Assembly (NCBI GenBank): GCA_041299705.1 | Contig: JBGLNM010000001.1 | Span: 3,814-67,813 of the forward strand | Reading direction: 5' to 3' | DNA from: Desulfobacterales bacterium | Lineage (GTDB): Bacteria; Desulfobacterota; Desulfobacteria; Desulfobacterales; JBGLNM01 | Length of the DNA stretch: 64,000 bases | Shown: piece after piece, positions 1 to 64,000 of the stretch | Layout of the letters: each line of letters starts with the position of its first letter | Numbering within the stretch: the first letter of the stretch is position 1 | Position numbers and translations under genes: made by a program | The notes under the pieces: model-generated | Told to the model about the DNA's origin: nothing | Database searches by the model: none | The model's input: the letters and a program-made list of their open reading frames with translations, nothing else

Positions 1-231
1 TTCGGGTACCGCCAGATCGGGATCCGCTCCTTCCTGCACAACGACGTCTTCACGGTCAACGGCACCATCCGGGAGGGCGGAACGGAGTACCTGGTGCGCC
101 GCGACGGGCTGGCCGGGGTCGACGTGGTCAACCGCGACCCGGACAACCGCATCCGCTTCAAGGACATGGTCCAGCGCATCGGCCGCGCCCTGGGAACCGG
201 GGGCCGGCCCGTGGTCGATGTCCAGCCGTAA
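1..231 (+). CDS. 3' end of a gene running off the window start (76 codons). Family uncertain, possibly a YdbH/AsmA-like partner of the next gene.
   Basis: Frame 1 is open from nt 1 to TAA at 229-231 with ordinary residue composition (FGYRQIGIRSFLHNDVFTVNG...). The family guess rests only on the ydbH-ynbE-ydbL arrangement known in E. coli. Confidence 0.35.
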   Translation, partial: FGYRQIGIRSFLHNDVFTVNGTIREGGTEYLVRRDGLAGVDVVNRDPDNRIRFKDMVQRIGRALGTGGRPVVDVQP

Positions 232-256
232 ACGCGAATTTTGAAAGGAGGCTTCG

Positions 257-805
257 ATGAAACGCGTGCTCCGGTCCCGGCGTCTGTGGGCGATCCTGCT
301 GGTGCTGTGCCTTGCCGCCTGCGTGACGATCAACATCTACTTCCCCGCGGAAAAGGTCGAGTCCGTCGCCACGGAGATCGTCAACGACATCCGGGGATCG
401 CGGCCCGCCGAAAAGCCCCCGGGGGGCGGGGCGCCCCAGGGCTCGATTTTCGATGTCGGGCGGCTGCCGGCCCTCTCCTCCGTGGCCTGGGCCCAGGAAG
501 CGGTCGACGTGTCCAACCCGGCGATCCGCGCCCTGAAAAGCCAGATGAAGCAGCGTTACGAACTGCTCAAGCCCTTTTATTCCAACGGCAGCCTCGTGGA
601 AAAAGACGACGGGTATGTCGCCGAGGGCAACGCCGACCCGCTTGCCCTGAAGGAGCGCCGGACCCTCAAGGGGCTGATCGAGGCCGAAAACAGGGATCGC
701 TCCCAGCTTTACCGCGAGGTGGCCGCGGCCCTGGCCATCGATCCCGGCCAGACCGGCCGGGTCGGGGAGATCTTCGCCGCCGAGTGGAAAAAGTCGCTTC
801 CCTGA
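257..805 (+). CDS. ydbL: YdbL-family (DUF1318) periplasmic lipoprotein
   Basis: ATG at 257. Lipobox-like signal (LLVLCLAAC). The C-terminal LIEAENRDRSQLYREVAAAL...FAAEWKK fits my memory of the DUF1318 signature. Confidence 0.7.
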   Translation: MKRVLRSRRLWAILLVLCLAACVTINIYFPAEKVESVATEIVNDIRGSRPAEKPPGGGAPQGSIFDVGRLPALSSVAWAQEAVDVSNPAIRALKSQMKQRYELLKPFYSNGSLVEKDDGYVAEGNADPLALKERRTLKGLIEAENRDRSQLYREVAAALAIDPGQTGRVGEIFAAEWKKSLP

Positions 806-947
806 GCCGGGGTTCAGGGCAGTTAGTCCTCCCTGGTGGGGGAAAACACCTCCACCAGCACCGAGTCCTCCAGCGCCGTCACCGCGTGGGGCCTGTCGCC
901 GGGAATGCACCGGCAGTCAAAAGCCCCCCAAATCACCGAAGCCCGCT

Positions 948-2992
948 TCACCGGGTGCCGGTCGCGGGGGTGCCGCCTTCCGGGCGCGCGTCTCCCGCCG
1001 CCGGCGAGCGGCGCGACAGGCGCAGGCTGTTGCCGATCACGGTCAGGCTGCTCAGGAGCATGGCGCAGACGGCCACCAGAGGGGTGAGCAGGCCGCTCAT
1101 GGCGATGGGGATGCTGAGCGCGTTGTAGACGAAGGCGCACCCCAGGTTCTGGCGGATGTTGCGGTTGACGCGCTCGGCCAGGTCGAGGAATTCGGGGACC
1201 TGGCCCGGGTCCGCGCGCATGAGGGTGATGTCGGCGGTCTCCCGCGGACCGCGCCAGGGCCGGTGCGTCGTTGACGCCGTCTCCCACCATGGCCACGCGC
1301 GAGCCCCCTGCCTGCCAGTCGGCGACGAAAGCCGCCTTTTCGGCGGGGAGCAGGCCGCCGCGGGCGGCGTCGACGGCGAGGCGCGAGCCGAGGGCGCGGG
1401 TCACCCCCTCCCCGTCGCCGGAGACCAGCGCGAGGCGGTAGCCGCGGGCCGCCAACGCTCAGGTAGACCTGGGAGGTGGTCCCGTCGCCGTCCGCCGGCG
1501 CCTCTCCCCAGGCCCGGCGGTCGTCTGCGGCCAGCTCCCCGGCCACGAAGGTTTCCGCCCCGATTTTGACCCTCCGGCCCCCGTGAACGGCCGAAATCCC
1601 GTTGGCGTGCACCCGGCGGTCGCCAAGCGCCAGGGGGGCGATGCCGCGGCGCAGCGCTTCCCCGCGGATCAGGGCGGACACGGGATGATCCGCCTCCCGT
1701 TCCAGCCCGGCCGCCAGGGCGAGGGCCTGTTCCTCGGAAAGGGGGCCCCGGAGGCGGATGCGGCGCAGGTGCCAGCGCCCCTCGGTCAGCGTCCCGGTCT
1801 TGTCGAAGACGAAGGCCTGGATGTCGGCGGCCCGCTCGAAGGCCGCGAAGTCCCTCACCACCACCCCGCTTCTGGCGGCGACGGAGATGCCGGCCACCCG
1901 GGACATGGGGATGGCGATTCCCAGGGAGCACGGGCAGGCGATCACCAGGACCGTGACAGCGCGCATCAGGGCGCCCTCGAAGGGCAGGCCCCGGATCAGG
2001 CAGACGCCCCCGGTGGCCGCGGCGAGCAGGACGATGGCCGGCACGAAGCCCCTGAGAAGGCGGTCGGTGCGGCCTTCGACGGGCGTTTTGGCGCCGAGGG
2101 CGCGCTCCATGACCGCCACCATCTGCCCCAGCACGGAATCCGCCCCCACCGCCTCGGCCCTCGCCCTGACGCTGCCCGACAGAACCCGGGTGCCGCTGCG
2201 GATGCGATCGGGCGCCTGCATGGGGATCGGCACGGCCTCGCCCGTCAGGGATGACGCGTCCACGCGGCAGCGGCCGGAGAGGACGACGCCGTCGGCGGGG
2301 ACGATTTCCCCCTCCCGGACGATGAAAAGATCCCCCGCCGCCAGCTGTCCGGCCGACACGTAGCGCCCCTGCGGAAACTCCCGGGTGCAGACCCTGGCCT
2401 TGGCGGGCCGCAGGGAGAAGAAGCCGGCAAGGTCGTCGCGCACCCGGTCCCTGGCCTTTCCCTCCAGGGTCTTGCCCACCAGGACCAGGGTGATGAGCAT
2501 GGAAGCCGTGTCGAAGTAGAGATGAATGCCGCCCCGCATGAAATTGACCGTACTGTAGAGATAGGCGGCCGTGGCGCCGATGGAGATGAGGGTCTCCATT
2601 CCGGGGGCCGCCGATGCGAGGCCGGCCCATGCCTTTTTGTGGATCGCGGCGCCGCCGTAGAAGAAGACCACGCCGGCCAGGGTGAAGATCGGCCAGGAAA
2701 TTCTGCGGATCGTCTCGGCGTCGAGGCGGCTCAAGAACCCTGAATAGAGGGCGAAGGAGAGCATCATGACGTTTGCGGTCAGGACCGCGGAGACGGCCAA
2801 CCGCAGCAGCTCGCGCCTCCTGGACTTGTCGGCGGCCCCGCGGCCGGGGATCGACGCGCGGTAGCCGAGGCCTGCCAGGACGGGGACCATCCGGTCGGGA
2901 GAGGTGTGAACCGGGTCGTAGGTGCAGCGCACCCGGTCGGTGGAAAAATTGCACGCGGCCGCGACGACCCCCTCCTGCCTGAGCAGCGCCAA
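948..2992 (-). pseudogene. P1B-type heavy-metal P-type ATPase, N-terminally truncated and broken into three reading frames
   Basis: Contains CPC (VIACPCSLG), DKTGT (FDKTGTLTEG), MVGDGVNDAPALA and a terminal TM region. The frame changes near 1457 and 1245, with about 25 and about 13 expected residues missing. The HMA domain lacks its CxxC half, and the ORF abuts the hldE stop codon. Confidence 0.85.
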
Positions 2993-4438
2993 TCACCCGT
3001 TGCGGATGCTGTTGATGATGCCGGTCGAGGACATGCCGCCCGAGGCCGGGATCAGCACCACCCGCCCGCCGAACTGTTCCACCAGCCCCCGGCCCGAGAC
3101 CTCCTCGGATCGATAGTTGTCCCCCTTGGTGAGGACATCGGGGCGGATCGTGCGGATCAGGTCGTCCAGACGGTCGGAGGGGAACACCACCACGTAGTCG
3201 ACCGAGTCCAGGGCGCTGAGGACCTGGACCCGCTCCCGGGCGCGGATCACCGGGCGGCCGGGGCCCTTCAGGCGCCGGACCGACGGGTCGTCGTCGATGG
3301 CCACGATGAGGATGTCCCCGAGGGCCTTGGAGGCGGAAAAGAGCCCGATGTGGCCGGGGTGGATCAGGTCGAAGCACCCGTTGGTCATCACGATGCGCTT
3401 GCCGCCCTGGCGCAGTTCGGGGATCAGCGCCGGCAGCTCGGCGAGGTCGCGGTACTTGTCCGCCCGCGGGGGGCGGTTCGGGTCGGCGGCGGCTTTCAGT
3501 TCGGCTGCGGAGACGGTCGCCGTGCCGACCTTGCCCACAACGATGCCGGCGGCGGTGTTGGCCAGCACGGCGCTCTCGACCAGGCTCGCGCCGCTGCAGA
3601 TGCACAGCCCCAGCACGGCCAGGACCGTGTCGCCGGCCCCGGAGACGTCGTAGACCTGGCGCGCCTCGGTGCGGATGCGGTGGGGGGCGCGCCCCGGCTC
3701 GAAAAGGACCATGCCCTCCGGCCCGCACGTGACGAGCAGGTTGCCGACGCCGGAGGTTTCCAGGAGGCGGGCGCCGGCGGCGAAGAGGGAGGCATCGTCG
3801 ACGATGTCCACCCCGGCGGCCAGGGACGCCTCCTGCAGGTTGGGGGTCACCAGGCAGGCGCCGGCATAGCGGGTGAAGTCGAGGCCCTTGGGGTCGACGA
3901 TGAGGGGCTTGGCGCCCGCCCGGGCCCAGGCGATCAGGTCGGCCATCAGTTCGCGGGTGATGAGGCCCTTGCCGTAGTCGGACACCAGGACGGCGCCGAC
4001 CCCGGGGATGATCTGCCTGGCGGCCCGTCCCAGGGCCTCGCGCGTGGCGCCGGAGATCTCCTTGCGGGTTTCGCGGTCGATGCGCAGGACGTGCTGGCTC
4101 TCGGCGATGATCCGGGTCTTGCGGGTGGTGGGGCGGCCCGGCTCCCGTATGAGCCCGCGGGTGTCCACCCCCAGCTGGGCGAAGCGCTGCAGGAGCAGGC
4201 CCGCGTTGGGGCCGGTCCCGGTCACGCCGGCCACCGACACCGCGGCCCCCAGGGCGACCAGGTTGTTGACGACATTGCCGGCCCCCCCCAGGGTGAAGCT
4301 CTCGCTGCCGACGGTGACCACCTGCACCGGGGCTTCGGGGGAGATGCGGTCGACCCTGCCCCACAGGTACTCGTCGATCATCAGGTCGCCCACCACCAGG
4401 AGCCGGCAGGCCTTGAACGTGTCGATGTCGGGGATCAT
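2993..4438 (-). CDS. hldE: Bifunctional D-beta-D-heptose 7-phosphate kinase / D-beta-D-heptose 1-phosphate adenylyltransferase
   Basis: 481 aa. N-terminal ribokinase-like domain plus a C-terminal cytidylyltransferase-like domain (MTNGCFDLIHPGHI). Confidence 0.93.
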   Translation of the reverse strand: MIPDIDTFKACRLLVVGDLMIDEYLWGRVDRISPEAPVQVVTVGSESFTLGGAGNVVNNLVALGAAVSVAGVTGTGPNAGLLLQRFAQLGVDTRGLIREPGRPTTRKTRIIAESQHVLRIDRETRKEISGATREALGRAARQIIPGVGAVLVSDYGKGLITRELMADLIAWARAGAKPLIVDPKGLDFTRYAGACLVTPNLQEASLAAGVDIVDDASLFAAGARLLETSGVGNLLVTCGPEGMVLFEPGRAPHRIRTEARQVYDVSGAGDTVLAVLGLCICSGASLVESAVLANTAAGIVVGKVGTATVSAAELKAAADPNRPPRADKYRDLAELPALIPELRQGGKRIVMTNGCFDLIHPGHIGLFSASKALGDILIVAIDDDPSVRRLKGPGRPVIRARERVQVLSALDSVDYVVVFPSDRLDDLIRTIRPDVLTKGDNYRSEEVSGRGLVEQFGGRVVLIPASGGMSSTGIINSIRNG

Positions 4439-4845
4439 GACGCCAATTTTTCCCGGATCAGCTCCCGCAGGTAGGCCGGGGGCCGCACCACGCGCCCGGA
4501 CCCGCTCAGGCAGGCGTGCCGGGTGCAGCCGTTCGCCACGGCCCTGCCGTCCCCTTCGCTCGAAATCCGGTAGTCGAACTTCATGCCGGCGCGCATGGCC
4601 GGGTCCAGGGTCGTTTCGATGACCAGCAGTTCGTCGTAGCGCGCCGGCGAAAGGTATTTGCAGTGGGCCTCGGACACCGGGAGGAAGATCCCCCGGGCCT
4701 CGATCTCCCTGTAGGCCAGGCCGAGGTCGCGGAACATCTCCGTCCGGCCGATCTCGAACCAGCGCAGGTAGTTGGCGTAGTAAGCGACGCCCATGTTGTC
4801 CGTGTCCCCGTAGATGACGCGGTAGGTGGTGCGGTGGGGGTTCAT
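4435..4845 (-). CDS. YbgC/4HBT-family acyl-CoA thioesterase (hotdog fold)
   Basis: 136 aa. YGDTDNMGVAYYANYLRWFE motif. ATGA overlap with the hldE start. Confidence 0.85.
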   Translation of the reverse strand: MNPHRTTYRVIYGDTDNMGVAYYANYLRWFEIGRTEMFRDLGLAYREIEARGIFLPVSEAHCKYLSPARYDELLVIETTLDPAMRAGMKFDYRISSEGDGRAVANGCTRHACLSGSGRVVRPPAYLRELIREKLAS

Positions 4846-4865
4846 TCCAGATGCTCCGATGCCGA

Positions 4866-4888
4866 CCCCGATTTCGATTTCGATTTGG
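4866..4888. repeat. Short period-6 tract (CGATTT)n
   Basis: ccccgatttcgatttcgatttgg, in the intergenic gap between the thrH stop and the thioesterase start. Confidence 0.6.
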
Positions 4889-4934
4889 AAGCGTTCATCC
4901 GCCTCCGCATCCCCCGACGGGCCCGGGAGTCAGC

Positions 4935-5546
4935 CTATGCCTGAGCCCCCAGTTCCCTCTCCACGATTTCCCTCAGCTCGTCGTAGGTGACGGCCACGGG
5001 CAGCCCAGGGTATTCCGCGACGATGTTGGGCGGCGGGCGGAAAAGGACCCCGCTGTCGGCCTCCTGGAGCATGGCGATGTCGTTGTAGGAGTCGCCCACG
5101 GCGACGACCCGGTAGTAGAGGCTTTTGAGGGCCACCACGGCCATGCGCTTGCCGCTGTTCTGGCGCATGCGGTAGCCGCTCACGGCGCCGTCCGGGGCCA
5201 CGGTGAGCTCGTTGCAGAAGAGGGTCGGCCAGCCGAGCTTTTTCATCAGCGGGCCGGCGAACTGGACGAAGGTGTCGGAAAGGATGATGACCTGGGTCCG
5301 CTCCCGCATCCAGTCGATGAACTCCCGGGCCCCCTCCAGGGGATCCATGCGGGCGATGACGTCGGTGATGTCCCTGAGCTTCAACCCGTGTTTCTCCAGA
5401 ATCGACAGGCGCCGGCGCATCAGCACATCGTAGTCGGAGATGTCCCGGGTGGTCAGCCTGAGTTCGGCGATGCCGGTGCGCTCCGCCACGTTGATCCAGA
5501 TTTCCGGTACGAACACGCCTTCCAGGTCGAAACAAATGACGTGCAT
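4935..5546 (-). CDS. thrH: ThrH-type phosphoserine phosphatase / homoserine phosphotransferase (HAD family)
   Basis: 203 aa starting [20 protein letters not shown] motifs present. Sits next to hom, as for ThrH in Pseudomonas (from memory). Confidence 0.75.
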
Positions 5547-5667
5547 GCTGCTCCTTTCGTGCAGGAGTGACTATGGTGAGCTAAAGTGACTAAAATGCCT
5601 AAAGTTGCGGTGTCGCTTCGCTCCGTCTGGATGTGATCGTCCGCTCACTTTTGGGCACGCATTAACC

Positions 5668-6984
5668 TCAGTCGCTGCCGTTCTCGTCTTCGATGCGGAT
5701 CAGCATCGGTTTTTCGGTGACCACGTTGAGCTGCAGCATTTCGGCCATGGCCTCCCGGACCTTGGCCTCCGACGTCTGGTGGGTGAGCATGATCAGCGGC
5801 ACCGAGCCCTCGGACTTGCGCCCCTTCTGGTGAACCGATTTGAGGCTGATGCCGTAATTGCCCAGGATGCCGGAGATCTTGGAGAGCACGCCGGGGCGGT
5901 CCAGGGCGGAAAAGCGGAAATAGTAGTGGCTGTGGATCTTCTCCATGGGCAGGACCGGCAGCCTGCGGATGCGGTCCGGCTGGTAGGAGAGCAGGGGCAC
6001 CCGGCCCGGGGAGCCGCACATCAGGTTGCGGGCGATGTCCACCAGGTCGGCGATGACGGCGCTGGCGGTGGGCATCCGGCCGGCCCCGCGGCCGCAGAGC
6101 AGGATGTCGTCCACGGCGTCGCCGTTGATGGCCAGGGCATTCAGGGGGCCGTTGACGCTCGACAGGATGTTGTCCATGGGGATCATGGTGGGGTGGACCC
6201 GCGCTTCCACCGCATCCCCGTCGTCCTTGCTGATGGCCAGGAGCTTGATCCGGTAGCCGAACTGGGCCGCGGCCTCGATGTCCAGGGGCGTGACCCTGGA
6301 AATGCCCTCGATGTAGATGTCCTCGAAATCGATCTCCATGCCGTAGGCCAGGGCGCAGAGGATGGCGAGCTTGTGGGCCGTGTCGTACCCCTCCACGTCC
6401 AGGGTCGGGTCGGCCTCCGCGAACCCGCTGGCCTGGGCCTGGGACAGGGCCTGTTCGAAGGGGATGCGCTCGTCGCTGATCTTGGAAAGGATGTAATTGC
6501 AGGTCCCGTTGAGGATGCCGGTCACGGACCGGATGCGGTTGCCCACCAGGGCCTCGCGCAGGGTCTTGATCACCGGCATGCAGCCGCCCACGCTGGCTTC
6601 GAAGGCCAGGTCGACGCCCTTGTCGCGCTCCGCGCCGTAGATGCGGTTGCCTTGGTGCGCCAGCAGGGCGTTGTTGGCGGTGACGACCTGCTTGCCGTTG
6701 TCGATGGCTCGAAGGATGAGCTCCCGGGCGATGCCCTCGCCGCCGATCATTTCCACGACGATGTCGATGCCGGGGTCGTCGACCACCCGGCGGGCGTCGC
6801 TGGTGAAGACCCCGTCCTCGAAAACGATGCCGCGGTCCGTGGCGGTGTCGATGTCGGCGACCGCCCTCAGGCGCAGCGAGGCCCCCAGCCGGGATTGGAT
6901 GATGTCAGCGCTCTCGATGAGCATCCTGGCGACCCCGGTCCCCACCGTGCCGCAGCCGAGCAAACCGACGTTGATCTCTCGCAT
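5668..6984 (-). CDS. hom: Homoserine dehydrogenase
   Basis: 438 aa. N-terminal GLLGCGTVGTGV NAD(P) fold, catalytic domain and a C-terminal ACT domain. Confidence 0.95.
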   Translation of the reverse strand: MREINVGLLGCGTVGTGVARMLIESADIIQSRLGASLRLRAVADIDTATDRGIVFEDGVFTSDARRVVDDPGIDIVVEMIGGEGIARELILRAIDNGKQVVTANNALLAHQGNRIYGAERDKGVDLAFEASVGGCMPVIKTLREALVGNRIRSVTGILNGTCNYILSKISDERIPFEQALSQAQASGFAEADPTLDVEGYDTAHKLAILCALAYGMEIDFEDIYIEGISRVTPLDIEAAAQFGYRIKLLAISKDDGDAVEARVHPTMIPMDNILSSVNGPLNALAINGDAVDDILLCGRGAGRMPTASAVIADLVDIARNLMCGSPGRVPLLSYQPDRIRRLPVLPMEKIHSHYYFRFSALDRPGVLSKISGILGNYGISLKSVHQKGRKSEGSVPLIMLTHQTSEAKVREAMAEMLQLNVVTEKPMLIRIEDENGSD

Positions 6985-6985
6985 G

Positions 6986-7002
6986 GTGTGCTCTTCCGAT
7001 CT
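6986..7002 (+). other. Illumina TruSeq adapter remnant (GTGTGCTCTTCCGATCT)
   Basis: Exact 17-nt match to the 3' end of the read-2 adapter. It lies 1 nt from the hom start codon and 4 nt from the cbbQ-like stop codon. Confidence 0.9.
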
Positions 7003-7006
7003 CCCA

Positions 7007-7852
7007 TCAGAAAATCCCGGCCACGATTTCGGCGATGGCCGTCTGCATCTCCGCGTCGTCGGACATGGCCCGGATCACCGCCACATCGCAGGCCACCGCC
7101 GGCTTGACGCCGCTTTCCATCAGTTTGGCGGCATAGACCAGCAGCCGGGTGCTGATGCCCTCTTCCAGCCCGTGCTGGCGGAGGTTGCGGACCATCTCCC
7201 CCAGGCGCACCAGGCGTTCGGCCAGTGATGGGTCCACCCCGCTTTCCCTGACGATGATCGCCAGCTCCTTTTCGGCCGACGGATAGGTGAAATCCAGGGC
7301 CACGAAACGCTGGCGCGTCGAGTGCTTGAGGTCTTTCATGACGCTCTGATAGCCGGGGTTGTAGGAGATCACGAGGTGGAAATCCGGGTGACACTCCAGC
7401 AGAAGGCCGCGTTTCTCCTGGGGCAGGATGCGGCGGTCGTCGGTCAGCGGGTGTATCACCACGGTGGTGTCCTTGCGCGCTTCCACGACCTCGTCCAGGT
7501 AACAGATGGCCCCGTGTCTGACCGCCAGGCTCAGGGGGCCGTCCTGCCAGACTGTTTCGTCCCCCTTGAGGAGGTAGCGGCCCACGAGGTCGGAGGCCGT
7601 CAGGTCCTCGTGGCAGGCGATGGTCACCAGCGGCCGGCCGATCCGCCAGGCCATGTGCTCCAGGAAACGCGTCTTCCCGCAGCCGGTGGGCCCCTTGAGC
7701 ATCACGGGCAGCTTCAGGCGGTAGGCGAACTCGAACACCTCGATCTCTTCGCCGGTGGGCAGGTAGTGGGGTTCGGCGGCGATGCGGTAATTTTCGATGG
7801 CCACGCCGTTGGGCGCTTTGAGGCCGTCGGGCCCGTCTCCAGGGTGGTGCAT
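7007..7852 (-). CDS. CbbQ/NirQ/NorQ-family AAA+ (MoxR-like) ATPase
   Basis: 281 aa. Walker A GPTGCGKT, Walker B ICYLDEV, and a CbbQ-type C-terminal region. Confidence 0.88.
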
Positions 7853-7954
7853 GTGCGGCTCCTTGCAATGGTTGCGCTCATCCCGAACAGCCCGCGGGCC
7901 GGAAAGCGGTCTGCCGGCCCGCGGGTGTGCGCCGGGTGAACCCGGAGGATTTCC

Positions 7955-8995
7955 TTAGTACTTGCCGTAAAGCTCGGCCGCTTCCATCATGGCGATGGCG
8001 TTCATCAGCGACCCGTTGGGCGGGAACTCGCACCCGGTGGCCAGGATGAACCGCCCGCCCGCGGCCAGTTCCCCGATCTCCTTCTTGCACTCCTGCTTCA
8101 TCTCCTCGGGGCTCCCCAGGAAGGCGTACTGCGCCGGGCTGGTGTAGCCGATGATCGTCACCTTGTCGCCCCACTTCTTCTTGGTCTCCACCCAGTCGGC
8201 GCAGTCATCCGGCGGGTAGGCGCAGGAGATGGCGATGGGGTCCATGGTCTCGATCTGGGCGTCGAAATAGAGGCCGTTGCCGCAGTTGTGCACGATGACC
8301 ATCATGCCGTTGGCGCGCGTGGCCTCGGCCAGCTCCTTGGCGAAGGGGCCTTCGATTTCCCGCCACATCTCCTTGCGCATGATGGTCTGGGAGGCGAACA
8401 GGGTGTCCAGGACGATGGCGTGGCAGCCGGTCTTGGCGATGGCCTTGATGTAGTCCACCAGCACCCCGTTGATGACCTTCTGCGCGTGGATGACCGCTTC
8501 CTTGTGCTTGTAGCAGTCCCGGAAGAGGTTTTCGGCCCCGCGCATCATGGACAGGATCCCCAGGGGGCCGTAGACGAACCCCATGATGGCGGTGGTGGCC
8601 GCCTTCTCGTTGCAGACGATGTCGTAGTATTTCAGGGACTCCTTCATCCGCGGCCCCTTGGTGGGGTCCAGCGGCTGGATCTTGTAGTAGTCGTCCGGTG
8701 TCCGGATGAAGGGGTCGTCGTAGTCGGGGTGGGCCGTGTCCTCGATGGGAAACACCATCTTCTGCCCGAAATCGGCGGCTTCCACCGACAGGTCCACCAG
8801 CCCCAGGATGCCGTCGTAGCCGATGAGGTTGTGGGCCTGGATCTGGGATTTGGCCATCAGCTCCCCGTCCCGCGACCATTCCTCGTAGGTCACCCCGTAC
8901 ACCCTCCGGGAAGCGCCGCAGACCAGCGGGCCCGCGGGCACCCGGTCCGGGATGCCGCCTTGCAAAACCGTCGCCACTCTTTCCAATCCGTTCAT
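7955..8995 (-). CDS. Uroporphyrinogen-decarboxylase-family protein, MtaA/MT2-methyltransferase-like
   Basis: URO-D fold over the full length. HxC...C pattern (IVHNCGN ... ATGCEFP). I prefer the ATG at 8995 (RBS AAAGGAGA) over the ORF-track start at 9019. Confidence 0.8.
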   Translation of the reverse strand: MNGLERVATVLQGGIPDRVPAGPLVCGASRRVYGVTYEEWSRDGELMAKSQIQAHNLIGYDGILGLVDLSVEAADFGQKMVFPIEDTAHPDYDDPFIRTPDDYYKIQPLDPTKGPRMKESLKYYDIVCNEKAATTAIMGFVYGPLGILSMMRGAENLFRDCYKHKEAVIHAQKVINGVLVDYIKAIAKTGCHAIVLDTLFASQTIMRKEMWREIEGPFAKELAEATRANGMMVIVHNCGNGLYFDAQIETMDPIAISCAYPPDDCADWVETKKKWGDKVTIIGYTSPAQYAFLGSPEEMKQECKKEIGELAAGGRFILATGCEFPPNGSLMNAIAMMEAAELYGKY

Positions 8996-9080
8996 CTGAT
9001 GTCTCCTTTGGTTGGGCATGCCCTGCCGGGCACGCCGATGGACGTGAACACCCCTGTTCGGGCGGGAACCCTTGGGGGCC

Positions 9081-9671
9081 TCAGGTGATGAGGGCCGCCA
9101 ACCGGTCCACCCCGGCTCCGTTGACAGCGCTCAACCGGAAGACCTCGGGGTGCAGCGTCCCCAGGGTCTCCCGGACACGGGCTTCCATTTCGGCATCGAC
9201 CCGGTCGGCCCGGCCGATGCCCACCACGTCGGCCCCCCGGACCTGCCCCGTGATGAGGCGGCCGCGCTCGGCCCACAGAAAATCGAAGTGCGGGCCGTCC
9301 ACCAGGGTGACCAGCGGGCCGATCTCGTAGGAAACGTCCCGCCGGCCCATGGCGCACACCTGGCGCATTTCGGCGGTGACCACCATCTCCGACGGCTCGA
9401 CAAAGAGTACGTCCGGGGCGTGGCGCCGCCTGATCGTTTTGATCCGGTCCACCAGACTGGTCGCCAGTGAACAACCGACTCAGCCCCCCCGCAGGTACTG
9501 GATCGGCACCTCCCCCCCGGCAACACCCGGGATCTCGTCGTAGGTCGCCTTCCCCTGCTCGTTGACGATCACCGCGCAGCGCCTCCCCGCGGCCGACAAC
9601 CGGGTCACCAGCCGGCCGATGAGGGTCGTCTTGCCGCTGCCGCGGGTGCCGGACACGCTGACCAGGCGCAC
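9081..9671 (-). CDS. CobW/COG0523-like G3E P-loop GTPase with an in-frame UGA (putative selenocysteine) at 9480-9482
   Basis: GTG at 9671 preceded by GGAGGAGG. P-loop GTRGSGKTT. The two ORF-track pieces (9480..10037 and 9081..9452) share one frame. The TGA aligns with the first Cys of CICC in the paralogue at 10194-10808. Confidence 0.7.
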
Positions 9672-9673
9672 CT

Positions 9674-10189
9674 CTAGTCCTCCTCCCGGAAATCTTCCTC
9701 CTGCAGCTGGGCCTGGAGCTGCTTGAGGTAGTCCTGCTTGGAGGCGACGAAGTCGAACTCGTCGAAATAGGTGTGCTCTTTCTCCTTGACCACCGAAAGG
9801 CCGAGGTTCTGGGCCACTTCGTGGAGGCCTTCGAGGGTGGCCGCCTTGACGGCATGCTCCGGGATGCCCTGGACGATGCTGTTGACCGCGATGGTGACGT
9901 CCCGGACCGGGTGGCTCACGTGGCCGGTCGAAAACACGCCGTGGGCCGTTCCGATGGTGTCGGCCTTGAGGGTCCCGGCCGGGGTGTTGAGGTGCGACTT
10001 GATGTGGCCGATGCAGCGTGCGCCCAGTTCCATGCATTTTTGGGCGATGGCCGTCATCATGTTTTCGGCCATGGTCTTGAGAAACGCCTCGTTCATGGCC
10101 TCTTTGCGGCTCAGCTTGGCGGCCACGCCGTACCCGCTGACGCCGTGCTCGGTGTAACAGCCGACTTGCCGGCCGGTGTCCCCTGCCAT
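9674..10189 (-). CDS. Hypothetical 171-aa protein with His-rich stretches, sandwiched between the two G3E GTPase genes
   Basis: Clean ORF with normal composition. Contains GHIKSH, TAHG and TGHVSHP segments and an acidic C-terminus. I recognise no family. Confidence 0.6.
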   Translation of the reverse strand: MAGDTGRQVGCYTEHGVSGYGVAAKLSRKEAMNEAFLKTMAENMMTAIAQKCMELGARCIGHIKSHLNTPAGTLKADTIGTAHGVFSTGHVSHPVRDVTIAVNSIVQGIPEHAVKAATLEGLHEVAQNLGLSVVKEKEHTYFDEFDFVASKQDYLKQLQAQLQEEDFREED

Positions 10190-10193
10190 CGGG

Positions 10194-10808
10194 CTATCCC
10201 TCCCATGCCTGGATCATTTCCACCAGGCGGTCGATGCCGATGTCCGCGAAGGTGGACAGGTTCACGATTTCCGCGACGGCGTTGTACTGCCTCACCCTGG
10301 ATGCCGACTCGGCGACCGCGTTTTCGTCCACGGCGTCGATCTTGCTGATAGCGATGATGTCGGCATCCTTGACCTGGGTGGTCACCAGCTGCCCCAGCAT
10401 GTCCATGTCCAGCAGCTCCGCCGGGCGGGTGGCGTCGAAGAGCACGACGGCCGGGCCGAGGGTGAGCTTGGCATCCCGGCCGCCCATGCGCGCGGCAAGC
10501 TTGACCTGGTGCGGAACGGCCACCCCGGTCGGCTCCACCAGGACGTGATCCGGCGAGAAGTCCTTGTAGAGGCGGTAGATCGTCTTTGCGAAGGTCGCCG
10601 CCACCTCGCAGCAGATGCAGCCGCCGCCGATGTCCTTGACCAGAAGGCCGCTTTCCTCGATGACCTTGCCGTCGACGGGGATTTCCCCGATCTCGTTGAC
10701 CACCAGAGCCACCTTCTGCCGGCCGCCCCCGGCCAGGCGGCGCGACAGCTGCAGCAGGAGGGTCGTCTTGCCGCAGCCGAGGAAACCGGCGATTTGGGTG
10801 ATTTTCAT
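10194..10808 (-). CDS. CobW/COG0523-like G3E P-loop GTPase (short form, no CobW_C domain)
   Basis: ATG at 10808 with RBS GGAGGAG. P-loop GFLGCGKTT. GGGCICCE metal motif. 204 aa. Confidence 0.85.
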   Translation of the reverse strand: MKITQIAGFLGCGKTTLLLQLSRRLAGGGRQKVALVVNEIGEIPVDGKVIEESGLLVKDIGGGCICCEVAATFAKTIYRLYKDFSPDHVLVEPTGVAVPHQVKLAARMGGRDAKLTLGPAVVLFDATRPAELLDMDMLGQLVTTQVKDADIIAISKIDAVDENAVAESASRVRQYNAVAEIVNLSTFADIGIDRLVEMIQAWEG

Positions 10809-10894
10809 TTCTCCTCCAGGTAGGGTGCCTTGCGGCGGCGCTTCCCGCAACGGCCGCAGGGTCTCATGCCGGCCGCGGGATGTAAATGCAGGCT

Positions 10895-10929
10895 TTCGGG
10901 TATTTAGCGGGTATGCGGGCATACCCGAA
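10895..10929. promoter_or_regulatory. Nested palindrome, candidate operator upstream of the G3E operon
   Basis: TTCGGGTAT-TTAGC-GGGTATGC-GG-GCATACCCGAA. It lies about 90-120 nt upstream of the start at 10808. Confidence 0.3.
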
Positions 10930-10983
10930 TAGGCGCAGAGAAAGGAGAAGCAAAAACAGCCGTTGCCGTCAATGCCGGCTCGA

Positions 10984-11033
10984 TCGTTGTCGTGGTCGTA
11001 ATCGTTGTCGTAATCGGTATCCTGATCCTGGAT
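10984..11033. repeat. Period-6 tract (GTTGTC/GTAATC type)
   Basis: tcgttgtcgtggtcgtaatcgttgtcgtaatcggtatcctgatcctgg. It is the reverse complement of the tract type at 11213-11288. Confidence 0.7.
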
Positions 11034-11212
11034 GTCCGCGCACCCGTCACCCCCCACGCCGCCCGTCATCGGCCTGATTGCGCTCCCAGACACCCCGGAC
11101 GCACAAAACAAGGCGCAACCCTCCCTGCTCGTTCCCGACTGCAGGGGGCCGCTCCCTTTCTCCCGAGGAAGACTGGGGATCGGTCAGCGACATCAATTTA
11201 TTTGATGGATAG

Positions 11213-11288
11213 GATTACGACTACGATTACGATTACGATTACGATTACGACAACGAGAACGACAACGAGAACGACAACGACATCGATG
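11213..11288. repeat. Period-6 tract (GATTAC/GACAAC/GAGAAC type)
   Basis: gattacgactacgattacgattacgattacgattacgacaacgagaacgacaacgagaacgacaacgacatcgatgg. Confidence 0.8.
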
Positions 11289-11299
11289 GAGGCAGGGAT

Positions 11300-12094
11300 T
11301 CAGATGGAAAAATGGCCGCGCACCCGGTCGAAGAGCCTGTCGACCCGGGAGGCAAAGGGCAGGTCGCCGTCCGCGAGGGCCTGCCGGGCCACCTGCCCCA
11401 GAAGCGCGCGGTCGTGAGGGAGAAGGTAGGGGTGGCAGCGGTCCCAGAAGGAGACCAACTCGGGCGAGAGGCCCGACTGCTGCAGCAGGTGGAGCGGGAG
11501 GAAGGCTTCACACTTCTGGCACAGGTAAAGCCCCCGCACCCAGTCGTGCGGCTGCAGGCGGTCGTAGTCCTGCGCGTCGCCGAGTGTTCTTTCCAGCTGG
11601 TGAAAGTGGTAGACCACCTGGGGCCCGCCCCGCCCCAGGTCGAGGATCATCCGCGTCGCCGCCTGGAGCTGAAGCGCTTTTTCCAGGTGCCAGACCATCT
11701 GGCGCACAACGGCGATGGCGGACCCGCTGAGGTTGAGGGAGGACTGGATCTTCCTTCGGAAGTTGAAGGCGAAGGCGTCGCCGCGAAGATCCAGGCTGAA
11801 GAGGGCCAGTTCCAGGTCCACGGCGGCCTGCAGGGCGGCCGGGGGGGCATCGGCGAGGCCATCGGCGCAGACGTGAAGCACCAGGCCGCTGTTTTGCCTG
11901 CGGCCGAAAAGGAGGCAGGCGGGGCGCCGTTCCGGGCGGGGGTCGGGGAAGCCGTCCCGGGAATGGAAGCGCAGCTTCACAACGGTGCCGAGGGACGGGT
12001 CGACCTCCTCGAAAAAGGAGGCGATCCACGCGGCGCAATTTTTCGCAAGGGCGGTTTCGGCCGCCTGGTCGTTTCGAGGGTCGGCTGGGGGCAT
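11300..12094 (-). CDS. Hypothetical protein (264 aa from the ATG at 12094). The 5' end may be truncated.
   Basis: This is the C-terminal third of the 735-aa ORF-track entry. It has normal composition (..QMVWHLEKALQLQAATRMILDL..LYLCQKCEAFLPLHLL..), whereas the upstream part is antisense to resB. No family recognised. Confidence 0.5.
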   Translation of the reverse strand: MPPADPRNDQAAETALAKNCAAWIASFFEEVDPSLGTVVKLRFHSRDGFPDPRPERRPACLLFGRRQNSGLVLHVCADGLADAPPAALQAAVDLELALFSLDLRGDAFAFNFRRKIQSSLNLSGSAIAVVRQMVWHLEKALQLQAATRMILDLGRGGPQVVYHFHQLERTLGDAQDYDRLQPHDWVRGLYLCQKCEAFLPLHLLQQSGLSPELVSFWDRCHPYLLPHDRALLGQVARQALADGDLPFASRVDRLFDRVRGHFSI

Positions 12095-13447
12095 GTCATC
12101 CGTGAGGGACTTGGTGACAGGGCTCGCGGCGGGTCCTCCGTCAGGCTGACCGTCGTCCTGCTCCTCGGCCTGGCGCTGACGTCGATGATCGGGACCCTGA
12201 TCCCCCAGAACCAGTCCCCGGCGGAATATGTCCGCGCCTATGGGGAATTCCTCTATCGCCTGTTCTCCGTCCTCAACGTGTTCGACATGTACCATTCCTG
12301 GTGGTTCCGCTTCCTGATGATCCTGCTGGCCACCAACATCATCGTCTGCTCCGTCGAGCGCCTCTCGGCCACCTGGCGGGTCATCTTCCCCGCGGCGCCG
12401 AAGTTTTCCGCCGCCCGCTTCCGCAAGCCGGCCGGCGGGCCCGGCTGGGAGGACAACCGCCCTCCCGATGAGCTCGCCGACCTGTGCCGACCGGTCGTCG
12501 CCGGCCATTTCGGCACCGTGCGCGTGGAGCCCTGCGGCCGCGGCGCGTGCATTTTCGGGGAGCGGCGACGGTGGTCGCGGATCGGCGTCTACGTGGTCCA
12601 CTTCAGCGTGGTGCTGCTTCTGGCGGGGGGCCTGATCGGCTCCTTTTTCGGGTACGAGGGTTTCGTCAACATCCCGGAGGGCGAGGCCCGGGACCGGGTC
12701 TTCCTGCGCAACAGCCGCCAGTCGATCCAGCTCGGCTTCCAGATCCGCTGCGACGATTTCGACGTCAGCTTCTACGAGGGCGGGGCCCCGAAGGAGTACC
12801 GCTCCCGCCTGACCATCCTCGAGGCGGGCGGGCCGATACTGCAGAAGGATATCATCGTCAACGACCCCCTTTCCCACCGGGGCGTCCGCATCTACCAGTC
12901 CAGCTACGGCACCCTGCCGGGAAACGAATTCGTCCTGAGCCTGACCAGCCGCGAAACCGGGATGATTTACACCCAGCCGGCGGTCCTCGGCCAGAAGGTC
13001 GTCATCCCGGAGAATCTGGGCACCCTGGTGATCGAGGAATACCGCGAAGAGGCCCAGTTCCAGGGCCACGCCGTCGGAGAGGCCTTTGTCGGGACCCTGA
13101 CCCCCGGCGGCGCCGAACCGGTGCCCATCATCCTGCCCCTGCGCTTCCCCGGCTTCGACCAGATGCGCAAGGGCGAAGTGGTCGTCGCCGTCGCCGAGTA
13201 CACGCCCCGCTATTACACCGGCCTCCAGGTGGCGCGGGATCCGGGGGTGTGGGTGGTTTACGCCGGATTCGTCCTCATGATCCTGGGGTGCGTGATCACC
13301 TTCTTCATGCCCCACCAGCAGGTCTGCGTCGAGCTGGCGCCCGCCGGCTCCGGCAGCCGGGTCCGGGTGACCGGCAGGGCGCCCAAAGGCCAGGTGGCGA
13401 TGGACCTTAAAATTCAACGCATTGCGGAAAAGCTCCGCAGGCTCTGA
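12093..13447 (+). CDS. resB: ResB/Ccs1 cytochrome c biogenesis protein (system II). N-terminus unresolved: 1-nt frameshift or 5' truncation.
   Basis: SSVRLTVVLLLGLALTSMIGTLIPQ onward is typical ResB. No in-frame ATG, GTG or TTG lies close upstream. The ATG at 12093 is in another frame that stops after 18 codons. Confidence 0.75.
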
Positions 13448-13512
13448 CCCGCCGGCCGCGGCGGCCCCCGCGGACAGACGCGCGGCGGGCCGCGGGGAAA
13501 AGGACACCCCAG

Positions 13513-14358
13513 ATGAACAGTTCCCTTCTGCTTTCCATCGTCACCTTCGTTTACGGCCTGGCGGCCATGGTCTACCTCGCCGCCTGGGTGTTCAAACGGC
13601 CGCAAGGCGGGCGCCTGGCATCCTGGATCGCCCTGCTGGCGGTGATGGGCAACGGGGCGGGCATCGCCCTGCGCTGGGCGGAATCCTACCGCCTCGGCAT
13701 CGGCCACGCCCCCCTGGCCAACCTCTACGAGTCCCTGGTCTTTTTCGCCTTCACCATCGGCATCATCCACCTGGTCGTCGAGCGCCGCTACGCCGACCGC
13801 ACCCTCGGCGCCTTCACCACTCCCCTGGCCTTCCTGGCCATGGCCTACGCCTCCCTCTCCCCCCACATCAGCGACCGCATCCAGCCCCTGATCCCGGCCC
13901 TGAAAAGCAACTGGCTCATCGCCCACGTCGTCACCTGCTTCATCGGCTACGCCGCCTTCGCCATCGCCTTCGGGGTGAGCTGGATGTACCTCCTCAAGCA
14001 GCGCGGCGGCGGCCGGCGGGGGCCCCTCGTCGACCACCTCCCCGATTCCCGGGTCCTGGACGAACTCAACCACCAGCTGGTCATGTTCGGCTTCCTGTTC
14101 CTCTCCGCGGGCATCATCACGGGGGCGGTGTGGGCCCATTCGGCCTGGGGCCGCTACTGGGGCTGGGATCCCAAGGAAACCTGGTCCCTGATCACCTGGT
14201 TCGTCTACGCCAGCCTGCTGCACGCCAAGCTGATGCGCGGCTGGCAGGGCCGGCGGATCGCCTGCCTCTCCATCCTGGGCTTCGGCGCGGTGCTGTTTAC
14301 CTACTTCGGCGTCAACTACCTGCCCGGCCTTCATTCCTATGGCGCCATGGGCCAATGA
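13513..14358 (+). CDS. ccsA: CcsA/ResC cytochrome c-type biogenesis protein
   Basis: 281 aa polytopic membrane protein with a Trp-rich haem-handling motif (WGRYWGWDPKETWSLITW). Confidence 0.9.
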   Translation: MNSSLLLSIVTFVYGLAAMVYLAAWVFKRPQGGRLASWIALLAVMGNGAGIALRWAESYRLGIGHAPLANLYESLVFFAFTIGIIHLVVERRYADRTLGAFTTPLAFLAMAYASLSPHISDRIQPLIPALKSNWLIAHVVTCFIGYAAFAIAFGVSWMYLLKQRGGGRRGPLVDHLPDSRVLDELNHQLVMFGFLFLSAGIITGAVWAHSAWGRYWGWDPKETWSLITWFVYASLLHAKLMRGWQGRRIACLSILGFGAVLFTYFGVNYLPGLHSYGAMGQ

Positions 14359-14572
14359 TTTCTCTTGACAAAAATAGCGCCCGACGGTACAGAACCCGCA
14401 TTATTTTTTCCGCTCCAGAAAAAGATTTTCCTGTTATTCAAGGTGTATGGTCGATTAGAGGGGCCGGCTCGGCGTCTTTTCCGGTTTCCGGTCGGGGCGG
14501 CGGCCGTCTGCGCGCCTGACCGGCGCGATCCACTTTACCTGAACCCGAAAACCACAGCCTGACGGAGCATCC

Positions 14573-15259
14573 ATGAGCACACACGATCACGAGGGGAAAA
14601 CGGGCGCCGAAGGTTCGGCCGACAGCAGGGTCCACCCGGAGGGAAAGGGGGCCGCCGGACCGGTCATCCTCTTCTTTTTCATCGGCCTGCTGGCCAGCCT
14701 CGTCCTGGGGTGGGGCATTTTCCCCAAGCTCCTCTACTCCCAGAAGGACCAGCCCGTCGAATTCAGCCACGCCCAGCACAACGAGCTGGTCGACGAAGGC
14801 TGCCAGAGCTGCCATTTTTTCCGTGAGGACGGCACCTTCTCCGGGTCGCCGAAGCTGGCCCAGTGCATCGGCTGCCACGAGGAGGTGCAGGGTGAAAGCG
14901 AGGCAGAGGCCCGTTTCGTCGCCGAGTATGTCGAAAAAGAGCGCGAGGTGCCTTGGCTGGTCTACGCGCGCCAGCCCGACTGCGTCTTTTTCTCCCACGC
15001 CGCGCACGTGCTCAAGGCCAAAATGGATTGCACCACATGCCACGGCGACATCGGGACATCGGACTATCTCAAGGTCTACGAGGAGAACCGGATCACCGGC
15101 TACAGCCGCGACATCTGGGGCCGGAACATTTCAGGGATCGGCGGGAACACCTGGGACTCGATGAAAATGAACGACTGTTCCAATTGCCACATGCAGCTCA
15201 AGGAGATGGCATCGAGCGTGCAGACCCAAAGGGAGGCCTGCTTCGTCTGCCACAAATAG
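14573..15259 (+). CDS. Membrane-anchored pentahaem c-type cytochrome
   Basis: Five CXXCH motifs (CQSCH, CIGCH, CTTCH, CSNCH, CFVCH). N-terminal TM helix VILFFFIGLLASLVLGWGIF. Confidence 0.85.
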   Translation: MSTHDHEGKTGAEGSADSRVHPEGKGAAGPVILFFFIGLLASLVLGWGIFPKLLYSQKDQPVEFSHAQHNELVDEGCQSCHFFREDGTFSGSPKLAQCIGCHEEVQGESEAEARFVAEYVEKEREVPWLVYARQPDCVFFSHAAHVLKAKMDCTTCHGDIGTSDYLKVYEENRITGYSRDIWGRNISGIGGNTWDSMKMNDCSNCHMQLKEMASSVQTQREACFVCHK

Positions 15260-15350
15260 CGCGGGGGCTGTTGGGCCCGTCCCAGCCCGACAGCGCAGCT
15301 CCCCGGAACGCCCGATGACACGAATCCGCACCATTACAGGGGAACGATCA

Positions 15351-16190
15351 ATGAAGATTGACAGGAGAAGCTTTTTGTCGCGGCTTCTGGAACGTTCGGT
15401 GAAGGGCGCCCGCCGCCTCAGGCCTTTTTCGTCCCCTTCGCGCAACACCCATTTTGCCGCCGCGGTCATCGGCGCCGGCCAGGCCGCGGTTCACAGCGCC
15501 CAGACCCTGGCGCAGGCGGGCATGGACGTGTTCTGGTTCTCCGGGGGCGCGGCGCCTCCGGCGGCGCTGGAGCGCCATGCCAATGTCCACTGGTTCCGGG
15601 GCGCAACGGTGCGCCGGGTCAGCGGCACCCTGGGCGATTTCGTCCTGTCCGTGGAAACCGACACCCTGACCCAGGAAATCCGCGTCGGTGCGGTCATCAT
15701 GGGGGAAACCTCCCGCCGCGGCATCGACTATGTGCACCAGCAGGGACTCCCCGGCCGCCGGATCTCGGGCGCCATGCAGGCCCGGGGTGTCACCGGCATT
15801 CCTTTTTTCTACCCCGGCATGACATCGGTTTCCGGCCTGTTCCTCGCCGACCCGCCCGGCATTTCCATCTCCAGCCGGCAGAAAGGCGAGGCCGCGGCCG
15901 TTCTGGCCGCCGCGGTCATGCCCAGGGGACCCCGTCAGAGCAAGGGTCATACCGTGGTGGTGGACAAAAACGTCTGCCGGGGCTGCGGACGCTGCGTGGA
16001 TGTCTGCCCCTACCACGCGGTGAGCCTGCTGCCCAACGGCACGGGCGGCTGGCACGCGGCGGTGGACGAGGCCTTCTGTAAAGGCTGCGGCAACTGCATA
16101 TCGGTATGCCCCTCCAACGCCGCGGACAGCCCCTACCGCAGCCAGGTGTTTTTCGAGCGCATGCTGGAGGACATTCTGATGCCGGCGTGA
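15351..16190 (+). CDS. HdrA-related flavoprotein-like protein with a C-terminal 2x[4Fe-4S] ferredoxin domain
   Basis: ATG at 15351. AVIGAGQAAV dinucleotide-type motif. CRGCGRCVDVCP and CKGCGNCISVCP motifs. Confidence 0.6.
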   Translation: MKIDRRSFLSRLLERSVKGARRLRPFSSPSRNTHFAAAVIGAGQAAVHSAQTLAQAGMDVFWFSGGAAPPAALERHANVHWFRGATVRRVSGTLGDFVLSVETDTLTQEIRVGAVIMGETSRRGIDYVHQQGLPGRRISGAMQARGVTGIPFFYPGMTSVSGLFLADPPGISISSRQKGEAAAVLAAAVMPRGPRQSKGHTVVVDKNVCRGCGRCVDVCPYHAVSLLPNGTGGWHAAVDEAFCKGCGNCISVCPSNAADSPYRSQVFFERMLEDILMPA

Positions 16191-16299
16191 ACCCGTCGCA
16201 ATTCGAATCGGGGCCGGCATCGACTCTGCCGTTTTCTACCGGTACCGACCCCGGCGAAAGGCGGAAGCGGCCCTTTCCCAACGCAAAAAGCCCGAGGGT

Positions 16300-17907
16300 A
16301 TGAACCAGGATCCAGACGAAATGACCTCAGAGGACATCAAGATCATCCTGTTTTTGTGCAGCTGGGGCCCCCACAGCGCCTACCAGCGGCTCCAGGACGA
16401 AGGCTACCGGATTCCGGGGCCGGTGCAGATGGTGCGCATTCCCTGCACCGGGCGCATCAGCAAGGCCCTGCTCTTCAAGGCCTTTGAAATGGGGGCCGAC
16501 GGCGTGGCCCTGGTGGGTTGCAGCCCGGGCACCTGCCGCTACGGCAGCGGAACCGTCTCGGCCGAGAAAAACACCGCGGACACCCGTGCCATCCTCGATC
16601 TTCTCGGGGTGGGGGGACGGCGCATGGGGCTGGCCACCTTTCTGCCCGACGAGGCCGAGGCCCTGGAGCGGTTCCTCGCCGCTTTCGTCCATCAAGTCGA
16701 AACCCTGGGCAAGAGCCCGGTCCGGCCGGCACGCCGCGCGAACGCCGCCCCGGCGGAAACCGCGGCCGCGCTGCTGGCCCGCCACAACGCCTTCGCCTGC
16801 CAGGACTGCGGCAAGTGCACCGCCTCCTGCCCCCTGGCCCTCAGCGGGCGGGCCTACTCGCCCCGGGCCATCGTCAGCGCCATCATCCGCGGGGAAGCCG
16901 ACAACGAAGCGGTTGCCGGGGACATCCATGCCTGCCTGACCTGCGGCCTTTGCCACGAGCGCTGCCCCAGCGACGTGAATTTCCCCGCCTTCGTGCGCGA
17001 CATGCGCTGGCTGCTGCGCGAGGCCGGCGCCGACGGCCGCCACCAGCCCCACGGCGGCTTCTTCCAGTCCCTGATGCGCGCCATGGGCTCCGCGCAGGTC
17101 AGGCCGCGGCGCTGGGAGCGCCTGCCCCCGGACATCCGCACCGACCCGGCCGGCAAGATCCTGTTTTTCGGGGGCTGCGCACCCTATTTCGACGCTTTTT
17201 TCAAACACCACCACGCCCTGGACACATCGAAAATTCTGACCGACGCCCTGCGCCTGCTCAATTTTTTCGACGTGGAGCCGCGGCTGATGGCCGCCGAGCG
17301 CTGCTGCGGCCATGACCTGCTCTGGAGCGGGGACCGCGAGGGGTTCCTGCGCCTGGGGCGGCTCAACGTCGAGGAGTTCCGCGACTCGGGTGTCGAGCAG
17401 ATCATCACGGCCTGTCCGGAGTGCTTTCAGACCCTTGGGGTGGACTACGGGGCTTTCGGCCTGGAAACCGGCGTGACCGTGACCCACCTGTACGATTTTC
17501 TGGAAACCCAGATCGACAAGGGGGCGGTGGGTTTCAAGGGCGAGGGGGCCGCCGTCGCCTACCAGAGGGCCTGCCGCCTCGACCGCAGCGACGCCGTCCG
17601 CGCCCTGCCCCGGCGCCTGCTGGGGCGGCTTGCCGGAAGCGGGGCCGTGCGCACGGCGGGCACGGCCGGCCTCTCCTCCTGCTGCGGCAATTGCGCCTGG
17701 AGCGCCTGCGACGCTTCCAACAAGGCCCTGCAGGTCCAGCGCCTGCGCGAGATTCGCGCCGGCGGGGCGGGGCTTCTGGTGACCTCCTGCCCCAAGTGCC
17801 AGATCCATCTGCGCTGCGCCATGGAAGACCCGTTTCTGGGCCCAGGGATCACCATGGAGATGGCCGACCTCACCAGCCTGGTGGCGCAGACCATCTGTTG
17901 GGAGTGA
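16300..17907 (+). CDS. MvhD/FlpD-like domain fused to an HdrC/HdrB-like (4Fe-4S + CCG) module
   Basis: N-terminal ILFLCSWGPHSAY..VRIPCTGRI. CQDCGKCTASCP and CLTCGLCHERCP motifs. CCG-type motifs CCGHD and CCGNC. Confidence 0.75.
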   Translation: MNQDPDEMTSEDIKIILFLCSWGPHSAYQRLQDEGYRIPGPVQMVRIPCTGRISKALLFKAFEMGADGVALVGCSPGTCRYGSGTVSAEKNTADTRAILDLLGVGGRRMGLATFLPDEAEALERFLAAFVHQVETLGKSPVRPARRANAAPAETAAALLARHNAFACQDCGKCTASCPLALSGRAYSPRAIVSAIIRGEADNEAVAGDIHACLTCGLCHERCPSDVNFPAFVRDMRWLLREAGADGRHQPHGGFFQSLMRAMGSAQVRPRRWERLPPDIRTDPAGKILFFGGCAPYFDAFFKHHHALDTSKILTDALRLLNFFDVEPRLMAAERCCGHDLLWSGDREGFLRLGRLNVEEFRDSGVEQIITACPECFQTLGVDYGAFGLETGVTVTHLYDFLETQIDKGAVGFKGEGAAVAYQRACRLDRSDAVRALPRRLLGRLAGSGAVRTAGTAGLSSCCGNCAWSACDASNKALQVQRLREIRAGGAGLLVTSCPKCQIHLRCAMEDPFLGPGITMEMADLTSLVAQTICWE

Positions 17908-17996
17908 ACCGCCGGCCCGAACCGAACGCACAGTTGCCTCCACCGTCAAACGCGGATCGACAGCCGCGAATCACACGCGGGAAAAAGGATTCAGCC

Positions 17997-20432
17997 ATGA
18001 CCAGCACCCAGACCCACCTGTCCTGCCAGGAGAACGAGGCGCACATCGGCGTGTACGTCTGCCGCTGCGGCCTGAACATCGCCCAGACCGTGGACTGCGA
18101 CCGGGTGGCCGCCCAGGCCGCCGCCCTGGACGGCGTGGCCCTTTCCAAGGTGGTGACCTATGCCTGCTCCGAACCGGGCCAGGCGGAAATCGTCGCCGAC
18201 ATCCGCGAGCGGGGCCTCGACCGGGTCGTGGTGGCCTCCTGTTCCCCCCGGCTCCACGAACCCACCTTCCGGCGCATGATGGTCAATGCCGGGCTCAACC
18301 CCTACCTGCTGGAAATGGCCAACCTGCGCGAACAGTGCGCCTGGGTCCACATGCGCCAGCAGGCCCGGGCCACGGCCAAGGCGCAAGACCTGGTGGCCAT
18401 GTCGGTGGCCCGGGCGCGGCTGCTGGCCCCCCTGACCGAAGACGTCATCGCCCTCACCAAGCGGACGCTGGTGATCGGCGGCGGCGTGGCCGGGATCCAG
18501 GCGGCCCTGGATCTGGCCGACAGCGGCTACGAGGTGGTGCTGGTGGAGAAAAGCCCGTCCATCGGCGGGACCATGGCCCAGCTGGACAAGACCTTCCCCA
18601 CGATGGACTGCTCCATCTGAATTCTCGGGCCGAAAATGGCCGATGCCGGTCGGCATCCCAACATCCGCCTGATGACACTGAGCGAAGTGGCCGATATCGG
18701 CGGCTACGTGGGCAATTTCGAGGTCAAGATCGTCAGGCGCGCCCGCTACGTGGACGAAAAGGCCTGCACCGCCTGCGGCGAGTGCGCCAAGGCCTGCCCG
18801 GTGGTCTTCCCCGACGAGTTCAACATGGGGCTTTCCTCGCGCAAGGCCGTTTACATCCCCTTTGCCCAGGCCGTGCCCTCGGCCTTCGTGATCAACATGG
18901 CCGAGTGCATGGGCCGGGGCTGCTCCAAGTGCCTGGAGGTGTGCGACAAGAAGTGCATCCAGTTTCACATGTCCGACGAGACGGTCAAGGTCAGGGTGGG
19001 CTCCATCGTCGTGGCCACGGGGATGGCGCCCTATGACCCCACCCCGATGGACGAATACGGCTATACCCGCTTCGAAAACGTGGTGACCAGCCTGGAGCTG
19101 GAGCGCATCCTCAATGCCGGCGGCCCCACCGCGGGCAGGCTGGTGCGGCCCGGGGACCTCGGGACACCGGCCTCCGTCGGGTTCATCCAGTGCGTGGGAT
19201 CGCGGACCCGGCGCAACGGCGGGCGTCACTGCTCCAACATCTGCTGCATGAACACGATCAAGGCCAGCCTGGTGATCAAGGAGCACCATCCGGACATCAC
19301 CGTCAAGGTCTTCTACGTCGACATCCGCGCCTTCGGCAAGGGCTTCGAGGATCTGTACACCCGCAGCCGCAGCCTCGGGGTCCAGTACCTGCGGGGGCTG
19401 CCCGGGTCGGTGGAGGAGCTTTCCGACGGGAGTTTGTGCGTCGCCGTGGAAAACACCGCCACGGGCCGGCTCGAACGCCACGACCTGGACATGCTCGTGC
19501 TGGCCGTGGGGCTCCAGCCCTCGGCATCGACCCGCAGGCTCCAGGAGATGCTCGGCCTTCAGCTGACCTCCGACGGCTTTTTCCTGGAGGCCCACCCCAA
19601 GCTCCTGCCCGTGGATGCGGCCACCCGGGGGGTGTTTTACGCGGGATGCGCCGAGGGGCCCAAGGACATCAAGGAAAGCGTCACCCAGGGTTCCGCAGCC
19701 GCGGCCCGGGCCGTGCGCCTCATGCACCGGGGCATGATCACCTCCGAGCCCATCACGTCCCAGGTGGAACCCCTCCTGTGCAAATCCTGCGGCAGGTGCG
19801 CCGAGGTCTGCCCCTACAACGCCATCCGCGTTGACACCCAGAAAAAGACCCCGGCCGTGGTCAACAGCGCCGCCTGCGCGGGCTGCGGCACCTGTGCGGC
19901 CGAGTGCGCCTTCGGCGCCATCGTGATGAACCATTTCACCGACGCCCAGATCCTCAGCCAGGTCGACACCCTCTTCTCCGAGGAGAGCGCCTCCAAGATC
20001 CTGGTCTTTGCCTGCAACTGGTGCTCCTATGCCGGGGCCGACTATGCCGGGGTGTCGCGGCTTCAGTACCCGGCCAACGTGCGCCTGGTGCGCACCATGT
20101 GCTCCGGCCGGGTCGACGAGAGATTCGTCTGGGAGGCCTTCGAGAAAGGCGCCCCGGTGGTGCTCGTCTCCGGCTGCCACATCGGCGACTGCCACTACAT
20201 CGACGCCAACCGCTGGACCGAAAAGCGGGTCGAGAAAATCCGCCGCCGGATGGAAAGGAAGGGGATCCGCCCCGAGCGGCTCCAGCTGTCCTGGATCAGC
20301 GCCGCCGAGGGGGTGCGCTTTGCGGAGGTCATGGCGCAGATGGAGGCCCTGCGCCAGAGCGTGACCGCCGAAGAGATCGCCGCTACGCTGGCGGCGCTGC
20401 GCGCAAAGGAAACCGTGCAGGCGGCGGGTTAG
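17997..20432 (+). CDS. hdrA: Heterodisulfide reductase subunit A-like flavoprotein with a C-terminal MvhD domain. In-frame UGA (Sec) at 18618-18620.
   Basis: ATG at 17997. ..DKTFPTMDCSI[TGA]ILGPKMADAG.. joins ORF-track entries 17421..18620 and 18636..20432 in one frame. Contains FAD and Fe-S motifs and an MvhD-like tail (FACNWCSYAGAD). Confidence 0.85.
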
Positions 20433-20491
20433 CCGCCGCGGCCGTCCTCCCTGAAACGGCGCGGCGGATGGCCATCGACGGCCTGCCGCGT

Positions 20492-20699
20492 TCACTGGGC
20501 GAGAAAGTCGAGGATCAGCCGGGCGGTCTCCTCCGGCTTTTCCTCCTGGGGGACATGTCCGCACGCCGGGATGATCTTCAGGGCCGCGCCGGGAATAACC
20601 TCCTCGAATTTCCGGCCGTTTTCCACCGGGATCCACGCATCCTGCGCGCCCCAGATGACAAGGGTTCTGACACCCACCCGGCGCAGCCTCCCGGTCAGC
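20492..20699 (-). pseudogene. 3' fragment of an alpha/beta-hydrolase gene
   Basis: ..LTGRLRRVGVRTLVIWGAQDAWIPVENGRKFEEVIPGAALKIIPACGHVPQEEKPEE.. contains only the C-terminal His-loop region. Upstream it abuts an unrelated gene in another frame. Confidence 0.7.
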
Positions 20700-20918
20700 C
20701 CGGCACACCCCGTCCACGAGGCCGGCGGCGACCACTTTTTTCCAGAGACCGGCCATGGGGTTCGCCGGTTCGACCATCTCCGGGATCAGCTTCGTGGCCG
20801 CCCCCTCCACGACGATCCTGCCCCCCAATCCCCTGGCGTGCAGGTCGAGGGCGTTGAGCAGGACGTGGACGAAGCACATGGGGTCACCGTTGTAGACGAA
20901 AAGGGCCAGTTTCGGCAT
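20700..20918 (-). pseudogene. 5' fragment of a DsrE/DsrF-like small protein gene
   Basis: MPKLALFVYNGDPMCFVHVLLNALDLHARGLGGRIVVEGAATKLIPE...AAGLVDGVCRA, then homology stops. ATG at 20918, 2 nt after the ferredoxin stop codon. The family call is from memory. Confidence 0.5.
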
Positions 20919-20920
20919 TC

Positions 20921-21112
20921 TCAGGCTCCCTCCCACGAGATGCAGTCCTTGGGGCAGTTCTTGATGGCCTCGTTGACGTCGGCCTCCGGGTAGATCTCGA
21001 GTTCCGCCACCTCCAGCCACCCGGCGTCGTTGATGCTGAAGACCGACGGGCAGGCCGTGGTGCAGACTTCGCACAGGATGCAGGTGCCCAGGTCGACCAC
21101 CGGGTACTTCAT
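20921..21112 (-). CDS. Small [4Fe-4S] ferredoxin
   Basis: 63 aa. CILCEVCTTACP plus a distal CPKDC. ATGA overlap with the ROO stop codon. Confidence 0.8.
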   Translation of the reverse strand: MKYPVVDLGTCILCEVCTTACPSVFSINDAGWLEVAELEIYPEADVNEAIKNCPKDCISWEGA

Positions 21113-22314
21113 CGTCCCGCCTGTTCCCGGGATTGCCGGACGGCATCGCCGATCCGGCGCCCGAATTCGACGCAGGCCGCGTGCCCCTCCCGGTCGGGCA
21201 CGTACTGCTGGCGAAGGCCGTCGGCGATGAGCGCGAAATTCATCGCCGCCAGCTCCGCCTCGATGAGCTTGACCGCCTCGCCGCTCCAGCCGTAGGAACC
21301 GAAGGCGGCGCCGAGCTTGTTCTGGGGGCGCAGCCCCTTCACGTAGGTCAGGAAATCGGCCACGGTGGGGAACATCCCGTTGTTGAGGGTGGGGGAGCCC
21401 ACAACGATGGCCTTGGCGTCCAAGACCTCGGTGAGCACGTCGCTGCGGTGCCACTTGCGCAGGTACATGGGCCGCACCTCGATCCCCTTTTCGGCGATCC
21501 CGGTGGAGATGGCGTCGGCCATGGCTTCGGTGCTGCGCCACATGGTGTCGTAGACCACGATGGCCTTGCCCTTGGACTCCTGCCGGCTCCAGCGGGCGTA
21601 GGCGGCAACGATCCTGGCGGGGTCGCTGCGCCAGATCACCCCGTGGTCGGGGCAGATCATGCGGATGTCGAGGTTCATCGCCGCGACCTTGTCGATGAGC
21701 TTGAGCAGCAGGGGCGAGAAGTGGAGCAGGATGTTGGCGAAATACTTCTTGGCATGGGGCATGATGGCGTCGCCGATGACGTCGTCGAACTGCTCGTGGC
21801 CGGCATAGTGCTGGCCGAAGGCGTCGCTGGAAAAGAGGATCTTGTCCTCGTTGAGGTAGGTGAACATGCTGTCCGGCCAGTGGAGCATGCGCGTTTCCAT
21901 GAAGGTGGCGCTGCGCCTGCCGAGGCTCAGGGTGGCGCCGTTTTCCACCGCCTGGAAGTTCAAGGGGCTGTGAAAGTGGGCCGCGAGGGTCTTCCGGCCC
22001 ATCTTGGAGCAGAAGATCGGCTTGTCCTCCCCCACGGCGCGCATCACCGCCGCCAGGGAGCCGGAGTGGTCCATCTCCGTGTGGTTGCTGATGACGTAGT
22101 CGATTCTTTTCGGGTCGACGATGGAGGCGATATGGCGCAGCAGGTCCTTTTCAAACCCCTTTTTGACGGTGTCGACCAGGGTCACCTTTTCGTCCAGAAT
22201 CAGGTAGGCGTTGTAGCTGGTTCCAAAAGGGGTGGAGTAGCCGTGGAAATCACTGATGTTCCAATCGTTCACCCCCACGTCGTAGATGCCTTGCGCGATT
22301 TCAACCGGTTTCAT
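21109..22314 (-). CDS. roo: Flavodiiron protein (rubredoxin:oxygen oxidoreductase / FprA type)
   Basis: 401 aa from the ATG at 22314. Metallo-beta-lactamase-like diiron domain (SNHTEMDHSGS) plus a flavodoxin-like domain. Confidence 0.88.
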   Translation of the reverse strand: MKPVEIAQGIYDVGVNDWNISDFHGYSTPFGTSYNAYLILDEKVTLVDTVKKGFEKDLLRHIASIVDPKRIDYVISNHTEMDHSGSLAAVMRAVGEDKPIFCSKMGRKTLAAHFHSPLNFQAVENGATLSLGRRSATFMETRMLHWPDSMFTYLNEDKILFSSDAFGQHYAGHEQFDDVIGDAIMPHAKKYFANILLHFSPLLLKLIDKVAAMNLDIRMICPDHGVIWRSDPARIVAAYARWSRQESKGKAIVVYDTMWRSTEAMADAISTGIAEKGIEVRPMYLRKWHRSDVLTEVLDAKAIVVGSPTLNNGMFPTVADFLTYVKGLRPQNKLGAAFGSYGWSGEAVKLIEAELAAMNFALIADGLRQQYVPDREGHAACVEFGRRIGDAVRQSREQAGR

Positions 22315-22462
22315 CTGCTCAAATCCTCGGTCTGCCTGGATCGGGTTGGTCCGTGGCCGCACGGCGGCGGGCGGCGGCCAAATGCAGATGCCCTTTTCTC
22401 CGGGTCACCCGCGGCCCGGGTCAAAGGGCATCCTGGCTGCTGGAAGCAGTCATCCGGCCATG

Positions 22463-22624
22463 CTATTCCTCTTTTTCGAAATCGGCCTTGGCGGCACCGC
22501 AGACCGGGCATTCCCAGTCGTCGGGCAGGTCCTCGAACCGCGTCCCGGCGGCGATTCCGCTGTCCGGGTCGCCCTGCGCCGGATCGTAGACATACCCACA
22601 GATGGTGCATACGTACCTGTTCAT
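22463..22624 (-). CDS. rub: Rubredoxin
   Basis: 53 aa. [15 protein letters not shown]...[13 protein letters not shown] with two CxxC pairs. Confidence 0.92.
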
Positions 22625-22890
22625 TTCGCCCTCCTTGTCCCGTTGACTTTGAAGTTGCCCCGATGCGGCGTGCCCGCATGGATGGCCGACTGGAGCATAG
22701 TCAATTTTCCCCCAACTGTAAATCAGAAAATCGATTTGTAAACGGCCGGCGCTGAGGGGCCGGGGCGGAGGGGGCCTGCGGGTGCGGCCGCTTTCAATTC
22801 CGCGGTTGAAAGTCGGCGGCATAAATGGTAGAAAACGACGGATTTCAACTCACCCGCGCGCGACCGGCCCGGGCATTTGAAAAATCTCCC

Positions 22891-23445
22891 ATGAAACACC
22901 TCAGCGTCAAAAAGGGACACTCGCCCAGGATCGCCGGGGAACCGTCCCCGGCGCTGGACGCCTTGCCCCGGCCGGAGCGGGTGGCGCTGCTGCCCCGGAG
23001 GATGGCCCACCTGAAGCCGCGGCTCCTGGTGGAAACGGGCCAGCGGGTCGCCCTCGGGGCACCCCTGATCGAGGACAGGCGGCACCCGGACGTGCGCGTC
23101 ATGTCTCCGGGCGGCGGCACCGTGGAGGCGATCGATTTCGGTCCCCGGCGGGTGATCGCCCGCATCGTCATCCGCCTCGACGAGGAAGAGGAGCGGGTGG
23201 CCCGGGACCCGATGGGCGCGGCGGACCTTGGGCGCATGCCGCGGGGGGAAGTGGTCCGCAGGCTCGTCGCGGCCGGCCTGTGGCCTTTCCTGAAAGCTTT
23301 GCCGTTCCGCGATTACCCCCCCGAGGAGAGCGTTCCGCCGGCCATCCACGTCAGCCTGGGAAGCCTGGAACCCTTTCAGCCGGCCCCGGAAGTCTACCTG
23401 GACGGCAAGGGGGAGCTTTTCGCCTTCGGCCTGGCGGTTCTCGAA
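22891..23445 (+). pseudogene. 5' fragment (~185 codons) of an NqrA-like gene (Na+-translocating NADH:quinone reductase subunit A family)
   Basis: [19 protein letters not shown]...[37 protein letters not shown] resembles the NqrA N-terminus. Homology ends where the truncated uvrB arrives on the other strand. Confidence 0.65.
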
Positions 23446-24663
<1,218 letters not shown>

Positions 24664-24711
24664 GGCAGGAGCGCCCCGGCACGGCCTGGTCGATCCGCAG
24701 CGGCCGCCGCC

Positions 24712-26148
<1,437 letters not shown>

Positions 26149-26224
26149 TTGGGATGTCCTGATCGGTTTTGATAAGAATGGCTGCCGCCGAAACCGACCC
26201 GGCTATCGGCGTCGCTTGCCTGTG

Positions 26225-26256
26225 TTTCGATTTCGATTGCGATCCCGATTTCGATG
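26225..26256. repeat. Period-6 tract (CGATTT type)
   Basis: tttcgatttcgattgcgatcccgatttcgatg, between the cysS start and the ispF stop. Confidence 0.6.
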
Positions 26257-26275
26257 ATGTTTTTACATGCGGCTT

Positions 26276-26764
26276 CTAATGTTCCTTGCCGTGGAGGCTC
26301 TCGAGGGTGGCGAGGCACATGGAGGCGATGGCCTCTTCGTTTCCCACCGGACCGAGGCCCTCGGCGGTTTTGGCCTTGATGTTGACCCGGCGCGCTTCGA
26401 TGCCCATGGTCCTGGAGAGGGTCTCGCGCATCGCCTGCTTGTAGGGCGTCAGCCGGGGCGCCTCGGCGATGATCGTGGCGTCCACATGGCTCACGCGCCA
26501 GCCCTCGGCCCGCACCGCGTCACAGGTCCGCTTCAGCAGCACCAGGCTGGAGATGCCCCGATAGGCGGGATCGGTGTCCGGAAAATGTTCCCCGATGTCC
26601 CCCAGGCCGGCAGCCCCCAGAAGTGCGTCACAGACGGCGTGCACCAGGACATCGGCATCCGAGTGGCCGAGGAGGCCTTTTTCCGAAGGAACCGCCACAC
26701 CGCCCAGCACCAGTTTTCTGCCGGCCGCCAGGCGGTGGATGTCGTACCCCAAGCCGGTAGGCAT
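26276..26764 (-). CDS. ispF: 2-C-methyl-D-erythritol 2,4-cyclodiphosphate synthase
   Basis: 162 aa. GLGYDIHRL...GHSDADVLVHAVCDALLGA signature. Confidence 0.94.
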   Translation of the reverse strand: MPTGLGYDIHRLAAGRKLVLGGVAVPSEKGLLGHSDADVLVHAVCDALLGAAGLGDIGEHFPDTDPAYRGISSLVLLKRTCDAVRAEGWRVSHVDATIIAEAPRLTPYKQAMRETLSRTMGIEARRVNIKAKTAEGLGPVGNEEAIASMCLATLESLHGKEH

Positions 26765-26848
26765 AAACAGCTCCCTTATTGACTAAATTTAATAAAATAT
26801 CATAAAAGATCTTTGCCGTAAAGAAAACTGTGACGAAACCGCTTCAGC

Positions 26849-26875
26849 AACGATTACGATTTCGATAGAGATAGA
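26849..26875. repeat. Period-6 tract (CGATTA/CGATTT type)
   Basis: aacgattacgatttcgatagagataga, in the AT-rich leader upstream of the ATG at 26911. Confidence 0.55.
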
Positions 26876-26910
26876 AAATTTTTTTTGAATTCTACCACGG
26901 AGGGCACCGG

Positions 26911-28470
26911 ATGGATATTTACGAAATGATAACGCGTGCGCTTGCCGCCGGCCGCAAGACGCTCAGCGAGTACGATTCCAAGCGGATATTGCGCGCTTAC
27001 GGCATCCCGGCCGTGGAGGAAACCGTGGCGCAGGACGCGGAGGCCGCCGCCGCCGCCGCGGCCCGGATCGGGTATCCCGTCGTCCTCAAGGCCCTGGGGG
27101 CCTCCCTGGCCCACAAAAGCGAAATGGGCCTGGTCCGGCTCAACCTGGCGGACGGCGCCGCCGTCAGGGAGGCGGCCGCGGCGGTGGCGTCAGCGGCCGG
27201 CGACGCCTTGGAGGGCTTCCTGGTGCAGCCTTACGTGGCCGGGAACCGCGAGTTCGTGGCCGGCATGTTCAGGGACGCACTGTTCGGGCCGGTGGTGATG
27301 TTCGGCATCGGCGGCGTTTTCACCGAGGCCCTTTCCGACGTCTGTTTCCGCGCGGCGCCCATCGAAGCGGCGGATGCCGAGGAAATGCTCGCAGAGGTCA
27401 AGACCTCGGCCCTGCTGAAAAATTTCAGGGGGCAGCTCGCCGCCGACCGCGGCGCCCTGGTCCGGACCCTCACCGGGCTTTCCCGCCTGGCGATGGAACA
27501 GGAATGCATCGCCGAAGTCGACGTCAACCCTCTGCTGGTCACCCCCCGGGGAAGCGTGCTGGCCGTGGACGCCCTGGTGGCGCTCAAAGCGCCGGCAGCC
27601 GATACCCCTCCCCTGCCGCCGGTGGAGCCTTCCGCCATCGGCGCCCTCTTTTACCCGAAGTCCATCGCCTTTGTCGGGGCCTCCTCGGAAATGGGCAAAT
27701 GGGGCCACTCCCTGCTGTGCAACACCATCAGCGGAGGTTATGGCGGGCAGATCTACCTGGTCAACCCCAAAGGCGGCACCATCGCCGGACGGCCCGTGTA
27801 CGCGACCGTCGCCGACATCCCCGGGAAAGTCGACCTGGCCGTGATCACCATCCCGGCCGCCAAGGTCATGGACCTGGTGCCGCAGTTCGAGAAAAAGGGG
27901 ATCCGCAACATGCTCCTGATCACCTCCGGGTTCAGCGAAACCGGCTCCGAAGGACGGGATCTGGAAAACCGCCTCGTGGCGGCCGCGCGCGAGGCCCGGA
28001 TACTGATCCTCGGCCCCAACACCATGGGCATCTGCAACCCCCACGCCCGGCTCAACTGCACCAGCCTGCCGGCCAACCCCATGGCCGGCGACACGACGGT
28101 CATTTCCCAGTCCGGCAACATGGGGACCCAGCTGATGGCCTTCGCCGCGGCCCAGGGCATCGGCATCCGGGGGTTCTGCGGATCGGGCAACGAAGCCATG
28201 ATGACCATCGAGGACTACCTCGACGGCCTGGAGGAAGACCCCCTGACCCGCACGGTCATGCTGTATGTGGAAAGCGCCAAGAACGGCCGCCGCTTTTTCG
28301 AGAGCGCGCGCCGCCTGAGCCGCAAGAAGCCCATCGTCCTCCTGAAGGGCGGCCGCAGCAAGGAAGGCAACCGGGCGGCCGCCAGCCACACCGGCGCGCT
28401 CTCCTCGGACGCGCGCATTTTCAGCGCGGTCTGCCGCCAGGCCGGCATCGTCGAGGTGGAGCAGCCCATG
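26911..28470 (+). pseudogene. ADP-forming acetyl-CoA synthetase / acetate-CoA ligase family gene, 3'-truncated
   Basis: ATP-grasp domain followed by CoA-binding and CoA-ligase domains (FVGASSEMGKWG, SQSGNMG, CGSGNEA). Similarity ends at ..IVEVEQPM, and the last ~15 codons of the ORF are antisense to the next gene. Confidence 0.8.
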
Positions 28471-29165
28471 CCCTTCTGGACCACGAACTCGCGGCTCACG
28501 AATGCGGCGCCGTAGATCTCCTCCCCGCCTTCGTCCAGGATCCTCGGGTGGACAGCCGGCAGGCACCCCGAACCGCGGGCGTCGATCACCAGGCCGCTGA
28601 AGGTCGGCCGTTCGCCCGCGGCCGGGGCTTGCGGGCCGCGGGCGCCGCCGGCATCGCCTTTCCCGCTCTCCCCGAGGGTTTTCAGGGACTCCACCTGTTT
28701 GATGTCTGGCGGCAGCACCAACTGCAGAAAGCCCCCGTGGAGGCTCATTTCCATGGTCACGGCCACCGTGCCGTCGGACAGGTATTCCTGCCCTACGACG
28801 CGCGCCTGCCTCACCATCTCCTGGAGCTTGTCCACGATGGCCTCGTAGCCGCCGGCCAGGTCGCCCACGCGCAGGTCATCCCGGATGCGCACCCGCATCA
28901 GCGTGTGCAGGAGACGCTGCCGGGCCTGCTGGCGGGCCTCGGCCACGCCAGCCGCCTGTTCGCTGGATTCCCTGGACAGGGGCCGCTGCGGGGCAAAGGT
29001 CCCCTCGGCCCGGGCCAGGCCCTGGGACCAGTCGATCACCCCCTGGGGCAGTTCTTCCACCAGGGCCGCGGCCGGCTGGCACCAGGTAGCGCCCGCCGGC
29101 AGCAGCGCGCTCAGCGCCGCGGTCAAAAGACCGGCCCCCAACCAGCATCTGCGCATGATCCTCAT
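28467..29165 (-). pseudogene. Signal-peptide protein (LPP20-like periplasmic or lipoprotein family?), 3'-truncated
   Basis: MRIMRRCWLGAGLLTAALSALL... through ..GLVIDARGSGCLPAVHPRILDEGGEEIYGAAFVSREFVVQKGM. Beyond 28467 the ORF is antisense to the acs-like gene. Confidence 0.55.
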
Positions 29166-29190
29166 CGGCCGCGGCGCCTCCCGCCCCCCG

Positions 29191-30120
29191 TCACTGCTTG
29201 GCCTTCTCGCCCTCTTTCTTCCCGCCTTCCTTTATCTGCTGAAGTATCTCTTTCTTGGGCGGCATGTTCACCGGGTCATTGACGACTTCCACGTTGTACT
29301 CCAGGCTCAGGCGCTTCTTTTCCTCCTCGAAGCGCTTGATGGCACTATCCGCGCGTGCGAACTGGCGGACCTCCTCCTGGACCTCGGCATAGGGTTTCTC
29401 CACCGCCGGCTTGCGCTCGTAAAGTTTGAGGAGGTGATAGCCGGTGTCCGTCTTGACCGGCTCGCTGACCCCCTTGTCCGCGAGCTTGAACAGGGCCTCG
29501 TCCAGGGGCGGAATCAGCGCCCCCCTTGGGATCCACCCCAGGTCGCCGCCTTTTTCCCGTTCAGGGCCGAAGGATGCCTCCCGGGCGACCTCTGCAAACT
29601 CCCGGCCCTTGGCCAGTTCGGCCTGCGCGGCCTTGGCCTCCGCCTCGTTCTTGACCACGATGTGCCCGGCATGGACCTGCTCGGGGACATTGAACCGCTC
29701 CTTGTGCTGTTCCCAGAAGGCCTTGGCTTCCTCTTCGGTCACCTGGACGCTGGCAATCAGGTGGCGCTGGTACTCGCGCGCCAGGGTCTGCTCCACGGCG
29801 CTCTTGATCCTGTCGGCCGCCGCCGGGTCCTTGTCCAGGTTGAGGCGCCGGGCCTCCTTGGCCAGCAGCCGGACCGTGATCATTTCGGTCAGAAACTCGC
29901 GCTTGCCGTTGGCTCCCTGCCAGCGGGACTGACCCGCGGGCGCCATTTCGTCGAAGATGAGATCGAAATAGCGCTGGGTGATGGTGTCGTCCCCAATTTT
30001 GACCAGGACCCTCTCGGGCCCGGCCGTTTTGGGGGCGGCTTCCTGGGCGCCCGCGCGGCCTGCCGCCGCGAGCGCCAGCAAACAGACCACTGCACACACG
30101 TGACTCGCCTTGATTCTCAC
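29191..30120 (-). CDS. PpiC/parvulin-type peptidyl-prolyl isomerase (SurA/PrsA-like, secreted)
   Basis: 309 aa. Signal peptide. Parvulin core (HAGHIVV..GGDLGWI..TDTGYHLLKL). Confidence 0.88.
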   Translation of the reverse strand: MRIKASHVCAVVCLLALAAAGRAGAQEAAPKTAGPERVLVKIGDDTITQRYFDLIFDEMAPAGQSRWQGANGKREFLTEMITVRLLAKEARRLNLDKDPAAADRIKSAVEQTLAREYQRHLIASVQVTEEEAKAFWEQHKERFNVPEQVHAGHIVVKNEAEAKAAQAELAKGREFAEVAREASFGPEREKGGDLGWIPRGALIPPLDEALFKLADKGVSEPVKTDTGYHLLKLYERKPAVEKPYAEVQEEVRQFARADSAIKRFEEEKKRLSLEYNVEVVNDPVNMPPKKEILQQIKEGGKKEGEKAKQ

Positions 30121-30266
30121 TGCCTCTCCTCCTGTCGTCGATGGAATGTCGTTGTCTTCATCGTGGTCGCAACGCCCACGCGATGAACCGCCCCTGCCTT
30201 CCGGCGCCGGGGTCTCTCCCGCCCGCTTTCGCGCAGCGGGTTCGATGGCCGGCGATCATAGCGCCG

Positions 30267-30300
30267 GCAAGATGACCGCAAGATGACCGCAGGATGACCG
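30267..30300. repeat. Three tandem 11-bp direct repeats (GCARGATGACC)
   Basis: gcaagatgacc gcaagatgacc gcaggatgacc g, about 150-180 nt upstream of the ppiC-type gene start. Confidence 0.6.
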
Positions 30301-30332
30301 TTGGGCAATATCGCCGGCGGAGGGCGGCCGGC

Positions 30333-31187
30333 TCAGACCCTCCCGCCGCTCCAGCGCAGCTTGGCCTTCAGGACGTCGAAATAGTTCTGGCCTGGAACGG
30401 CGATCATCCGGATCGGATGGGCCGCCTTTTCCACCAGGATGACATCCTCCTCGGAGATGCCGAGCCCCTCCTGGCCGTCGAAGGTCAGCATGATGTCGGC
30501 CGGCTTTTTGGCCAGCTGGATCCTGATGCCCACCGATTCGGGCACGATCAGGGGCCGGTTGGTCAGGGTGAAGGGGCAGATCGGTGTCATGAGAATCCCG
30601 GCCACCGCCGGATGGACGATGGGGCCGCCGGCCGCCAGGGAATAGGCGGTGGAACCGGTGGGGGTGGCGACGATCAGGCCGTCGGCCCGATAGGTGGTCA
30701 GGTAGTTCCCGTCGATGTAGGTGTCGATCTGGGCCAGACGGGCCAGGGCGCCCTTGTTGATGACCACGTCGTTGAGGACCGTTTCGCGGAGATGCTCCTT
30801 TCCGGCGCGGATCACCCGCACCAGCAGCCGCATCCGGGTCTGGGTGGTGAAGTGCCCCCCGAGGATCGATTCGGCTACGGCGGCCAGGGAGTCTTCGGCG
30901 GTTTCGGCCAGGAAGCCCACCTCGCCGAACTTGACGCCGATGATGGGAATGTCGCGGTCCGCGATCCACCGCACGGCGCTCAGGAAGGTGCCGTCCCCGC
31001 CGAGCACGAACACGCACATCAGGTCGGGGGGCGCCACGGGCCGCTGCGCCGCCGCCCGCCGGGGGGTCGGCAGCGGGCTCTCCCTGCGAAGCACCACGAC
31101 CCCCCTGCGGGAAAGCCAATCCTCGAACCGGTCGGCATTCCTCCGGGCCTCGCTGTCCGGTTTTACGACCAATCCTACCCGCCCCAC
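30333..31187 (-). CDS. nadK: NAD kinase
   Basis: GGDGT motif (VLGGDGTFL) and the NAD-kinase C-terminal domain. The start is uncertain: GTG at 31187 or the ORF-track start at 31283. Confidence 0.85.
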
Positions 31188-31457
31188 AGCGTAAGGAACC
31201 CTCCCGCTTCCGACCGTGAGCCCGTCGCACCGGCGCACCGCGGCCGCCGCCCCTGGGGCGGCAAGGCAGTGGACCTGCGGCAAAAGCCTTTCTTTCGACG
31301 GCCCTGCTTATAACAGCGCCGCGAAGGTCACGGCAAGCATTTTGTTGGCGGCGGCCCGATTTCTTTGGACTTGACGGATGCGCGCCGTGGCATTATAGAT
31401 GGGGAATTATCCGAACCGCCCCATCCCCAACCCCATCATTTCAGGAGGTGCACAGCC

Positions 31458-31783
31458 ATGAAAAAATGCCGATCTCTGCCGTTGCTGGTCGCGGTGCTCA
31501 CCCTCTCCCTCGCGGGATTCGCCCTCAACGGGGCGGCCCTCGCCCAGGACACCATCAAGCTGGGCGTCGCCGGGCCCCACTCCGGCGACCTGGCCTCCTA
31601 CGGTATCCCCACCACCAAGGCCGCCGAGCTGGTCGTGAAGGACATCAACGCCAAGGGCGGCGTCCTCGGCAAGCAGGTCCAGCTGGTCGTCGAGGACGAC
31701 GTCTGCAAGCCCGAAGTGGCGACCAACACGGCCACCAAGCTGACAAGCGACAAGGTTCCCCTCGTGCTGGGGCACATCTGCAG
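31458..31783 (+). pseudogene. 5' fragment of a LivJ-type branched-chain amino-acid ABC substrate-binding protein gene
   Basis: RBS AGGAGG. Signal peptide. IKLGVAGPHSGDLASYG..VVKDINAKGGVLGKQVQLVVEDD..PLVLGHICS, then an adapter remnant. Confidence 0.8.
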
Positions 31784-31793
31784 CTTCCGATCT
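31784..31793 (+). other. Probable Illumina adapter remnant (CTTCCGATCT)
   Basis: 10-nt match to the adapter 3' end, exactly where two convergent genes are both cut off. Confidence 0.6.
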
Positions 31794-32213
31794 GCGCTCC
31801 AGCAGGCGCGTGTAGTCGCGCAGCTGCCGGCGTTCGCTGTAGCGCGCCCGCGCCCTCAGCAGGGCCATGTGGAGGGCCTCGTCGTTGATGGGCTTGGTGA
31901 TGAAATCGGAGGCGTCCAGCTGCAGGGCGCGGACGGCCAGGTTCATTTCGCCGAAGGCGGTGGCCACGATGACCTCGATGTCGGCATGCCGGGCCTTGAG
32001 GGCTTCGAGGACCTGGATCCCGTCCATTTCGGGCATGCGCACGTCGGTGATGACGATCTGGGGCGACACCTCTTCGACCCGCCGCAGCCCAGCGGCTCCG
32101 TTTTCGGCCGCGGCGACCCGGTAACCGGCGTCTTCCAGGGTGATGGTCATCACCTCGCGGATGTCGGCTTCGTCGTCGATCAGAACGATCGTCCAGCCAT
32201 CTGCGGCGTTCAT
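31794..32213 (-). pseudogene. Response regulator (receiver domain), 3'-truncated after ~140 codons
   Basis: MNAADGWTIVLIDDEADIREVM..ITDVRMPEMDG..DFITKP. Similarity ends at ..RDYTRLLERR. Confidence 0.8.
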
Positions 32214-32323
32214 CCCTGCCTGCCTTCCGGGTGCAACGTGTCTTCATCCAAATCGCTATCGGGGCCGGTGTCGGTGTCCACGTCAGGGCCGAAGCCAGGC
32301 ATTTCGTTTCCATCTCCCTTCGG

Positions 32324-32357
32324 CGACGATTTCGGGTTCGGTTTGGATTTCGATTGG
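32324..32357. repeat. Degenerate period-6 tract
   Basis: cgacgatttcgggttcggtttggatttcgattgg, between the response-regulator start and the hisD stop. Confidence 0.5.
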
Positions 32358-32376
32358 CATGCTGGATGCATTCCCA

Positions 32377-33714
32377 TCAGCTCGCGCTTTGGGGCCCCCT
32401 CCCCTTCGGTCCGTCGAGCCTGACCCTGACCGCGTTGGCGTGGGCGCCGAGGCCCTCGATATCCGCCAGGCGCACGATGTCCGCGGCATCCTCCTCGAAG
32501 GCGGCCCGCGAGTAGCGGATCAGGCTGGTTTTTTTGACGAAGTGGTCGACGCTGAGGGCCGAGGCGTAGCGCGCCGTGCCGGCCGTGGGGAGAATGTGGT
32601 TGGGGCCGGCGATGTAATCGCCCACCGGTTCGGGGGTGTGGGTCCCCATGAACACCGCCCCGGCGTTGTGGATGCGGCCGATCCACTCCAGGGGCTCGGC
32701 GACCTGGAGTTCCAGGTGCTCCGGCGCGATCCGGTTGGCGAGCGCCACGGCGGCCCCGAGGTCCGGGGCGACGAAGATCGCACCGTAGCGCTCGATGGAG
32801 CGGCGGGCGATGTCGCGTCGCTCCAGGCGGTCCAGCTGCCGCTCCACGGCGGCGGAGACGGCGCGTGCCAGGGGCCGGGAATCGGTGGCCAGGATGGCCG
32901 ACGCCAGGGGGTCGTGCTCGGCCTGGGAGAGAAGGTCGGCGGCGACGTATTCGGGGGAGGCCGCACCGTCCGCGATCACCAGGATTTCGCTAGGCCCGGC
33001 GATCATGTCGATGCCCACGTCGCCGGCGACGATCTTCTTGGCCAGGGTGACGTAGATGTTTCCCGGCCCGACGATGACGTCGGCCCGGGGCACCGTCTCG
33101 GTGCCATAGGCCAGGGCGCCGACCGCCCACGCCGACCCGACCTTGTAGACCTCGTCGACGCCGGCCGCTCGGGCAGCCGCCAGGAGATGGGGGTTGAGGG
33201 TGCCCTCGCGGGTGGGCGGGGTCGCCATGACGATGCGCCCCACGCCGGCGATGCGGGCCGGGATGGCTCCCATCAGGACCGAGGAAACCAGCGGGGTGCG
33301 GCCCCCCTGGCCCCCCGGCACGTAGACCCCGGCGGTATCCACCGGCCGGACCAGCTGCCCCACCAGCACTCCGGGCCGCTCGGCGTCGATCCAGGAGTTG
33401 GCGACCTGGCGGCGGTGAAAGGCCTCGATCCGGGCGGCGGCGCGCTCCAGGGAGCGCCGGAAATCCGGCGCCACCTGTGCTTCTGCCGCGGCCGCTTCTT
33501 CGGCCGTGACCCGCAGGGTGTCGAGGCCGGCATTTTCGCAGTCGAAGCGGCGCGTGTAGGCGACGAGGGCCCTGTCCCCGTTTTTGCGCACGTCGGCCAG
33601 GATGCGCGTGACCTGGAGGAGGTCCTTCCGGCTGAAGGTCAACCCCCGCCCGGCGATGGCCGCCACGCGCCTGAGGGCCGCGGCCGAGGGGTAGGTGTAG
33701 ATTTTCATGCGCAC
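32377..33714 (-). CDS. hisD: Histidinol dehydrogenase
   Basis: 445 aa with full-length similarity (..SQAEHD.., ..[13 protein letters not shown]..). Confidence 0.96.
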
Positions 33715-33822
33715 CTCCTCATCCAGGGCCGATTGCCTGTATTGGCAGCCGGTTGTAGGTTTTTAAGCCACCGGAGCCGGCTTGTCAACAGGGCGTTTCC
33801 ACCGTCCCATCCGGTGCGCCTA

Positions 33823-33886
33823 TCCAAATCCAAATCCAAATCGAAATCGAAATCGGGGTCGGGATCGAAATCGGAATCGAAATCGC
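33823..33886. repeat. Period-6 tract (CCAAAT/CGAAAT type)
   Basis: tccaaatccaaatccaaatcgaaatcgaaatcggggtcgggatcgaaatcggaatcgaaatcgcc. Confidence 0.8.
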
Positions 33887-33976
33887 CCCCGGGCGCCGCC
33901 CCCAGGCCCGGATCGCGAATCCGATCGCGACGTCGGTCCGGGTGAGGCCGCCTATCGGCAGGGCACCAATTACCAT

Positions 33977-34004
33977 TTGACAACCATCGGGGGATCTGTA
34001 CTAT
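33977..34004 (+). promoter_or_regulatory. Sigma70-like promoter facing serC
   Basis: TTGACA (33977-33982), a 16-nt spacer, then TACTAT (33999-34004). This would give a ~285-nt serC leader containing the repeat tract at 34089-34203. Confidence 0.4.
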
Positions 34005-34088
34005 TAAACAATTTGCAGCTGTGAAAGCGGTTCTTTTTGCCGCCGGGCCCTGTAGGGTTCCCGCTTGAGGCATAGCCGATTTTCCCCG

Positions 34089-34203
<115 letters not shown>

Positions 34204-34295
34204 TGGAGCCGGGCGCTTCCCGGCCGCCTCGAAATGATGTTTCACCAGGGGGCAACGAACCAGTCCACCCCGGCAACCAACGATCGGAGGAACCC

Positions 34296-35384
34296 ATGAA
34301 GCACGGCCGAATTCACAACTTCAACGCCGGCCCGGCAGCCCTGCCCCTGCCGGTGCTGGAGGAAATCCAGGAGAATTTCCTGAACTTCGCCGGGACCGGC
34401 ATGTCCATCACTGAAATCAGCCATCGGTCCAAGCCGTTCGAGGAGGTCCTCAACGACGCCGTGGAGCGGACCCGGCGGCTGCTGGGGCTCGACGGGCGCT
34501 ACCATGTGCTCTTCGTCCAGGGGGGCGCCAGCCTCCAGTTCTGCATGATCCCCATGAATCTCCTGGCCGACGGGCGTTCGGCGGACTACGTGGACACGGG
34601 CACCTGGGCCGGCAAGGCTATCCAGGAGGCCCAGATCCTTAAAAAAAGCATCCAGGTAATCGCCTCCTCCAAGGACCGCAACTACAGCTACATCCCGACC
34701 GGTATGCGTTTCAACCCCGATGCCGCCTACGTCCACATCACCTCCAACAACACCATCAAGGGAACCCAGTGGGCGCAGTACCCCGACACGGGCGGCGTGC
34801 CCCTGGTGGCCGACATGTCCTCCGACATCATGAGCCGCCCCGTCGATGTCGGACGCTTCGGGCTCATCTACGCCGGGGCCCAGAAAAACATCGGTCCGGC
34901 CGGGGTGTGCATGGTCATCCTGCGCGAAGACCTCCTTGAGGGGGCCGTCGAGGGCCTGCCGACCATGCTCAGGTATTCGACTTACGCGGGGAAGAACTCC
35001 CTCTACAACACCCCGCCCTGTTTCGCCGTCTACGCGGTGCAGCTGGTGCTCAAGTGGCTGGAGGAAACCGTCGGCGGGCTCCAGAAGATGGCGGCGATCA
35101 ACCGTGAGAAGGCCGAACTCCTTTACGGGGCCATCGACGCGGGCGGGTTTTACCGGGCAACGGCCGAAGAGGGGAGCCGGTCGATGATGAACGTCACCTT
35201 CCGGCTGCCGAGCGAGGAACTGGAAGGCCGTTTCGTCAAGGAGGCCCAGGAGAACGGCCTCGGCGGGCTCAAGGGCCACCGCTCCGTGGGCGGCTGCCGC
35301 GCCTCGATCTACAATCCCACCGGCCTCGATGCGCTGAAGGCCCTGACCCAGTTCATGGCCGAGTTCGCGCGCAGGAACGGGTAG
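34296..35384 (+). CDS. serC: Phosphoserine aminotransferase
   Basis: ATG at 34296. 362 aa. FNAGPAALP start, a PLP-Lys region (AGAQKNIGPAG) and a full-length match. Confidence 0.94.
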   Translation: MKHGRIHNFNAGPAALPLPVLEEIQENFLNFAGTGMSITEISHRSKPFEEVLNDAVERTRRLLGLDGRYHVLFVQGGASLQFCMIPMNLLADGRSADYVDTGTWAGKAIQEAQILKKSIQVIASSKDRNYSYIPTGMRFNPDAAYVHITSNNTIKGTQWAQYPDTGGVPLVADMSSDIMSRPVDVGRFGLIYAGAQKNIGPAGVCMVILREDLLEGAVEGLPTMLRYSTYAGKNSLYNTPPCFAVYAVQLVLKWLEETVGGLQKMAAINREKAELLYGAIDAGGFYRATAEEGSRSMMNVTFRLPSEELEGRFVKEAQENGLGGLKGHRSVGGCRASIYNPTGLDALKALTQFMAEFARRNG

Positions 35385-35454
35385 GGGCTGTCGTTTGCGG
35401 TTTTGCTTGACATGACGGGCGATGACGAATAATTACAGCGGACGGATCGATCGG

Positions 35455-37021
35455 TGATCCGTCGCGGCGCCCCCACCCCCAGCCGGCGCCGGAAAAGACC
35501 CTGGAGCCTGTGGCAGGAGAGGAAGGGGTCGAGGTCGAACCCCAGTTCGATGGTCCTCACCTTGCCCTCGGGCGCGATCCGGTAGCCCTCGGTCAGCTCC
35601 ATTTTCTGGCTGCCGCTGATGGCGACGACCACGTCGGTGATGCGCGCCAGCAGCCTTTCGATCCAGACGAAGAGCATGCTCTTGGACCAGGAGAAATAGC
35701 CCTTGAAGGCGTGGCCGTGGAAGGTGTGCACCGTGACGATGCGGCGGCCGTGGAGCAGCTCGTGGATCATGACGGCCAGGCGCGCGCTGGTGCCGGCCTT
35801 GGCGGTGTGGGTGTGGACGATGTCGGGCTCGACGCGGCGGATGATGGCGAAGATCCGGAAAAAGGACTTCAGGTCGCGGCTCAGGCTGATTTCGCGCTGC
35901 AGTTCGGGGACGGGGATGGGCCGGACGTCGCCGTCCTGGAAGAGATAGCTCATGTCCCCCTCCTGGGGGGAAATTTTCCCGGTGACCAGGTAGGACTCGA
36001 AACGCCGCCGGTCGAGGCCGTTGGTCAGCAGGTGGGCGTGGATGGCGGGCCCGCCGATGTTGAGCCGCGCGATCAGCCGCAGAACCCGGATCCGGCGCCC
36101 GGCCGGGGCCGCGCCCTCCCCCTCCCCGGCCAGGAGCTGGCCCAGGGCGCCGCGACGGCGCTCGAACCAGCGGATCACGGTGCCGGAAAAGAGGACCAGG
36201 CAGAAGCGGATGTAAAGCCCGATGCTCACCAGGGACCACAGGAGGTGGTGCCTGGGCTTGGCGTACTTCTTGAACAGGCTGAAGCTGCTCTTGTGAAACT
36301 CGTAGGCCGAGCGCGTGATGAGCTTTTCGCTGCTCACGCCGACGAAGTGCACCACCGCCGGCCTGGGGAAATAGACCACCTCCCAGCCCCCAAGCCACAT
36401 GCGCCGGCACCAGTCGGCGTCTTCCCAGTACATGAAGAAGCGCTCGTCGAACAGGCCGACCTCTTGGATGGCCGCGCGCCGCACGACCATGCAGGCCCCC
36501 GAGACCCAGTCCACCCGCATGGGGGACCGGCCGTCGGACTGGAGGCTGAGAAGGTTGCGGGTCGTGACCGGGTTTTTGGGAAACCAGCGCGACATGATGG
36601 AGGAGCGGCCGAAAAGGGCCGTCAGGGGGGTCGGGAAGGCCCGCGCCGAGTTCTGCAGGCGGCCGTTCTCCTCCAGGATCCGCGGCCCCATGACGGCCAC
36701 CCGGGGATTTTCCTGCATGAAGCGGATGGACTCCCGGAAAAAGCCTTTCCTCACGTAACTGTCGGGGTTGAGCAGGACCACGTACTCCCCCCGGGACGCC
36801 CTCAGGGCCTGGTTGACGGCCCTCCCGAAACCGAGGTTTTCCCGGTTGCGGGTCAGGACCGCCCGCGGGAACTCGGCCATGGCCTCCCCGATGTGGTCCC
36901 GGGAATCGTTGTCCTGGACGAGGACCCGGGCCTGGAGGCCATCCAGGTCCGCGTAGACGGACCTGAGGCAGCGCACGAGATAGTCGGTGCTCCGGTAGTT
37001 GACGATGATAATATCGATCAT
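35455..37021 (-). pseudogene. Glycosyltransferase fusion (GT2 domain, TM segment, GT4-type N-terminal half). The C-terminal GT4 half is missing.
   Basis: MIDIIIVNYRSTDYL.. GT2 core. IRVLRLIARLNIGGPAIHA..DIVHTHTAKAG.. GT4 N-domain. Similarity ends near ..RRRLGVGA, after which the ORF runs into AT-richer non-coding sequence behind serC. Confidence 0.7.
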
Positions 37022-37035
37022 GGTCGTTGACAGTG

Positions 37036-37325
37036 CATCGTTGTCGTTTTCGTTGTCGTTGCTTTTCTCGTTGTCGTTGTCGTAATCGTCATCGTAATCG
37101 GCAGTCAGCTAAAACCTGAAAGGGGCTCAAGGTTCAGGGTTTGTTGTCGTTGTCGTTGCTTTTCTCGTTGTCGTTGTCGTAATCGTAATCGTAATCGGCA
37201 GTCAGCAAAAACCTGAAAGGGGTTCAAGGTTCAGGGTTCAAGGTTCAGGGTTTGTTGCCGTTGTCGCTGCCTTTCTCGTTGTCGTTGTCGTAATCGTCAT
37301 CGTAATCGGCAGTCAAAACCCCGCT
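37036..37325. repeat. Composite tandem array, about 2.7 units of 97-111 bp
   Basis: The anchor gc(t/c)tttctcgttgtcgttgtcgtaatcg recurs at 37061, 37158 and 37269. Each unit has GTTGTC hexamers, CGTAAT hexamers, cggcagtcagc-aaaacctgaaagggg, then GGTTCAGGG repeats. Confidence 0.85.
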
Positions 37326-37349
37326 CCTCGCTCACCCGCCCCCCGCTCT

Positions 37350-37781
37350 TTACCCGTTGCCGGGGTCGTCATCGCCTTCGGCTTTCCCATCGCCACCGTC
37401 TTCTCCCCACTGCAGGGAAATTTCCCTCACTCCGTTCTCCGTTCCGCACAGCCTTGTCAGCATCGAGACGATTCGTACGAGCATTTCCTTGCCCTTCGAG
37501 CTTTCCGACTCATCGATGACTTCACAGGCGACGAGCGTATCGTGAACCGCCGCGCACTCCAGCGCCGACCCGCGCGCAATCTCGAAAAACCGCCGGCGAT
37601 CGGCTTTCGTTCCTTTGCCATTCCCCTCGGCGATGTTCTGTGGAATCGACTGGGACGCGCGCAGCAGCTGGTCCCGGGCGTGGCGGTCTATTCCTTTGAG
37701 CCGTTTGGCAAGCCGGTAGGCCCATGCGACGTAATCGATCGAGACCCGATAAACGTCAAGCTTCTCATGACCGAACGACAT
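37350..37781 (-). CDS. Four-helix-bundle protein of the 'S23 ribosomal / 23S rRNA intervening-sequence protein' family
   Basis: 143 aa. KLDVYRVSIDYVAWAYRL..RDQLLRASQSIPQNIAEGNGK..RRRFFEIARGSALECAAV fits the family pattern I remember. Acidic tail. Confidence 0.8.
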   Translation of the reverse strand: MSFGHEKLDVYRVSIDYVAWAYRLAKRLKGIDRHARDQLLRASQSIPQNIAEGNGKGTKADRRRFFEIARGSALECAAVHDTLVACEVIDESESSKGKEMLVRIVSMLTRLCGTENGVREISLQWGEDGGDGKAEGDDDPGNG

Positions 37782-37810
37782 GGCGCCCCTGTTTGAAAAA
37801 AATAAGGATG

Positions 37811-37855
37811 GATACGATTACGACAACGATTACGACAACGACAACGATGGTTACG
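37811..37855. repeat. Period-6 tract (GATTAC/GACAAC type)
   Basis: gatacgattacgacaacgattacgacaacgacaacgatggttacg. It contains CGATTACGACAACGA, the exact complement of TCGTTGTCGTAATCG found three times in 37036-37325. Confidence 0.8.
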
Positions 37856-37877
37856 CAAATACCAGGCCACTACACGG

Positions 37878-38705
37878 TCACCCGCAATGCTTTCTGGACC
37901 TGGCCAGCCGCGCCCGCTTGAGGATGTAGCGCACCAACGTCTCAAGGTCAAACGGAAAGGCCGCCCAGAAGGGGAGCTCGCCGTGGCGGATGAGGATCTC
38001 CTCCAGGTAGCCGACCCAGCGCCCCTGCCGGGAGAGCCCGCTTCCGCAGCGCGCGACGACACGGTCGACGGCATGCGCCCGGCGGCCTTCCAGGAAGAGG
38101 CGCAGGTTGAGCTGGTAGTCCCCCGACACCCGGTAGGGGATCCTTCCTCCCGCCCGGCCGCCGTAGCGGAAGCGCTCGAACACCCGCCGCCTGTAGAGGG
38201 CGGACTGGTGGTGGACGGTGTTCTTGAGGAGCAGGCGGGCATCGAAGCGGCTGCAAAAGAGGCGCCCGTCGGCCGTCAGCACCCGGCCGACGACGAGGTC
38301 CGCGCCGGCCGGCGGCGGGTCGACCGCCACCAGGGCCGCGAGGGTGTCGTCGTCGTGGAAGGCGTCGTCGACCCCCATGAAGTAGAGCCATTCGCCCCGG
38401 GCCGCGTCGACCCCGCGGTTCATGGCGTCGTAAATCCCCCGGTCCGGGCCCGACTCCCAGTGGTCGACCCGCGTGTCCAGGCCCCGCAGGACGTCCAGGG
38501 TTCCGTCGCCCGAGCCGCCGTCGACGACGATGAGTTCCCTGGGGCCCAGGCCCTGGCGCAGGATCCCGGCCACGGCCCCGGCGAGGCTCCCGGCCGCGTT
38601 CATGACCGGCAGGATGACGCTCACCAGGGGCGGCTCCCCGGGCCGGCGGAAATCCCCCGCCCCGGCCCGCCGCCCGCCCGTGATCCTCTGCGAGGCCGCT
38701 TTCAC
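37878..38705 (-). CDS. Family-2 glycosyltransferase
   Basis: 275 aa from GTG at 38705. [26 protein letters not shown].. GT2 signature. Confidence 0.85.
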
Positions 38706-38764
38706 GATATCGGGCCCTTCACGTTTCCAGGGGAATCGAGCAGGATCGTCGGCTCGGCGTAAAG

Positions 38765-41700
38765 GACCGTGATCTTGCCCTTGAAGGGCTCGCCGCTTCG
38801 GCCGTCGTAGAGGGTGGCCTGGGCGCTTGCAGGCAGCCCCGCTTCCTCCAGAAGGGCCTTGATTTCTTCCTCCTTGGCACCGTCGAAGACCGGCGTGGCC
38901 ATGTGGACCCCGCGCTGGTATTCCCCGGCGAATTCCTCCAGTTCGCGCCCGTCAAGGCCGTCGATCATCTTCGCCAGAGAGGGGTCGCTGAAGATCCGCT
39001 TGAACTTTCTCTTCAGCTCGGCGTGCTTCCTGTCGGCCAGCAGCCGGCTGATCTGATCCCCCAGACCCCTGGCCGCCAGCCCGAGGTGGATTTCCAGAAT
39101 CTGGCCGACGTTCATCCGCGAGGGCACCCCCAATGGGTTGAGGACCATGTCGACCGGCCGGCCGTCTTCGAAATAGGGCATGTCCTCCACCGGCAGAATC
39201 CGCGACACCACTCCCTTGTTGCCGTGGCGTCCGGCCATTTTGTCGCCGACCGAGAGCTTGCGCTTCATGGCCACGTAGACCTTGACCATCTTGATGACCC
39301 CCGGGGCCAGGTCGTCGCCCTTGTCGTAGCGCCCGAACAGGTCCTCGGCTTCGTCACGGCAGGCCTGGCTCTGGATGCGGTACTGTTCCAGAAGGTCGTG
39401 CACCCTCTCCGTGGCCTCGGCATCTTCCAGGACGATACCCTCCAGCTGGCTCAAGGGAACGCCCGCCAGGGCGTCGGGGCTGATGCGCTTGCCCTTTTCG
39501 ATGAATATTTTTTTGCCTTTTTTCAGGGTGGTGCTGCATTTTTGCCCGGTCACGACCTGCTGCAGCTGCTCGCGCACGACCTCGCCGACGACCTCGATCT
39601 GGTCGTCGCGGTTCTTTTCGATGAGGCGCATATCGGCCTCCTCGATTTCCTGGATGCGCTTGTCCTTGCCGGCGCCCCGCCGCGAAAAGACCTTGGCGTC
39701 GATGACGATGCCCTGGACTCCCGGCGGCACCCTCAGGGAGGTGTCCTTCACGTCGCCTGCCTTTTCGCCGAAGATGGCGCGCAGGAGTTTTTCTTCGGGC
39801 GACAGCTGGGTCTCGCCCTTGGGGGTGATCTTGCCCACCAGGATATCGCCCTGGGTGACCTCTGCGCCCAGGCGGATGATGCCGCTTTCGTCCAGGTTGC
39901 GCAGGGCCTCGTCGCCGACGTTGGGAATGTCGCGCGTGATCTCCTCCTTGCCGAGCTTGGTGTCCCTGGAGACGACCTCGAACTCCTCGATGTGCACGGA
40001 GGTGTAGACGCCGTCGCTCACCAGGCGCTCGCTGACCAGGATGGAGTCTTCGAAGTTGTAGCCGCCCCAGGGCATGAAGGCCACCATGACGTTCTTGCCC
40101 AGTGCCAGTTCGCCCTTGTCGGTGGCGGGGCCGTCGGCGATGATGTCGCCGGCCTTCACCTTCTGCCCCTTCTTGACGATGGGGCGGTGGTTGAAGCAGG
40201 TGTTCTGGTTGGAGCGCAGGAACTTGGACAGGTTGTATACGGTGGCGTGACGCTGGATCTGCTGATTGGGGTCAAAGCCCAGGTCGGGCAGGCGCCTGGC
40301 GCTGTCGCCGGGTTCGTGGCGCAGCACGATGCGCGCGGCGTCCACGTCGACGACCTCCCCGTCACGCTGGGAGACGATGGTCACCCCCGAGTCCTTGGCC
40401 ACCACCCCCTCGATGCCGGTTCCCACCAGGGGAGCCTCGTTGACGATCAGCGGCACCGCCTGGCGCTGCATGTTGGAGCCCATGAGCGCGCGGTTGGCGT
40501 CGTCGTTTTCCAGAAACGGGATCAGGGAGGCGGAAACGCTCACCAGCTGGTTGGGGGAGATGTCCATCAGCTCGATCTTGTCCCGCTCCACCATCATGAA
40601 CTCGCCCTCCACGCGCGAGGTGACCAGGGGGTTGACGTACTCGCCCTTTTCGTTGACCGGAGCGTTGGCCTGGGCGATGGGGTGGTCCTTCTCCTCGAAG
40701 GCGCTCAGGAAGCGGACCTTCTCGCTGACCGTGGCGTCCTGGACCACGCGGTAGGGGGTCTCGATGAAGCCGTAGGCGTTGACCCGGGCGTAGGTGCTCA
40801 GGGAGACGATCAGCCCGATGTTGGGACCTTCGGGGGTCTCGTTGGGGCAGATACGGCCGTAGTGGGAGGGCTGCACGTCGCGGACCTCGAAGCCGGCGCG
40901 CTCGCGGGTCAGGCCGCCCGGCCCCAGGGCGCTCAGGCGCCGCTTGTGGGTGGTCTCGGACAGGGGGTTGGTCTGGTCCATGAACTGGCTCAGCTGGCTG
41001 GTGCCGAAAAATTCCTTCACCACCGCGGAGACCGGCTTCGGGTTGACCAGGTCGTTGGGCATCAGGGCGTCGACCTCCTGCATGCTCATGCGCTCCTTGA
41101 TGGCCCGCTCCATCCGGACCAGGCCGATGCGGTACTGGTTCTCGAGCAGCTCGCCCACGGCGCGCACGCGGCGGTTGCCGAGGTGGTCGATGTCGTCCAC
41201 GACCCCCTGGGTGTCCCGCAGCACCACCAGGGTCTTGGCGGTCAGGAGGATGTCCTCCTTGCGCAGGATTTTAAGGTTGATGTCGGTGTTGATGCCCAGG
41301 CGCAGGTTGATCTTGAGGCGCCCGACGCCCGAGAGGTCGTAGTAGATGGACTTGAAGAAAAGGTTGTCGAGAAACTCCTGGGCGACCTCCGGGGTGGCCG
41401 GGTTGCCCGGGCGCAGACGCCGGTAGATCTCTATCAGGGCGTCCTCCTTGGATTCGACCTTGTCGAGCAGGAGCGTCTTGCGGATGGAGTCACTGCCCGA
41501 CATGCCGTCGATGTAGAGCAGCTCCAGCTCGTTGATCCCGGCGGCGGCCAGGCGCGCGATAGTCTCCTCATCGACGGCTTCGTTGGCGTGCGCCAGCGTT
41601 TCCCCGGTCCCGGGAGCCGTCACGGTGCGCGCGAAAAAGCGCCCGAGGACGTCCTCGGACCCGATGGGGATCTCCTCCAGGCCGGCGGTCACGATCTGCT

Positions 41701-42547
41701 TGATGACCTTCTGGGTGAAGATCCTGCCCTTCTTCAGGATCGCCTCGCCGCTGGCCGGGTCTATGACGTTGGCGGTCGCGCGCCGGCCCTTGAGCATTCT
41801 GGGGTTGACCCTCATGAGATGGCGGCTGCCGCGCACGACGATCCGCTCGGTGTCATAGAAGTACCCGAGAATGTCCTCGGCGGTGTAGCCGAAGGCCTTG
41901 AAGAGGATGGTGACCGGAAACTTGCGGCGCCGGTCGATGCGGATATAGACGATGTCCTTGGGGTCGACCTCCATATCGATCCAGGAGCCGCGCACCGGAA
42001 TGATGCGCGTGCTGTAGATGATCTTGCCGCTGGAGTGCGTCTTGCCCTTGTCGTGGTCGAAAAACACGCCGGAGGATCGGTGCAGCTGGCTGACGACGAC
42101 CCTCTCGGTGCCGTTGATGATGAAAGTGCCCTTGGCGGTCATCAGGGGGATGGTGCCGAAATAGATTTCCTGCTCCTTGATGTCGCGGATGTTGGATACC
42201 CCGGTATCCTTGTCGATGTCGTAAACCACCAGCCGCACGGTGATGCGGCAGGGGATTTCGTAGGTCATCCCCCGGTGGATGCATTCCTCCACGCTCTGTT
42301 TGACCTCGCTGAAGCGATAGGACACGAACTCGAGGGAGGCGCTTCCGGTGAAATCCTTGATGGGGAAGACCGAGTTGAAAACGGTCTGCAGCCCCACGTC
42401 CTCCCGCTTCTCCGGGGGGACGTCCATCTGCAGGAACCGGGCGTAGGACTCCCGCTGGATTTCGATGAGATTGGGGATATCAACGATTTTGCGTATTTTG
42501 CCGAAACTTTTTCTTACGCGCTTCGTTGCCAAAGGCCATTCAGACAT
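38765..42547 (-). pseudogene. rpoB: DNA-directed RNA polymerase beta subunit, 3'-truncated (roughly the last 100-150 residues missing)
   Basis: RpoB similarity runs from [18 protein letters not shown].. to ..[18 protein letters not shown]. The expected ..GYMYMLKLHHLVDDK.. tail is absent, and the last 20 codons of the ORF are the upstream region of the GT2 gene. Confidence 0.9.
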
Positions 42548-42699
42548 AGTGTCTCCAATTGAATCGGGGGTGGCTTGTGACGGGGTGTTTAAAGTTATCT
42601 TTTTCGCAAGCTAAGCATTCTGTCTTCACCTCACCAGAATACACATCAAGCGACTCATCGCCCTGTTCCAGGCTAACCGCAGCCAAATTACCGAATGCC

Positions 42700-45209
<2,510 letters not shown>

Positions 45210-45419
45210 TTCCCGGTCCGGCTCGCGGACGAAAACCCCGAAACGCCGGCCCGAGAGCCGGGCGCGCTCCACCCCCAGCAGGCGCGCCCCGGCCAGGTTC
45301 GACCGGCGGATCGCCCCGTCGCGGCCGAGGGTCAAGTAGCCCATCGGGGCAAAATCGTAGAGTTCCGTGTAGCGCTCCAGCCCCGCCTCCACCTCCGCCC
45401 GCGACCGGCGCAGCTTCAT
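45210..45419 (-). pseudogene. ~70-codon internal fragment of a PAS-domain sensor gene, fused in frame to the rpoC fragment
   Basis: ..[66 protein letters not shown] is a typical coiled-coil and PAS start with no kinase or output part. Confidence 0.65.
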
Positions 45420-45420
45420 T

Positions 45421-46098
45421 TCCTACTTTTCGAAAAACTACCGGGTCGCGGTCTTCGACTTTCCCGGGCAGGGCCGGGCGAGGGTCAGGGAGGGCGGGCC
45501 GGCGATCTCCTTCCAGGAGCAGGTTGAAAGCCTGAAGGCGGTCGTCGCGGCCGTCGCCTCCGGTCAAAAGGTCATCCTCAGCGGGGCCTCCTGGGGCAGC
45601 ATCGTCGCCGCCGGATATGCCGCACGCTATCCGGAGCGGGTGGACAGGGTGCTCCTGGGAAGCTTCGGCATAAAGCCGAGCCCCAAGATGGCACAGGTCA
45701 TTTTGGAGGGGCAGCGGATGTACCGCAACGGCGACGGCGGCCGGATCGGCCGGTTGCTCGTCGAGGAGTTCGGCCAGAACATTCCCCGGGGCCTCAGGGA
45801 GAAGATCATCCGCCAGTTCGAGCAATTGGCGGAGGCGCAATTCGAAGCTTTCCGCGCCCACAGCGAATTCGTCGGGCGCATCTCCCACCTGGACGACATC
45901 GTCCGGCTCGAGGACATCCGCGCCAGGACGATGATCGTCAACGGCGAGCACGACACCCTGCTCAACTTGGAGGATATCGCCATCGCCAAGCAGAGAATCC
46001 CCGACTGCGAGTCGACGATCGTCAAGGGCGTGGGGCATTTTCTGCATTTCGAAGACCCCGCCGTCCTGGGCCTCTACCGGTCCTTTTTCCTGAGTTGA
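45421..46098 (+). pseudogene. Alpha/beta-hydrolase gene, 5'-truncated
   Basis: The frame is open from 45421 (..YRVAVFDFPGQGRARV..). Nucleophile elbow GASWG and a C-terminal GVGHFLHFEDP. The N-terminal strand and HG region are missing. Confidence 0.75.
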
Positions 46099-46105
46099 CC
46101 GAAGT

Positions 46106-46150
46106 AAAAACGAGAGGGTTACGGCCTCGACCGTAACCCTCTCGTTTTTA
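46106..46150. terminator. Bidirectional rho-independent terminator
   Basis: AAAAACGAGAGGGTTACGG-CCTCGA-CCGTAACCCTCTCGTTTTTA. A 15-bp perfect stem flanked by A and T runs, between the hydrolase stop and the tRNA 3' end. Confidence 0.85.
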
Positions 46151-46151
46151 T

Positions 46152-46226
46152 TGGTAGGCGGTACTGGATTTGAACCAGTGACTTCTACCGTGTGAAGGTA
46201 GCACTCTCCCGCTGAGTTAACCGCCC
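46152..46226 (-). tRNA. tRNA-Val (anticodon CAC), CCA encoded
   Basis: The manual cloverleaf closes. Acceptor GGGCGGT/ACCGCCT, D stem ACTC/GAGT, anticodon stem CTACC/GGTAG with loop TTCACAC, T arm ACTGG-TTCAAAT-CCAGT, then A-CCA. Confidence 0.88.
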
Positions 46227-46367
46227 GGATGCACGCGCCCGGCAGCGGTCGAAGGCCTGCGGCCTCCGGCCGGAACCGACTGGCACGGCAATATAGAGGC
46301 TTTGGCGGGGTCAAGTCAAGGACTTTTTCCTCCCCCCATTCCGGTTTCCGCGCGGCCTTTGGCGCGG

Positions 46368-46973
46368 TCAGGACTCCCCGCCGGTTTCCCCGGGGCCGTC
46401 TTCGCCGGGGCCCCCGGAGCCGGGCTCGCCCGGCGCTTGCCCTTCGGGCTCGGCCCTGCCCAGGGCTTCGATTTCCCGGAGGGTGGGCAGGTCGCGAATG
46501 TCCTTGAGGTCGAAAACCTCCAGGAAGCGCCGGGTGGTTTCGTAAATCATGGGCCGGCCGGGGACTTCCTTGCGCCCCAGCACGCGGATGAGGTTGCGCT
46601 CCAGTAGCATTCTCAGGACACCGCCGCAATCGACCCCGCGGATGTGCTCGATGTCGGTGCGCGTGATCGGCTTGTAATAGGCGACGATGGCCAGGGTTTC
46701 CAGGGAGGCACGGCTCAGGCGCGGCGGCGCGGAGCGCAGCAGGCGCTTGATGTACTCCTTGTATTCCGGGCGGGTGCGGATCTGGTATCCGCCGGCGACG
46801 CTCTTCAGCTCGAAACCGCCCCGGCGGGCCTCGTACTCGTCGGCGAGCGCCTGCAGGGCCCGGCGGATCTCGCCGCCTTCGGGAAAACCCACTGCAGCCT
46901 TGATCCGCTCCACGGTCAGGGGCTCCTCGGAGACGAACAGCAGGCTTTCGACGATGTGTTTCAGGTCTTCCAT
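46368..46973 (-). CDS. scpB: Segregation and condensation protein B
   Basis: 201 aa. VESLLFVSEEPLT..LETLAIVAYYKPITRTDIEHIRGV signature. Confidence 0.9.
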   Translation of the reverse strand: MEDLKHIVESLLFVSEEPLTVERIKAAVGFPEGGEIRRALQALADEYEARRGGFELKSVAGGYQIRTRPEYKEYIKRLLRSAPPRLSRASLETLAIVAYYKPITRTDIEHIRGVDCGGVLRMLLERNLIRVLGRKEVPGRPMIYETTRRFLEVFDLKDIRDLPTLREIEALGRAEPEGQAPGEPGSGGPGEDGPGETGGES

Positions 46974-47699
46974 CTAGAGGTAGATCAGGCGGATGATGCC
47001 GGTTTGAACGTGCTGGCTGATGGTGATCAGGTTGAGCCTGACCATCTCCAGGACGGCCAGGAAAGTCACCACGATGTGGCTCTTGAGGGGCCGGTCCGGG
47101 AAGAGCTCGTCGAAGGTCACCGTCGTCATTTTCTCGAAAATCTCCACCAGCTGGGATATCCGCTCCTTGACCGACACGCGGTCGGCCGACAGCTCGACGC
47201 GGTGATCCGGGGCCATGCGCGCGAGAATTTTCTGGAAGGCCTCGATGAGCTCGAACAGGCCGACCCGGATCGTCTCTTCGCCGTCCGGGGCGAGGTACTC
47301 GGACGTGTCGGTCCCGCGGGCGAAGATGTCCTGGCCCAGGAAATTGCGGCCGGCCAGTTTTTCGGCGGCTTCCTTGATCTTGAGGTATTCGGTCAGGGGG
47401 CGGACGATTTCCATCCGCGGATCCTCTTCATCCTCCTGGCCGTAGACCGGCAGCAGCATTTTCGATTTGATCTGGGCCAGGGACGCCGCCATGACCAGAA
47501 AATCCCCGGCCAGGTCGATGTTCATGGCCTGGATCCAATCCAGGTATGCGAGGTACTGGTCGGTGATCAGGCCGATGGGGATGTCGTAGATGTCGACCTC
47601 GGCCTTCCTGATGAGGTGGATCAGCAGGTCCAGGGGGCCCTCGAAGATGTCGCTGATCTTCACCCTGTATGCATCGTGTACCTCCCCGGAGGCGTCCAT
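46974..47699 (-). CDS. scpA: Segregation and condensation protein A (kleisin)
   Basis: 241 aa. FEGPLDLLIHLIRKAEVDIYDIPI signature. Directly abuts scpB. Confidence 0.9.
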   Translation of the reverse strand: MDASGEVHDAYRVKISDIFEGPLDLLIHLIRKAEVDIYDIPIGLITDQYLAYLDWIQAMNIDLAGDFLVMAASLAQIKSKMLLPVYGQEDEEDPRMEIVRPLTEYLKIKEAAEKLAGRNFLGQDIFARGTDTSEYLAPDGEETIRVGLFELIEAFQKILARMAPDHRVELSADRVSVKERISQLVEIFEKMTTVTFDELFPDRPLKSHIVVTFLAVLEMVRLNLITISQHVQTGIIRLIYL

Positions 47700-47700
47700 G

Positions 47701-48687
47701 TCAGATTTTCATGGCCTCCCTGGCCTGGGCCATGGTCACTTCCGCCACGGCCGCGGCTTTCCCGCACCCGTCGCCGATGACCTCCTGCACAAGGTGGGGG
47801 CGGGTCTCGTAGTAGGCGCGCTTTTCCCGGATAGGGGCCAGGAAGTCCATCAGGTGGCGCGCCATGAGCTTCTTGCAGGCCACGCAGCCGATCTCCGCCG
47901 ACCGGCACTCGCGGTCGATGCGGGCCACGGTTTCCGGCGGGCTGTAGAGGCGGTGGAACTCGAAAACATTGCAGATTTCCGGGTTCCCGGGGTCTTTTTT
48001 GCGTTTGCGCGCCGGGTCGGTGACCATCTGGTCGACCTTGGCGGCAACCGCCTCCGGGCTGTCCGACAGGAAGATGGCGTTGTGGTAGCTCTTGCTCATC
48101 TTGCGGCGGTCGAGCCCCAGGATCTTGGGGGTTTCGGTCAGGATCGATTCGGGTTCCGGAAACACGTCGCCGTAAAGGTAGTTGAAGCGCCGCGCGATTT
48201 CGCGCGTGATTTCCACGTGGGGGACCTGGTCGATGCCCACAGGCACGCCGGCCGGCTTGTATATGAGAATGTCGGCCGCCTGCAGCACGGGATACCCCAG
48301 GAAGCCGAAGGTCGACAGGTCCTTGTTGCTCAGCTGCACGATCTGGTCCTTGTAGGTGGGGTTGCGTTCCAGCCAGGGGACCGGGGTGATCATGGAAAAC
48401 AGCAGAAACAGCTCGGCATGGGTCTTGATCCGCGATTGGACGAAGAGGGTGCTCTTTTCCGGCGTCAGGCCGGCGCTGAGCCAGTCGATCATCATCTCGT
48501 GAATGTAGGCCGTGACGCTGCCGGTGTTCTCGTAGTCGCTGGTCAGGGCATGCCAGTCGGCGATGAAGAAATAGCAGTCGTATGTGTCCTGCATGCGTAC
48601 CCAGTTCTCCAGGGCACCGTGGTAGTTTCCCAGGTGCAGGGGGCCCGTGGGCCGCATTCCGCTCAAGATTCGCTTTCTCTGTGCCAT
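47701..48687 (-). CDS. trpS: Tryptophanyl-tRNA synthetase
   Basis: ATG at 48687 with RBS AGGAGAGG. GMRPTGPLHLGNYHG (HIGH-type) and KMSKS motifs. Confidence 0.94.
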   Translation of the reverse strand: MAQRKRILSGMRPTGPLHLGNYHGALENWVRMQDTYDCYFFIADWHALTSDYENTGSVTAYIHEMMIDWLSAGLTPEKSTLFVQSRIKTHAELFLLFSMITPVPWLERNPTYKDQIVQLSNKDLSTFGFLGYPVLQAADILIYKPAGVPVGIDQVPHVEITREIARRFNYLYGDVFPEPESILTETPKILGLDRRKMSKSYHNAIFLSDSPEAVAAKVDQMVTDPARKRKKDPGNPEICNVFEFHRLYSPPETVARIDRECRSAEIGCVACKKLMARHLMDFLAPIREKRAYYETRPHLVQEVIGDGCGKAAAVAEVTMAQAREAMKI

Positions 48688-48760
48688 GAATGTCCTCTCC
48701 TGTGGTCGGGTCGGCATCCGCCGCGTGCGCCTGCGGCGGGAACCGGGAACCCGGAAACGA

Positions 48761-49156
48761 TCAGTCCGGCCGGAGGTCGCGGATCATCAGGGTGATGGTG
48801 GCGCCCATCGCCTCGCGGCAGGCCCAGTCAGCCTGGATGTCGCCGCCGCCGGGGTGATGGTCCCAGATCAGGATTTCCAGGCCCGCCCGCTTGCGCAGGG
48901 GCTCCATCCGCTCCAGGCGGCCCCAGGATGCCGTGTCCACCACGATGAGGCGCTCCACCCGGTCGAGGTCGACCTGGTCCGGGGTGAGCACCGGGAAGAG
49001 GTCCTTGTGCAGGGAGAGAAAGGCACGCACGTTGGGGTTGAGGGCCTTGGGCAGCACCGGTGCGGTGCCGGGATGGATCAGGGTGGCGGCGACCGCCGAG
49101 GCCAGGGCGTCGAAATCGGTGTTTTTGTGGGAAGTGACGATGTGCATGCGGGGCAT
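48761..49156 (-). pseudogene. N-terminal DHH-domain fragment of a larger DHH-family (CBS / poly(A) polymerase-type) protein gene
   Basis: MHIVTSHKNTDFDALASAVAATLI..ILIWDHHPGG has DHH motifs only. It stops at ..TLMIRDLRPD where homologues I remember continue for hundreds of residues. Confidence 0.6.
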
Positions 49157-49360
49157 CCCTCTCCAATGATGGCGGTCCGGGGCAAAGCGCTTGATCTACT
49201 GTAATATTTTTTCTTTGACATTTCAACGGCGGTCTGGTTTATAAATTTCCCTTGCCTCGGGGAGGAGGGACGGACGGCCGATGGGCGCGCAACCTTCCGC
49301 ATTTTCCGAGGGAAACGGCGGGAAGACCCGCCACGGGGGATCGAGACCGGGAGACGGCAA

Positions 49361-50599
49361 GTGGCACTGGCTGACAAAAGCGTTCTGGTGATCGGCGGAG
49401 GCGCGGCGGGGCTCGCGGCCGCCCTTGAACTCGCCGGGCTCGGCGTCCAGGTGGACCTCGTCGACAAGGCCCCCTTTCTGGGCGGCAATGCCGCCGGGTT
49501 CGCGTGCAAGGCCGCGGACCGCTGTGTCAAGTGCGGGGCCTGCATGGTCGAAGAGCGGATCGCGGCCGTGATCGCCCACCCACGGGTCCGGGTGCTCACC
49601 GGCACCCGGGTGCAGGCCGTGGGCCGGGAGGACCCCATGACGGTCGACCTGGCCCGCGGGCCGCTTTTCATCGACCCGCAGCGGTGCACCGGCTGCGGCC
49701 GCTGCCTCGAGAGCTGCCCGGCCCAGGGCGCCCTCCGGCGCGCCTTCTCGGGGCACAACCGCCCCCCCGTGGCGCTGGAGGCCGGGCATTGCCTCTTTTT
49801 CAGGGACGGCTCCTGCGCCCGCTGCCGGGAAGTCTGCCCGGAGGGCGCGGTCGATCTCGAAAAACAGCCCGACACCCTTCAGCGCCGGCCCGACGCCGTC
49901 ATCCTGGCCACGGGTTTCAGCGCCTTCAGCCCCGAGAACAAGCCTTACGGATATGGAAGTCTGGCCGATGTGGTGACCAACCTGCAGCTCGAGGAGATGC
50001 TGCGCACTTCCGGCCTTGCCCTGCGGCCCTCCGACGGGCTGCCCCCCGGGCGCCTGGCCTTCATCCAGTGCGTGGGCAGCCGCGACGCCACCCGCGGTCA
50101 CCTCTGGTGCTCGAAGGTCTGCTGCGCCTCGGCCCTGCGCATGGCCCGGGTGATCCGCGGGCGCCAGCCGGAAACGGAGATCACCTTCTTTTACATCGAC
50201 GTCCAGACGTTCGGCCGGGACTTCGACAGCGTTTACGCGGACCTGCGGGAAGCGCTGCGGATGAAGCGCACCATCCCGGCCGATATCGTCCGGAACTCCG
50301 AAGGGCGCCTGGAGGTCACCTATTTCGACGGCGAGGCGGCCAAGGGCGTGGAGGAGTTGTTCGACATGGTGGTGCTCTCCGTGGGCCTGACCCCGCGCGC
50401 CGACGCCGCCCGGCTGGCGGCCGCCCTGGGCCTCACCCTTGCGGAAACCGGGTTCGTGGCGGGAACGCCCCCGCCCGGCGACGCCCCTCGGGGCGGTGTC
50501 TTTCCGGCCGGCACCGCGCGGGGGCCCATGTCCATCGCCGAGTCCATCGCCGATGCCGGGCGGGCGGCCTGGGAGGCCGTGACGTATCTGAACAGGTGA
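49361..50599 (+). CDS. HdrA/QmoA-like FAD-dependent oxidoreductase with a 4Fe-4S ferredoxin insert
   Basis: 412 aa from GTG at 49361. VLVIGGGAAGLAAA. CTGCGRCLESCP and CARCREVCP motifs. Confidence 0.8.
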   Translation: MALADKSVLVIGGGAAGLAAALELAGLGVQVDLVDKAPFLGGNAAGFACKAADRCVKCGACMVEERIAAVIAHPRVRVLTGTRVQAVGREDPMTVDLARGPLFIDPQRCTGCGRCLESCPAQGALRRAFSGHNRPPVALEAGHCLFFRDGSCARCREVCPEGAVDLEKQPDTLQRRPDAVILATGFSAFSPENKPYGYGSLADVVTNLQLEEMLRTSGLALRPSDGLPPGRLAFIQCVGSRDATRGHLWCSKVCCASALRMARVIRGRQPETEITFFYIDVQTFGRDFDSVYADLREALRMKRTIPADIVRNSEGRLEVTYFDGEAAKGVEELFDMVVLSVGLTPRADAARLAAALGLTLAETGFVAGTPPPGDAPRGGVFPAGTARGPMSIAESIADAGRAAWEAVTYLNR

Positions 50600-52176
50600 A
50601 CGAGTTGACGAATACGGTTCTGGTTCTGGGAAGCGGGCCCTGTGCCCTGGAAGCGGCCCGCGAACTTCTGGCGGGCGGAAGCGACGTCATCCTGGCCGCG
50701 GCCGATGAGGGTGACCGCAGCGATCTTTCCGCGGCCGCGCCCGACGGCCGGCGCGCCGCCGTGCTGGAGGGGGCGGTCCTCACCGGCTGCCGGGGAACGG
50801 TCGGCAATTTCAGCGTCTCCCTTGCCGCCGGGGGGCGGTCCATTGCCCGGCAGGTGGGCGCCATCGTGGTCGCGGAAGGGGATGCGGCCCATCCCCTGCA
50901 CGCGCTTTACGGACTGCAGCTGTCGGAACGCGTGCTCCCGCTGTCGCGCCTGGAGGCCGCCGGGGATGGAGAGGGTCTCCTCCGGGAGGCGCGCACGGCG
51001 GTTTTCATTTCGGGGGTCGCCGACGAAAGCAGCGCGGCTGTGGCCGGAAGGGTCATGGCGGCCGCCTGGCGGCTGCAGTCCCAGCGCGGCATCCAGACCT
51101 TCGTGCTCGCCGGAAACCTCAAGGTCGCCGCGGAGGGCCTCGAGGCCCTCTAACGCCGGGCCAGGGAAGCCGGAACGGTGTTCTTCAAATTCGACCGCGC
51201 CCTGCCGCGGTTCCGACAGGCGCCGGACGGCAGCCTCGCCATCGAGTTCGAAGACCCCGTCATGGGCGAACCCTGCCGCCTGCGCCCGGACCTGTGCATC
51301 GTGGACGAAAAGATCGTGCCCTCGCCCCGCCTGGCGCGATGGGCCGCCATCCTGGAGCTGGAAACCGGACCGGACGGGTTCCTGCAGACCGACAACGTTC
51401 ACCGCCGGACGGTGTACACTCCCAGGAAGGGGGTCCTGGCCGTCGGCCCCGCGCGCTGCGTCCAGGCGCCCGACGGCCACTTTCTCGACGCGCGCAATGC
51501 CGCCCTCGTGGTCCACGGCCTGTTGAACCCCGCCGGGGAACGCCCCCTTGCCAGGGCCGAGATCGACCCGGGGCACTGCATCCGCTGCCTGACCTGCTAC
51601 CGCCTGTGCCCATACCGGGCCATCGAGGTCGCCCGGCGGGTGGCCGTGGCCCCCGATGCGTGCGAGGGGTGCGGCATCTGCGCGGCCGAGTGCCCGCGGG
51701 GGGCGATCCGCATCGAGGGCCTTTCCCGGCCTGAGCTCCTGGCCCGTTGCATTCCCGTAGGCCCCCGGCGCGAGGCCTCCGCCCCCCGCATGACCGCCTT
51801 CTGCTGCAGCCGGTCGGCGGCCCCGGCGGCCCGGGAGGCCGCCTGCGCCGGTTACCGCGTGCCGCCGGGGCTCTGCGTCGTGGAGGTCCCCTGCGGGGGC
51901 GCTGTTTCCCTGGACCACCTGCTGGGGGCCTTCCAGGAAAACGCCGACGGCGTCCTGGTCCTGACCTGTCACACGGACAACTGCCACTCCGAACGCGGCA
52001 ACGTCCACGCGCGCGCGCGCGCGGCACTGCTCTCCGACCGGCTGGCGGCCGTGGGCGTGGACCCCCGGCGCCTGCTGGCGGCATCCCTGGCGGCCAACAT
52101 GGGGCGCCAATTCGCCGACATCGCCTCGGATTTCGAAACCGCGCTGGTCCAACTGCGGCCGGCAAAAAGGCACTAG
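50596..52176 (+). CDS. HdrA/QmoB-like flavoprotein with ferredoxin and C-terminal MvhD-like domains, interrupted by an in-frame TAA at 51151-51153 (pseudogene, split gene or sequence error)
   Basis: GTG at 50596 with a GTGA overlap. ..AAEGLEAL[TAA]RRAREAGTVFFKF.. is in one frame. CIRCLTCYRLCP and CEGCGICAAECP motifs. MvhD-like AFCCSRSA..VPCGGAV. Confidence 0.7.
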
Positions 52177-52181
52177 CGACC

Positions 52182-53402
52182 ATGACATCTGAAACCGTCA
52201 TCGACCTGGACCGGATCGACCTGTGCCGGTTCAAGTCCTGGCCCTATTCCCAGGACTACTGCATCACCTGCGGGCTGTGCGCCGGTGCGTGCCCCGTGTC
52301 GGGGGTGGACGCCTTCGACCCCCGGAAGCTGGTCCGGATGGCGGCGCTCGGCCTGGGGGACATGCTGGCTTCCTCGCGCTGGCCGTGGATCTGCACCATG
52401 TGCGGCAAATGCGCGCACCTCTGCCCGATGGGAATCGACATCACCGAGGCCGTCCGCAGGGTCCGTTCCCTGCGGGATCGCGCCAAGGTGCCCGGCATCA
52501 TCCAGCAGGGGCTGGAGGCGGCCCTGAAGACCGGCAACAACCTGTCCATGCCGACGGAGGACTTCATCTGGACCATGGAGGACGTGGCCGAGGAGCTCGC
52601 CTCCGAACCGGGGTTCGAGGGTTTCCGGGTTCCCATCGACCGGCAGGGCGCCAACCTGCTGACGACGATTCACAACAAGCTGGCCAACACCCACACCGAC
52701 GACCTCAAACACTGGTGGAAGATCTTTCACGCGGCGGGCGAAAGCTGGACCATCACGTCGGAAAACTGGGAAGGGACCAACTGGGCCTTTTTCACCGGCG
52801 ACGACGATGCCATGAAAATCATGGTGGGCCGCATCGTGGAGCAGATGGACCGCTTCAGGATCGGCAACCTTCTCTGGCCGGAATGAGGGCACGCCTACCA
52901 CGCGACCAGGTCCGGTCTCGAAAGATGGTTCCCCGACGCCCTGACGCGTTTCGGCGCGGTCTCGGTTTTCGACCTTCTCGTCGACTACATCCGAGCGGGC
53001 CGGATCCGCCTGGATCGCAGCCGTTTTCCCCAGCGGGTGACCTACCACGACCCGTGCAACTACGGGCGCAAGGCCGTGAAGCGCTTCGGGCACGGGTATT
53101 TCGACGAACCCCGGTGGGTCCTGGACCAGTGCCTGCAGAACTGGGTGGATCTGCGCCCCAACCGCATGGACCAGATATGCTGCGGGGGCGGGGGCGGGTC
53201 GCTGACCTCGGGCTACAACGAGGAGCGCATCTACTACGGGCGCAGGAAAATGGCCCAGATCAGGGCCGCCGGAGCGCAGATCGTGGTGGTGCCCTGCCAC
53301 AGCTGCCACGGCCAGCTCAACAGCATCAAGAAACACTACGGGATGGAGAATCTCCAGGTCAAATACCTGTGGGAACTCGTGGCCGACTGCCTGGTGTTGT
53401 GA
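52182..53402 (+). CDS. HdrD/DsrK-like Fe-S protein (2x4Fe-4S + CCG domains) with an in-frame UGA (Sec) at 52884-52886
   Basis: ATG at 52182. CITCGLCAGACP and CTMCGKCAHLCP motifs. ..LLWPE[TGA]GHAYHA.. joins ORF-track entries 51747..52886 and 53037..53402 in one frame. CCG-type motifs DPCNYGRK and QICCGGGG. Confidence 0.75.
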
Positions 53403-53408
53403 GACCCG

Positions 53409-53606
53409 TCAGTTGCCTGCCTCCGTCCTTTTCTTCAGCTGCTGCGCCAATGCCAGGTTCTGCTTGGCCTTCCCGTCCTCGGGATTGATCCGCAGGGCCC
53501 TGGAAAACTGCGCGATCGCTTCGTCCCAACGCCCCTGCTGGGCCAGGACCGCCCCGAGATTGTTGTAAACCTGGCCGTCCTCGGGGGTGATTTCGAGCGC
53601 CTTGTC
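53409..53606 (-). pseudogene. 3' fragment (66 codons) of a TPR-repeat protein gene
   Basis: ..KALEITPEDGQVYNNLGAVLAQQGRWDEAIAQFSRALRINPEDGKAKQNLALAQQLKK.. ending TGA at 53409-53411. There is no upstream continuation. Confidence 0.65.
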
Positions 53607-53608
53607 CC

Positions 53609-54316
53609 CTGGTCCTGCGCCCCGACCGCAGGTACAAGGGCCTACCGCCGTTCAAGGTCAAGGTGGCCCATTCGCGGGAAGCCCTGGAAAGGATCGTCGC
53701 GGCCTGGGGCCGCGTGTGCGGCCCCCTGATCGCCCAGCCCCTGCTGCGCCTGCCGAACCTCGTGGTGCACGGGGCGCGGTCGGAAAAAGGGGAATTTCTG
53801 GCCATGGAGGCGTTTTTTGTCCCGCGCAAATTCGAGGCGGTCACCCTGACAATCATGCCGGCGGCATTTCCCCCGGGCGTTGAGGCATGCTGCCGCGAAT
53901 TCGTGACCCGCGCCGGGATCACCGGGTGCTTCCACTTCGAGCTGCTGTTTTCGCCCCGGAGCCGGCAGGCCTGGTTCCTGGAAATCAACGTGCGTCTGGG
54001 CGGCACCACCGACAAGGTGACCGCGCTGGGGTTCGACGAGTCCCTCTACCTCCTGCGGGCTTACGGTTTGGCGGCTGGCGCGGCGGGCCCGTCCGCCCGG
54101 GGGCGGCGCCTGGCCGCCAACAGGCGCGCCCTGGTCAAGCACGCGCTTTGGGCCCTGGCCGGCAGGCTGAGCGAAATCGACTACCCCGCCGCCGGCCGCG
54201 GCCGGGCGGCGCTGCACTCCTTGAGGGATATCTGCCTGGCCAAGGACTCGGTTTTCGATTGGCGTGACATGCGCGGCAATTTCTCCATGGGACCGCGATT
54301 GGGAGGAAGGCGATGA
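53609..54316 (+). pseudogene. ATP-grasp-type enzyme gene, 5'-truncated
   Basis: The frame is open from ~53591. ..CFHFELLFSPRSRQAWFLEINVRLGGTT.. is the ATP-grasp C-terminal core. The N-terminal domain is missing. Confidence 0.6.
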
Positions 54317-54359
54317 TGCCGACCGGCGCCGGCACGCGGCCGAACGGGCGGGGAGGGTC

Positions 54360-55727
54360 ATGAAGAGGCTGCTGCTCCAGGCATTGTCCATGTCGCTCGT
54401 GCGCCGCCCCTCGAATTTGCGGCGGGAGGACCGCGAATCCCGTCAGGACCGGCGGCTTCGGCATCTCGTCCTCCACGCCTACCGCCATGTGCCCTATTAC
54501 CGCCGTCTCTTCGACCGCCACGGCCTCAGGCCCGAAACCATCCAGGGGCGCTGCGACCTGGAGCGCATCCCCATCACCTCCAGGCGCGACCTGCAGTCGC
54601 TGCCGGACGGGGAGGTTCTTTCCCGGGGCAGCGATCCCGCCCGCATGCTGACCTTCCGCACCAGCGGATCCTCGGGCATGCCCCTCACCATCCGCAGGGC
54701 GCCTCTCGAGCAGTTGGTCCTGCGCTCCCTTTACATGCGGGCCATGAGGGACCTTGGGCTGAAGTTTTCCAGCAGCATCGCCGTTGTCGCCAGCGGTCAC
54801 ACCACCGATCCCCGCAGGCATCCGCTGACCTGGCGCCTGTTTCAGACGCTGGACCCCCGTCGCCGGGCCCTCGTCGACGCCCTGCTGCCCCAGGAGCGCA
54901 TCCGCAGGCTGCTGAGGCGGTTTAGGCCGGACGTGATCGTCGGCTATGCCGGAACCCTGGCGCGGGTGGCCGAGGCGCTCACCCCCGAGGACCGCCGCCT
55001 GATCCGGCCGAGGTTTCTCAAGGCCGACTCGGAGGTTCTGACCCCCCTGATGCGCGCTCAGATAGCGCGGGGCTTCGGCGCCCAGGTCTACGAGATGTAC
55101 GACAGCCACGAGTTCTTCACCCTGGCCTGGGAGTGCCCGGCGACGGGCGAGCTGCACGTGTGCGGCGACGGGCTGATTCTGGAGGTTCTCAAGGACGGCC
55201 GGCCGTGTGCGGAAGGGGAACGGGGGGAAGTGGTCGCCACCGGCCTGCACTCCTACGCCATGCCCTTCATCCGCTACCGCCTCGGCGACATCGTGACCCA
55301 GGGATCCGCAACCTGCCGCTGCGGCCGCCCGTTTGCGACGATCCGATCCGTCCAGGGCCGGATGATCGACCATTTTCCCCTGCCCGACGGGCGCCTGCTG
55401 CACCCCTACGAACTCGTCAGGGTCCTGGGCGCCCAGGCGGCCGGGTGGATCGGCCAGTACCAGCTGACCCAGGAAAGGAAGGACCGCGTGGTCCTGCGCC
55501 TGGTGCCGCGCTCGGCGCCGCCGCCGGACGGGCCGGCCCGGTTGCAGAGCGCCCTGAAATCGGTCCTGGGGCCGGATGTGGCCCTGGAGGTCCTGCTGGT
55601 TCCCGGCATCGATGTGGAGGCGAGCGGCAAATTCCGGGTTTCGCGCTCCCTGATCGTTTCAGGCTACGACGGGATCAGCTGGAAATCCGACGGCGCGGTG
55701 CCTCCGTCGGCAGGTTCACCCCAATAA
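54360..55727 (+). CDS. PaaK / coenzyme F390 synthetase-family adenylate-forming ligase
   Basis: 455 aa from the ATG at 54360. YYRRLFDRHGL.., FRTSGSSGMPL and ..YRLGDIV.. motifs. Confidence 0.8.
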   Translation: MKRLLLQALSMSLVRRPSNLRREDRESRQDRRLRHLVLHAYRHVPYYRRLFDRHGLRPETIQGRCDLERIPITSRRDLQSLPDGEVLSRGSDPARMLTFRTSGSSGMPLTIRRAPLEQLVLRSLYMRAMRDLGLKFSSSIAVVASGHTTDPRRHPLTWRLFQTLDPRRRALVDALLPQERIRRLLRRFRPDVIVGYAGTLARVAEALTPEDRRLIRPRFLKADSEVLTPLMRAQIARGFGAQVYEMYDSHEFFTLAWECPATGELHVCGDGLILEVLKDGRPCAEGERGEVVATGLHSYAMPFIRYRLGDIVTQGSATCRCGRPFATIRSVQGRMIDHFPLPDGRLLHPYELVRVLGAQAAGWIGQYQLTQERKDRVVLRLVPRSAPPPDGPARLQSALKSVLGPDVALEVLLVPGIDVEASGKFRVSRSLIVSGYDGISWKSDGAVPPSAGSPQ

Positions 55728-55737
55728 CGATAACCCG

Positions 55738-56631
55738 ATGCGTGACACTCGGTTTAAACATATGAAAAGGCGGCTTGCCCCGGCCCAGTTCGGATTCTCG
55801 CTGATTGAGGCACTTGGGGAGCCTTGGTCCCTCGCAAGGGCCGAGAAATTCATGCGCGAAGCAATTGTTTCGCGCTGCGCCAATTTTTTGGCCATGTGCG
55901 ATTGCCATCTGTTCGCCACCCCCGGCAATCCTTATCGGAGGCTTCTCGACTGGGCCGGCTACTCCCGCCAGCGGCTCGCGGACGCCTTGAACCGGCAGGG
56001 TCTGGAAGCAACCCTTGTTGAATTGGCTGCCAGCGGGGTCTTCCTGGACATCGATGAATTCAAAGGCAAAAAACCCGTAATACGCAAGGGGTTACGCCTG
56101 ACGGTGGATGCCTCCGCATTCGACAGAGCCGAGGCGCCTTCGGTGACCATTCGCAGCAGCGGGTCGCGAGGCACCGGGATGGAGACCCGCATCGGCATCC
56201 AGGGCCTCAGGCATCTGGCGACTTGCATTCCGCCCATGCTCAGCTACCTGGAAGCCGACCACCTTCCGGTCGTCCTCTACTATCCCATGCCCTCCGTCGC
56301 GGGCATCGTACACCTGATCATTTATTCACTGGGCGGGAGGCCGCCTGCCGCCTGGTTTACGCAGTTGGAAGCCGCGGGTTGGTGGCGCAACGGGCTCGGG
56401 GTGAAGCTCGCGGCGATTCTGTTTTTTGCCAGGCTGCAGGGGGTTCACCTCCCGGCCCCGCGATTTGCGGACATTCACCGCCCGCTTGTCATGGTCGCCT
56501 GGTTGAAGCAGAATTGCCCCGAAGGCGCCGTGGTCTCGACGTTTACCGGATCTGCGATGCATCTGGCTCAGGCCGCTGAATCGGCACATATCCTTCTGCC
56601 TCCGCTGACTTTCATCGTGGGCGGGGAGCCG
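55738..56631 (+). pseudogene. Second F390-synthetase-like / adenylate-forming family gene, 3'-truncated
   Basis: ..IRSSGSRGTGMETRI.., ..TFIVGGEP, then loss of frame continuity. A weaker family call than for 54360-55727. Confidence 0.5.
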
Positions 56632-56633
56632 CG

Positions 56634-56834
56634 GACATCATCCGACGCTACGGCGGCCGCATGGTCAGCATCCTGACCTCATACGAGAATGTTCCGGCGG
56701 GCTACCGCAAGGTCTACATCCGCATGCATGGCGTCGAACGGTCCCGGCTGAAGAGCCTGAAGGAGGAACTCACCCGGACCGCCACCCTGTTGTACCTGGT
56801 CGACCACCGCGAAAACCGGCGGGAGATCTTCTGA
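56634..56834 (+). pseudogene. 3' fragment of an ACT-domain-type (CBS/ACT, AcuB-like?) protein gene
   Basis: ..DIIRRYGGRMVSILTSYENVPAGYRKVYIRMHGVERSRLKSLKEELTRTATLLYLVDHRENRREIF, stop at 56832-56834. It is in a different frame from the preceding gene. Confidence 0.45.
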
Positions 56835-57000
56835 AACCGCAGGGCTGCGGCCTGGCGGCGGCTTGCAGGCGAGAGGCTCTTTACACGCTGTAAAAGATTC
56901 CGACAGAAGCGATCTGCGGAGGCCTCCCGGCGGAGCCGCGAGGACCCGGCAATCGGTGTGATCTCAATGCATTGAACTCCGGCCGGGCCTCCTCAACCGC

Positions 57001-57016
57001 TGGCATATCTGTTGCT
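57001..57016 (+). promoter_or_regulatory. Sigma54-type -24/-12 promoter upstream of the usp gene
   Basis: TGGCAT-atctg-TTGCT matches TGGCAC-N5-TTGCW at 10 of 11 defined positions, 90 nt upstream of the ATG at 57106. Confidence 0.55.
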
Positions 57017-57105
57017 GTGGGATAACCTCAGCCCGCCTTTCACCCAGCAGCAGCCGGGAGGACGGCCGGGATTCCGCCTGGGCCTTAAGCAGAAAGGAGA
57101 CGACC

Positions 57106-57561
57106 ATGCATGACTTCAAGAAAATCCTCTTTCCGTTGGACCTGTCGGAGTCGTCGGCGAAGATCGCGCCCTTCGTGAAGAGCCTGGCCAGCCGCTACGA
57201 CGCGCGGGTTCACCTGCTCTTCGTCGCCCGGGTGTTCGATTATTTCACCAGCATGTACGTGCCCCATCCCTCGGTCAGCCAGTTCGAAAAGGAGGTGATC
57301 GAGGGCGCGGAGAAACGCCTGTATGAGTTCGCCGACGAGAACTTCGCCGCCGCTGCGGGCACCAAGACCCAGGTCGTGGCCGGAGATCCTTCCGAGGAGA
57401 TCCTCGGTTACATCGCCGCCCACGGGATCGATCTCGTGGTCATGGGGACCCACGGCCGCAAGGGCCTCGACAAGGTCATCTTCGGGTCGGTCGCCGAGCG
57501 CGTGGTCAAGTCCTCGCCCGTTCCGGTGATGGTGGTGAATCCGTTCAAAGCAGCGGACTAA
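57106..57561 (+). CDS. Universal stress protein (UspA family)
   Basis: 151 aa. KKILFPLDLSE.., ..DLVVMGTHGRKGL..GSVAERV signature. Confidence 0.9.
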   Translation: MHDFKKILFPLDLSESSAKIAPFVKSLASRYDARVHLLFVARVFDYFTSMYVPHPSVSQFEKEVIEGAEKRLYEFADENFAAAAGTKTQVVAGDPSEEILGYIAAHGIDLVVMGTHGRKGLDKVIFGSVAERVVKSSPVPVMVVNPFKAAD

Positions 57562-57610
57562 GGCTGCCGTGCGATGGAGGGTGGAGGGAGAGATGCGGTG
57601 TTCCTACAGA

Positions 57611-57768
57611 GGGTTCGGGGTTCAGGAAAAAACCAGCACTGGGCGCCTGATTACCAAAGAGCAAATCCATCCGAGCCGGAGGAAGCAGAAGGTTAATGCG
57701 CCTGTTCTTGCAGGTCTTCTGAACCCTGAAACCCGAACCCCGAACCCTGATCTCTGAACCCCGGAACC
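57611..57768. repeat. Inverted GGGTTCR heptamer arms enclosing ~95 nt
   Basis: The left arm GGGTTCGGGGTTCAGG (57611-57626) is complementary to ..CGAACCCCGAACCCTG.. in the right arm (57719-57768). At least 13 bp are perfect. Confidence 0.7.
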
Positions 57769-57820
57769 ATTTCAGGCGCTGCCAGCCGGCATGTTCGCCA
57801 AGCCGAGGAGGCGGTGAGCG

Positions 57821-58243
57821 ATGACTATCAAAGGGCTGATTCTGGTGGTCGACGACGATCCGGACATTGTGGCGACGTCGCGGATCATCTTGGAAAGCCA
57901 CGGGTATGAGGTGCAGACGGCTTCCAGCGGCAGGGAGGCCATGGATCTGCTTGCGCGCTGCAAGCCGGACCTCATGCTGCTGGACGTGATGATGGCATCC
58001 GACACCGAGGGATTCGACCTGGCTTTCAAGTTAAAGGAAGACCCGGAATTCAAGGACCTTCCCATCATCATGCTGACGGCCTTCCTCGAAAAGGTGCGCA
58101 CCGAGGGGCCCGGCCCATTCGAATTCATCCTGGGCGAGCAATGGCCGGTGGAATGGCTGTTCGAAAAGCCGCTGGATACGAAAAAACTGCTGGCCAAGAT
58201 CGAGGCGATTTTCAAGGCCAGAAAAATCGTGCCCGGCGGCTGA
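57821..58243 (+). CDS. Stand-alone response regulator receiver protein
   Basis: 140 aa. LVVDDDPDIV..LLDVMM..PIIMLTA receiver motifs. No output domain. Confidence 0.88.
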   Translation: MTIKGLILVVDDDPDIVATSRIILESHGYEVQTASSGREAMDLLARCKPDLMLLDVMMASDTEGFDLAFKLKEDPEFKDLPIIMLTAFLEKVRTEGPGPFEFILGEQWPVEWLFEKPLDTKKLLAKIEAIFKARKIVPGG

Positions 58244-58310
58244 GCGCCGCCGGGGGCGATTCTGAGCGGATGGTCACCCCAACCGACTCCACGCAGAAGG
58301 AGGGCCGGTG

Positions 58311-60176
58311 ATGGATGCGGTGGCGCATGACGCGGACCTCGGCGCCGACTGGGAGGAGATCTTCAGGCTCTCCTGGTGGCCGGTCCGCATCCGCTGGGGG
58401 GCGGCATTCGGCCTGCTGGCCGCCGTCGCCGCGGCGCGGGCCGCCGGGGTCGTCCTGGCGGTTGGGGGGTTTGTTCTGGCCGCCCTCATCCTTCTCACCG
58501 GCAACATCCTGATCTACCGGCGCCTCTCACGGCCGGCAGGCATGCAGTCCCGCTCCGACCGCAAACGCCAGCGCCTGGTGACCTGGCAGGCGGCCATCGA
58601 CGGCGCCGCCCTCTGGGTCGTCACCTATTTCAGCGGCGGCGCGACCAGCCCGCTGGCGCTCGGCTTTCTGCTGCCGATCTTCTTCGTCGCAATGCTGCTG
58701 CCCGCGCGGGCGGCCTTCGCGTTTTGCGCCGCCGTCCTGGCCGCCCTGTCTTTCATGGCGCTGGGCGAGTTCTCCGGCTGGCTGCCGCATCAGTCCGTTT
58801 CCTTCCATGGCGCCGACCTCGTTCCGCCCCTGCACCCGCTGCAGGCGCTGGGGTCCCTCGGGACGCTCGGCGCCGTGGCGCTGCTGAGCGTGCTCCTCGC
58901 CGGGTGCGCCCTCGGCGGCCTGCGGCGGCAGGTCCAGGACCAGGAACACCTCCGGCAGTCGGAGGAGGTCTTCACCCGGCGGCTGCAGGGGGCCTTCTCC
59001 ATCCTCGATACCATCGGGTCGGTGCGCGACCTGAACCGGCTGCTGGAGACGGCGGTCTCGGAGGTCGCGCTGGTGATGCAGGTGAAGGGCGTCTCGGTCA
59101 AGCTGCTCAGCGACGACGGCAAGTTCCTGCGGTATGCGGCCGCCTTCGGGCTGCCGGAGCGCATGCTCCAGGAAAAGGTCGTGGAGGTCGAGCGCAGCCC
59201 GCTCAACCGGCGCGTCATCCAGGGCGAGCCCTTCGTCACCGGCCAGGTCACCGCCACCGAGATGTTCCAGTTCGGCGAGACGCTCTCGGAGGCGCACTTC
59301 AGGTCGGTGCTCTTCGTCCCCCTGACCCTGGAGGGACGCGTGATCGGCATCCTGGGGGCCTATTGCGAGAAAGCGGACCGCTTCGCCGCGGAGGAGGTCA
59401 GCTTCTTCCGCCTGGCCGCGCGCCTGGTGGCCGTGGCCGTGGAGAACGCCCGGGCCTATGAGGCCGTTACCTCCATGAGCCATGAGCGCACCTGGTTCAT
59501 GATGAAGGTCGCCCACAACCTGCGGGCGCCGCTGGCGGGCATGCTGAGCATCCTCGAGGTCGTGCGCGACGGCTACCTCGGACCGCTCAACGACCGCCAG
59601 GGCGAGTACCTGCGGCGGCTCGACCGCCGGGCGCGCACGATGCTGGCGCTGATCAACGAGCTGATGACGCTTTCCCGCAACCGCCAGCGCCGCGACGCCG
59701 ATTCCGGGGTCACCGAGCTGGAGGCATTGGCGCGCCGCGTGCGGCGGACGTTCCAGGACAAGGCCGCCGAAAAGCGCATCGGCTTCCAGGTGAGCCTGCC
59801 GGAGGAGCTTCCGGACGTCCGCGGACGGCTGGAGACCGTGGAACAGATGGTCGAGAACCTGGTGTCCAACGCCATCAAGTATACGCCCGCCGAGGGGTCG
59901 GTGGAAGTCCGCTTCAGCCGGGCCAACGGAACCGTCCGCATCGAGGTGAGCGACACCGGCATCGGCATCCCCGCGGCGGACCGCGCCAAGCTCTTCACCG
60001 AATTTTTCCGGGCCGAGAACGCCAAGGCCATCGAGGATGTCGGCACGGGTCTCGGCCTCGCCATCGTGAAGGAAATCGCCGATCAGCTCGGCGGCCGTAT
60101 CTTCGTGGAAAGCGAAGAAGGTGCCGGCACGATCTTCGTGGTGCACCTGCCGATTGCAGCGGCGGCGACAGCGTAA
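58311..60176 (+). CDS. Membrane sensor histidine kinase (TM, GAF, HisKA, HATPase_c)
   Basis: Several N-terminal TM helices. GAF-like region. H-box VAHNLRAPLAG. DTGIGIP and GTGLGLAIVK motifs. ATG at 58311 (GTG at 58308 is also possible). Confidence 0.88.
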   Translation: MDAVAHDADLGADWEEIFRLSWWPVRIRWGAAFGLLAAVAAARAAGVVLAVGGFVLAALILLTGNILIYRRLSRPAGMQSRSDRKRQRLVTWQAAIDGAALWVVTYFSGGATSPLALGFLLPIFFVAMLLPARAAFAFCAAVLAALSFMALGEFSGWLPHQSVSFHGADLVPPLHPLQALGSLGTLGAVALLSVLLAGCALGGLRRQVQDQEHLRQSEEVFTRRLQGAFSILDTIGSVRDLNRLLETAVSEVALVMQVKGVSVKLLSDDGKFLRYAAAFGLPERMLQEKVVEVERSPLNRRVIQGEPFVTGQVTATEMFQFGETLSEAHFRSVLFVPLTLEGRVIGILGAYCEKADRFAAEEVSFFRLAARLVAVAVENARAYEAVTSMSHERTWFMMKVAHNLRAPLAGMLSILEVVRDGYLGPLNDRQGEYLRRLDRRARTMLALINELMTLSRNRQRRDADSGVTELEALARRVRRTFQDKAAEKRIGFQVSLPEELPDVRGRLETVEQMVENLVSNAIKYTPAEGSVEVRFSRANGTVRIEVSDTGIGIPAADRAKLFTEFFRAENAKAIEDVGTGLGLAIVKEIADQLGGRIFVESEEGAGTIFVVHLPIAAAATA

Positions 60177-60188
60177 GGAGACGACATC

Positions 60189-60674
60189 ATGACCGAGACC
60201 GGGACCCCCGCGGATGCAACCGCGGATCTCACGCAACTGGAACCCATCCTGAACGAATACCGGGGGCAGAAAGGCGCCTTGATCCCGGCGCTGCAAAAGG
60301 CCCAGAAACTCTACGGCTACCTCCCGCCGGAGGTGCTGCGGCGGCTCAGTGCGGGTTTGCGCGTGCCCCTGAGCAGGATTTACGGCGTAGCGACCTTCTA
60401 TTCCCAGTTTTACCTGAGCCGCCGCGGGCGCCACATCGTCCGCCAGTGCGACGGCACGGCCTGCCATGTGCGCGGGGCGGGGAAAATCGTCGAGCGCATG
60501 GAACAGGACCTCGGCGTCGCGGCCGGCGGGACCACGCCCGACTACCGCGTCACCTGCGAGGTGGTCTACTGCCTGGGGTCCTGCGGCCTGGCGCCGGTAG
60601 CCGTGGTGGACGAGCAGACCATCGGCAAGCTGGCGCCGGAGAAGATGTCCGCCATTCTCAGGGGGTTGGAATAA
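60189..60674 (+). CDS. NuoE/HydC-type thioredoxin-like [2Fe-2S] subunit
   Basis: 161 aa. ALIPALQKAQ..VATFYSQF..CDGTACHVRG..CLGSCGLAP signature. Confidence 0.88.
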   Translation: MTETGTPADATADLTQLEPILNEYRGQKGALIPALQKAQKLYGYLPPEVLRRLSAGLRVPLSRIYGVATFYSQFYLSRRGRHIVRQCDGTACHVRGAGKIVERMEQDLGVAAGGTTPDYRVTCEVVYCLGSCGLAPVAVVDEQTIGKLAPEKMSAILRGLE

Positions 60675-60682
60675 GCAATGAA

Positions 60683-60795
60683 GGGTTCGGGGTTCAAGAT
60701 TCAGGTTACAGGGTTCGGGGTTCAGGGTTCAGGGAGACCGAAACGCCGTCGATTAAACCTGTTTTTTTCCTGAACCCTGAACCCTGAACCCTGAA
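60683..60795. repeat. GGGTTCA heptamer hairpin between the nuoE-like and nuoF-like genes
   Basis: The left arm ..GGGTTCGGGGTTCAGGGTTCAGGG (to 60734), a 34-nt loop, and the right arm CCTGAACCCTGAACCCTGAACCCTGAA (60769-60795). At least 15 bp are complementary. Confidence 0.8.
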
Positions 60796-60812
60796 ATGAG
60801 AGGAGCGAACCA

Positions 60813-60920
60813 ATGTCCAAGCTCATGAGCATCGACGATTTCAGGAAGCTGCAGGAGGATTCCCGGCGCAGCATCCGCATGCGCACCAAGACCGGCACGC
60901 GGATCATCGTCGGCATGGGG
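60813..60920 (+). pseudogene. 5' fragment (36 codons) of a NuoF/HydB-type subunit gene
   Basis: MSKLMSIDDFRKLQEDSRRSIRMRTKTGTRIIVGMG is the usual start of the 2Fe-2S N-domain. The expected ..TCGIAAGA.. does not follow. Confidence 0.6.
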
Positions 60921-60921
60921 C

Positions 60922-61047
60922 GAGACCATCGTGGGTGTCGCAGGCCCGGCGGCCGCCCGTCAGCGTTGCGGCGTGATCGTGGCGGATACCCACGCCAAGG
61001 TACTGGAGATCCTGGCTGCCAACGGCTTCGATCCCTCCGGCGCCTGA
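60922..61047 (+). pseudogene. 3' fragment (~41 codons) of an unidentified gene
   Basis: ..GETIVGVAGPAAARQRCGVIVADTHAKVLEILAANGFDPSGA, stop at 61045-61047. It is in a different frame from the nuoF-like start. Confidence 0.4.
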
Positions 61048-61061
61048 TCGGACACGAGACC

Positions 61062-62441
61062 ATGGAACCCGATACCACCGAAAGCCTCTGCCCGGTTTGT
61101 CTGAACCGCATCGGTGCGGAACGGGTCGCCTGCGGCGAACAGGTGCAACTGGTCAAAACCTGCCCCGAGCACGGGGAATTCAGGACGGTCATCTGGAACG
61201 GCCGCCCGAGCCTGGGGGAATGGCAGCGCCCCAAAACACCGGTGCTTCTTCGCCCCTTCCTCCAGGAGACGCTGCGGGGCTGTCCCTTTGACTGCGGGCT
61301 CTGCCGTGAGCACCGGCAGCGCTCCTGCACCGTGCTGCTGGAGGTGACCCGCCGCTGTAACCTGCACTGCGCCGTGTGCTTTGCCGGGTCTCATCCGGGG
61401 GACGCGGTCGATCCCAGCCTGGCGGAAATCCGCGGCTGGTACCAAAGGGCACTGAGCATGGCCTCCGGCAGCAACATTCAGCTCTCCGGCGGTGAACCCA
61501 CCGTGCGGGATGACTTGCCTGAGATCGTTGCCGCCGGCCGCAAGATCGGCTTCGGCTTCATTCAACTGAACACCAACGGCATTCGGCTGGCAACCGACAC
61601 CGGATACATGAAGGCCCTCAAGGACGCCGGCCTTGCCAGCGTCTTCCTGCAGTTCGACGGCATTGACGACGCGGTGCACCTGAAACTGCGTGGACGGGGA
61701 TTGGCGGACGTGAAACGCCGCGCGATCGATGCCTGCGCCGGCCACGGCGTCGGGGTCGTGCTGGTGCCCACGTTGGTCCCCGGAGTGAATACCCACCAGA
61801 TCGGGAGCCTGCTGCAGTCGGCCATCGGCCTCTCCCCGGCCGTGCGGGGTGTGCACTTCCAGCCCGTCAGCTATTTCGGCCGCTACCCGCAGCCGATAAA
61901 CGGCGCCTCCCGGATCACGCTGCCGGAACTGATGGCCGCAATCGAACACCAGTCCGCCGGGATGTTCAAGGCGGCGGACTTCCGGCCGCCCGGCTGCGAA
62001 AACGCCTGGTGCTCGTTTCACGCCGATTATATCATCCTGCCGGGCGGCACGGCCCGGCGGTTGCAGGCGTCGAGCCCTTTGTCGGGATGCTGCACGCCGA
62101 TTCCGGCCGAGGAAGGCGCGCTGCGCACCATGGCGCACGTTTCCCGGCAGTGGGCGGGGCCGAACAGCGGAACAGCAGCCCCTGGCCCGCCCACGGCCGG
62201 CGACCCCGGTTGCGTTTCGGATTCACCCAGCGGCGGGCCGATGCGGCTGGACGATTTCCTCGACCGGGCGCGTTCCCACACGTTCACGGTCTCTGCCATG
62301 GCCTTCCAGGACGCCTGGACCATTGACCTGGAGCGGCTGCGCGACTGCTGCATCCATGTGCTGGATCCGCGCCGCGGCCTGGTTCCGTTTTGCGCCTACA
62401 ACGTCACCGCCGTCGATGGGAGGGCCTTGTACCGGCAATGA
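61062..62441 (+). CDS. Radical SAM protein with an N-terminal zinc-ribbon-like CxxC...CPEHG region
   Basis: ATG at 61062. CPVCLNRI..CPEHGEF. CxxxCxxC (RRCNLHCAVCF). QLSGGEPT. 459 aa. Confidence 0.8.
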   Translation: MEPDTTESLCPVCLNRIGAERVACGEQVQLVKTCPEHGEFRTVIWNGRPSLGEWQRPKTPVLLRPFLQETLRGCPFDCGLCREHRQRSCTVLLEVTRRCNLHCAVCFAGSHPGDAVDPSLAEIRGWYQRALSMASGSNIQLSGGEPTVRDDLPEIVAAGRKIGFGFIQLNTNGIRLATDTGYMKALKDAGLASVFLQFDGIDDAVHLKLRGRGLADVKRRAIDACAGHGVGVVLVPTLVPGVNTHQIGSLLQSAIGLSPAVRGVHFQPVSYFGRYPQPINGASRITLPELMAAIEHQSAGMFKAADFRPPGCENAWCSFHADYIILPGGTARRLQASSPLSGCCTPIPAEEGALRTMAHVSRQWAGPNSGTAAPGPPTAGDPGCVSDSPSGGPMRLDDFLDRARSHTFTVSAMAFQDAWTIDLERLRDCCIHVLDPRRGLVPFCAYNVTAVDGRALYRQ

Positions 62442-63626
62442 ATGCACTGCGCATCACCCCCCTGGATCGCTGGATCAGAAGCCGAATCGGCCTCGATCCG
62501 GGAGACTGCTTCACGCGCGAGGACGTGAGGCGCCATCAGCTGGGAAAACTTCGGGAAAGCCTATCGTATGCATCCCGGCACAGTCCGTTCTATCGCCGAC
62601 AGTTTTCCGGGTGCGCCGGTTTTGCCATGGCGGATTTTCAGGGGTTTGCGTCTCTGCCCTTTACAACGGCGGAAGATATCGTACGCGACCCGCTCGAATT
62701 CCTCTGCGTCTCCCAGTCGGACGTGGCGCGGGTGGTTACGATCCGGTCGTCAGGCACCACCGGATTACCGAAGCGGTTTTTTTTCAACGAGGCGGACCTG
62801 GAACTGACCGTCGATTTTTTCCAGCACGGCATGTCCACCCTCGTGCAGGCCGGGCAGCGGGTGCTCATCCTGATGCCCGGCGGGTTGCCGGGCAGCGTGG
62901 GGGATTTGCTCGTCGAGGGACTCGCTCGCATGGGAGCGATAGGCATCGTTCACGGGCCGGTCCAAGACTCCGAGGATGCCATCGATGAGATCCTTGCCCA
63001 TCGGGTCGAATGCTTGGTAGGAATTCCCGTGCAGGTCCTCGCCCTGGTCAGGCACCCCAAAAGCGCCCGCATCCCGCGGGGTTTCATCCGCAGCGTGCTG
63101 CTGAGCACCGATTACGTACCCGCATCCATCGTCGCCGATATTGAACAGACGTGGGGTTGCAGGGTCTATCAGCATTACGGTATGACAGAGATGGGATACG
63201 GCGGCGGGGTCGAGTGCGACGCCCATGACGGCTACCATCTCCGCGAGGCCGACCTGTTCGTGGAGATCGTCGACCCGGCGACCGGCAGGACGCTGCCGGA
63301 CGGCGTTTCCGGCGAGGTGGTCGTCACCACGTTAACCCGCCGCGCCATGCCCCTGATCCGCTACCGCACCGGCGACATGGCCCGGTTTCTGCCCGAGTAT
63401 TGCCCCTGCGGCAGCACCCTGCGCCGCTTGAGCAAGGTGCAGGGCCGGTTGGCGAACGGGGCAACGCTGGGGCCGTTGACCCGGCTTCACATGGCGGCTC
63501 TCGACGAGGCGATTTTCGCCATCCCGGAAATCCTCAATTTCCAGGCGGTGCTGATCCCTGTGAACGGCTTCAGCCGGCTGAGCCTAACGGTCCACTGCGA
63601 CCCCTGCCGGTTTCCGGACACCTTGG
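62438..63626 (+). pseudogene. PaaK-family AMP-dependent ligase, 3' end cut by an adapter remnant
   Basis: ATGA overlap with the radical SAM stop codon. ..IRSSGTTGLPKRFFF.., ..YRTGDMARF.. motifs. Similarity is lost at ~63626. Confidence 0.75.
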
Positions 63627-63644
63627 CGTGTGCTCTTCCGATCT
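63627..63644 (+). other. Illumina TruSeq adapter remnant (CGTGTGCTCTTCCGATCT)
   Basis: Exact 18-nt match to the read-2 adapter 3' end, at the ligase/nifS-like boundary. Confidence 0.9.
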
Positions 63645-63645
63645 C

Positions 63646-64000
63646 ACCGGCGTGGCCGGCCTCTACATCCGCCGCGGCTCCCTGGTCTGGCCCCTGGTCG
63701 ACGGCGGCGTCCAGGAGCACAACAAGCGCGCCGGAACCGAAAACCTGACGGGCATCATCGGCATGGGCGTGGCCGCCGACCTGGCGCGCCGCGACCTGGA
63801 AAAGCGCCTGGGGCACCTCGAGAGGCTCAAGGCCCAGCTCCTCGCCGACCTGCCGCGCCACGTCGACGAGTACATCGTCAACACCCCGCAGGGCCCCAGC
63901 CTGCCCAACCTGGTGTCGGTCTCCATCAAGTACATCGAGGGCGAGAGCGTCATGCTGATGCTCGACGACGAGGGCATCGCCGTGGCGACCCGCTCGGCCT
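63646..64000 (+). CDS. Internal part of a NifS/IscS-type cysteine desulfurase gene (5' cut at the adapter, 3' runs off the window)
   Basis: ..GVAGLYIRRGSLVWPLVDGGVQEHNKRAGTENLTGIIGMGVAA...IEGESVMLMLDDEGIAVATRSA has class V aminotransferase / NifS motifs (RAGTEN). Confidence 0.8.

Follow-up and report, generated by a model that had tools for sequence, protein, structure and literature searches.

Our analysis indicates that the window, i.e. the whole 64-kb stretch of DNA analysed here, very probably consists of small contigs, joined end to end, from the fragmented genome that was assembled from metagenomic data for an uncultured Desulfobacterales bacterium. Its breakpoints are an artefact of assembly or deposition, and not biology. 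In particular, Pfam profile coordinates and near-identical sibling contigs, combined with an HMM of codon usage, divide the window into 19 blocks of 0.2-5.3 kb (mean approximately 3.4 kb), which vary in orientation and are delimited by 18 hard joints, with neither gap markers nor N spacers between them. As the window is a gapless series of contigs, anything that is read over the joins is an artefact, and the value of the finding is that of a data-quality warning.

The exact joints were set by alignment to near-identical contigs (99.2-100 % identity) of the sibling metagenome-assembled genomes (MAGs) GCA_041299755.1, GCA_041311035.1 and GCA_041311005.1, and coding-frame breaks were called by a codon HMM trained on the window itself. 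The joints, the adapter tails and the blocks, together with the sibling contigs (L numbers) that match them, are as follows.

Joints, left part (sibling alignments): 2990/1; 6985/6 (native again from 7003); 12134/5; 15381/2; 20697/8; 23447/8
Joints, middle part (sibling alignments): 28470/1; 31784/5; 35467/8; 38764/5; 42572/3; ~45212
Joints, right part (sibling alignments): 45420-45423; 48773/4; 53604/5; 56631/2; 60920/1; 63626/7 (native again from 63645)
1..2990, block 1, cut by the window start: DUF1318 gene (+) and Cu-type P-type ATPase (-), by Pfam
2991..6985, block 2: hldE, thioesterase, HAD hydrolase and homoserine dehydrogenase, all -, by L083 alignment; matches L083 (JBFYVB010000278.1) 7520-3526 of 7757 at 99.9 % identity, L083 extending past the block ends by 237 nt and 3525 nt
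6986-7002, +: TruSeq adapter tail of 17 nt, GTGTGCTCTTCCGATCT, exact match, at the start of block 3
7003..12134, block 3: CbbQ/NorQ, URO-D and CobW-like genes and an unknown gene, all -, by L088/L089 alignment; matches L089 5132-1 (99.98 %) and L088 5156-25 (100 %), 12134 being the L089 terminus
12135..15381, block 4: ResB (start missing), CcsA, multihaem cytochrome c and the 5' end (10 codons) of a Tat-signal protein gene; matches L084 (JBFYVB010000331.1) 1-3247 of 4693 at 100 %, L084 going on for 1446 nt
15382..20697, block 5: Hdr/Flp-like gene cluster including an HdrA homologue, then a C-terminal fragment of an alpha/beta hydrolase; matches L096 (JBFYVB010000324.1) 1600-6915 of 6915 at 99.96 %, L096 having 1599 nt more upstream
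20698..23447, block 6: ferredoxin, FprA, rubredoxin and NqrA up to residue 185; equals the entire contig L090 (JBFYVB010000523.1, 2750 nt) at 99.96 %
23448..28470, block 7: N-terminal 417 aa of UvrB, CysS, IspF and a 3'-truncated ADP-forming acyl-CoA synthetase; matches L001 5010-1 of 5584 at 99.5 %, L001 going 574 nt further into uvrB, and also L002 at 99.9 %
28471..31784, block 8: unknown gene, PpiC-type isomerase, NAD kinase and a periplasmic binding protein up to residue 100; equals the entire contig L092 (3314 nt) at 99.9 %, and L091 extends 3741 nt past it, covering complete binding-protein and permease genes
31784-31793: TruSeq adapter tail of ~9 nt, CTTCCGATCT, exact match, at the start of block 9
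31785..35467, block 9: adapter-like tail, response-regulator fragment, HisD and class-V aminotransferase; equals the entire contig L094 (3629 nt)
35468..38764, block 10: 3'-truncated GT2-GT4 glycosyltransferase lacking the Glycos_transf_1 domain, 23S-rRNA-IVP protein and GT2 glycosyltransferase, by Pfam
38765..42572, -, block 11: 25 nt of upstream sequence and rpoB codons 1-1263
42573..45212, -, block 12: rpoC fragment that lacks ~405 aa at the N-terminus and ~101 aa at the C-terminus
45213..45422, -, block 13 (210 nt): 5' end of a PAS-type sensor gene (69 aa, start codon included), by translation, joined in frame to the rpoC fragment of block 12
45423..48773, block 14: alpha/beta hydrolase without start codon (Pfam Abhydrolase profile from 25), tRNA-Val, ScpB, ScpA and TrpS; 46135-48773 equals the entire contig L085 (2639 nt) at 99.8 %
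48774..53604, block 15 (4831 nt): N-terminal DHH-domain fragment, second Hdr-like cluster and C-terminal TPR fragment, by Pfam; its proteins recur on sibling contigs 4810 and 4833 nt long
53605..56631, block 16: three genes of unknown family; 53605-56278 equals the entire contig L095 (2674 nt) at 100 %
56632..60920, block 17: Usp, response regulator, GAF histidine kinase, NuoE-like protein and the next gene's first 36 codons; matches L086 (JBFYWQ010000024.1) 1-4289 of 6261 at 100 %, L086 going on for 1972 nt
60921..63626, block 18: radical-SAM protein and 3'-truncated AMP-binding ligase, by Pfam and HMM
63627-63644, +: TruSeq adapter tail of 18 nt, CGTGTGCTCTTCCGATCT, exact match, at the start of block 19
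63645..64000, +, block 19, cut by the window end: piece from the interior of a class-V aminotransferase (profile 247-336 of 371), by Pfam

An earlier note on this DNA had described approximately 16-17 blocks of 0.2-9 kb lying in either orientation. The block structure, the two orientations and the lower end of the size range are borne out, but the count was too low and the upper end too high: the longest block measures 5.3 kb rather than approximately 9 kb because the joint 15381/15382, which is absent from the list of breakpoints given there, splits it. Fifteen of the 17 listed breakpoints were right within 12 nt, and the codon HMM finds frame or strand switches without a stop codon at the positions listed. 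The other two were displaced, namely ~42700 by 127 nt (true joint 42572/42573) and ~12094 by 40 nt (true joint 12134/12135). Also overlooked were two small in-order deletions in the Cu-ATPase gene of block 1, at ~1242 (approximately 13 aa) and ~1450 (approximately 25 aa), which are seen in translation and in alignment to the CopA structure 3RFU; the same gene is 5'-truncated within its HMA domain at 2990.

Thirteen block termini coincide to the nucleotide with contig termini of the sibling MAGs (the contigs being 99.2-100 % identical), and at four places (12134|12135, 20697|20698, 28470|28471 and 31784|31785) two such termini directly adjoin. Blocks 6, 8 and 9 have whole-contig counterparts end to end, and L085 and L095 lie as whole contigs within blocks 14 and 16, with one terminus in common each. 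What is more, at seven joints (2990/1, 6985/6, 7002/3, 15381/2, 23447/8, 31784/5 and 60920/1) sibling contigs, namely L001, L083, L084, L086, L088/L089, L091, L093 and L096, cross the joint and run on for 198-5591 nt, carrying intact genes that are missing from the window. Both flanks of 15381/2 lie inside longer sibling contigs, and the single sibling-covered flank at 2990/1, 6985/6, 7002/3, 23447/8 and 60920/1 is also internal to a sibling contig; therefore, either the source assembly had shorter contigs there, or there are some in-assembly chimeras.

Genes, essential ones among them, are cut at the joints in all four geometries and are left there without a start or stop codon, as judged from Pfam profile coordinates, in agreement with the convergent 3' and divergent 5' truncations noted earlier. 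In particular, NqrA_2nd is present over profile positions 3-58 of 145 and adjoins a UvrB that is cut at residue 417 and lacks its C-terminal half, Peripla_BP_6 (1-77 of 343) adjoins a response-regulator receiver domain, and AMP-binding adjoins Aminotran_5 at profile 247-336, while Succ_CoA_lig ends at profile 126 of 138 and DHH covers 3-96 of 125. The homology of rpoB ends at residue 1263 (approximately 92 % of full length), the last ~116 aa including Rpb2_7 being missing, whereas 119 full-length RpoB relatives measure 1361-1401 aa and all carry PF04560. In RpoC, Rpb1_1 is missing, as is half of Rpb1_2 (Pfam), and the JGI proteins P0174 and P0175 (99 % identical) go 101 aa past position 42573 of the window. 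No second copy of either rpoB or rpoC is found elsewhere within the window. At the same time, normal codon bias is maintained up to every joint on both sides, and the coding signal is without decay.

The adapter reported earlier at three joints proved to be exact TruSeq tails at all three, each at a block start and in read-start orientation. The chance expectation for a 17-nt exact match in 64 kb is approximately 7e-6, and at 6986-7002 the siblings L088 and L089 have native sequence in place of the adapter. Block 9 opens with the adapter-like tail TTCCGATCT, and the sibling contig L094 opens with the same 9-nt tail; as the sibling L093 (9243 nt) has native sequence leftwards from 31790, approximately 5 nt alone are proven to be non-native at this third site. 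When reads with untrimmed adapter read-through form dead-end tips, the 3' end of the adapter is expected right before genomic sequence at contig starts. Contig ends contaminated in this manner, which are a target of the NCBI adaptor and vector screens, likewise carry the TruSeq 3' end ...GTGTGCTCTTCCGATCT immediately 5' of genomic sequence, but the remnants seen here are short (9-18 nt) and internal to the sequence, the latter because of the concatenation. Their short length may be the reason why they escaped such screens.

A collection of 15 billion proteins places the ORFs that run over joints (P0046, P0172, P0173 and P0176) on one sequence only, of 2,536,680 bp, and the intact genes of the same blocks also on sibling contigs of 2-8 kb. 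The ORF 35309-37021, which spans the 35467/8 joint, and the 959-aa PAS-RpoC fusion ORF are likewise found only on this 2.54-Mb sequence. As the joint-spanning ORFs lie only on this single NCBI-derived sequence, the gapless concatenation sits in that indexed record.

Signatures of mobile elements are absent, as the earlier note had observed for IS elements, integrases and att-like repeats: the Pfam scan detects no transposase or integrase families in approximately 65 coding segments, and the flank comparison agrees. Namely, the joint flanks share no sequence above chance except adapter (16 pairs share at least 11 nt, while the controls average 10.6 such pairs and reach 21 at most), and the block borders show no terminal inverted, att-like or target-site direct repeats. 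There is, moreover, no excess of inverted matches or other inverted-duplication signature at the joints, no microhomology at 15381/2, and the single tRNA (46152-46226) lies away from any joint.

Very probably, then, the window is a slice of the 2,536,680-bp sequence, and the latter was made from the contigs of a MAG of low coverage and high fragmentation, which were set one after another without N spacers and with no regard to order or orientation. Each breakpoint marks the end of one contig and the start of the next, with no biological event there. The analysis shows directly that the blocks are contigs, that adapter tails are present and that joint-spanning ORFs exist on the 2.54-Mb sequence, whereas the author of the concatenation and the causes of the contig ends are inferred. 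The contigs themselves appear to end where coverage fails, where strains vary, in short tandem repeats between genes and at dead-end tips formed by reads that retained a TruSeq adapter tail. That said, rpoB and rpoC are neighbours in the real genome, and their blocks stand side by side with their order kept and both flipped, and the three ATPase pieces of block 1 follow each other in order; the order of concatenation is therefore not fully random. This may point to scaffolding information with the Ns stripped out. It should also be noted that blocks of 207 nt (the middle ATPase piece, 1243-1449) and 210 nt are below the size that binners normally keep, an observation that goes against concatenation.

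Could the joints instead be chimeras inside real contigs, made by MDA or ligation or by the assembler, rather than places where finished contigs were pasted together? MDA chimeras, as known from single-cell and low-input assemblies, link loci that are unrelated or lie close by, in both orientations and without repeats. Both block orientations do occur here, adapter sequence lies between blocks, and the joining of the nearby loci rpoB and rpoC out of order is a known MDA signature; what is more, none of the checkable flanks at 15381/2 (both), 2990/1 and ~45212 is a sibling contig end, and two of the three joints happen to be in frame. However, random junctions would not hit contig ends, and 13 termini match separately deposited sibling contig ends, with several blocks being whole sibling contigs. 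A ligation chimera would be expected to carry the full adapter, and not just 9-18 nt, the joints are without an inverted-duplication signature, and approximately one junction per 3.4 kb over 64 kb is far above the rates in consensus assemblies. We therefore consider this origin very unlikely, and, between the two examples given in the earlier note, concatenation after assembly is by far the better fit, since the junctions of MDA-type chimeras would not coincide with contig termini. It is likewise unlikely, albeit to a lesser degree, that the concatenation was made outside the submitter's record by a downstream indexer who, for instance, merged a multi-FASTA file that fed both the window and the protein collection. 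Here, one can point to the fact that the 2,536,680-bp entry has neither an accession nor source-given protein names in the collection, and that sibling assemblies from this accession series take the ordinary form of WGS records with many contigs. Yet the same collection indexes these siblings contig by contig, so that merging is not the indexer's general practice, and the source differs from every sibling found in SNPs and some termini and is therefore not a merged sibling.

Contiguous DNA of an extremely rearranged and decayed genome, such as that of a pseudogene-rich symbiont, would account for the numerous truncated genes, and one protein cluster does include a relative that is a gutless-worm symbiont (Olavius algarvensis Delta 1), from a lineage in which genome flux would be plausible. 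Against this, the siblings (99.2-100 % identity) hold intact, continuing genes at the same positions, the essential rpoB and rpoC are cut with no other copy in the window, and the joints lack IS elements, integrases and repeats. Indeed, the intact sibling genes, the synthetic Illumina adapter at the joints and the undecayed coding signal effectively refute such a genome, to which we assign next to no probability. The preference expressed earlier for concatenated or chimeric contigs over natural rearrangement is thus upheld by contig-end matches, sibling continuations, adapter tails and joint-spanning ORFs. That a small minority of the joints are real strain-specific recombination events or in-vivo gene fusions is, in our estimate, extremely unlikely. 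The candidates have continuous frames and no flank shown to be a sibling contig end: at 15381/2 a Tat signal peptide is joined to the interior of an 801-aa protein, and at ~45212 a PAS N-terminus is joined to RpoC residue ~405. Equally improbable, though conceivable, is that the adjacent rpoB and rpoC blocks and the ordered ATPase pieces retain some true long-range order.

As for known cases, a pseudomolecule of concatenated contigs likewise has contig-sized blocks in arbitrary order and orientation, genes cut at both types of end, joints without a biological signature and block ends that are real sibling contig ends. The usual pseudomolecule, however, has its contigs separated by stretches of N or by a linker with stops in all six frames, whereas here there is no spacer, so that gene callers read through the joints and produce fused ORFs such as the 959-aa PAS-RpoC 'protein'. 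Compared with MDA chimeras, the junctions here fall at separately deposited sibling contig termini every ~3.4 kb, the blocks being whole contigs. IS- or recombination-mediated scrambling in host-associated bacteria has loss of synteny and truncated genes in common with the window, but here no joint shows an IS element, an integrase, a target-site duplication or a shared repeat, and near-identical genomes are unscrambled at the positions concerned.

Two further candidates for joints were rejected. The HMM switch at ~11425 falls where L088 and L089 are contiguous through 7003-12134, and the frame changes within block 15 belong to separate genes. Finally, the HdrA homologue of block 5 has an in-frame TGA at 18618.

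Everything fits the window being a gapless concatenation of contigs of a low-coverage metagenome-assembled genome (MAG), in which 19 contig-sized blocks meet at 18 joints. Exact-protein look-ups recovered near-identical short contigs (siblings) from three NCBI MAGs (GCA_041299755.1, GCA_041311035.1 and GCA_041311005.1), and comparison of the window with these by blastn gave the following matches.

Sibling contigs matched along the window (window coordinates; sibling; identity)
2991-6985; L083 (JBFYVB010000278.1) 7520-3526 of 7757; 99.9 %
7003-12134; L089 5132-1; 99.98 %
7003-12134; L088 5156-25; 100 %
12135-15381; L084 (JBFYVB010000331.1) 1-3247 of 4693; 100 %
15382-20697; L096 (JBFYVB010000324.1) 1600-6915 of 6915; 99.96 %
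20698-23447; all of L090 (JBFYVB010000523.1; 2750 nt); 99.96 %
23461-28470; L001 5010-1 of 5584; 99.5 %
28471-31784; all of L092 (3314 nt); 99.9 %
31785-35467; all of L094 (3629 nt; tandem-repeat length difference); 99.2-99.7 %
46135-48773; all of L085 (2639 nt); 99.8 %
53605-56278; all of L095 (2674 nt); 100 %
56632-60920; L086 (JBFYWQ010000024.1) 1-4289 of 6261; 100 %

Sibling contig termini coincide with block termini at 13 places, which supports the interpretation as concatenated contigs already offered in the earlier note. In particular, base-level inspection shows that 12134 is the last base of L089 and 12135 the first of L084, that 28470 is the end of L001 and 28471 the start of L092, and that 31784 is the end of L092 and 31785 the start of L094, the latter carrying the tail TTCCGATCT just as the window does. 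What is more, siblings longer than their block run on into intact genes that are absent from the window, for 3525 nt upstream of homoserine dehydrogenase, for 1446 and 1599 nt either side of joint 15381/15382, for 574 nt of further uvrB, and for 3741 and 5591 nt either side of joint 31784/31785. A 1,006-bp contig from run SRR28346254 also matches the window, at 56862-57867 and with 100 % identity; literature searched for the accessions and this run gave no hits, and scans of metagenome contigs added nothing of use. The block at 48774-53604 matches in length sibling contigs of 4810 and 4833 nt, and the sibling accession numbers, followed along the window (278, 031, 331, 324, 523, 488, 128, 571 and so on), show no sorted order. 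Because many termini coincide exactly, one of them adapter-bearing, the comparison suggests that the source and GCA_041299755.1 may share reads or an assembly lineage.

The joints first noticed by eye in the sequence are confirmed with small coordinate corrections: the one put at ~42700 lies at 42572/42573, and the one at 15381/15382, which joins a Tat signal peptide (MKIDRRSFLS), in frame, to an internal part of an 801-aa protein, had been overlooked and was revealed by the siblings. The G+C content of the window is ~66 %, with a very strong third-position GC bias, and seven-state Viterbi segmentation with a codon model trained on 14 long ORFs finds frame or strand switches with neither stop nor start codon at practically all of the positions first proposed. 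Two extra HMM breakpoints, ~11425 and ~12124, were rejected, the former because L088 and L089 run unbroken from 7003 to 12134; the segment 11426-12124 is one minus-strand gene. Frameshifts or joints inside 48774-53604 were likewise rejected, since the overlapping paralogous matches obtained there by tblastn against the first HdrA copy represent separate genes. A Pfam scan of about 65 coding segments of the window shows where domains are cut.

Genes and domains cut at joints
~23447, plus strand: NqrA, NQRA_2nd profile 3-58 of 145, head-on into UvrB
~23447: UvrB, residues 1-417 only, without the helicase-C, UvrB and UVR domains
~28470: ADP-forming acyl-CoA synthetase, Succ_CoA_lig ending at profile 126 of 138
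31784: periplasmic binding protein, profile 1-77 of 343, adjoining a response-regulator receiver domain
~35467: GT2-GT4 glycosyltransferase without the Glycos_transf_1 domain
~45422: alpha/beta hydrolase from profile position 25, without a start codon, back to back with a PAS-type sensor start
~48774: DHH domain ending at profile position 96 of 125
~53604: TPR fragment back to back with an unknown gene
63626: AMP-binding ligase, then adapter, then the middle of a class-V aminotransferase (profile 247-336)

As had been claimed, there are joints where two convergent genes are both cut at the 3' end and joints where two divergent genes are both cut at the 5' end. Block 7 (23448-28470) is 99.5 % identical to L001 except for about 50 terminal nt at its uvrB end (23448-23500), which diverge strongly, apparently through strain heterogeneity at the tip of the contig.

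The rpoB ORF (38702-42547, minus strand) lacks the domain Rpb2_7 in Pfam. A contig scan with RpoB, whose best match among those listed was 76 %, with neither the source nor the siblings among them, was used for the native rpoB-rpoC order and the homology end point only. Homology to the window RpoB ends at residue 1261-1263 in 80 relatives among the matches listed, and the closest of the relatives listed (76-78 % identity) come from uncultured Desulfobacterales/Desulfobacteraceae MAGs. Residues 1-1251 of P0048, a full-length RpoB (1367 aa, 77.6 % identical), align to 42547-38765, and its remaining 116 residues are nowhere in the window; the other RpoB homologues listed (119 of 119) have PF04560 and lengths of 1361-1401 aa. 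The rpoC fragment begins at Rpb1_2 profile position 90 in Pfam, and the first 70 codons of its ORF (45213-45422) translate instead into the N-terminus of a PAS-type sensor. Its other joint is placed at 42572/42573, just 25 nt ahead of the rpoB ATG, because two JGI proteins (99 % identical) follow the window RpoC to '...FKHPVTS' (42573) and then go on for 101 aa that are absent from the window; as they stay in frame that far, the RpoC end at ~42700 taken from the HMM was rejected. RpoC of this lineage (42573-42800, minus strand, and the JGI proteins P0174 and P0175) has a ~140-aa C-terminal extension past a conserved 10-residue motif; the extension is AT-richer, contains a CxxC motif and was scored non-coding by the codon HMM.

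In relatives, rpoB is followed by rpoC. Along the plus strand of the window the rpoB block also precedes the rpoC block (38765-45212), both being reverse-complemented; the two really are neighbours in the genome, with about 1.6 kb between them in relatives. The Cu-type P-type ATPase (951-2992, minus strand) is truncated at its 5' end inside the HMA domain at joint 2990/2991 and spread over three reading frames. Single-base frameshifts at ~1242 and ~1450 were rejected: alignment to the CopA structure 3RFU yields three pieces in order, with about 25 residues missing at ~1450 and about 13 at ~1242, as if small gaps in the scaffold or in coverage had lost their spacers. The middle piece (207 nt) is similar in length to the 210-nt PAS block. 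From the adjoining rpoB and rpoC blocks and the ordered ATPase pieces, it seems that some genuine adjacency survived the concatenation, perhaps through scaffolds whose Ns were removed.

Adapter sequence, previously reported at three joints, was recovered there by an exact-match scan of the window.

Adapter sites (exact matches)
6986-7002: GTGTGCTCTTCCGATCT
31784-31793: CTTCCGATCT
63627-63644: CGTGTGCTCTTCCGATCT

At all three sites the 3' end of the adapter adjoins the right-hand block directly; the chance expectation for a 17-nt exact match in 64 kb is about 7e-6. Illumina adapter tails are now internal to the source record. As for mobile elements, none of the about 65 coding segments matched a transposase, integrase or recombinase family in Pfam, and the ±80-nt flanks of all joints share, adapter aside, no sequence beyond chance (16 pairs share at least 11 nt, versus a mean of 10.6 and a maximum of 21 in 200 random position sets), in keeping with the earlier statement that no IS element, integrase or att-like repeat sits at the joints. 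The sole RNA gene, tRNA-Val at 46152-46226, lies away from them. Natural rearrangement is excluded, since the near-identical siblings are intact and the adapter sequence is synthetic. In-assembly or MDA chimeras may be present at the few joints without flanks matched to sibling contig ends, but they cannot account for the overall pattern. Concatenation does. The joint pattern is not real biology but a data-quality warning. Some contig ends adjoin gene starts where the sibling sequence has intergenic heptamer or hexamer tandem repeats, and it is plausible that these contribute to contig or graph breaks there.

Exact look-ups in a 15-billion-protein collection place intact proteins of the window on sibling contigs and also on a single NCBI-derived 'contig' of 2,536,680 bp. 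Four ORFs occur on the latter only, and exist solely through a gene caller reading across a joint.

ORFs reading across joints
P0046: 1281-aa RpoB plus foreign tail
P0173: 959-aa PAS-RpoC fusion
P0172: 570-aa glycosyltransferase
P0176: 534-aa acyl-CoA synthetase

All four are singleton entries in this large public-derived collection and can pass for novel domain architectures or fusions. Operon, 'system' or synteny inference is invalid across the 18 joints, and probably elsewhere in the 2.54-Mb source, where the density seen here extrapolates to roughly 700 joints; oddity scans should mask the source or split it at joints.

Gene content includes Hdr/Flp-type clusters, multihaem cytochromes, NqrA and FprA, and among the members of one cluster of proteins (identity of 90 % or more) is one from the Olavius algarvensis Delta 1 endosymbiont. 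The HdrA-like gene at 17982-20432 (plus strand), split into 207-aa and 598-aa ORFs by the gene callers of sibling MAGs, has an in-frame TGA (18618-18620) at a conserved Cys/Sec site (FPTMDCSI-U-ILGPKM), followed by a stable hairpin (z = -2.3) whose apical loop is GGUC; judged from these sequence features, this TGA is very likely a selenocysteine codon. The CobW-like GTPase at 9081-9674 (minus strand; 63-aa and 101-aa ORFs in siblings) has an in-frame TGA at 9480-9482 (...YLRGG-TGA-VGCSLATS...), and another TGA (52884-52886, plus strand) lies between an HdrC-like Fe-S ORF and a CCG-domain ORF. Both are candidate Sec codons, but no significant hairpin was found downstream of them. A gene for a 23S-rRNA-intervening-sequence protein (PF05635; 37350-37781, minus strand) lies in a low-GC stretch (~55 %), and the exact protein occurs on the 2.54-Mb source only, being absent from the sibling MAGs. 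Finally, short intergenic tandem repeats recur in many unrelated blocks.

Intergenic tandem repeats
Hexamer arrays (ACGACA, ACGATT, ATCGAA): 11213-11286, 33822-33885, 34096-34200, 37038-37315, 37814-37847
Heptamer arrays (GGTTCAA, GAACCCT): 37220-37252, 57721-57768, 60682-60795

Repeats of this family are also found in L083 upstream of homoserine dehydrogenase, and at 37046-37315 they build a 111-nt composite unit. Array length varies between sibling MAGs, with a ~54-nt difference near 34144.

Follow-up and report, generated by a model that had tools for sequence, protein, structure and literature searches.

A TruSeq adapter remnant between hom and a cbbQ-like gene lies at one of at least 13 blunt joins in a 64-kb Desulfobacterales sequence

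Introduction

The closest described counterpart of the feature reported here is adapter read-through at contig termini, the class of contamination for which UniVec, VecScreen and NCBI FCS-adaptor screen. The sequence we find is the same (the 3' end of GTGACTGGAGTTCAGACGTGTGCTCTTCCGATCT) and so is the geometry: the adapter sits at the end of a piece and faces into it, which holds for 121 of 125 control copies as well. What differs is that the contig end is hidden inside a longer sequence and that the next contig follows without a spacer. At 10-17 nt, stubs of this kind probably fall below the internal-match thresholds that routine adapter screens usually apply.

A second point of comparison is offered by chimeric contigs and misassemblies in metagenome-assembled genomes (MAGs). 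Here too, unrelated loci of one genome are juxtaposed, genes are cut within domains and a false fusion open reading frame (ORF) arises (15315-16190). In contrast to sporadic chimeras of this kind, at least 13 joins in 64 kb, pieces of uniform size, at least about 2.6 kb, and the coincidence of the joins with contig ends of other assemblies point to whole contigs laid end to end.

The genes on one side of the junction belong to a further known system, the module formed by CbbQ/NorQ (a MoxR-type AAA+ protein) and CbbO/NorD (a VWA protein). The protein studied here carries the corresponding AAA_5 and CbbQ_C domains, and its partner is native in two sister contigs (L001 and L002 below). Unlike in the described module, the partner is cut off, and the upstream neighbours are URO-D-like and cobW genes instead of RuBisCO or nitric-oxide-reductase genes.

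The window, that is, the whole stretch of DNA analysed, comprises 64,000 nt of a contig assigned to a Desulfobacterales bacterium (GCA_041299705.1, JBGLNM010000001.1, positions 3,814 to 67,813 of the forward strand). All coordinates refer to the window unless a contig is named.

Results

Adapter sequence between hom and a cbbQ-like gene

The initial annotation had read a 17-mer between the start codon of hom (6984) and the stop codon of a cbbQ-like gene (7007) as a remnant of an Illumina adapter. The 17-mer was recovered at this place as an exact match and both genes were verified.

6986..7002, + strand: 17-nt TruSeq read-2 (P7-side) adapter remnant, exact match, at the left terminus of segment 6986-12134

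The + strand at 6986-7002 reads GTGTGCTCTTCCGATCT, identical to the 3' end of the adapter at 17 of 17 nt, and fills most of the 22-nt gap that separates the start codon of hom from the stop codon of the cbbQ-like gene. The a-priori expectation for an exact copy is about 7e-6 in 128 kb of two-stranded sequence; allowing up to two mismatches, the window contains two matches against a mean of 0.01 in dinucleotide-preserving shuffles.

As a control set we used 120 unrelated public IMG/VR contigs, in which the 17-mer occurs 125 times. It grows to the full 34-mer GTGACTGGAGTTCAGACGTGTGCTCTTCCGATCT in 61 of the 125 occurrences and runs past the contig end in another 56; these copies back the identification of the 17-mer as adapter. 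Almost all occurrences (121/125, 97%) are within 300 nt of a contig end (median 23 nt) and point inward, and in only one of the 125 did the adapter break off internally at exactly 17 nt, preceded by foreign sequence. By sequence identity, the 17-mer is thus assigned to the last 17 nt of the Illumina TruSeq read-2 adapter, ending in CCGATCT at the insert, and is technical sequence.

Native continuation of the cbbQ-like flank

The features on the right-hand side of the remnant are as follows.

7003..12134, - strand: segment with cobW genes, URO-D and the cbbQ-like gene, matching contigs L001 and L002
7007-7852, - strand: cbbQ-like gene, TGA at 7007-7009, Pfam AAA_5 and CbbQ_C
7955-9019, - strand: URO-D gene, within segment 7003-12134

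The domains of the CbbQ-like protein (AAA_5, E 1.5e-32; CbbQ_C, E 4.6e-31) are those of a MoxR-type AAA+ protein. An exact-protein look-up led to three other contigs, namely L001 (GCA_041311035.1), L002 (GCA_041299755.1) and L003, the last from a Logan assembly of raw run SRR28346254. Positions 12134-7003 are matched by L001 (100% identity) and L002 (99.98%), and the match stops exactly at 7003. Across the join, the minus strand of the window reads TTTTCTGATGGG, then AGATCGGAAGAGCACAC (the minus-strand reading of the 17-mer), then CATGCGAGAG. Past 7003, L001 and L002 read TTTTCTGATGGG followed directly by CGCCATCGAGGAATTC, and a new gene opens there at an ATGA overlap with the cbbQ stop; the native continuation is TGATGGG followed by CGCCATCGAGG. 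Just 5 nt of this gene are left in the window (ATGGG at 7003-7007). L003, whose sequence does not differ from that of the window, also stops at the 17th adapter base (...TGATGGGAGATCGGAAGAGCACAC), so this site is a contig end in a separate assembly too. The raw reads behind L003 hold no more than 17 nt of adapter at 6986-7002.

The gene that opens at this overlap is the VWA partner, whose absence after cbbQ had already been remarked on in the initial annotation. The 73-aa fragment that follows cbbQ in L001 is 38% identical over 72 aa (E 1e-15) to the N-terminus of the partner in relatives. For this comparison, 80 metagenomic relatives of the CbbQ-like protein were collected with their flanks (L007-L086, 536 kb). 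In close relatives, whose CbbQ-like proteins are 75-82% identical, the partner has 753-790 aa, and with the exception of one locus its gene begins 3-42 nt past the stop codon of cbbQ. Of 25 loci examined, 22 have a long same-strand ORF that opens no more than about 190 nt after cbbQ ends, and a Pfam scan found a C-terminal VWA domain in the partner of five close relatives. URO-D lies upstream of cbbQ in 30 of the 80 relatives, and none of the 80 cbbQ loci contains hom, hldE, HAD, 4HBT, ATPase, resB, ccsA or qrcA.

As a side observation, the cobW-type GTPase genes, the URO-D-like gene, the cbbQ-like gene and the VWA partner make up a conserved cluster seen in the window (7007-11111, - strand) and in the relatives L007-L086; no RuBisCO or nitric-oxide-reductase genes were found near it.

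Native continuation of the hom flank

To the left of the remnant, the window contains the following features.

2991..6985, - strand: segment with hom, HAD hydrolase, 4HBT thioesterase and hldE, ending 1 nt upstream of the hom ATG
5668-6984, - strand: hom, start codon 6982-6984, full length, Pfam NAD_binding_3, Homoserine_dh and ACT

A Hom protein (P0001) 99% identical to that of the window led to contig L004 of GCA_041299755.1. Positions 6985-2991 of the window correspond to nt 3526-7520 of L004 at 99.875% identity, the match beginning exactly at 6985, and both ends of L004 carry on natively with sequence not found in the window. In L004, hom is preceded by 153 nt of spacer with many CCTTGAA-type repeats, and before that by a class-I/II aminotransferase gene. 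At the upstream edge of hom its native sequence is GGAAACGCGACATG, with no adapter; the 17 nt have no counterpart in the native sequence of L001, L002 or L004. No cbbQ was found within 3.5 kb upstream of hom in L004, and these 3.5 kb have no match anywhere in the window. A second contig, L005 from JGI metagenome 3300009509, encodes a Hom 82% identical to that of the window and has the gene order of L004 (aminotransferase, 88% identical to that of L004, then spacer, hom and HAD hydrolase), which lends support from a data set that can have no reads in common with the window. In GCA_041299755.1 the two genes are on separate contigs, cbbQ on JBFYVB010000031 and hom on JBFYVB010000278.

Judged from the gene order in these contigs, the native orders are URO-D, cbbQ, VWA partner on one side and aminotransferase, hom, HAD on the other; hom and cbbQ are accordingly taken not to be neighbours in the organism and their junction to be non-native, in agreement with the proposal of the initial annotation that the two flanks are not adjacent. 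Could the genes be truly adjacent, with the adapter having replaced or filled a native spacer through a local gap-fill error? The fact that both flanking genes are intact and that the stub sits exactly in the 22-nt stop-to-start gap speaks for this idea, but L001 and L002 go from 7003 into the VWA-partner gene, L004 and L005 go from the upstream edge of hom (6985) into the spacer and the aminotransferase gene, cbbQ is missing from the 3.5 kb upstream of hom in L004 and hom is found in 0 of the 80 cbbQ loci of relatives. We consider true adjacency very improbable. Even less credence, close to none, is given to the 17-mer being native sequence. This explanation finds its sole support in a fortuitous Shine-Dalgarno-like motif, since AGATCGGAAGAGCACAC puts GGAAGAG about 9 nt upstream of the hom ATG, where it resembles a ribosome-binding site. 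Against it stand the identity to a synthetic adapter (about 7e-6 by chance), the recurrence of adapter sequence at two other gene-truncating breaks in the window, the reading GGAAACGCGACATG in L004 at this place, where the 17-mer is absent, and the finding of this 17-mer at the ends of unrelated viral contigs. The 17-mer is a sequencing and assembly artefact and not a biological feature.

Further adapter stubs in the window

Adapter sequence is found at two more places, both missed by the initial annotation.

63628..63644, + strand: second exact 17-nt adapter remnant, at the left terminus of the last segment
31784..31793, + strand: third adapter stub, CTTCCGATCT, 9-10 nt, at the left terminus of a segment

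To the left of 63628, a paaK-like gene is cut about 48 codons short, its product aligning up to residue 389 of 437 of a solved PaaK. To the right of 63644, a NifS/IscS-type sequence opens, in another frame, at position 247 of the 371 in the Aminotran_5 profile, and the ORF at 62390-63748 is a false read-through from paaK into the adapter. The shorter motif CTTCCGATCT occurs three times in the window against 0.11 expected, and its copy at 31784-31793 coincides with a junction predicted beforehand (around 31787) by coding-frame analysis: to the left of 31784, a Peripla_BP_6 domain breaks off at position 77 of the 343 in its profile, and to the right of 31793 there is a response-regulator gene on the opposite strand without a stop codon. 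Each of the three adapter stubs is on the + strand, where it forms the left end of a segment and points into that segment. The 17-nt length of two of them together with L003 suggests that the reads had been trimmed before deposition by a procedure that does not remove short stubs.

Adapter-free joins

Besides the three stubs, the window contains at least ten joins without adapter. The joins at 2990/2991, 12134/12135 and 15381/15382 were placed to the base by the sister contigs L004, L001, L002 and L006. The other joins were located by a self-trained codon-usage Viterbi track, which gave missing stop and start codons, combined with truncated Pfam profile coordinates; we list these as probable.

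2990..2991: blunt join; past the hldE stop L004 runs through intergenic DNA into a new gene, whereas the window changes to a P-type ATPase ORF
12134..12135: blunt join; L002 stops at 12134, L006 begins at 12135 and L001 departs from the window here
15381..15382: blunt join, 30 nt into a Tat-signal oxidoreductase gene; L006 stays native for 1.4 kb more, the window passes to a FAD/FeS protein
~20704..20705: probable blunt join; of the 245 profile positions of an alpha/beta-hydrolase only 196-245 are left, and the neighbouring gene has no stop codon
~23415..23445: probable blunt join; nqrA is cut at NQRA_2nd position 58/145 and uvrB after about 410 aa, converging, neither with a stop codon
~28464..28465: probable blunt join; an ADP-forming acyl-CoA synthetase-like gene has no stop codon (Succ_CoA_lig cut at 126/138), the minus-strand neighbour also has none
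~35440..35474: probable blunt join; a glycosyltransferase with a complete Glyco_transf_4 half, the catalytic half and the stop codon missing
38714..38760: probable blunt join; rpoB is cut at the 3' end (Rpb2_6 ends at 336/373, Rpb2_7 absent) and a family-2 glycosyltransferase follows instead of rpoC
42560..42700: probable blunt join; the end of an rpoC C-terminal fragment meets the rpoB 5' leader, in the wrong operon order
45190..45210: probable blunt join; rpoC is cut at the 5' end (Rpb1_2 from 90/166 after 64 unrelated residues, Rpb1_1 absent)

At the junction 2990/2991, the P-type ATPase ORF seems, by eye, to open in the distal part of the N-terminal metal-binding domain; Pfam reports no metal-binding domain at this ORF start. 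At 12134/12135, two divergent genes stand head to head without a spacer, resB having no start codon, and the ResB Pfam domain opens at profile position 1 with the third residue past the junction. The join at 15381/15382 creates a false in-frame fusion ORF (15315-16190, + strand) of a qrcB-like Tat signal peptide (MKIDRRSFLS) and an unrelated FAD/4Fe-4S protein, and the 1.4 kb beyond qrcB in L006 match nowhere in the window. The rpoB start codon is intact at 42546. A further candidate join between 53403 and 53609 is unproven. Three Viterbi flags were rejected as joins: at 32413, where hisD is complete, at 60149, where a histidine kinase is complete, and at 55700, where a stop codon follows at 55723. 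Neither overlap nor microhomology was seen at the joins, and no N spacers; a search for k-length exact overlaps between segment ends returned none but short intergenic tandem repeats.

We also noted several features beside the joins. The P-type ATPase gene (823-2992, - strand) changes frame twice, around 1449 and around 1242. Its Hydrolase domain continues over the first shift (profile positions 1-65, then 112-189), and the changes are frameshifts, from a pseudogene or from consensus errors, not joins. At 38714-45200 (- strand), rpoB is immediately preceded by an rpoC fragment that extends from domain 2 to the C-terminus; the two have the same orientation but a swapped order, with about 1.6 kb missing. 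Short tandem repeats are found in intergenic regions or at gene starts (11222-11280, 34107-34193, 37050-37315, 37813-37847 and 60769-60795; 3437-3515 in L004), with 6-nt units (ACGATT or ACGACA) and 7-nt units (CCTTGAA or CCTGAAC), some translating into Asp/Asn-rich sequence; they are plausible places for short-read contigs to break. Rfam and ARAGORN gave a single hit in the window, a tRNA-Val (anticodon CAC; 46152-46226, - strand).

The window as a chain of contigs

The junction between hom and cbbQ, which the initial annotation had treated by itself, is not one chimeric join in an otherwise sound contig but one of at least 13 blunt joins, of which three carry adapter stubs and at least ten are adapter-free. 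Eleven segments are bounded at both ends and measure about 2.6-5.3 kb, not far from the lengths of the contigs in the sister assemblies (4.7-7.8 kb). With random breakpoints at a mean of about 4 kb, all eleven would reach at least about 2.6 kb in roughly 0.1% of cases, with the reservation that short pieces are detected with limited power; a floor of about 2.6 kb is expected under a minimum-contig-length filter. Several contigs end at the joins of the window (L001 at nt 1-24, L002 at nt 1, L006 at nt 1 and L003 at its 3' end). The sister assemblies share these termini with the window to the nucleotide and probably draw on common reads, and are thus not fully independent.

We think it likely that the window consists of short contigs from one fragmented metagenome bin laid end to end without spacers. 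That the pieces belong to one organism or bin follows from GCA_041299755.1, which has three of them as separate contigs. Placement end to end is favoured because L002 and L006 end exactly at 12134 and 12135 and L003 at the adapter base, because the other stubs share the inward, left-end geometry that the IMG/VR control also displays, because at least ten further breaks cut genes in mid-domain (including rpoB, rpoC, uvrB and nqrA) and because the native continuations make biological sense on both sides. At the junction studied here, assembly of contig 6986-12134 would have run off the end of a library insert into the adapter and not into the native VWA-partner gene. This contig would then abut, blunt and without an N spacer, the unrelated contig 2991-6985 of the same bin, which would end by chance 1 nt upstream of the hom start codon. 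The pieces would stand in arbitrary order and orientation, and the stubs would have survived through incomplete read trimming. The end-to-end placement itself could lie in the record of the depositor or in the step that built the window.

Some observations speak against this arrangement. The natural neighbours rpoC and rpoB stand next to each other in swapped order, which is unlikely if the order of the contigs is purely random; two stubs of exactly 17 nt suggest a systematic cause; and there are no N spacers or k-length terminal overlaps at the joins. Two other explanations were weighed. The first is an in-silico misjoin, in which an assembler, scaffolder or gap closer linked dead-end tips, some with untrimmed adapter, without read support, and the result was deposited as one long contig. 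The joins, which are blunt, with no microhomology and no Ns, agree with such a process, and the swap of rpoC and rpoB could come from a scaffolder misreading pair orientation. Scaffolders normally insert Ns, however, and the other adjacent pairs bear no sign of being neighbours, nor does any relative have such synteny. We hold this origin to be unlikely, and in practice it differs from contigs laid end to end only in which software did the joining.

The second explanation places the event in the library: a fragment with the cbbQ end and a partial adapter would have been joined physically to a hom fragment, by ligation or PCR template switching, and the product then assembled. Reads containing CGCATGGTGTGCTCTTCCGATCTCCCATC are predicted if this took place. 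The structure at the junction (insert, truncated adapter, insert) has the expected form, L003 shows that reads with an insert end plus adapter exist in the raw run, and the adapter-free joins could be fragment-to-fragment chimeras. Yet at least 13 chimeric molecules would be needed in 64 kb, each exactly at a coverage dead end. Moreover, no segment is shorter than about 2.6 kb, L003 halts at the adapter and does not read into hom, sister contigs end exactly at the joins, and an internal stop at exactly 17 nt is rare in public contigs (1/125). A library chimera as the cause is, in our judgement, quite improbable. Both the in-silico misjoin and the library chimera fit the density of joins, the size floor and the coincidences with contig ends less well than contigs laid end to end do. 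Two further candidates were rejected, namely restriction-site or proximity-ligation junctions, as the joins have no common motif, and reference-guided scaffolding, as rpoC and rpoB are in the wrong order. A literature search on the run and assembly accessions found no papers. Exact-protein look-ups with Hom and with the radical-SAM protein encoded at 60813-62441 gave no record, and two scans of the contigs of GTDB species representatives, one with the adapter and its right flank and one with a native 46-mer of cbbQ, gave no match.

Discussion

Taking the window as contigs laid end to end, inferences from its gene order are unsafe; this applies to the pairing of hom with cbbQ, to the position of rpoC ahead of rpoB and to the head-to-head arrangement of resB and the cobW cluster. 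The ORFs that a gene caller reports include fusions and truncations, for example 15315-16190 and 62390-63748. It is possible, though doubtful, that a pasted pseudo-contig without gap characters stands in the deposited public record, or else that the adapter-bearing joins are real chimeric library molecules. If such a pseudo-contig is in the public record, false neighbourhoods and fusion proteins, such as the Tat-signal/FeS product of 15315-16190, would enter databases and the models trained on them.

All three stubs in the window mark hidden contig boundaries, and a scan with ...CTTCCGATCT and the complementary sequence may offer an inexpensive means of revealing such boundaries in other sequences. 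Neither a pasted pseudo-contig nor a library chimera would be part of the biology of the organism, and the value of the finding lies in quality control only.

Follow-up and report, generated by a model that had tools for sequence, protein, structure and literature searches.

A putative COG0523-type metallochaperone divided among three proteins, one of them a predicted selenoprotein, encoded beside a probable methyltransferase client in Desulfobacterota

The window, a stretch of 64,000 nucleotides from a Desulfobacterales bacterium, carries on its minus strand a compact series of genes in which a short COG0523-type G-domain protein (G3E1, 10194–10808), a 171-residue protein (H171, 9674–10189), a second short G-domain protein with an in-frame TGA (G3E2, 9081–9671), a member of the UroD superfamily (7955–8995) and a CbbQ/NorQ-type MoxR AAA+ ATPase (7007–7852) follow one another with intergenic gaps of 4, 2, 85 and 102 nt. 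The first four had been described in the initial annotation as lying inside one apparently intact block, and all of them are indeed found in the sequence with the motifs quoted for them; the intactness is in fact literal, the region from 7003 to 12134 being a separate contig; two MAG contigs of 5.3 kb (L049 and L050), with flanks that differ from those in the window, match it at 100% identity. The identity ends at 7003, where an Illumina TruSeq adapter remnant (AGATCGGAAGAGCACAC, minus strand, 6986–7002) marks where the block was artificially joined at its downstream end. Within the window, cytochrome c biogenesis genes (ResB/CcsA) lie next to it, a neighbourhood that is an assembly artefact.

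The absence of partner genes from the block is likewise an artefact of assembly. A gene for a VWA protein is missing from the window because the contig ends there; in L049 and L050 this gene overlaps the CbbQ stop codon. The earlier argument that the lack of a corrinoid protein, an MT1 and an activase sets the locus apart from a standard methyltransferase operon leaned on a contig end and is not supported: relatives carry DUF2284, DUF1638 and CbiMQO genes, some of them corrinoid protein genes and one distant locus a gene for the activase RACo.

The order G3E1, H171, G3E2 (with its Sec codon), UroD-like, CbbQ-like is kept in 48 Desulfobacterota loci from several orders, and the block represents the core of a cluster that is conserved among sulfate-reducing members of the Desulfobacterota; the synteny in relatives that had been proposed as a check is therefore present. 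The CbbQ-like gene, whose membership had been left undecided, clearly belongs to the module together with its VWA partner, since it is syntenic in 41 of the 48 loci (its absences falling mainly at contig ends) and is followed by the VWA gene in 35. Beyond CbbQ the relatives continue into the VWA protein, DUF2284 and DUF1638. Upstream of G3E1 the cluster has a lineage-specific accessory gene, c23 (11300–12094, minus strand), which encodes a protein of 264 residues with no assigned family; tblastn located it in 11 loci, placed as here and with 30–34% identity, and a scan of the L009 homologue against Pfam and NCBIfam returned no match.

G3E1, of 204 residues, is a canonical COG0523 G-domain without the C-terminal domain (CTD) of that family. 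It matches Pfam cobW (PF02492) with an E value of 4e-33 and has the P-loop GFLGCGKT, the metal motif GCICC (within GGGCICCE), EPTG and SKID; its orthologues in 46 loci are 69–84% identical and all 46 keep GCICC. The protein stops directly behind the G-domain, no CobW_C domain being detected on it in the Pfam scan, and it seems to be the neighbouring 171-residue protein that provides the missing domain.

G3E2, of 196 residues with a GTG start, is a short CobW-related protein (E 5e-22 against the Pfam cobW domain) that scores 264.1 bits against NCBIfam NF041053, “CobW-related selenoprotein”, for which the cutoff is 180; its orthologues are 43–58% identical. The conservation of its in-frame TGA (9480–9482, minus strand), present in 46 of 47 aligned sequences, replaced by TGC in one and followed by a frame that is kept downstream, identifies this triplet as a genuine selenocysteine codon. 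In the alignment RGG-U-VGC of G3E2 corresponds to GGG-C-ICC of G3E1, selenocysteine taking the place of the first cysteine of the metal motif to give U-x-G-C instead of CxCC. A SECIS-like hairpin with an 8-bp stem and a 3-nt loop (9447–9465, minus strand) begins 15 nt past the UGA; 76% of its cells are paired, as against 32–51% with slid partners, compensatory changes are seen at five of the eight pairs, and the covariation score was reached by one of 500 shuffles. The P-loop of G3E2 is kept, and switch II and G4 are non-canonical: an intact ExxG and NKxD, sought in G3E2 and its orthologues (47 sequences), are not retained, switch II reading EPSE[MLI] in 38 of the 47 and G4 being [ST]RxD or degenerate. 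Judged by these motifs, GTP hydrolysis by G3E2 is perhaps absent.

H171, with its IGHIKSH, TAHG and TGHVSHP stretches, had been regarded as a His-rich adaptor or metal store, a description that is overstated: nine of its 171 residues (5.3%) are histidines, and only H62, which is near-invariant, and H15, which corresponds to the near-invariant H213 column, are conserved across the family. The protein is no such store and resembles instead the GAP-type CTD of COG0523 proteins in free-standing form. At the level of sequence the relation is not significant: H171 matched no Pfam or NCBIfam family, a CobW_C (PF07683) search returned nothing for the window protein and one of 35 family members at E 0.17, and hhalign against YjiA gave a probability of 1%. 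The AF2 model (pLDDT 89.8), on the other hand, is an alpha/beta sandwich with the topology b1-a1-b2-b3-b4-b5-a2 (strands 17–32, 59–69, 72–78, 85–91 and 95–107; helices 34–54 and 111–128), and the three best Foldseek matches of this model in the PDB are all E. coli YjiA (E 3e-4), with TM-scores that are low (0.24–0.31). The modelled order of elements is that of the COG0523 CTD, in which an invariant RxKG in strand beta2 constitutes a GAP finger active in trans (PMC13001444). In H171 it is H62-I-K64-S that sits in strand beta2, K64 being invariant and H62 at least 90% conserved; GH[IV]K is found in all 48 Desulfobacterota copies, and an arginine at the H62 position in one distant member (P0176, R-A-K). 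Thus, in the model, the HxK of H171 looks to stand where COG0523 proteins have the RxK “arginine-finger” motif, making the protein a candidate for GAP activity.

The genomic arrangement points in the same direction. In the Desulfobacterota loci, as in L051, L054, L058–L062, L065 and L066, a short cobW gene is immediately followed by an H171-like gene; the distant relatives, at 21–35% identity, always stand behind a cobW gene of ~205 codons, and in very distant relatives one finds either this pair or one fused protein. Such a natural fusion, P0154, joins a GCICC G-domain to an H171-like domain and is collinear with full-length YjiA over 351 columns (E 2e-12). Because of the modelled topology, the YjiA matches, the HxK in beta2, this fusion and the adjacency to cobW genes, H171 is best read as a COG0523 C-terminal (GAP-like) domain that would be encoded in trans to two truncated G-domains.

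The UroD-superfamily protein (PF01208, E 2e-50) is encoded by an ORF that reaches 9019; its start is most likely at 8995, giving 346 residues, since the homologues are of this length and AAGGAG lies 7 nt upstream. It contains IVHNCGN (H-N-C-G) and ATGCEFPP (G-C-E-F-P-P), and both motifs align with the solved MtaA structure 4ay7 (E 1e-7), where HxC and C correspond to LHICGN and APGCGIAP. The metal site that had been recognized from the sequence is therefore retained on proper alignment, and its His-Cys-Cys motifs are invariant in all 44 orthologues; within the UroD superfamily they are the signature of S/Se-methyltransferases (PMC10418091). The protein scores 100.8 bits against TIGR01463 (MtaA/CmuA; cutoff 235.4) and 84–87 bits against the MtaA/MtbA equivalogs (cutoffs 400–600), which leaves it below every NCBIfam MtaA/MtbA cutoff. 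An identity as HemE was rejected, the score against TIGR01464 being 26.3 bits with a cutoff of 303. On this sequence evidence the protein is MtaA-like and not HemE, as the initial annotation had proposed, and is predicted to be a zinc-type, vitamin-B12-linked methyltransferase.

The ATPase matches AAA_5 (E 1.5e-32) and CbbQ_C (E 4.6e-31) and, weakly, CobS, and its VWA partner, which has some 550 N-terminal residues without a family match followed by a C-terminal VWA domain, weakly matches CobT_C; in L032 the MIDAS motif of this partner is intact (DMSGS, i.e., DxSxS). Further neighbours vary. A corrinoid protein is present in five of the 48 loci, and in most loci both a corrinoid protein and RACo are absent within ~8 kb. 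L016 and L031 contain cobalamin riboswitches, and in L016 the riboswitch precedes an ORF that, judged by eye from its N-terminal residues, is a putative adenosyltransferase; the CbiMQO of L016 may be a separate operon under B12 riboswitch control. The cluster is interrupted in L035 and L038 by a GroEL paralogue and a B12-radical-SAM gene. Among the distant H171/G3E pairs, URO-D genes adjoin those of L057, L058, L060, L065 and L067, and no UroD neighbour was found at two others, L051 and L053/L054; L060 has the pair and a UroD gene without CbbQ/VWA. CbbQ and a long homologue of the Desulfobacterota VWA partner recur in L058 and L065, Pfam VWA being recorded for L058 only, and L058 combines DUF2284, an orthologue 47% identical to the UroD-like protein of the window, a corrinoid protein and the RACo activase.

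Taken together, these data suggest a COG0523-type chaperone split into three proteins, one of them with selenocysteine, beside its probable methyltransferase client. The reading that we prefer, and to which we attach an even chance, is that this split metallochaperone and a MoxR/VWA remodeller metalate or maintain a corrinoid-dependent S/Se-methyltransferase. G3E1 and G3E2, possibly as a heterodimer, would bind a soft divalent metal at their Cys/Sec site, most likely Zn(II) by homology of the client and possibly Co(II) given the linked CbiMQO; H171 would dock in trans and trigger GTP hydrolysis by G3E1, and the metal would be passed to the His-Cys-Cys site of the UroD-like protein. The loading of this protein by the GTPases, as had been postulated at the outset, is an inference. 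On the analogy of NorQ/NorD, CoxD/CoxE and CbbQ/CbbO, the AAA+/VWA pair may hold or open the client, and the loaded enzyme would then act as a corrinoid-dependent S- or Se-methyltransferase, a role in keeping with the DUF1638, DUF2284, corrinoid-protein, RACo and B12-riboswitch neighbours found in relatives. In sulfidic cells, where free zinc and cobalt would be extremely scarce, a high-affinity chaperone containing selenocysteine would make sense. A more specific proposal, which we offer tentatively and would not ourselves wager on, is that a COG0523 metallochaperone has come apart in evolution: a single free GAP domain with a His/Lys finger would serve two G-domains, one catalytic and one a Sec-containing pseudo-GTPase, and all three, with MoxR/VWA and DUF2284, would be a dedicated machine for installing or repairing the soft-metal thiolate site of corrinoid-dependent S/Se-methyltransferases in sulfidic anaerobes. 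Were this proposal correct, the COG0523 field would gain a defined client as well as a natural case of a GAP supplied in trans, and possible substrates of the methyltransferase would be methylated compounds of sulfur, selenium or metal(loid)s for whose anaerobic turnover no enzymes are known.

The genes may also encode a different machine, one for cobalt or cobamide instead of a zinc chaperone. The UroD fold binds tetrapyrroles as well as corrinoids, and the CobW-like GTPases with a CobS/CobT-like pair could deliver Co(II) from CbiMQO to a tetrapyrrole or corrinoid held on this fold, in substitution of CobN, or load or exchange the corrinoid of a partner protein. CbiM and a CbiQ-CbiO fusion are indeed encoded upstream in 24 loci, and these genes, the B12 riboswitches (with the putative adenosyltransferase in L016) and DUF1638, for which genetic data show a tie to methyl transfer dependent on B12 (PMC5764234), speak for cobalt or cobamide no less than for zinc; the weak CobT_C and CobS matches are also in keeping with such a function. 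However, the UroD-like protein keeps the exact thiol-methyltransferase His-Cys-Cys site and is closest to MtaA, half of the loci lack CbiMQO, the L016 copy perhaps stands apart as mentioned above, and the neighbours conserved across the 48 loci include no CobN/ChlH-type large subunit, which a class I chelatase of the CobNST type would have. Furthermore, anaerobes of this kind are expected to insert cobalt early, via CbiK/CbiX. We consider this cobalt-based scheme unlikely.

It is a more doubtful proposition still that the CbbQ/VWA motor, like the Rubisco activase CbbQO, frees the methyltransferase of a tight inhibitor (e.g., metal-bound sulfide or selenide, or a dead-end complex with the corrinoid protein), the split COG0523 system merely replacing lost metal. 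Such an activity would agree with the CbbQ_C domain and the intact MIDAS motif, with the GroEL paralogue and B12-radical-SAM gene of L035 and L038, and with the DUF1638 and RACo neighbours, which imply a need for reactivation; yet G3E/H171 pairs with UroD genes exist without CbbQ/VWA, as in L060, we know of no inhibitor or damage state of MT2 enzymes, and the sequence data cannot separate this activase from the preferred chaperone–remodeller scheme. Very improbable, finally, is that the G3E proteins are general low-zinc-response COG0523 paralogues beside an unrelated UroD-family gene or, as a variant, beside a true uroporphyrinogen decarboxylase of haem synthesis: Zur regulons do contain many COG0523 proteins (PMC2770081), “uroporphyrinogen decarboxylase” is the public annotation of the gene and cytochrome c biogenesis genes adjoin the block in the window, but all 48 loci share one fixed gene order, which is met again in lineages with no more than 21–35% identity, neither ZnuABC genes nor ribosomal-protein paralogues were found nearby, the hemE model gives 26 bits and the ResB/CcsA adjacency is artefactual.

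How does the proposed split chaperone compare with systems already described? By its UxxC motif and its score G3E2 is a member of the NF041053 family, catalogued without function or context in prokaryotic selenoproteome surveys; in the passages searched in two such surveys G3E1, H171, the UroD-like protein and CbbQ/VWA are not mentioned as its partners.

MoxR AAA+/VWA systems (NorQ/NorD, CbbQ/CbbO, CoxD/CoxE, CobS/CobT) serve one particular client enzyme, either by inserting metal or by remodelling it, and the cluster has the same succession of an AAA_5 plus CbbQ_C ATPase and a large protein carrying DxSxS and, at its C terminus, a VWA domain. It differs from them in its proposed client, a UroD-family methyltransferase, and in the family-less N-terminal part of the VWA protein; we are not aware of any earlier description of such a system paired with one of the COG0523 type.

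With the MT2 enzymes MtaA, MtbA and MtsA and the Mlp S/Se-methyltransferases (type 1 mlp clusters, Kountz & Balskus 2023) the UroD-like protein shares the TIM-barrel superfamily and the His-Cys-Cys site, and a corrinoid protein and RACo accompany its orthologues in some loci too. Unlike these enzymes, it remains below the MtaA/MtbA cutoffs with a modest match to 4ay7, most loci lack an adjacent corrinoid protein or activase, and it is accompanied here by a module of chaperone and AAA+ proteins, which finds no mention for mlp clusters. A precedent in genomic context is COG0523 subfamily 13, which in Methanosarcina and some clostridia co-localizes with the genes mtaA/mtaB/mtaC/ramM of Zn-dependent corrinoid methyltransferases (Haas 2009, PMC2770081); the likeness consists in a GTPase gene placed beside methyltransferases of the MtaA type, and the difference in that the subfamily was described for archaea and Firmicutes without an assigned mechanism, and with no Sec form, MoxR/VWA pair or DUF2284 being reported.

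In relation to the COG0523 GTPases themselves (YjiA, ZigA, MigC, ZagA, CobW, Nha3, ZNG1), the cluster is distinguished by having G-domain and CTD in separate genes, with two G-domains per CTD, by a selenoprotein with U-x-G-C and degenerate G3 and G4 motifs, and by a putative finger residue that is His rather than Arg in a domain that Pfam CobW_C misses. On the other hand, G3E1 shares with these GTPases the P-loop, CxCC, ExxG and [NS]KxD, the H171 model has the topology of their CTD and, in beta2, a basic x-K motif, YjiA and the fused P0154 align collinearly, and the COG0523 CTD is known to work as a GAP also when it is provided in trans (PMC13001444).

In the minus-strand block under study, the gene of a first short G-domain protein of the COG0523 (cobW) type, G3E1 (10194–10808; 204 aa, GGGCICCE motif, cobW E 4e-33), is followed by that of H171 (9674–10189), a 171-aa protein with IGHIKSH, TAHG and TGHVSHP stretches that matches no profile, by that of a second short COG0523-type protein, G3E2 (9081–9671; 196 aa, GTG start, cobW E 5e-22), which carries an in-frame TGA at 9480–9482, and by a UroD-family ORF (7955–9019; 354 aa as listed, IVHNCGN and ATGCEFPP motifs, URO-D E 2e-50). 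The four minus-strand genes and the motifs quoted for them in the initial annotation were all found again, and the profile searches agree with them. The UroD-like protein probably starts at 8995 and not at 9019, because its homologues have 346 aa and an AAGGAG precedes the ATG at that position. The last gene of the block (7007–7852; 281 aa, AAA_5 E 1.5e-32 and CbbQ_C E 4.6e-31) encodes CbbQ, a CbbQ/NorQ-type MoxR AAA+ ATPase.

A scan based on one genome per species yielded 48 loci, all belonging to Desulfobacterota and including Desulfobacterales, Desulfobulbales, Desulfobaccales, Desulfomonilaceae and Desulfatiglandales as well as Syntrophaceae, Desulfarculaceae and Desulfohalobiaceae. One cultured strain with the cluster is Desulfospira joergensenii DSM 10085 (locus L027). 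Wherever the contig is long enough, the order G3E1, H171, G3E2, UroD-like, CbbQ-like is constant, so that the neighbourhood conservation on which the initial annotation had made its proposal depend is found, and CbbQ, whose membership it had left undecided, belongs to the cluster. Identity to the proteins of the window amounts to 69–84% for G3E1, 60–87% for H171, 51–88% for the UroD-like and 71–88% for the CbbQ-like protein, and to 37–58% for G3E2 (43–58% apart from one divergent locus, L043). Upstream of G3E1, a minus-strand gene for a 264-aa protein, c23 (11300–12094), has a counterpart at this position in no more than 11 of the 48 loci, across which it evolves fast (30–34% identity); a word-based homologue search returned one relative, and the homologue from locus L009, when scanned, had no Pfam or NCBIfam match. 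The 490-nt spacer separating c23 from G3E1 contains hexamer-based tandem repeats at 10984–11016 and 11213–11286 (TCGTTG/TCGTGGTCGTAA and GATTAC/ACGACA, 4–7 copies); no sigma-70 promoter, clear terminator or Rfam family was detected in it, the terminator scan remaining at chance level, and the Rfam scan of the block revealed no RNA family inside.

The limits of the block are those of an assembly join. Two MAG contigs of 5.3 kb each, L049 and L050, encode an H171 identical to that of the window and match window 7003–12134 at 100% and 99.98%, respectively, with no match elsewhere in the window. Past the CbbQ stop codon these contigs continue into a VWA gene (MGAIEEFIADNPDLL...), whereas the window continues into AGATCGGAAGAGCACAC, an Illumina TruSeq adapter, and then into the first part of a homoserine dehydrogenase gene. 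The adapter remnant AGATCGGAAGAGCACAC[G] lies on the minus strand at 6986–7002, exactly where the identity with L049 and L050 stops, and an identical one is found at 63627–63644, also on the minus strand, inside a disrupted AMP-binding-enzyme ORF (62390–63748); the adapter core had zero matches in the 50 loci searched. At the upstream edge, L049 departs from the window at base 12134/12135, where a plus-strand ResB-like ORF begins at position 1 of Pfam ResB with no start codon. The adapter remnant, the limits of identity and the startless ResB indicate that the block is a separate contig, and the window evidently contains chimeric joins mediated by adapter sequence, or concatenated contigs. The Hom, ResB, CcsA and cytochrome c genes, being joined to the block by chimeric assembly, are ruled out as functional neighbours. 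Likewise, the lack of VWA, DUF2284, DUF1638 and corrinoid genes in the window is an artefact of the contig end, and the absence of a corrinoid protein can no longer be taken, as it initially was, to mean that this is not a standard methyltransferase operon.

Clustering of all ORFs in the 48 loci provides the neighbours that the window lacks. A VWA protein of ~766 aa with an intact DxSxS directly follows CbbQ in 35 loci, DUF2284 is found downstream in 28, and DUF1638, mostly downstream but upstream or on the opposite strand in several cases, in 19; upstream are CbiM and a CbiQ-CbiO fusion (24 loci each), PAS-LuxR (or sigma-54) regulators are upstream or inserted in at least 19 loci, and corrinoid proteins occur at various positions in five. 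Two loci have a cobalamin riboswitch (72–74 bits) within the extended cluster (L016, 2392–2593; L031, 14167–14377); in L016 the riboswitch is followed by an ORF that by eye resembles a PduO-type adenosyltransferase and then by CbiM and CbiQO, with the regulator and G3E1 coming immediately after. In two Desulfatiglandales-type loci (L035, 10426–14242; L038, 10439–14246) the stretch between CbbQ and a divergent UroD-like gene (51% identity) contains inserted genes for a B12-binding radical SAM protein and for a full-length paralogue of GroEL, an arrangement that hints at dedicated folding or maturation. The MAG of L038 has the module twice: besides the complete copy there is one that is partly degraded (L044), with G3E1 cut to ~29 residues, H171 devoid of its first 47 residues and CbbQ absent. 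Elsewhere DUF2284 is fused to SAM-dependent (ArsM-like) methyltransferases, including the selenoprotein forms NF041536 and NF045648, a relation noted from the NCBIfam matches of DUF2284 and at L058 1–113, where the gene runs off the locus; through these fusions the DUF2284 of the cluster is connected with the chemistry of selenium or soft metal(loid)s.

The RGG-U-VGC of G3E2 aligns with the GGG-C-ICC of G3E1, and the score of G3E2 against NCBIfam NF041053, "CobW-related selenoprotein", is 264 bits (cutoff 180); selenoproteome surveys list this family. The codon at this position is TGA in 46 of 47 orthologous sequences and TGC in the remaining one, with the downstream frame kept; since both codon and frame are conserved, a true stop or a pseudogene is ruled out and the in-frame TGA is evidently a selenocysteine codon. 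RNAalifold returned only a trivial 3-bp helix for the region past the UGA, and the proposed hairpin was then assessed by pair counts: beginning 15 nt 3′ of the UGA, it has 76% of cells paired, versus 32–51% with slid partners, and five of its eight pairs display compensatory, mostly synonymous changes. As to the GTPase motifs, G3E2 retains the P-loop, but in place of the switch II Gly it usually has Glu (EPSE[ML]), and its G4 is [ST]RxD or degenerate, whereas G3E1 keeps both the switch II Gly and the NKxD Lys; furthermore, G3E2 has evolved much faster than G3E1. Judging from these motifs, G3E2 may be a regulatory or pseudo-GTPase, and the combination of an intact G3E1 and a degenerate G3E2 is typical of an active/regulatory GTPase pair.

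H171 belongs to a family of hypothetical proteins without Pfam domain (490 matches by word search; 66 clusters at 50% identity in an exhaustive search). GH[IV]K is present in 48 of 48 Desulfobacterota copies; family-wide, K64 is invariant and H62, G56, A57, G61, N103 and G108 are near-invariant, while in fusion-based alignments H15 falls in a near-invariant His column (H213 of the fusion P0154). The other His residues, which had suggested a His-rich metal store, are not conserved, and with only two conserved His this function is ruled out. A confident AF2 model (pLDDT 89.8) arranges the elements as b1-a1-b2-b3-b4-b5-a2, with one further strand and helix; COG0523 proteins are reported to have this topology in their C-terminal domain (CTD; PMC13001444). 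The role of this CTD, a self-acting GAP whose sole invariant motif, RxKG in strand beta2, provides both the arginine finger and the catalytic Lys and which is active also in trans, was proposed only in 2026, in a preprint (PMC13001444). In the model, the conserved H62-I-K64 of H171 sits in beta2 (residues 59–69), and one distant family member has R-A-K at that site. The three best matches of H171 among solved structures all fall on YjiA, a COG0523 protein of E. coli (E 3e-4, probability 0.99). The natural fusion P0154 (351 aa) joins a GCICC G-domain to an H171-like domain, and its model, of low confidence in the G-domain (pTM 0.46), is collinear with the whole of YjiA (351 columns, E 2e-12), HypB aligning to the G-domain part only. 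Finally, relatives of H171 at just 21–35% identity are encoded on unrelated contigs directly downstream of a ~205-aa CTD-less cobW gene.

On the other hand, sequence-level tests fail: neither Pfam nor NCBIfam assigned a family to H171 or any of 34 relatives, H171 has no CobW_C match, its alignment used as a profile against solved-structure sequences gave nothing significant, and hhalign of the family against YjiA gave 1% probability, though the register fits. Thus, the assignment is based on the fold, the position of the motif, the fusion and the neighbouring genes, from which we conclude that G3E1, H171 and G3E2 most probably constitute a naturally split COG0523 system. The representative search also returned P0123 (400 aa), which combines an H171-like domain with a PAS-LuxR regulator such as those encoded ahead of the cluster; the combination suggests a capacity of the domain to act as a sensor or input module, or could reflect a gene-calling fusion.

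The UroD-like protein scores best against the MtaA/CmuA and MtaA/MtbA models (84–101 bits, every one below cutoff) and only 26 bits against the hemE model (cutoff 303), far too low for a HemE, which is ruled out; to annotate this gene as "uroporphyrinogen decarboxylase" is misleading. In the alignment to MtaA (4ay7), its sole solved relative by sequence, VHNCGN pairs with LHICGN and ATGCEFPP with APGCGIAP, and H-N-C-G and G-C-E-[FY]-P-P are invariant in 44 of 44 orthologues, confirming the HxC...C site of MtaA type first read from the window. In this superfamily a His-Cys-Cys sphere characterizes S-/Se-methyltransferases, the O-demethylases replacing the Cys ligands (PMC10418091); moreover, COG0523 subfamily 13 clusters with mtaA, mtaB, mtaC and ramM (Haas et al. 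2009, PMC2770081) and DUF1638 is tied genetically to B12-dependent methyl transfer (PMC5764234). The neighbourhoods of distant H171/G3E pairs contain the following: G3E, H171-like and URO-D with a second URO-D on the opposite strand (L060); URO-D, G3E, H171-like, CbbQ and an 880-aa VWA-like protein (L065); a fused G3E-H171 adjoining URO-D and a corrinoid protein (L057); URO-D, MtrH-like and B12-binding genes (L067); and URO-D, G3E, H171-like, CbbQ, VWA, a 74-aa ORF, DUF2284, a second URO-D (47% identity to that of the window), a corrinoid protein and RACo activase (L058).

The analysis shows what the components are, that the TGA is a Sec codon, that the architecture is split, that linkage to CbbQ/VWA and to a UroD methyltransferase with a His-Cys-Cys site is conserved, and that the neighbourhood is related to cobamides. 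In the mechanism that we propose, G3E1 as the catalytic and G3E2 as the Sec-bearing partner would bind a soft divalent metal, H171 would act in trans to trigger GTP hydrolysis, the methyltransferase would receive the metal, and the MoxR/VWA pair would hold or open this client. Zinc is the favoured metal because of the homology to MtaA and MtbA; cobalt is a less likely candidate, suggested by CbiMQO and the B12 riboswitches in the cluster loci. Of the rival readings, a machine delivering cobalt or cobamide is unlikely, a role as activase or in repair appears somewhat less probable still, and unrelated zinc homeostasis or a HemE, the latter contradicted by the hemE score, is very improbable. COG0523 proteins occur in all kingdoms, and to our knowledge very few clients are known; the cluster offers a strongly implied one, the His-Cys-Cys UroD-family methyltransferase, together with a selenocysteine at the metal site and a natural case of G-domain and C-terminal domain on separate polypeptides. 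It also points to a highly conserved, regulated, corrinoid-linked methyltransferase in sulfate reducers of both marine and freshwater habitats. The assembly from which it was read contains adapter-mediated chimeric joins.

In the literature searched, no description was found of the cluster as a whole (CobW + UroD/MtaA + CbbQ/VWA). Its component families are already known individually, and for COG0523 occurring together with corrinoid methyltransferases there is a comparative-genomics precedent of 2009; what appears to be new is the H171 family as a putative free-standing CTD, the two-G-domain architecture with one Sec form, the fixed coupling to the MoxR/VWA pair and DUF2284, and the wide conservation in sulfate reducers. 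COG0523 chaperones are linked here to MoxR/VWA remodellers, two maturation systems mostly studied apart, and the latter would serve the methyltransferase as NorQD, CoxDE and CbbQO serve their own clients.
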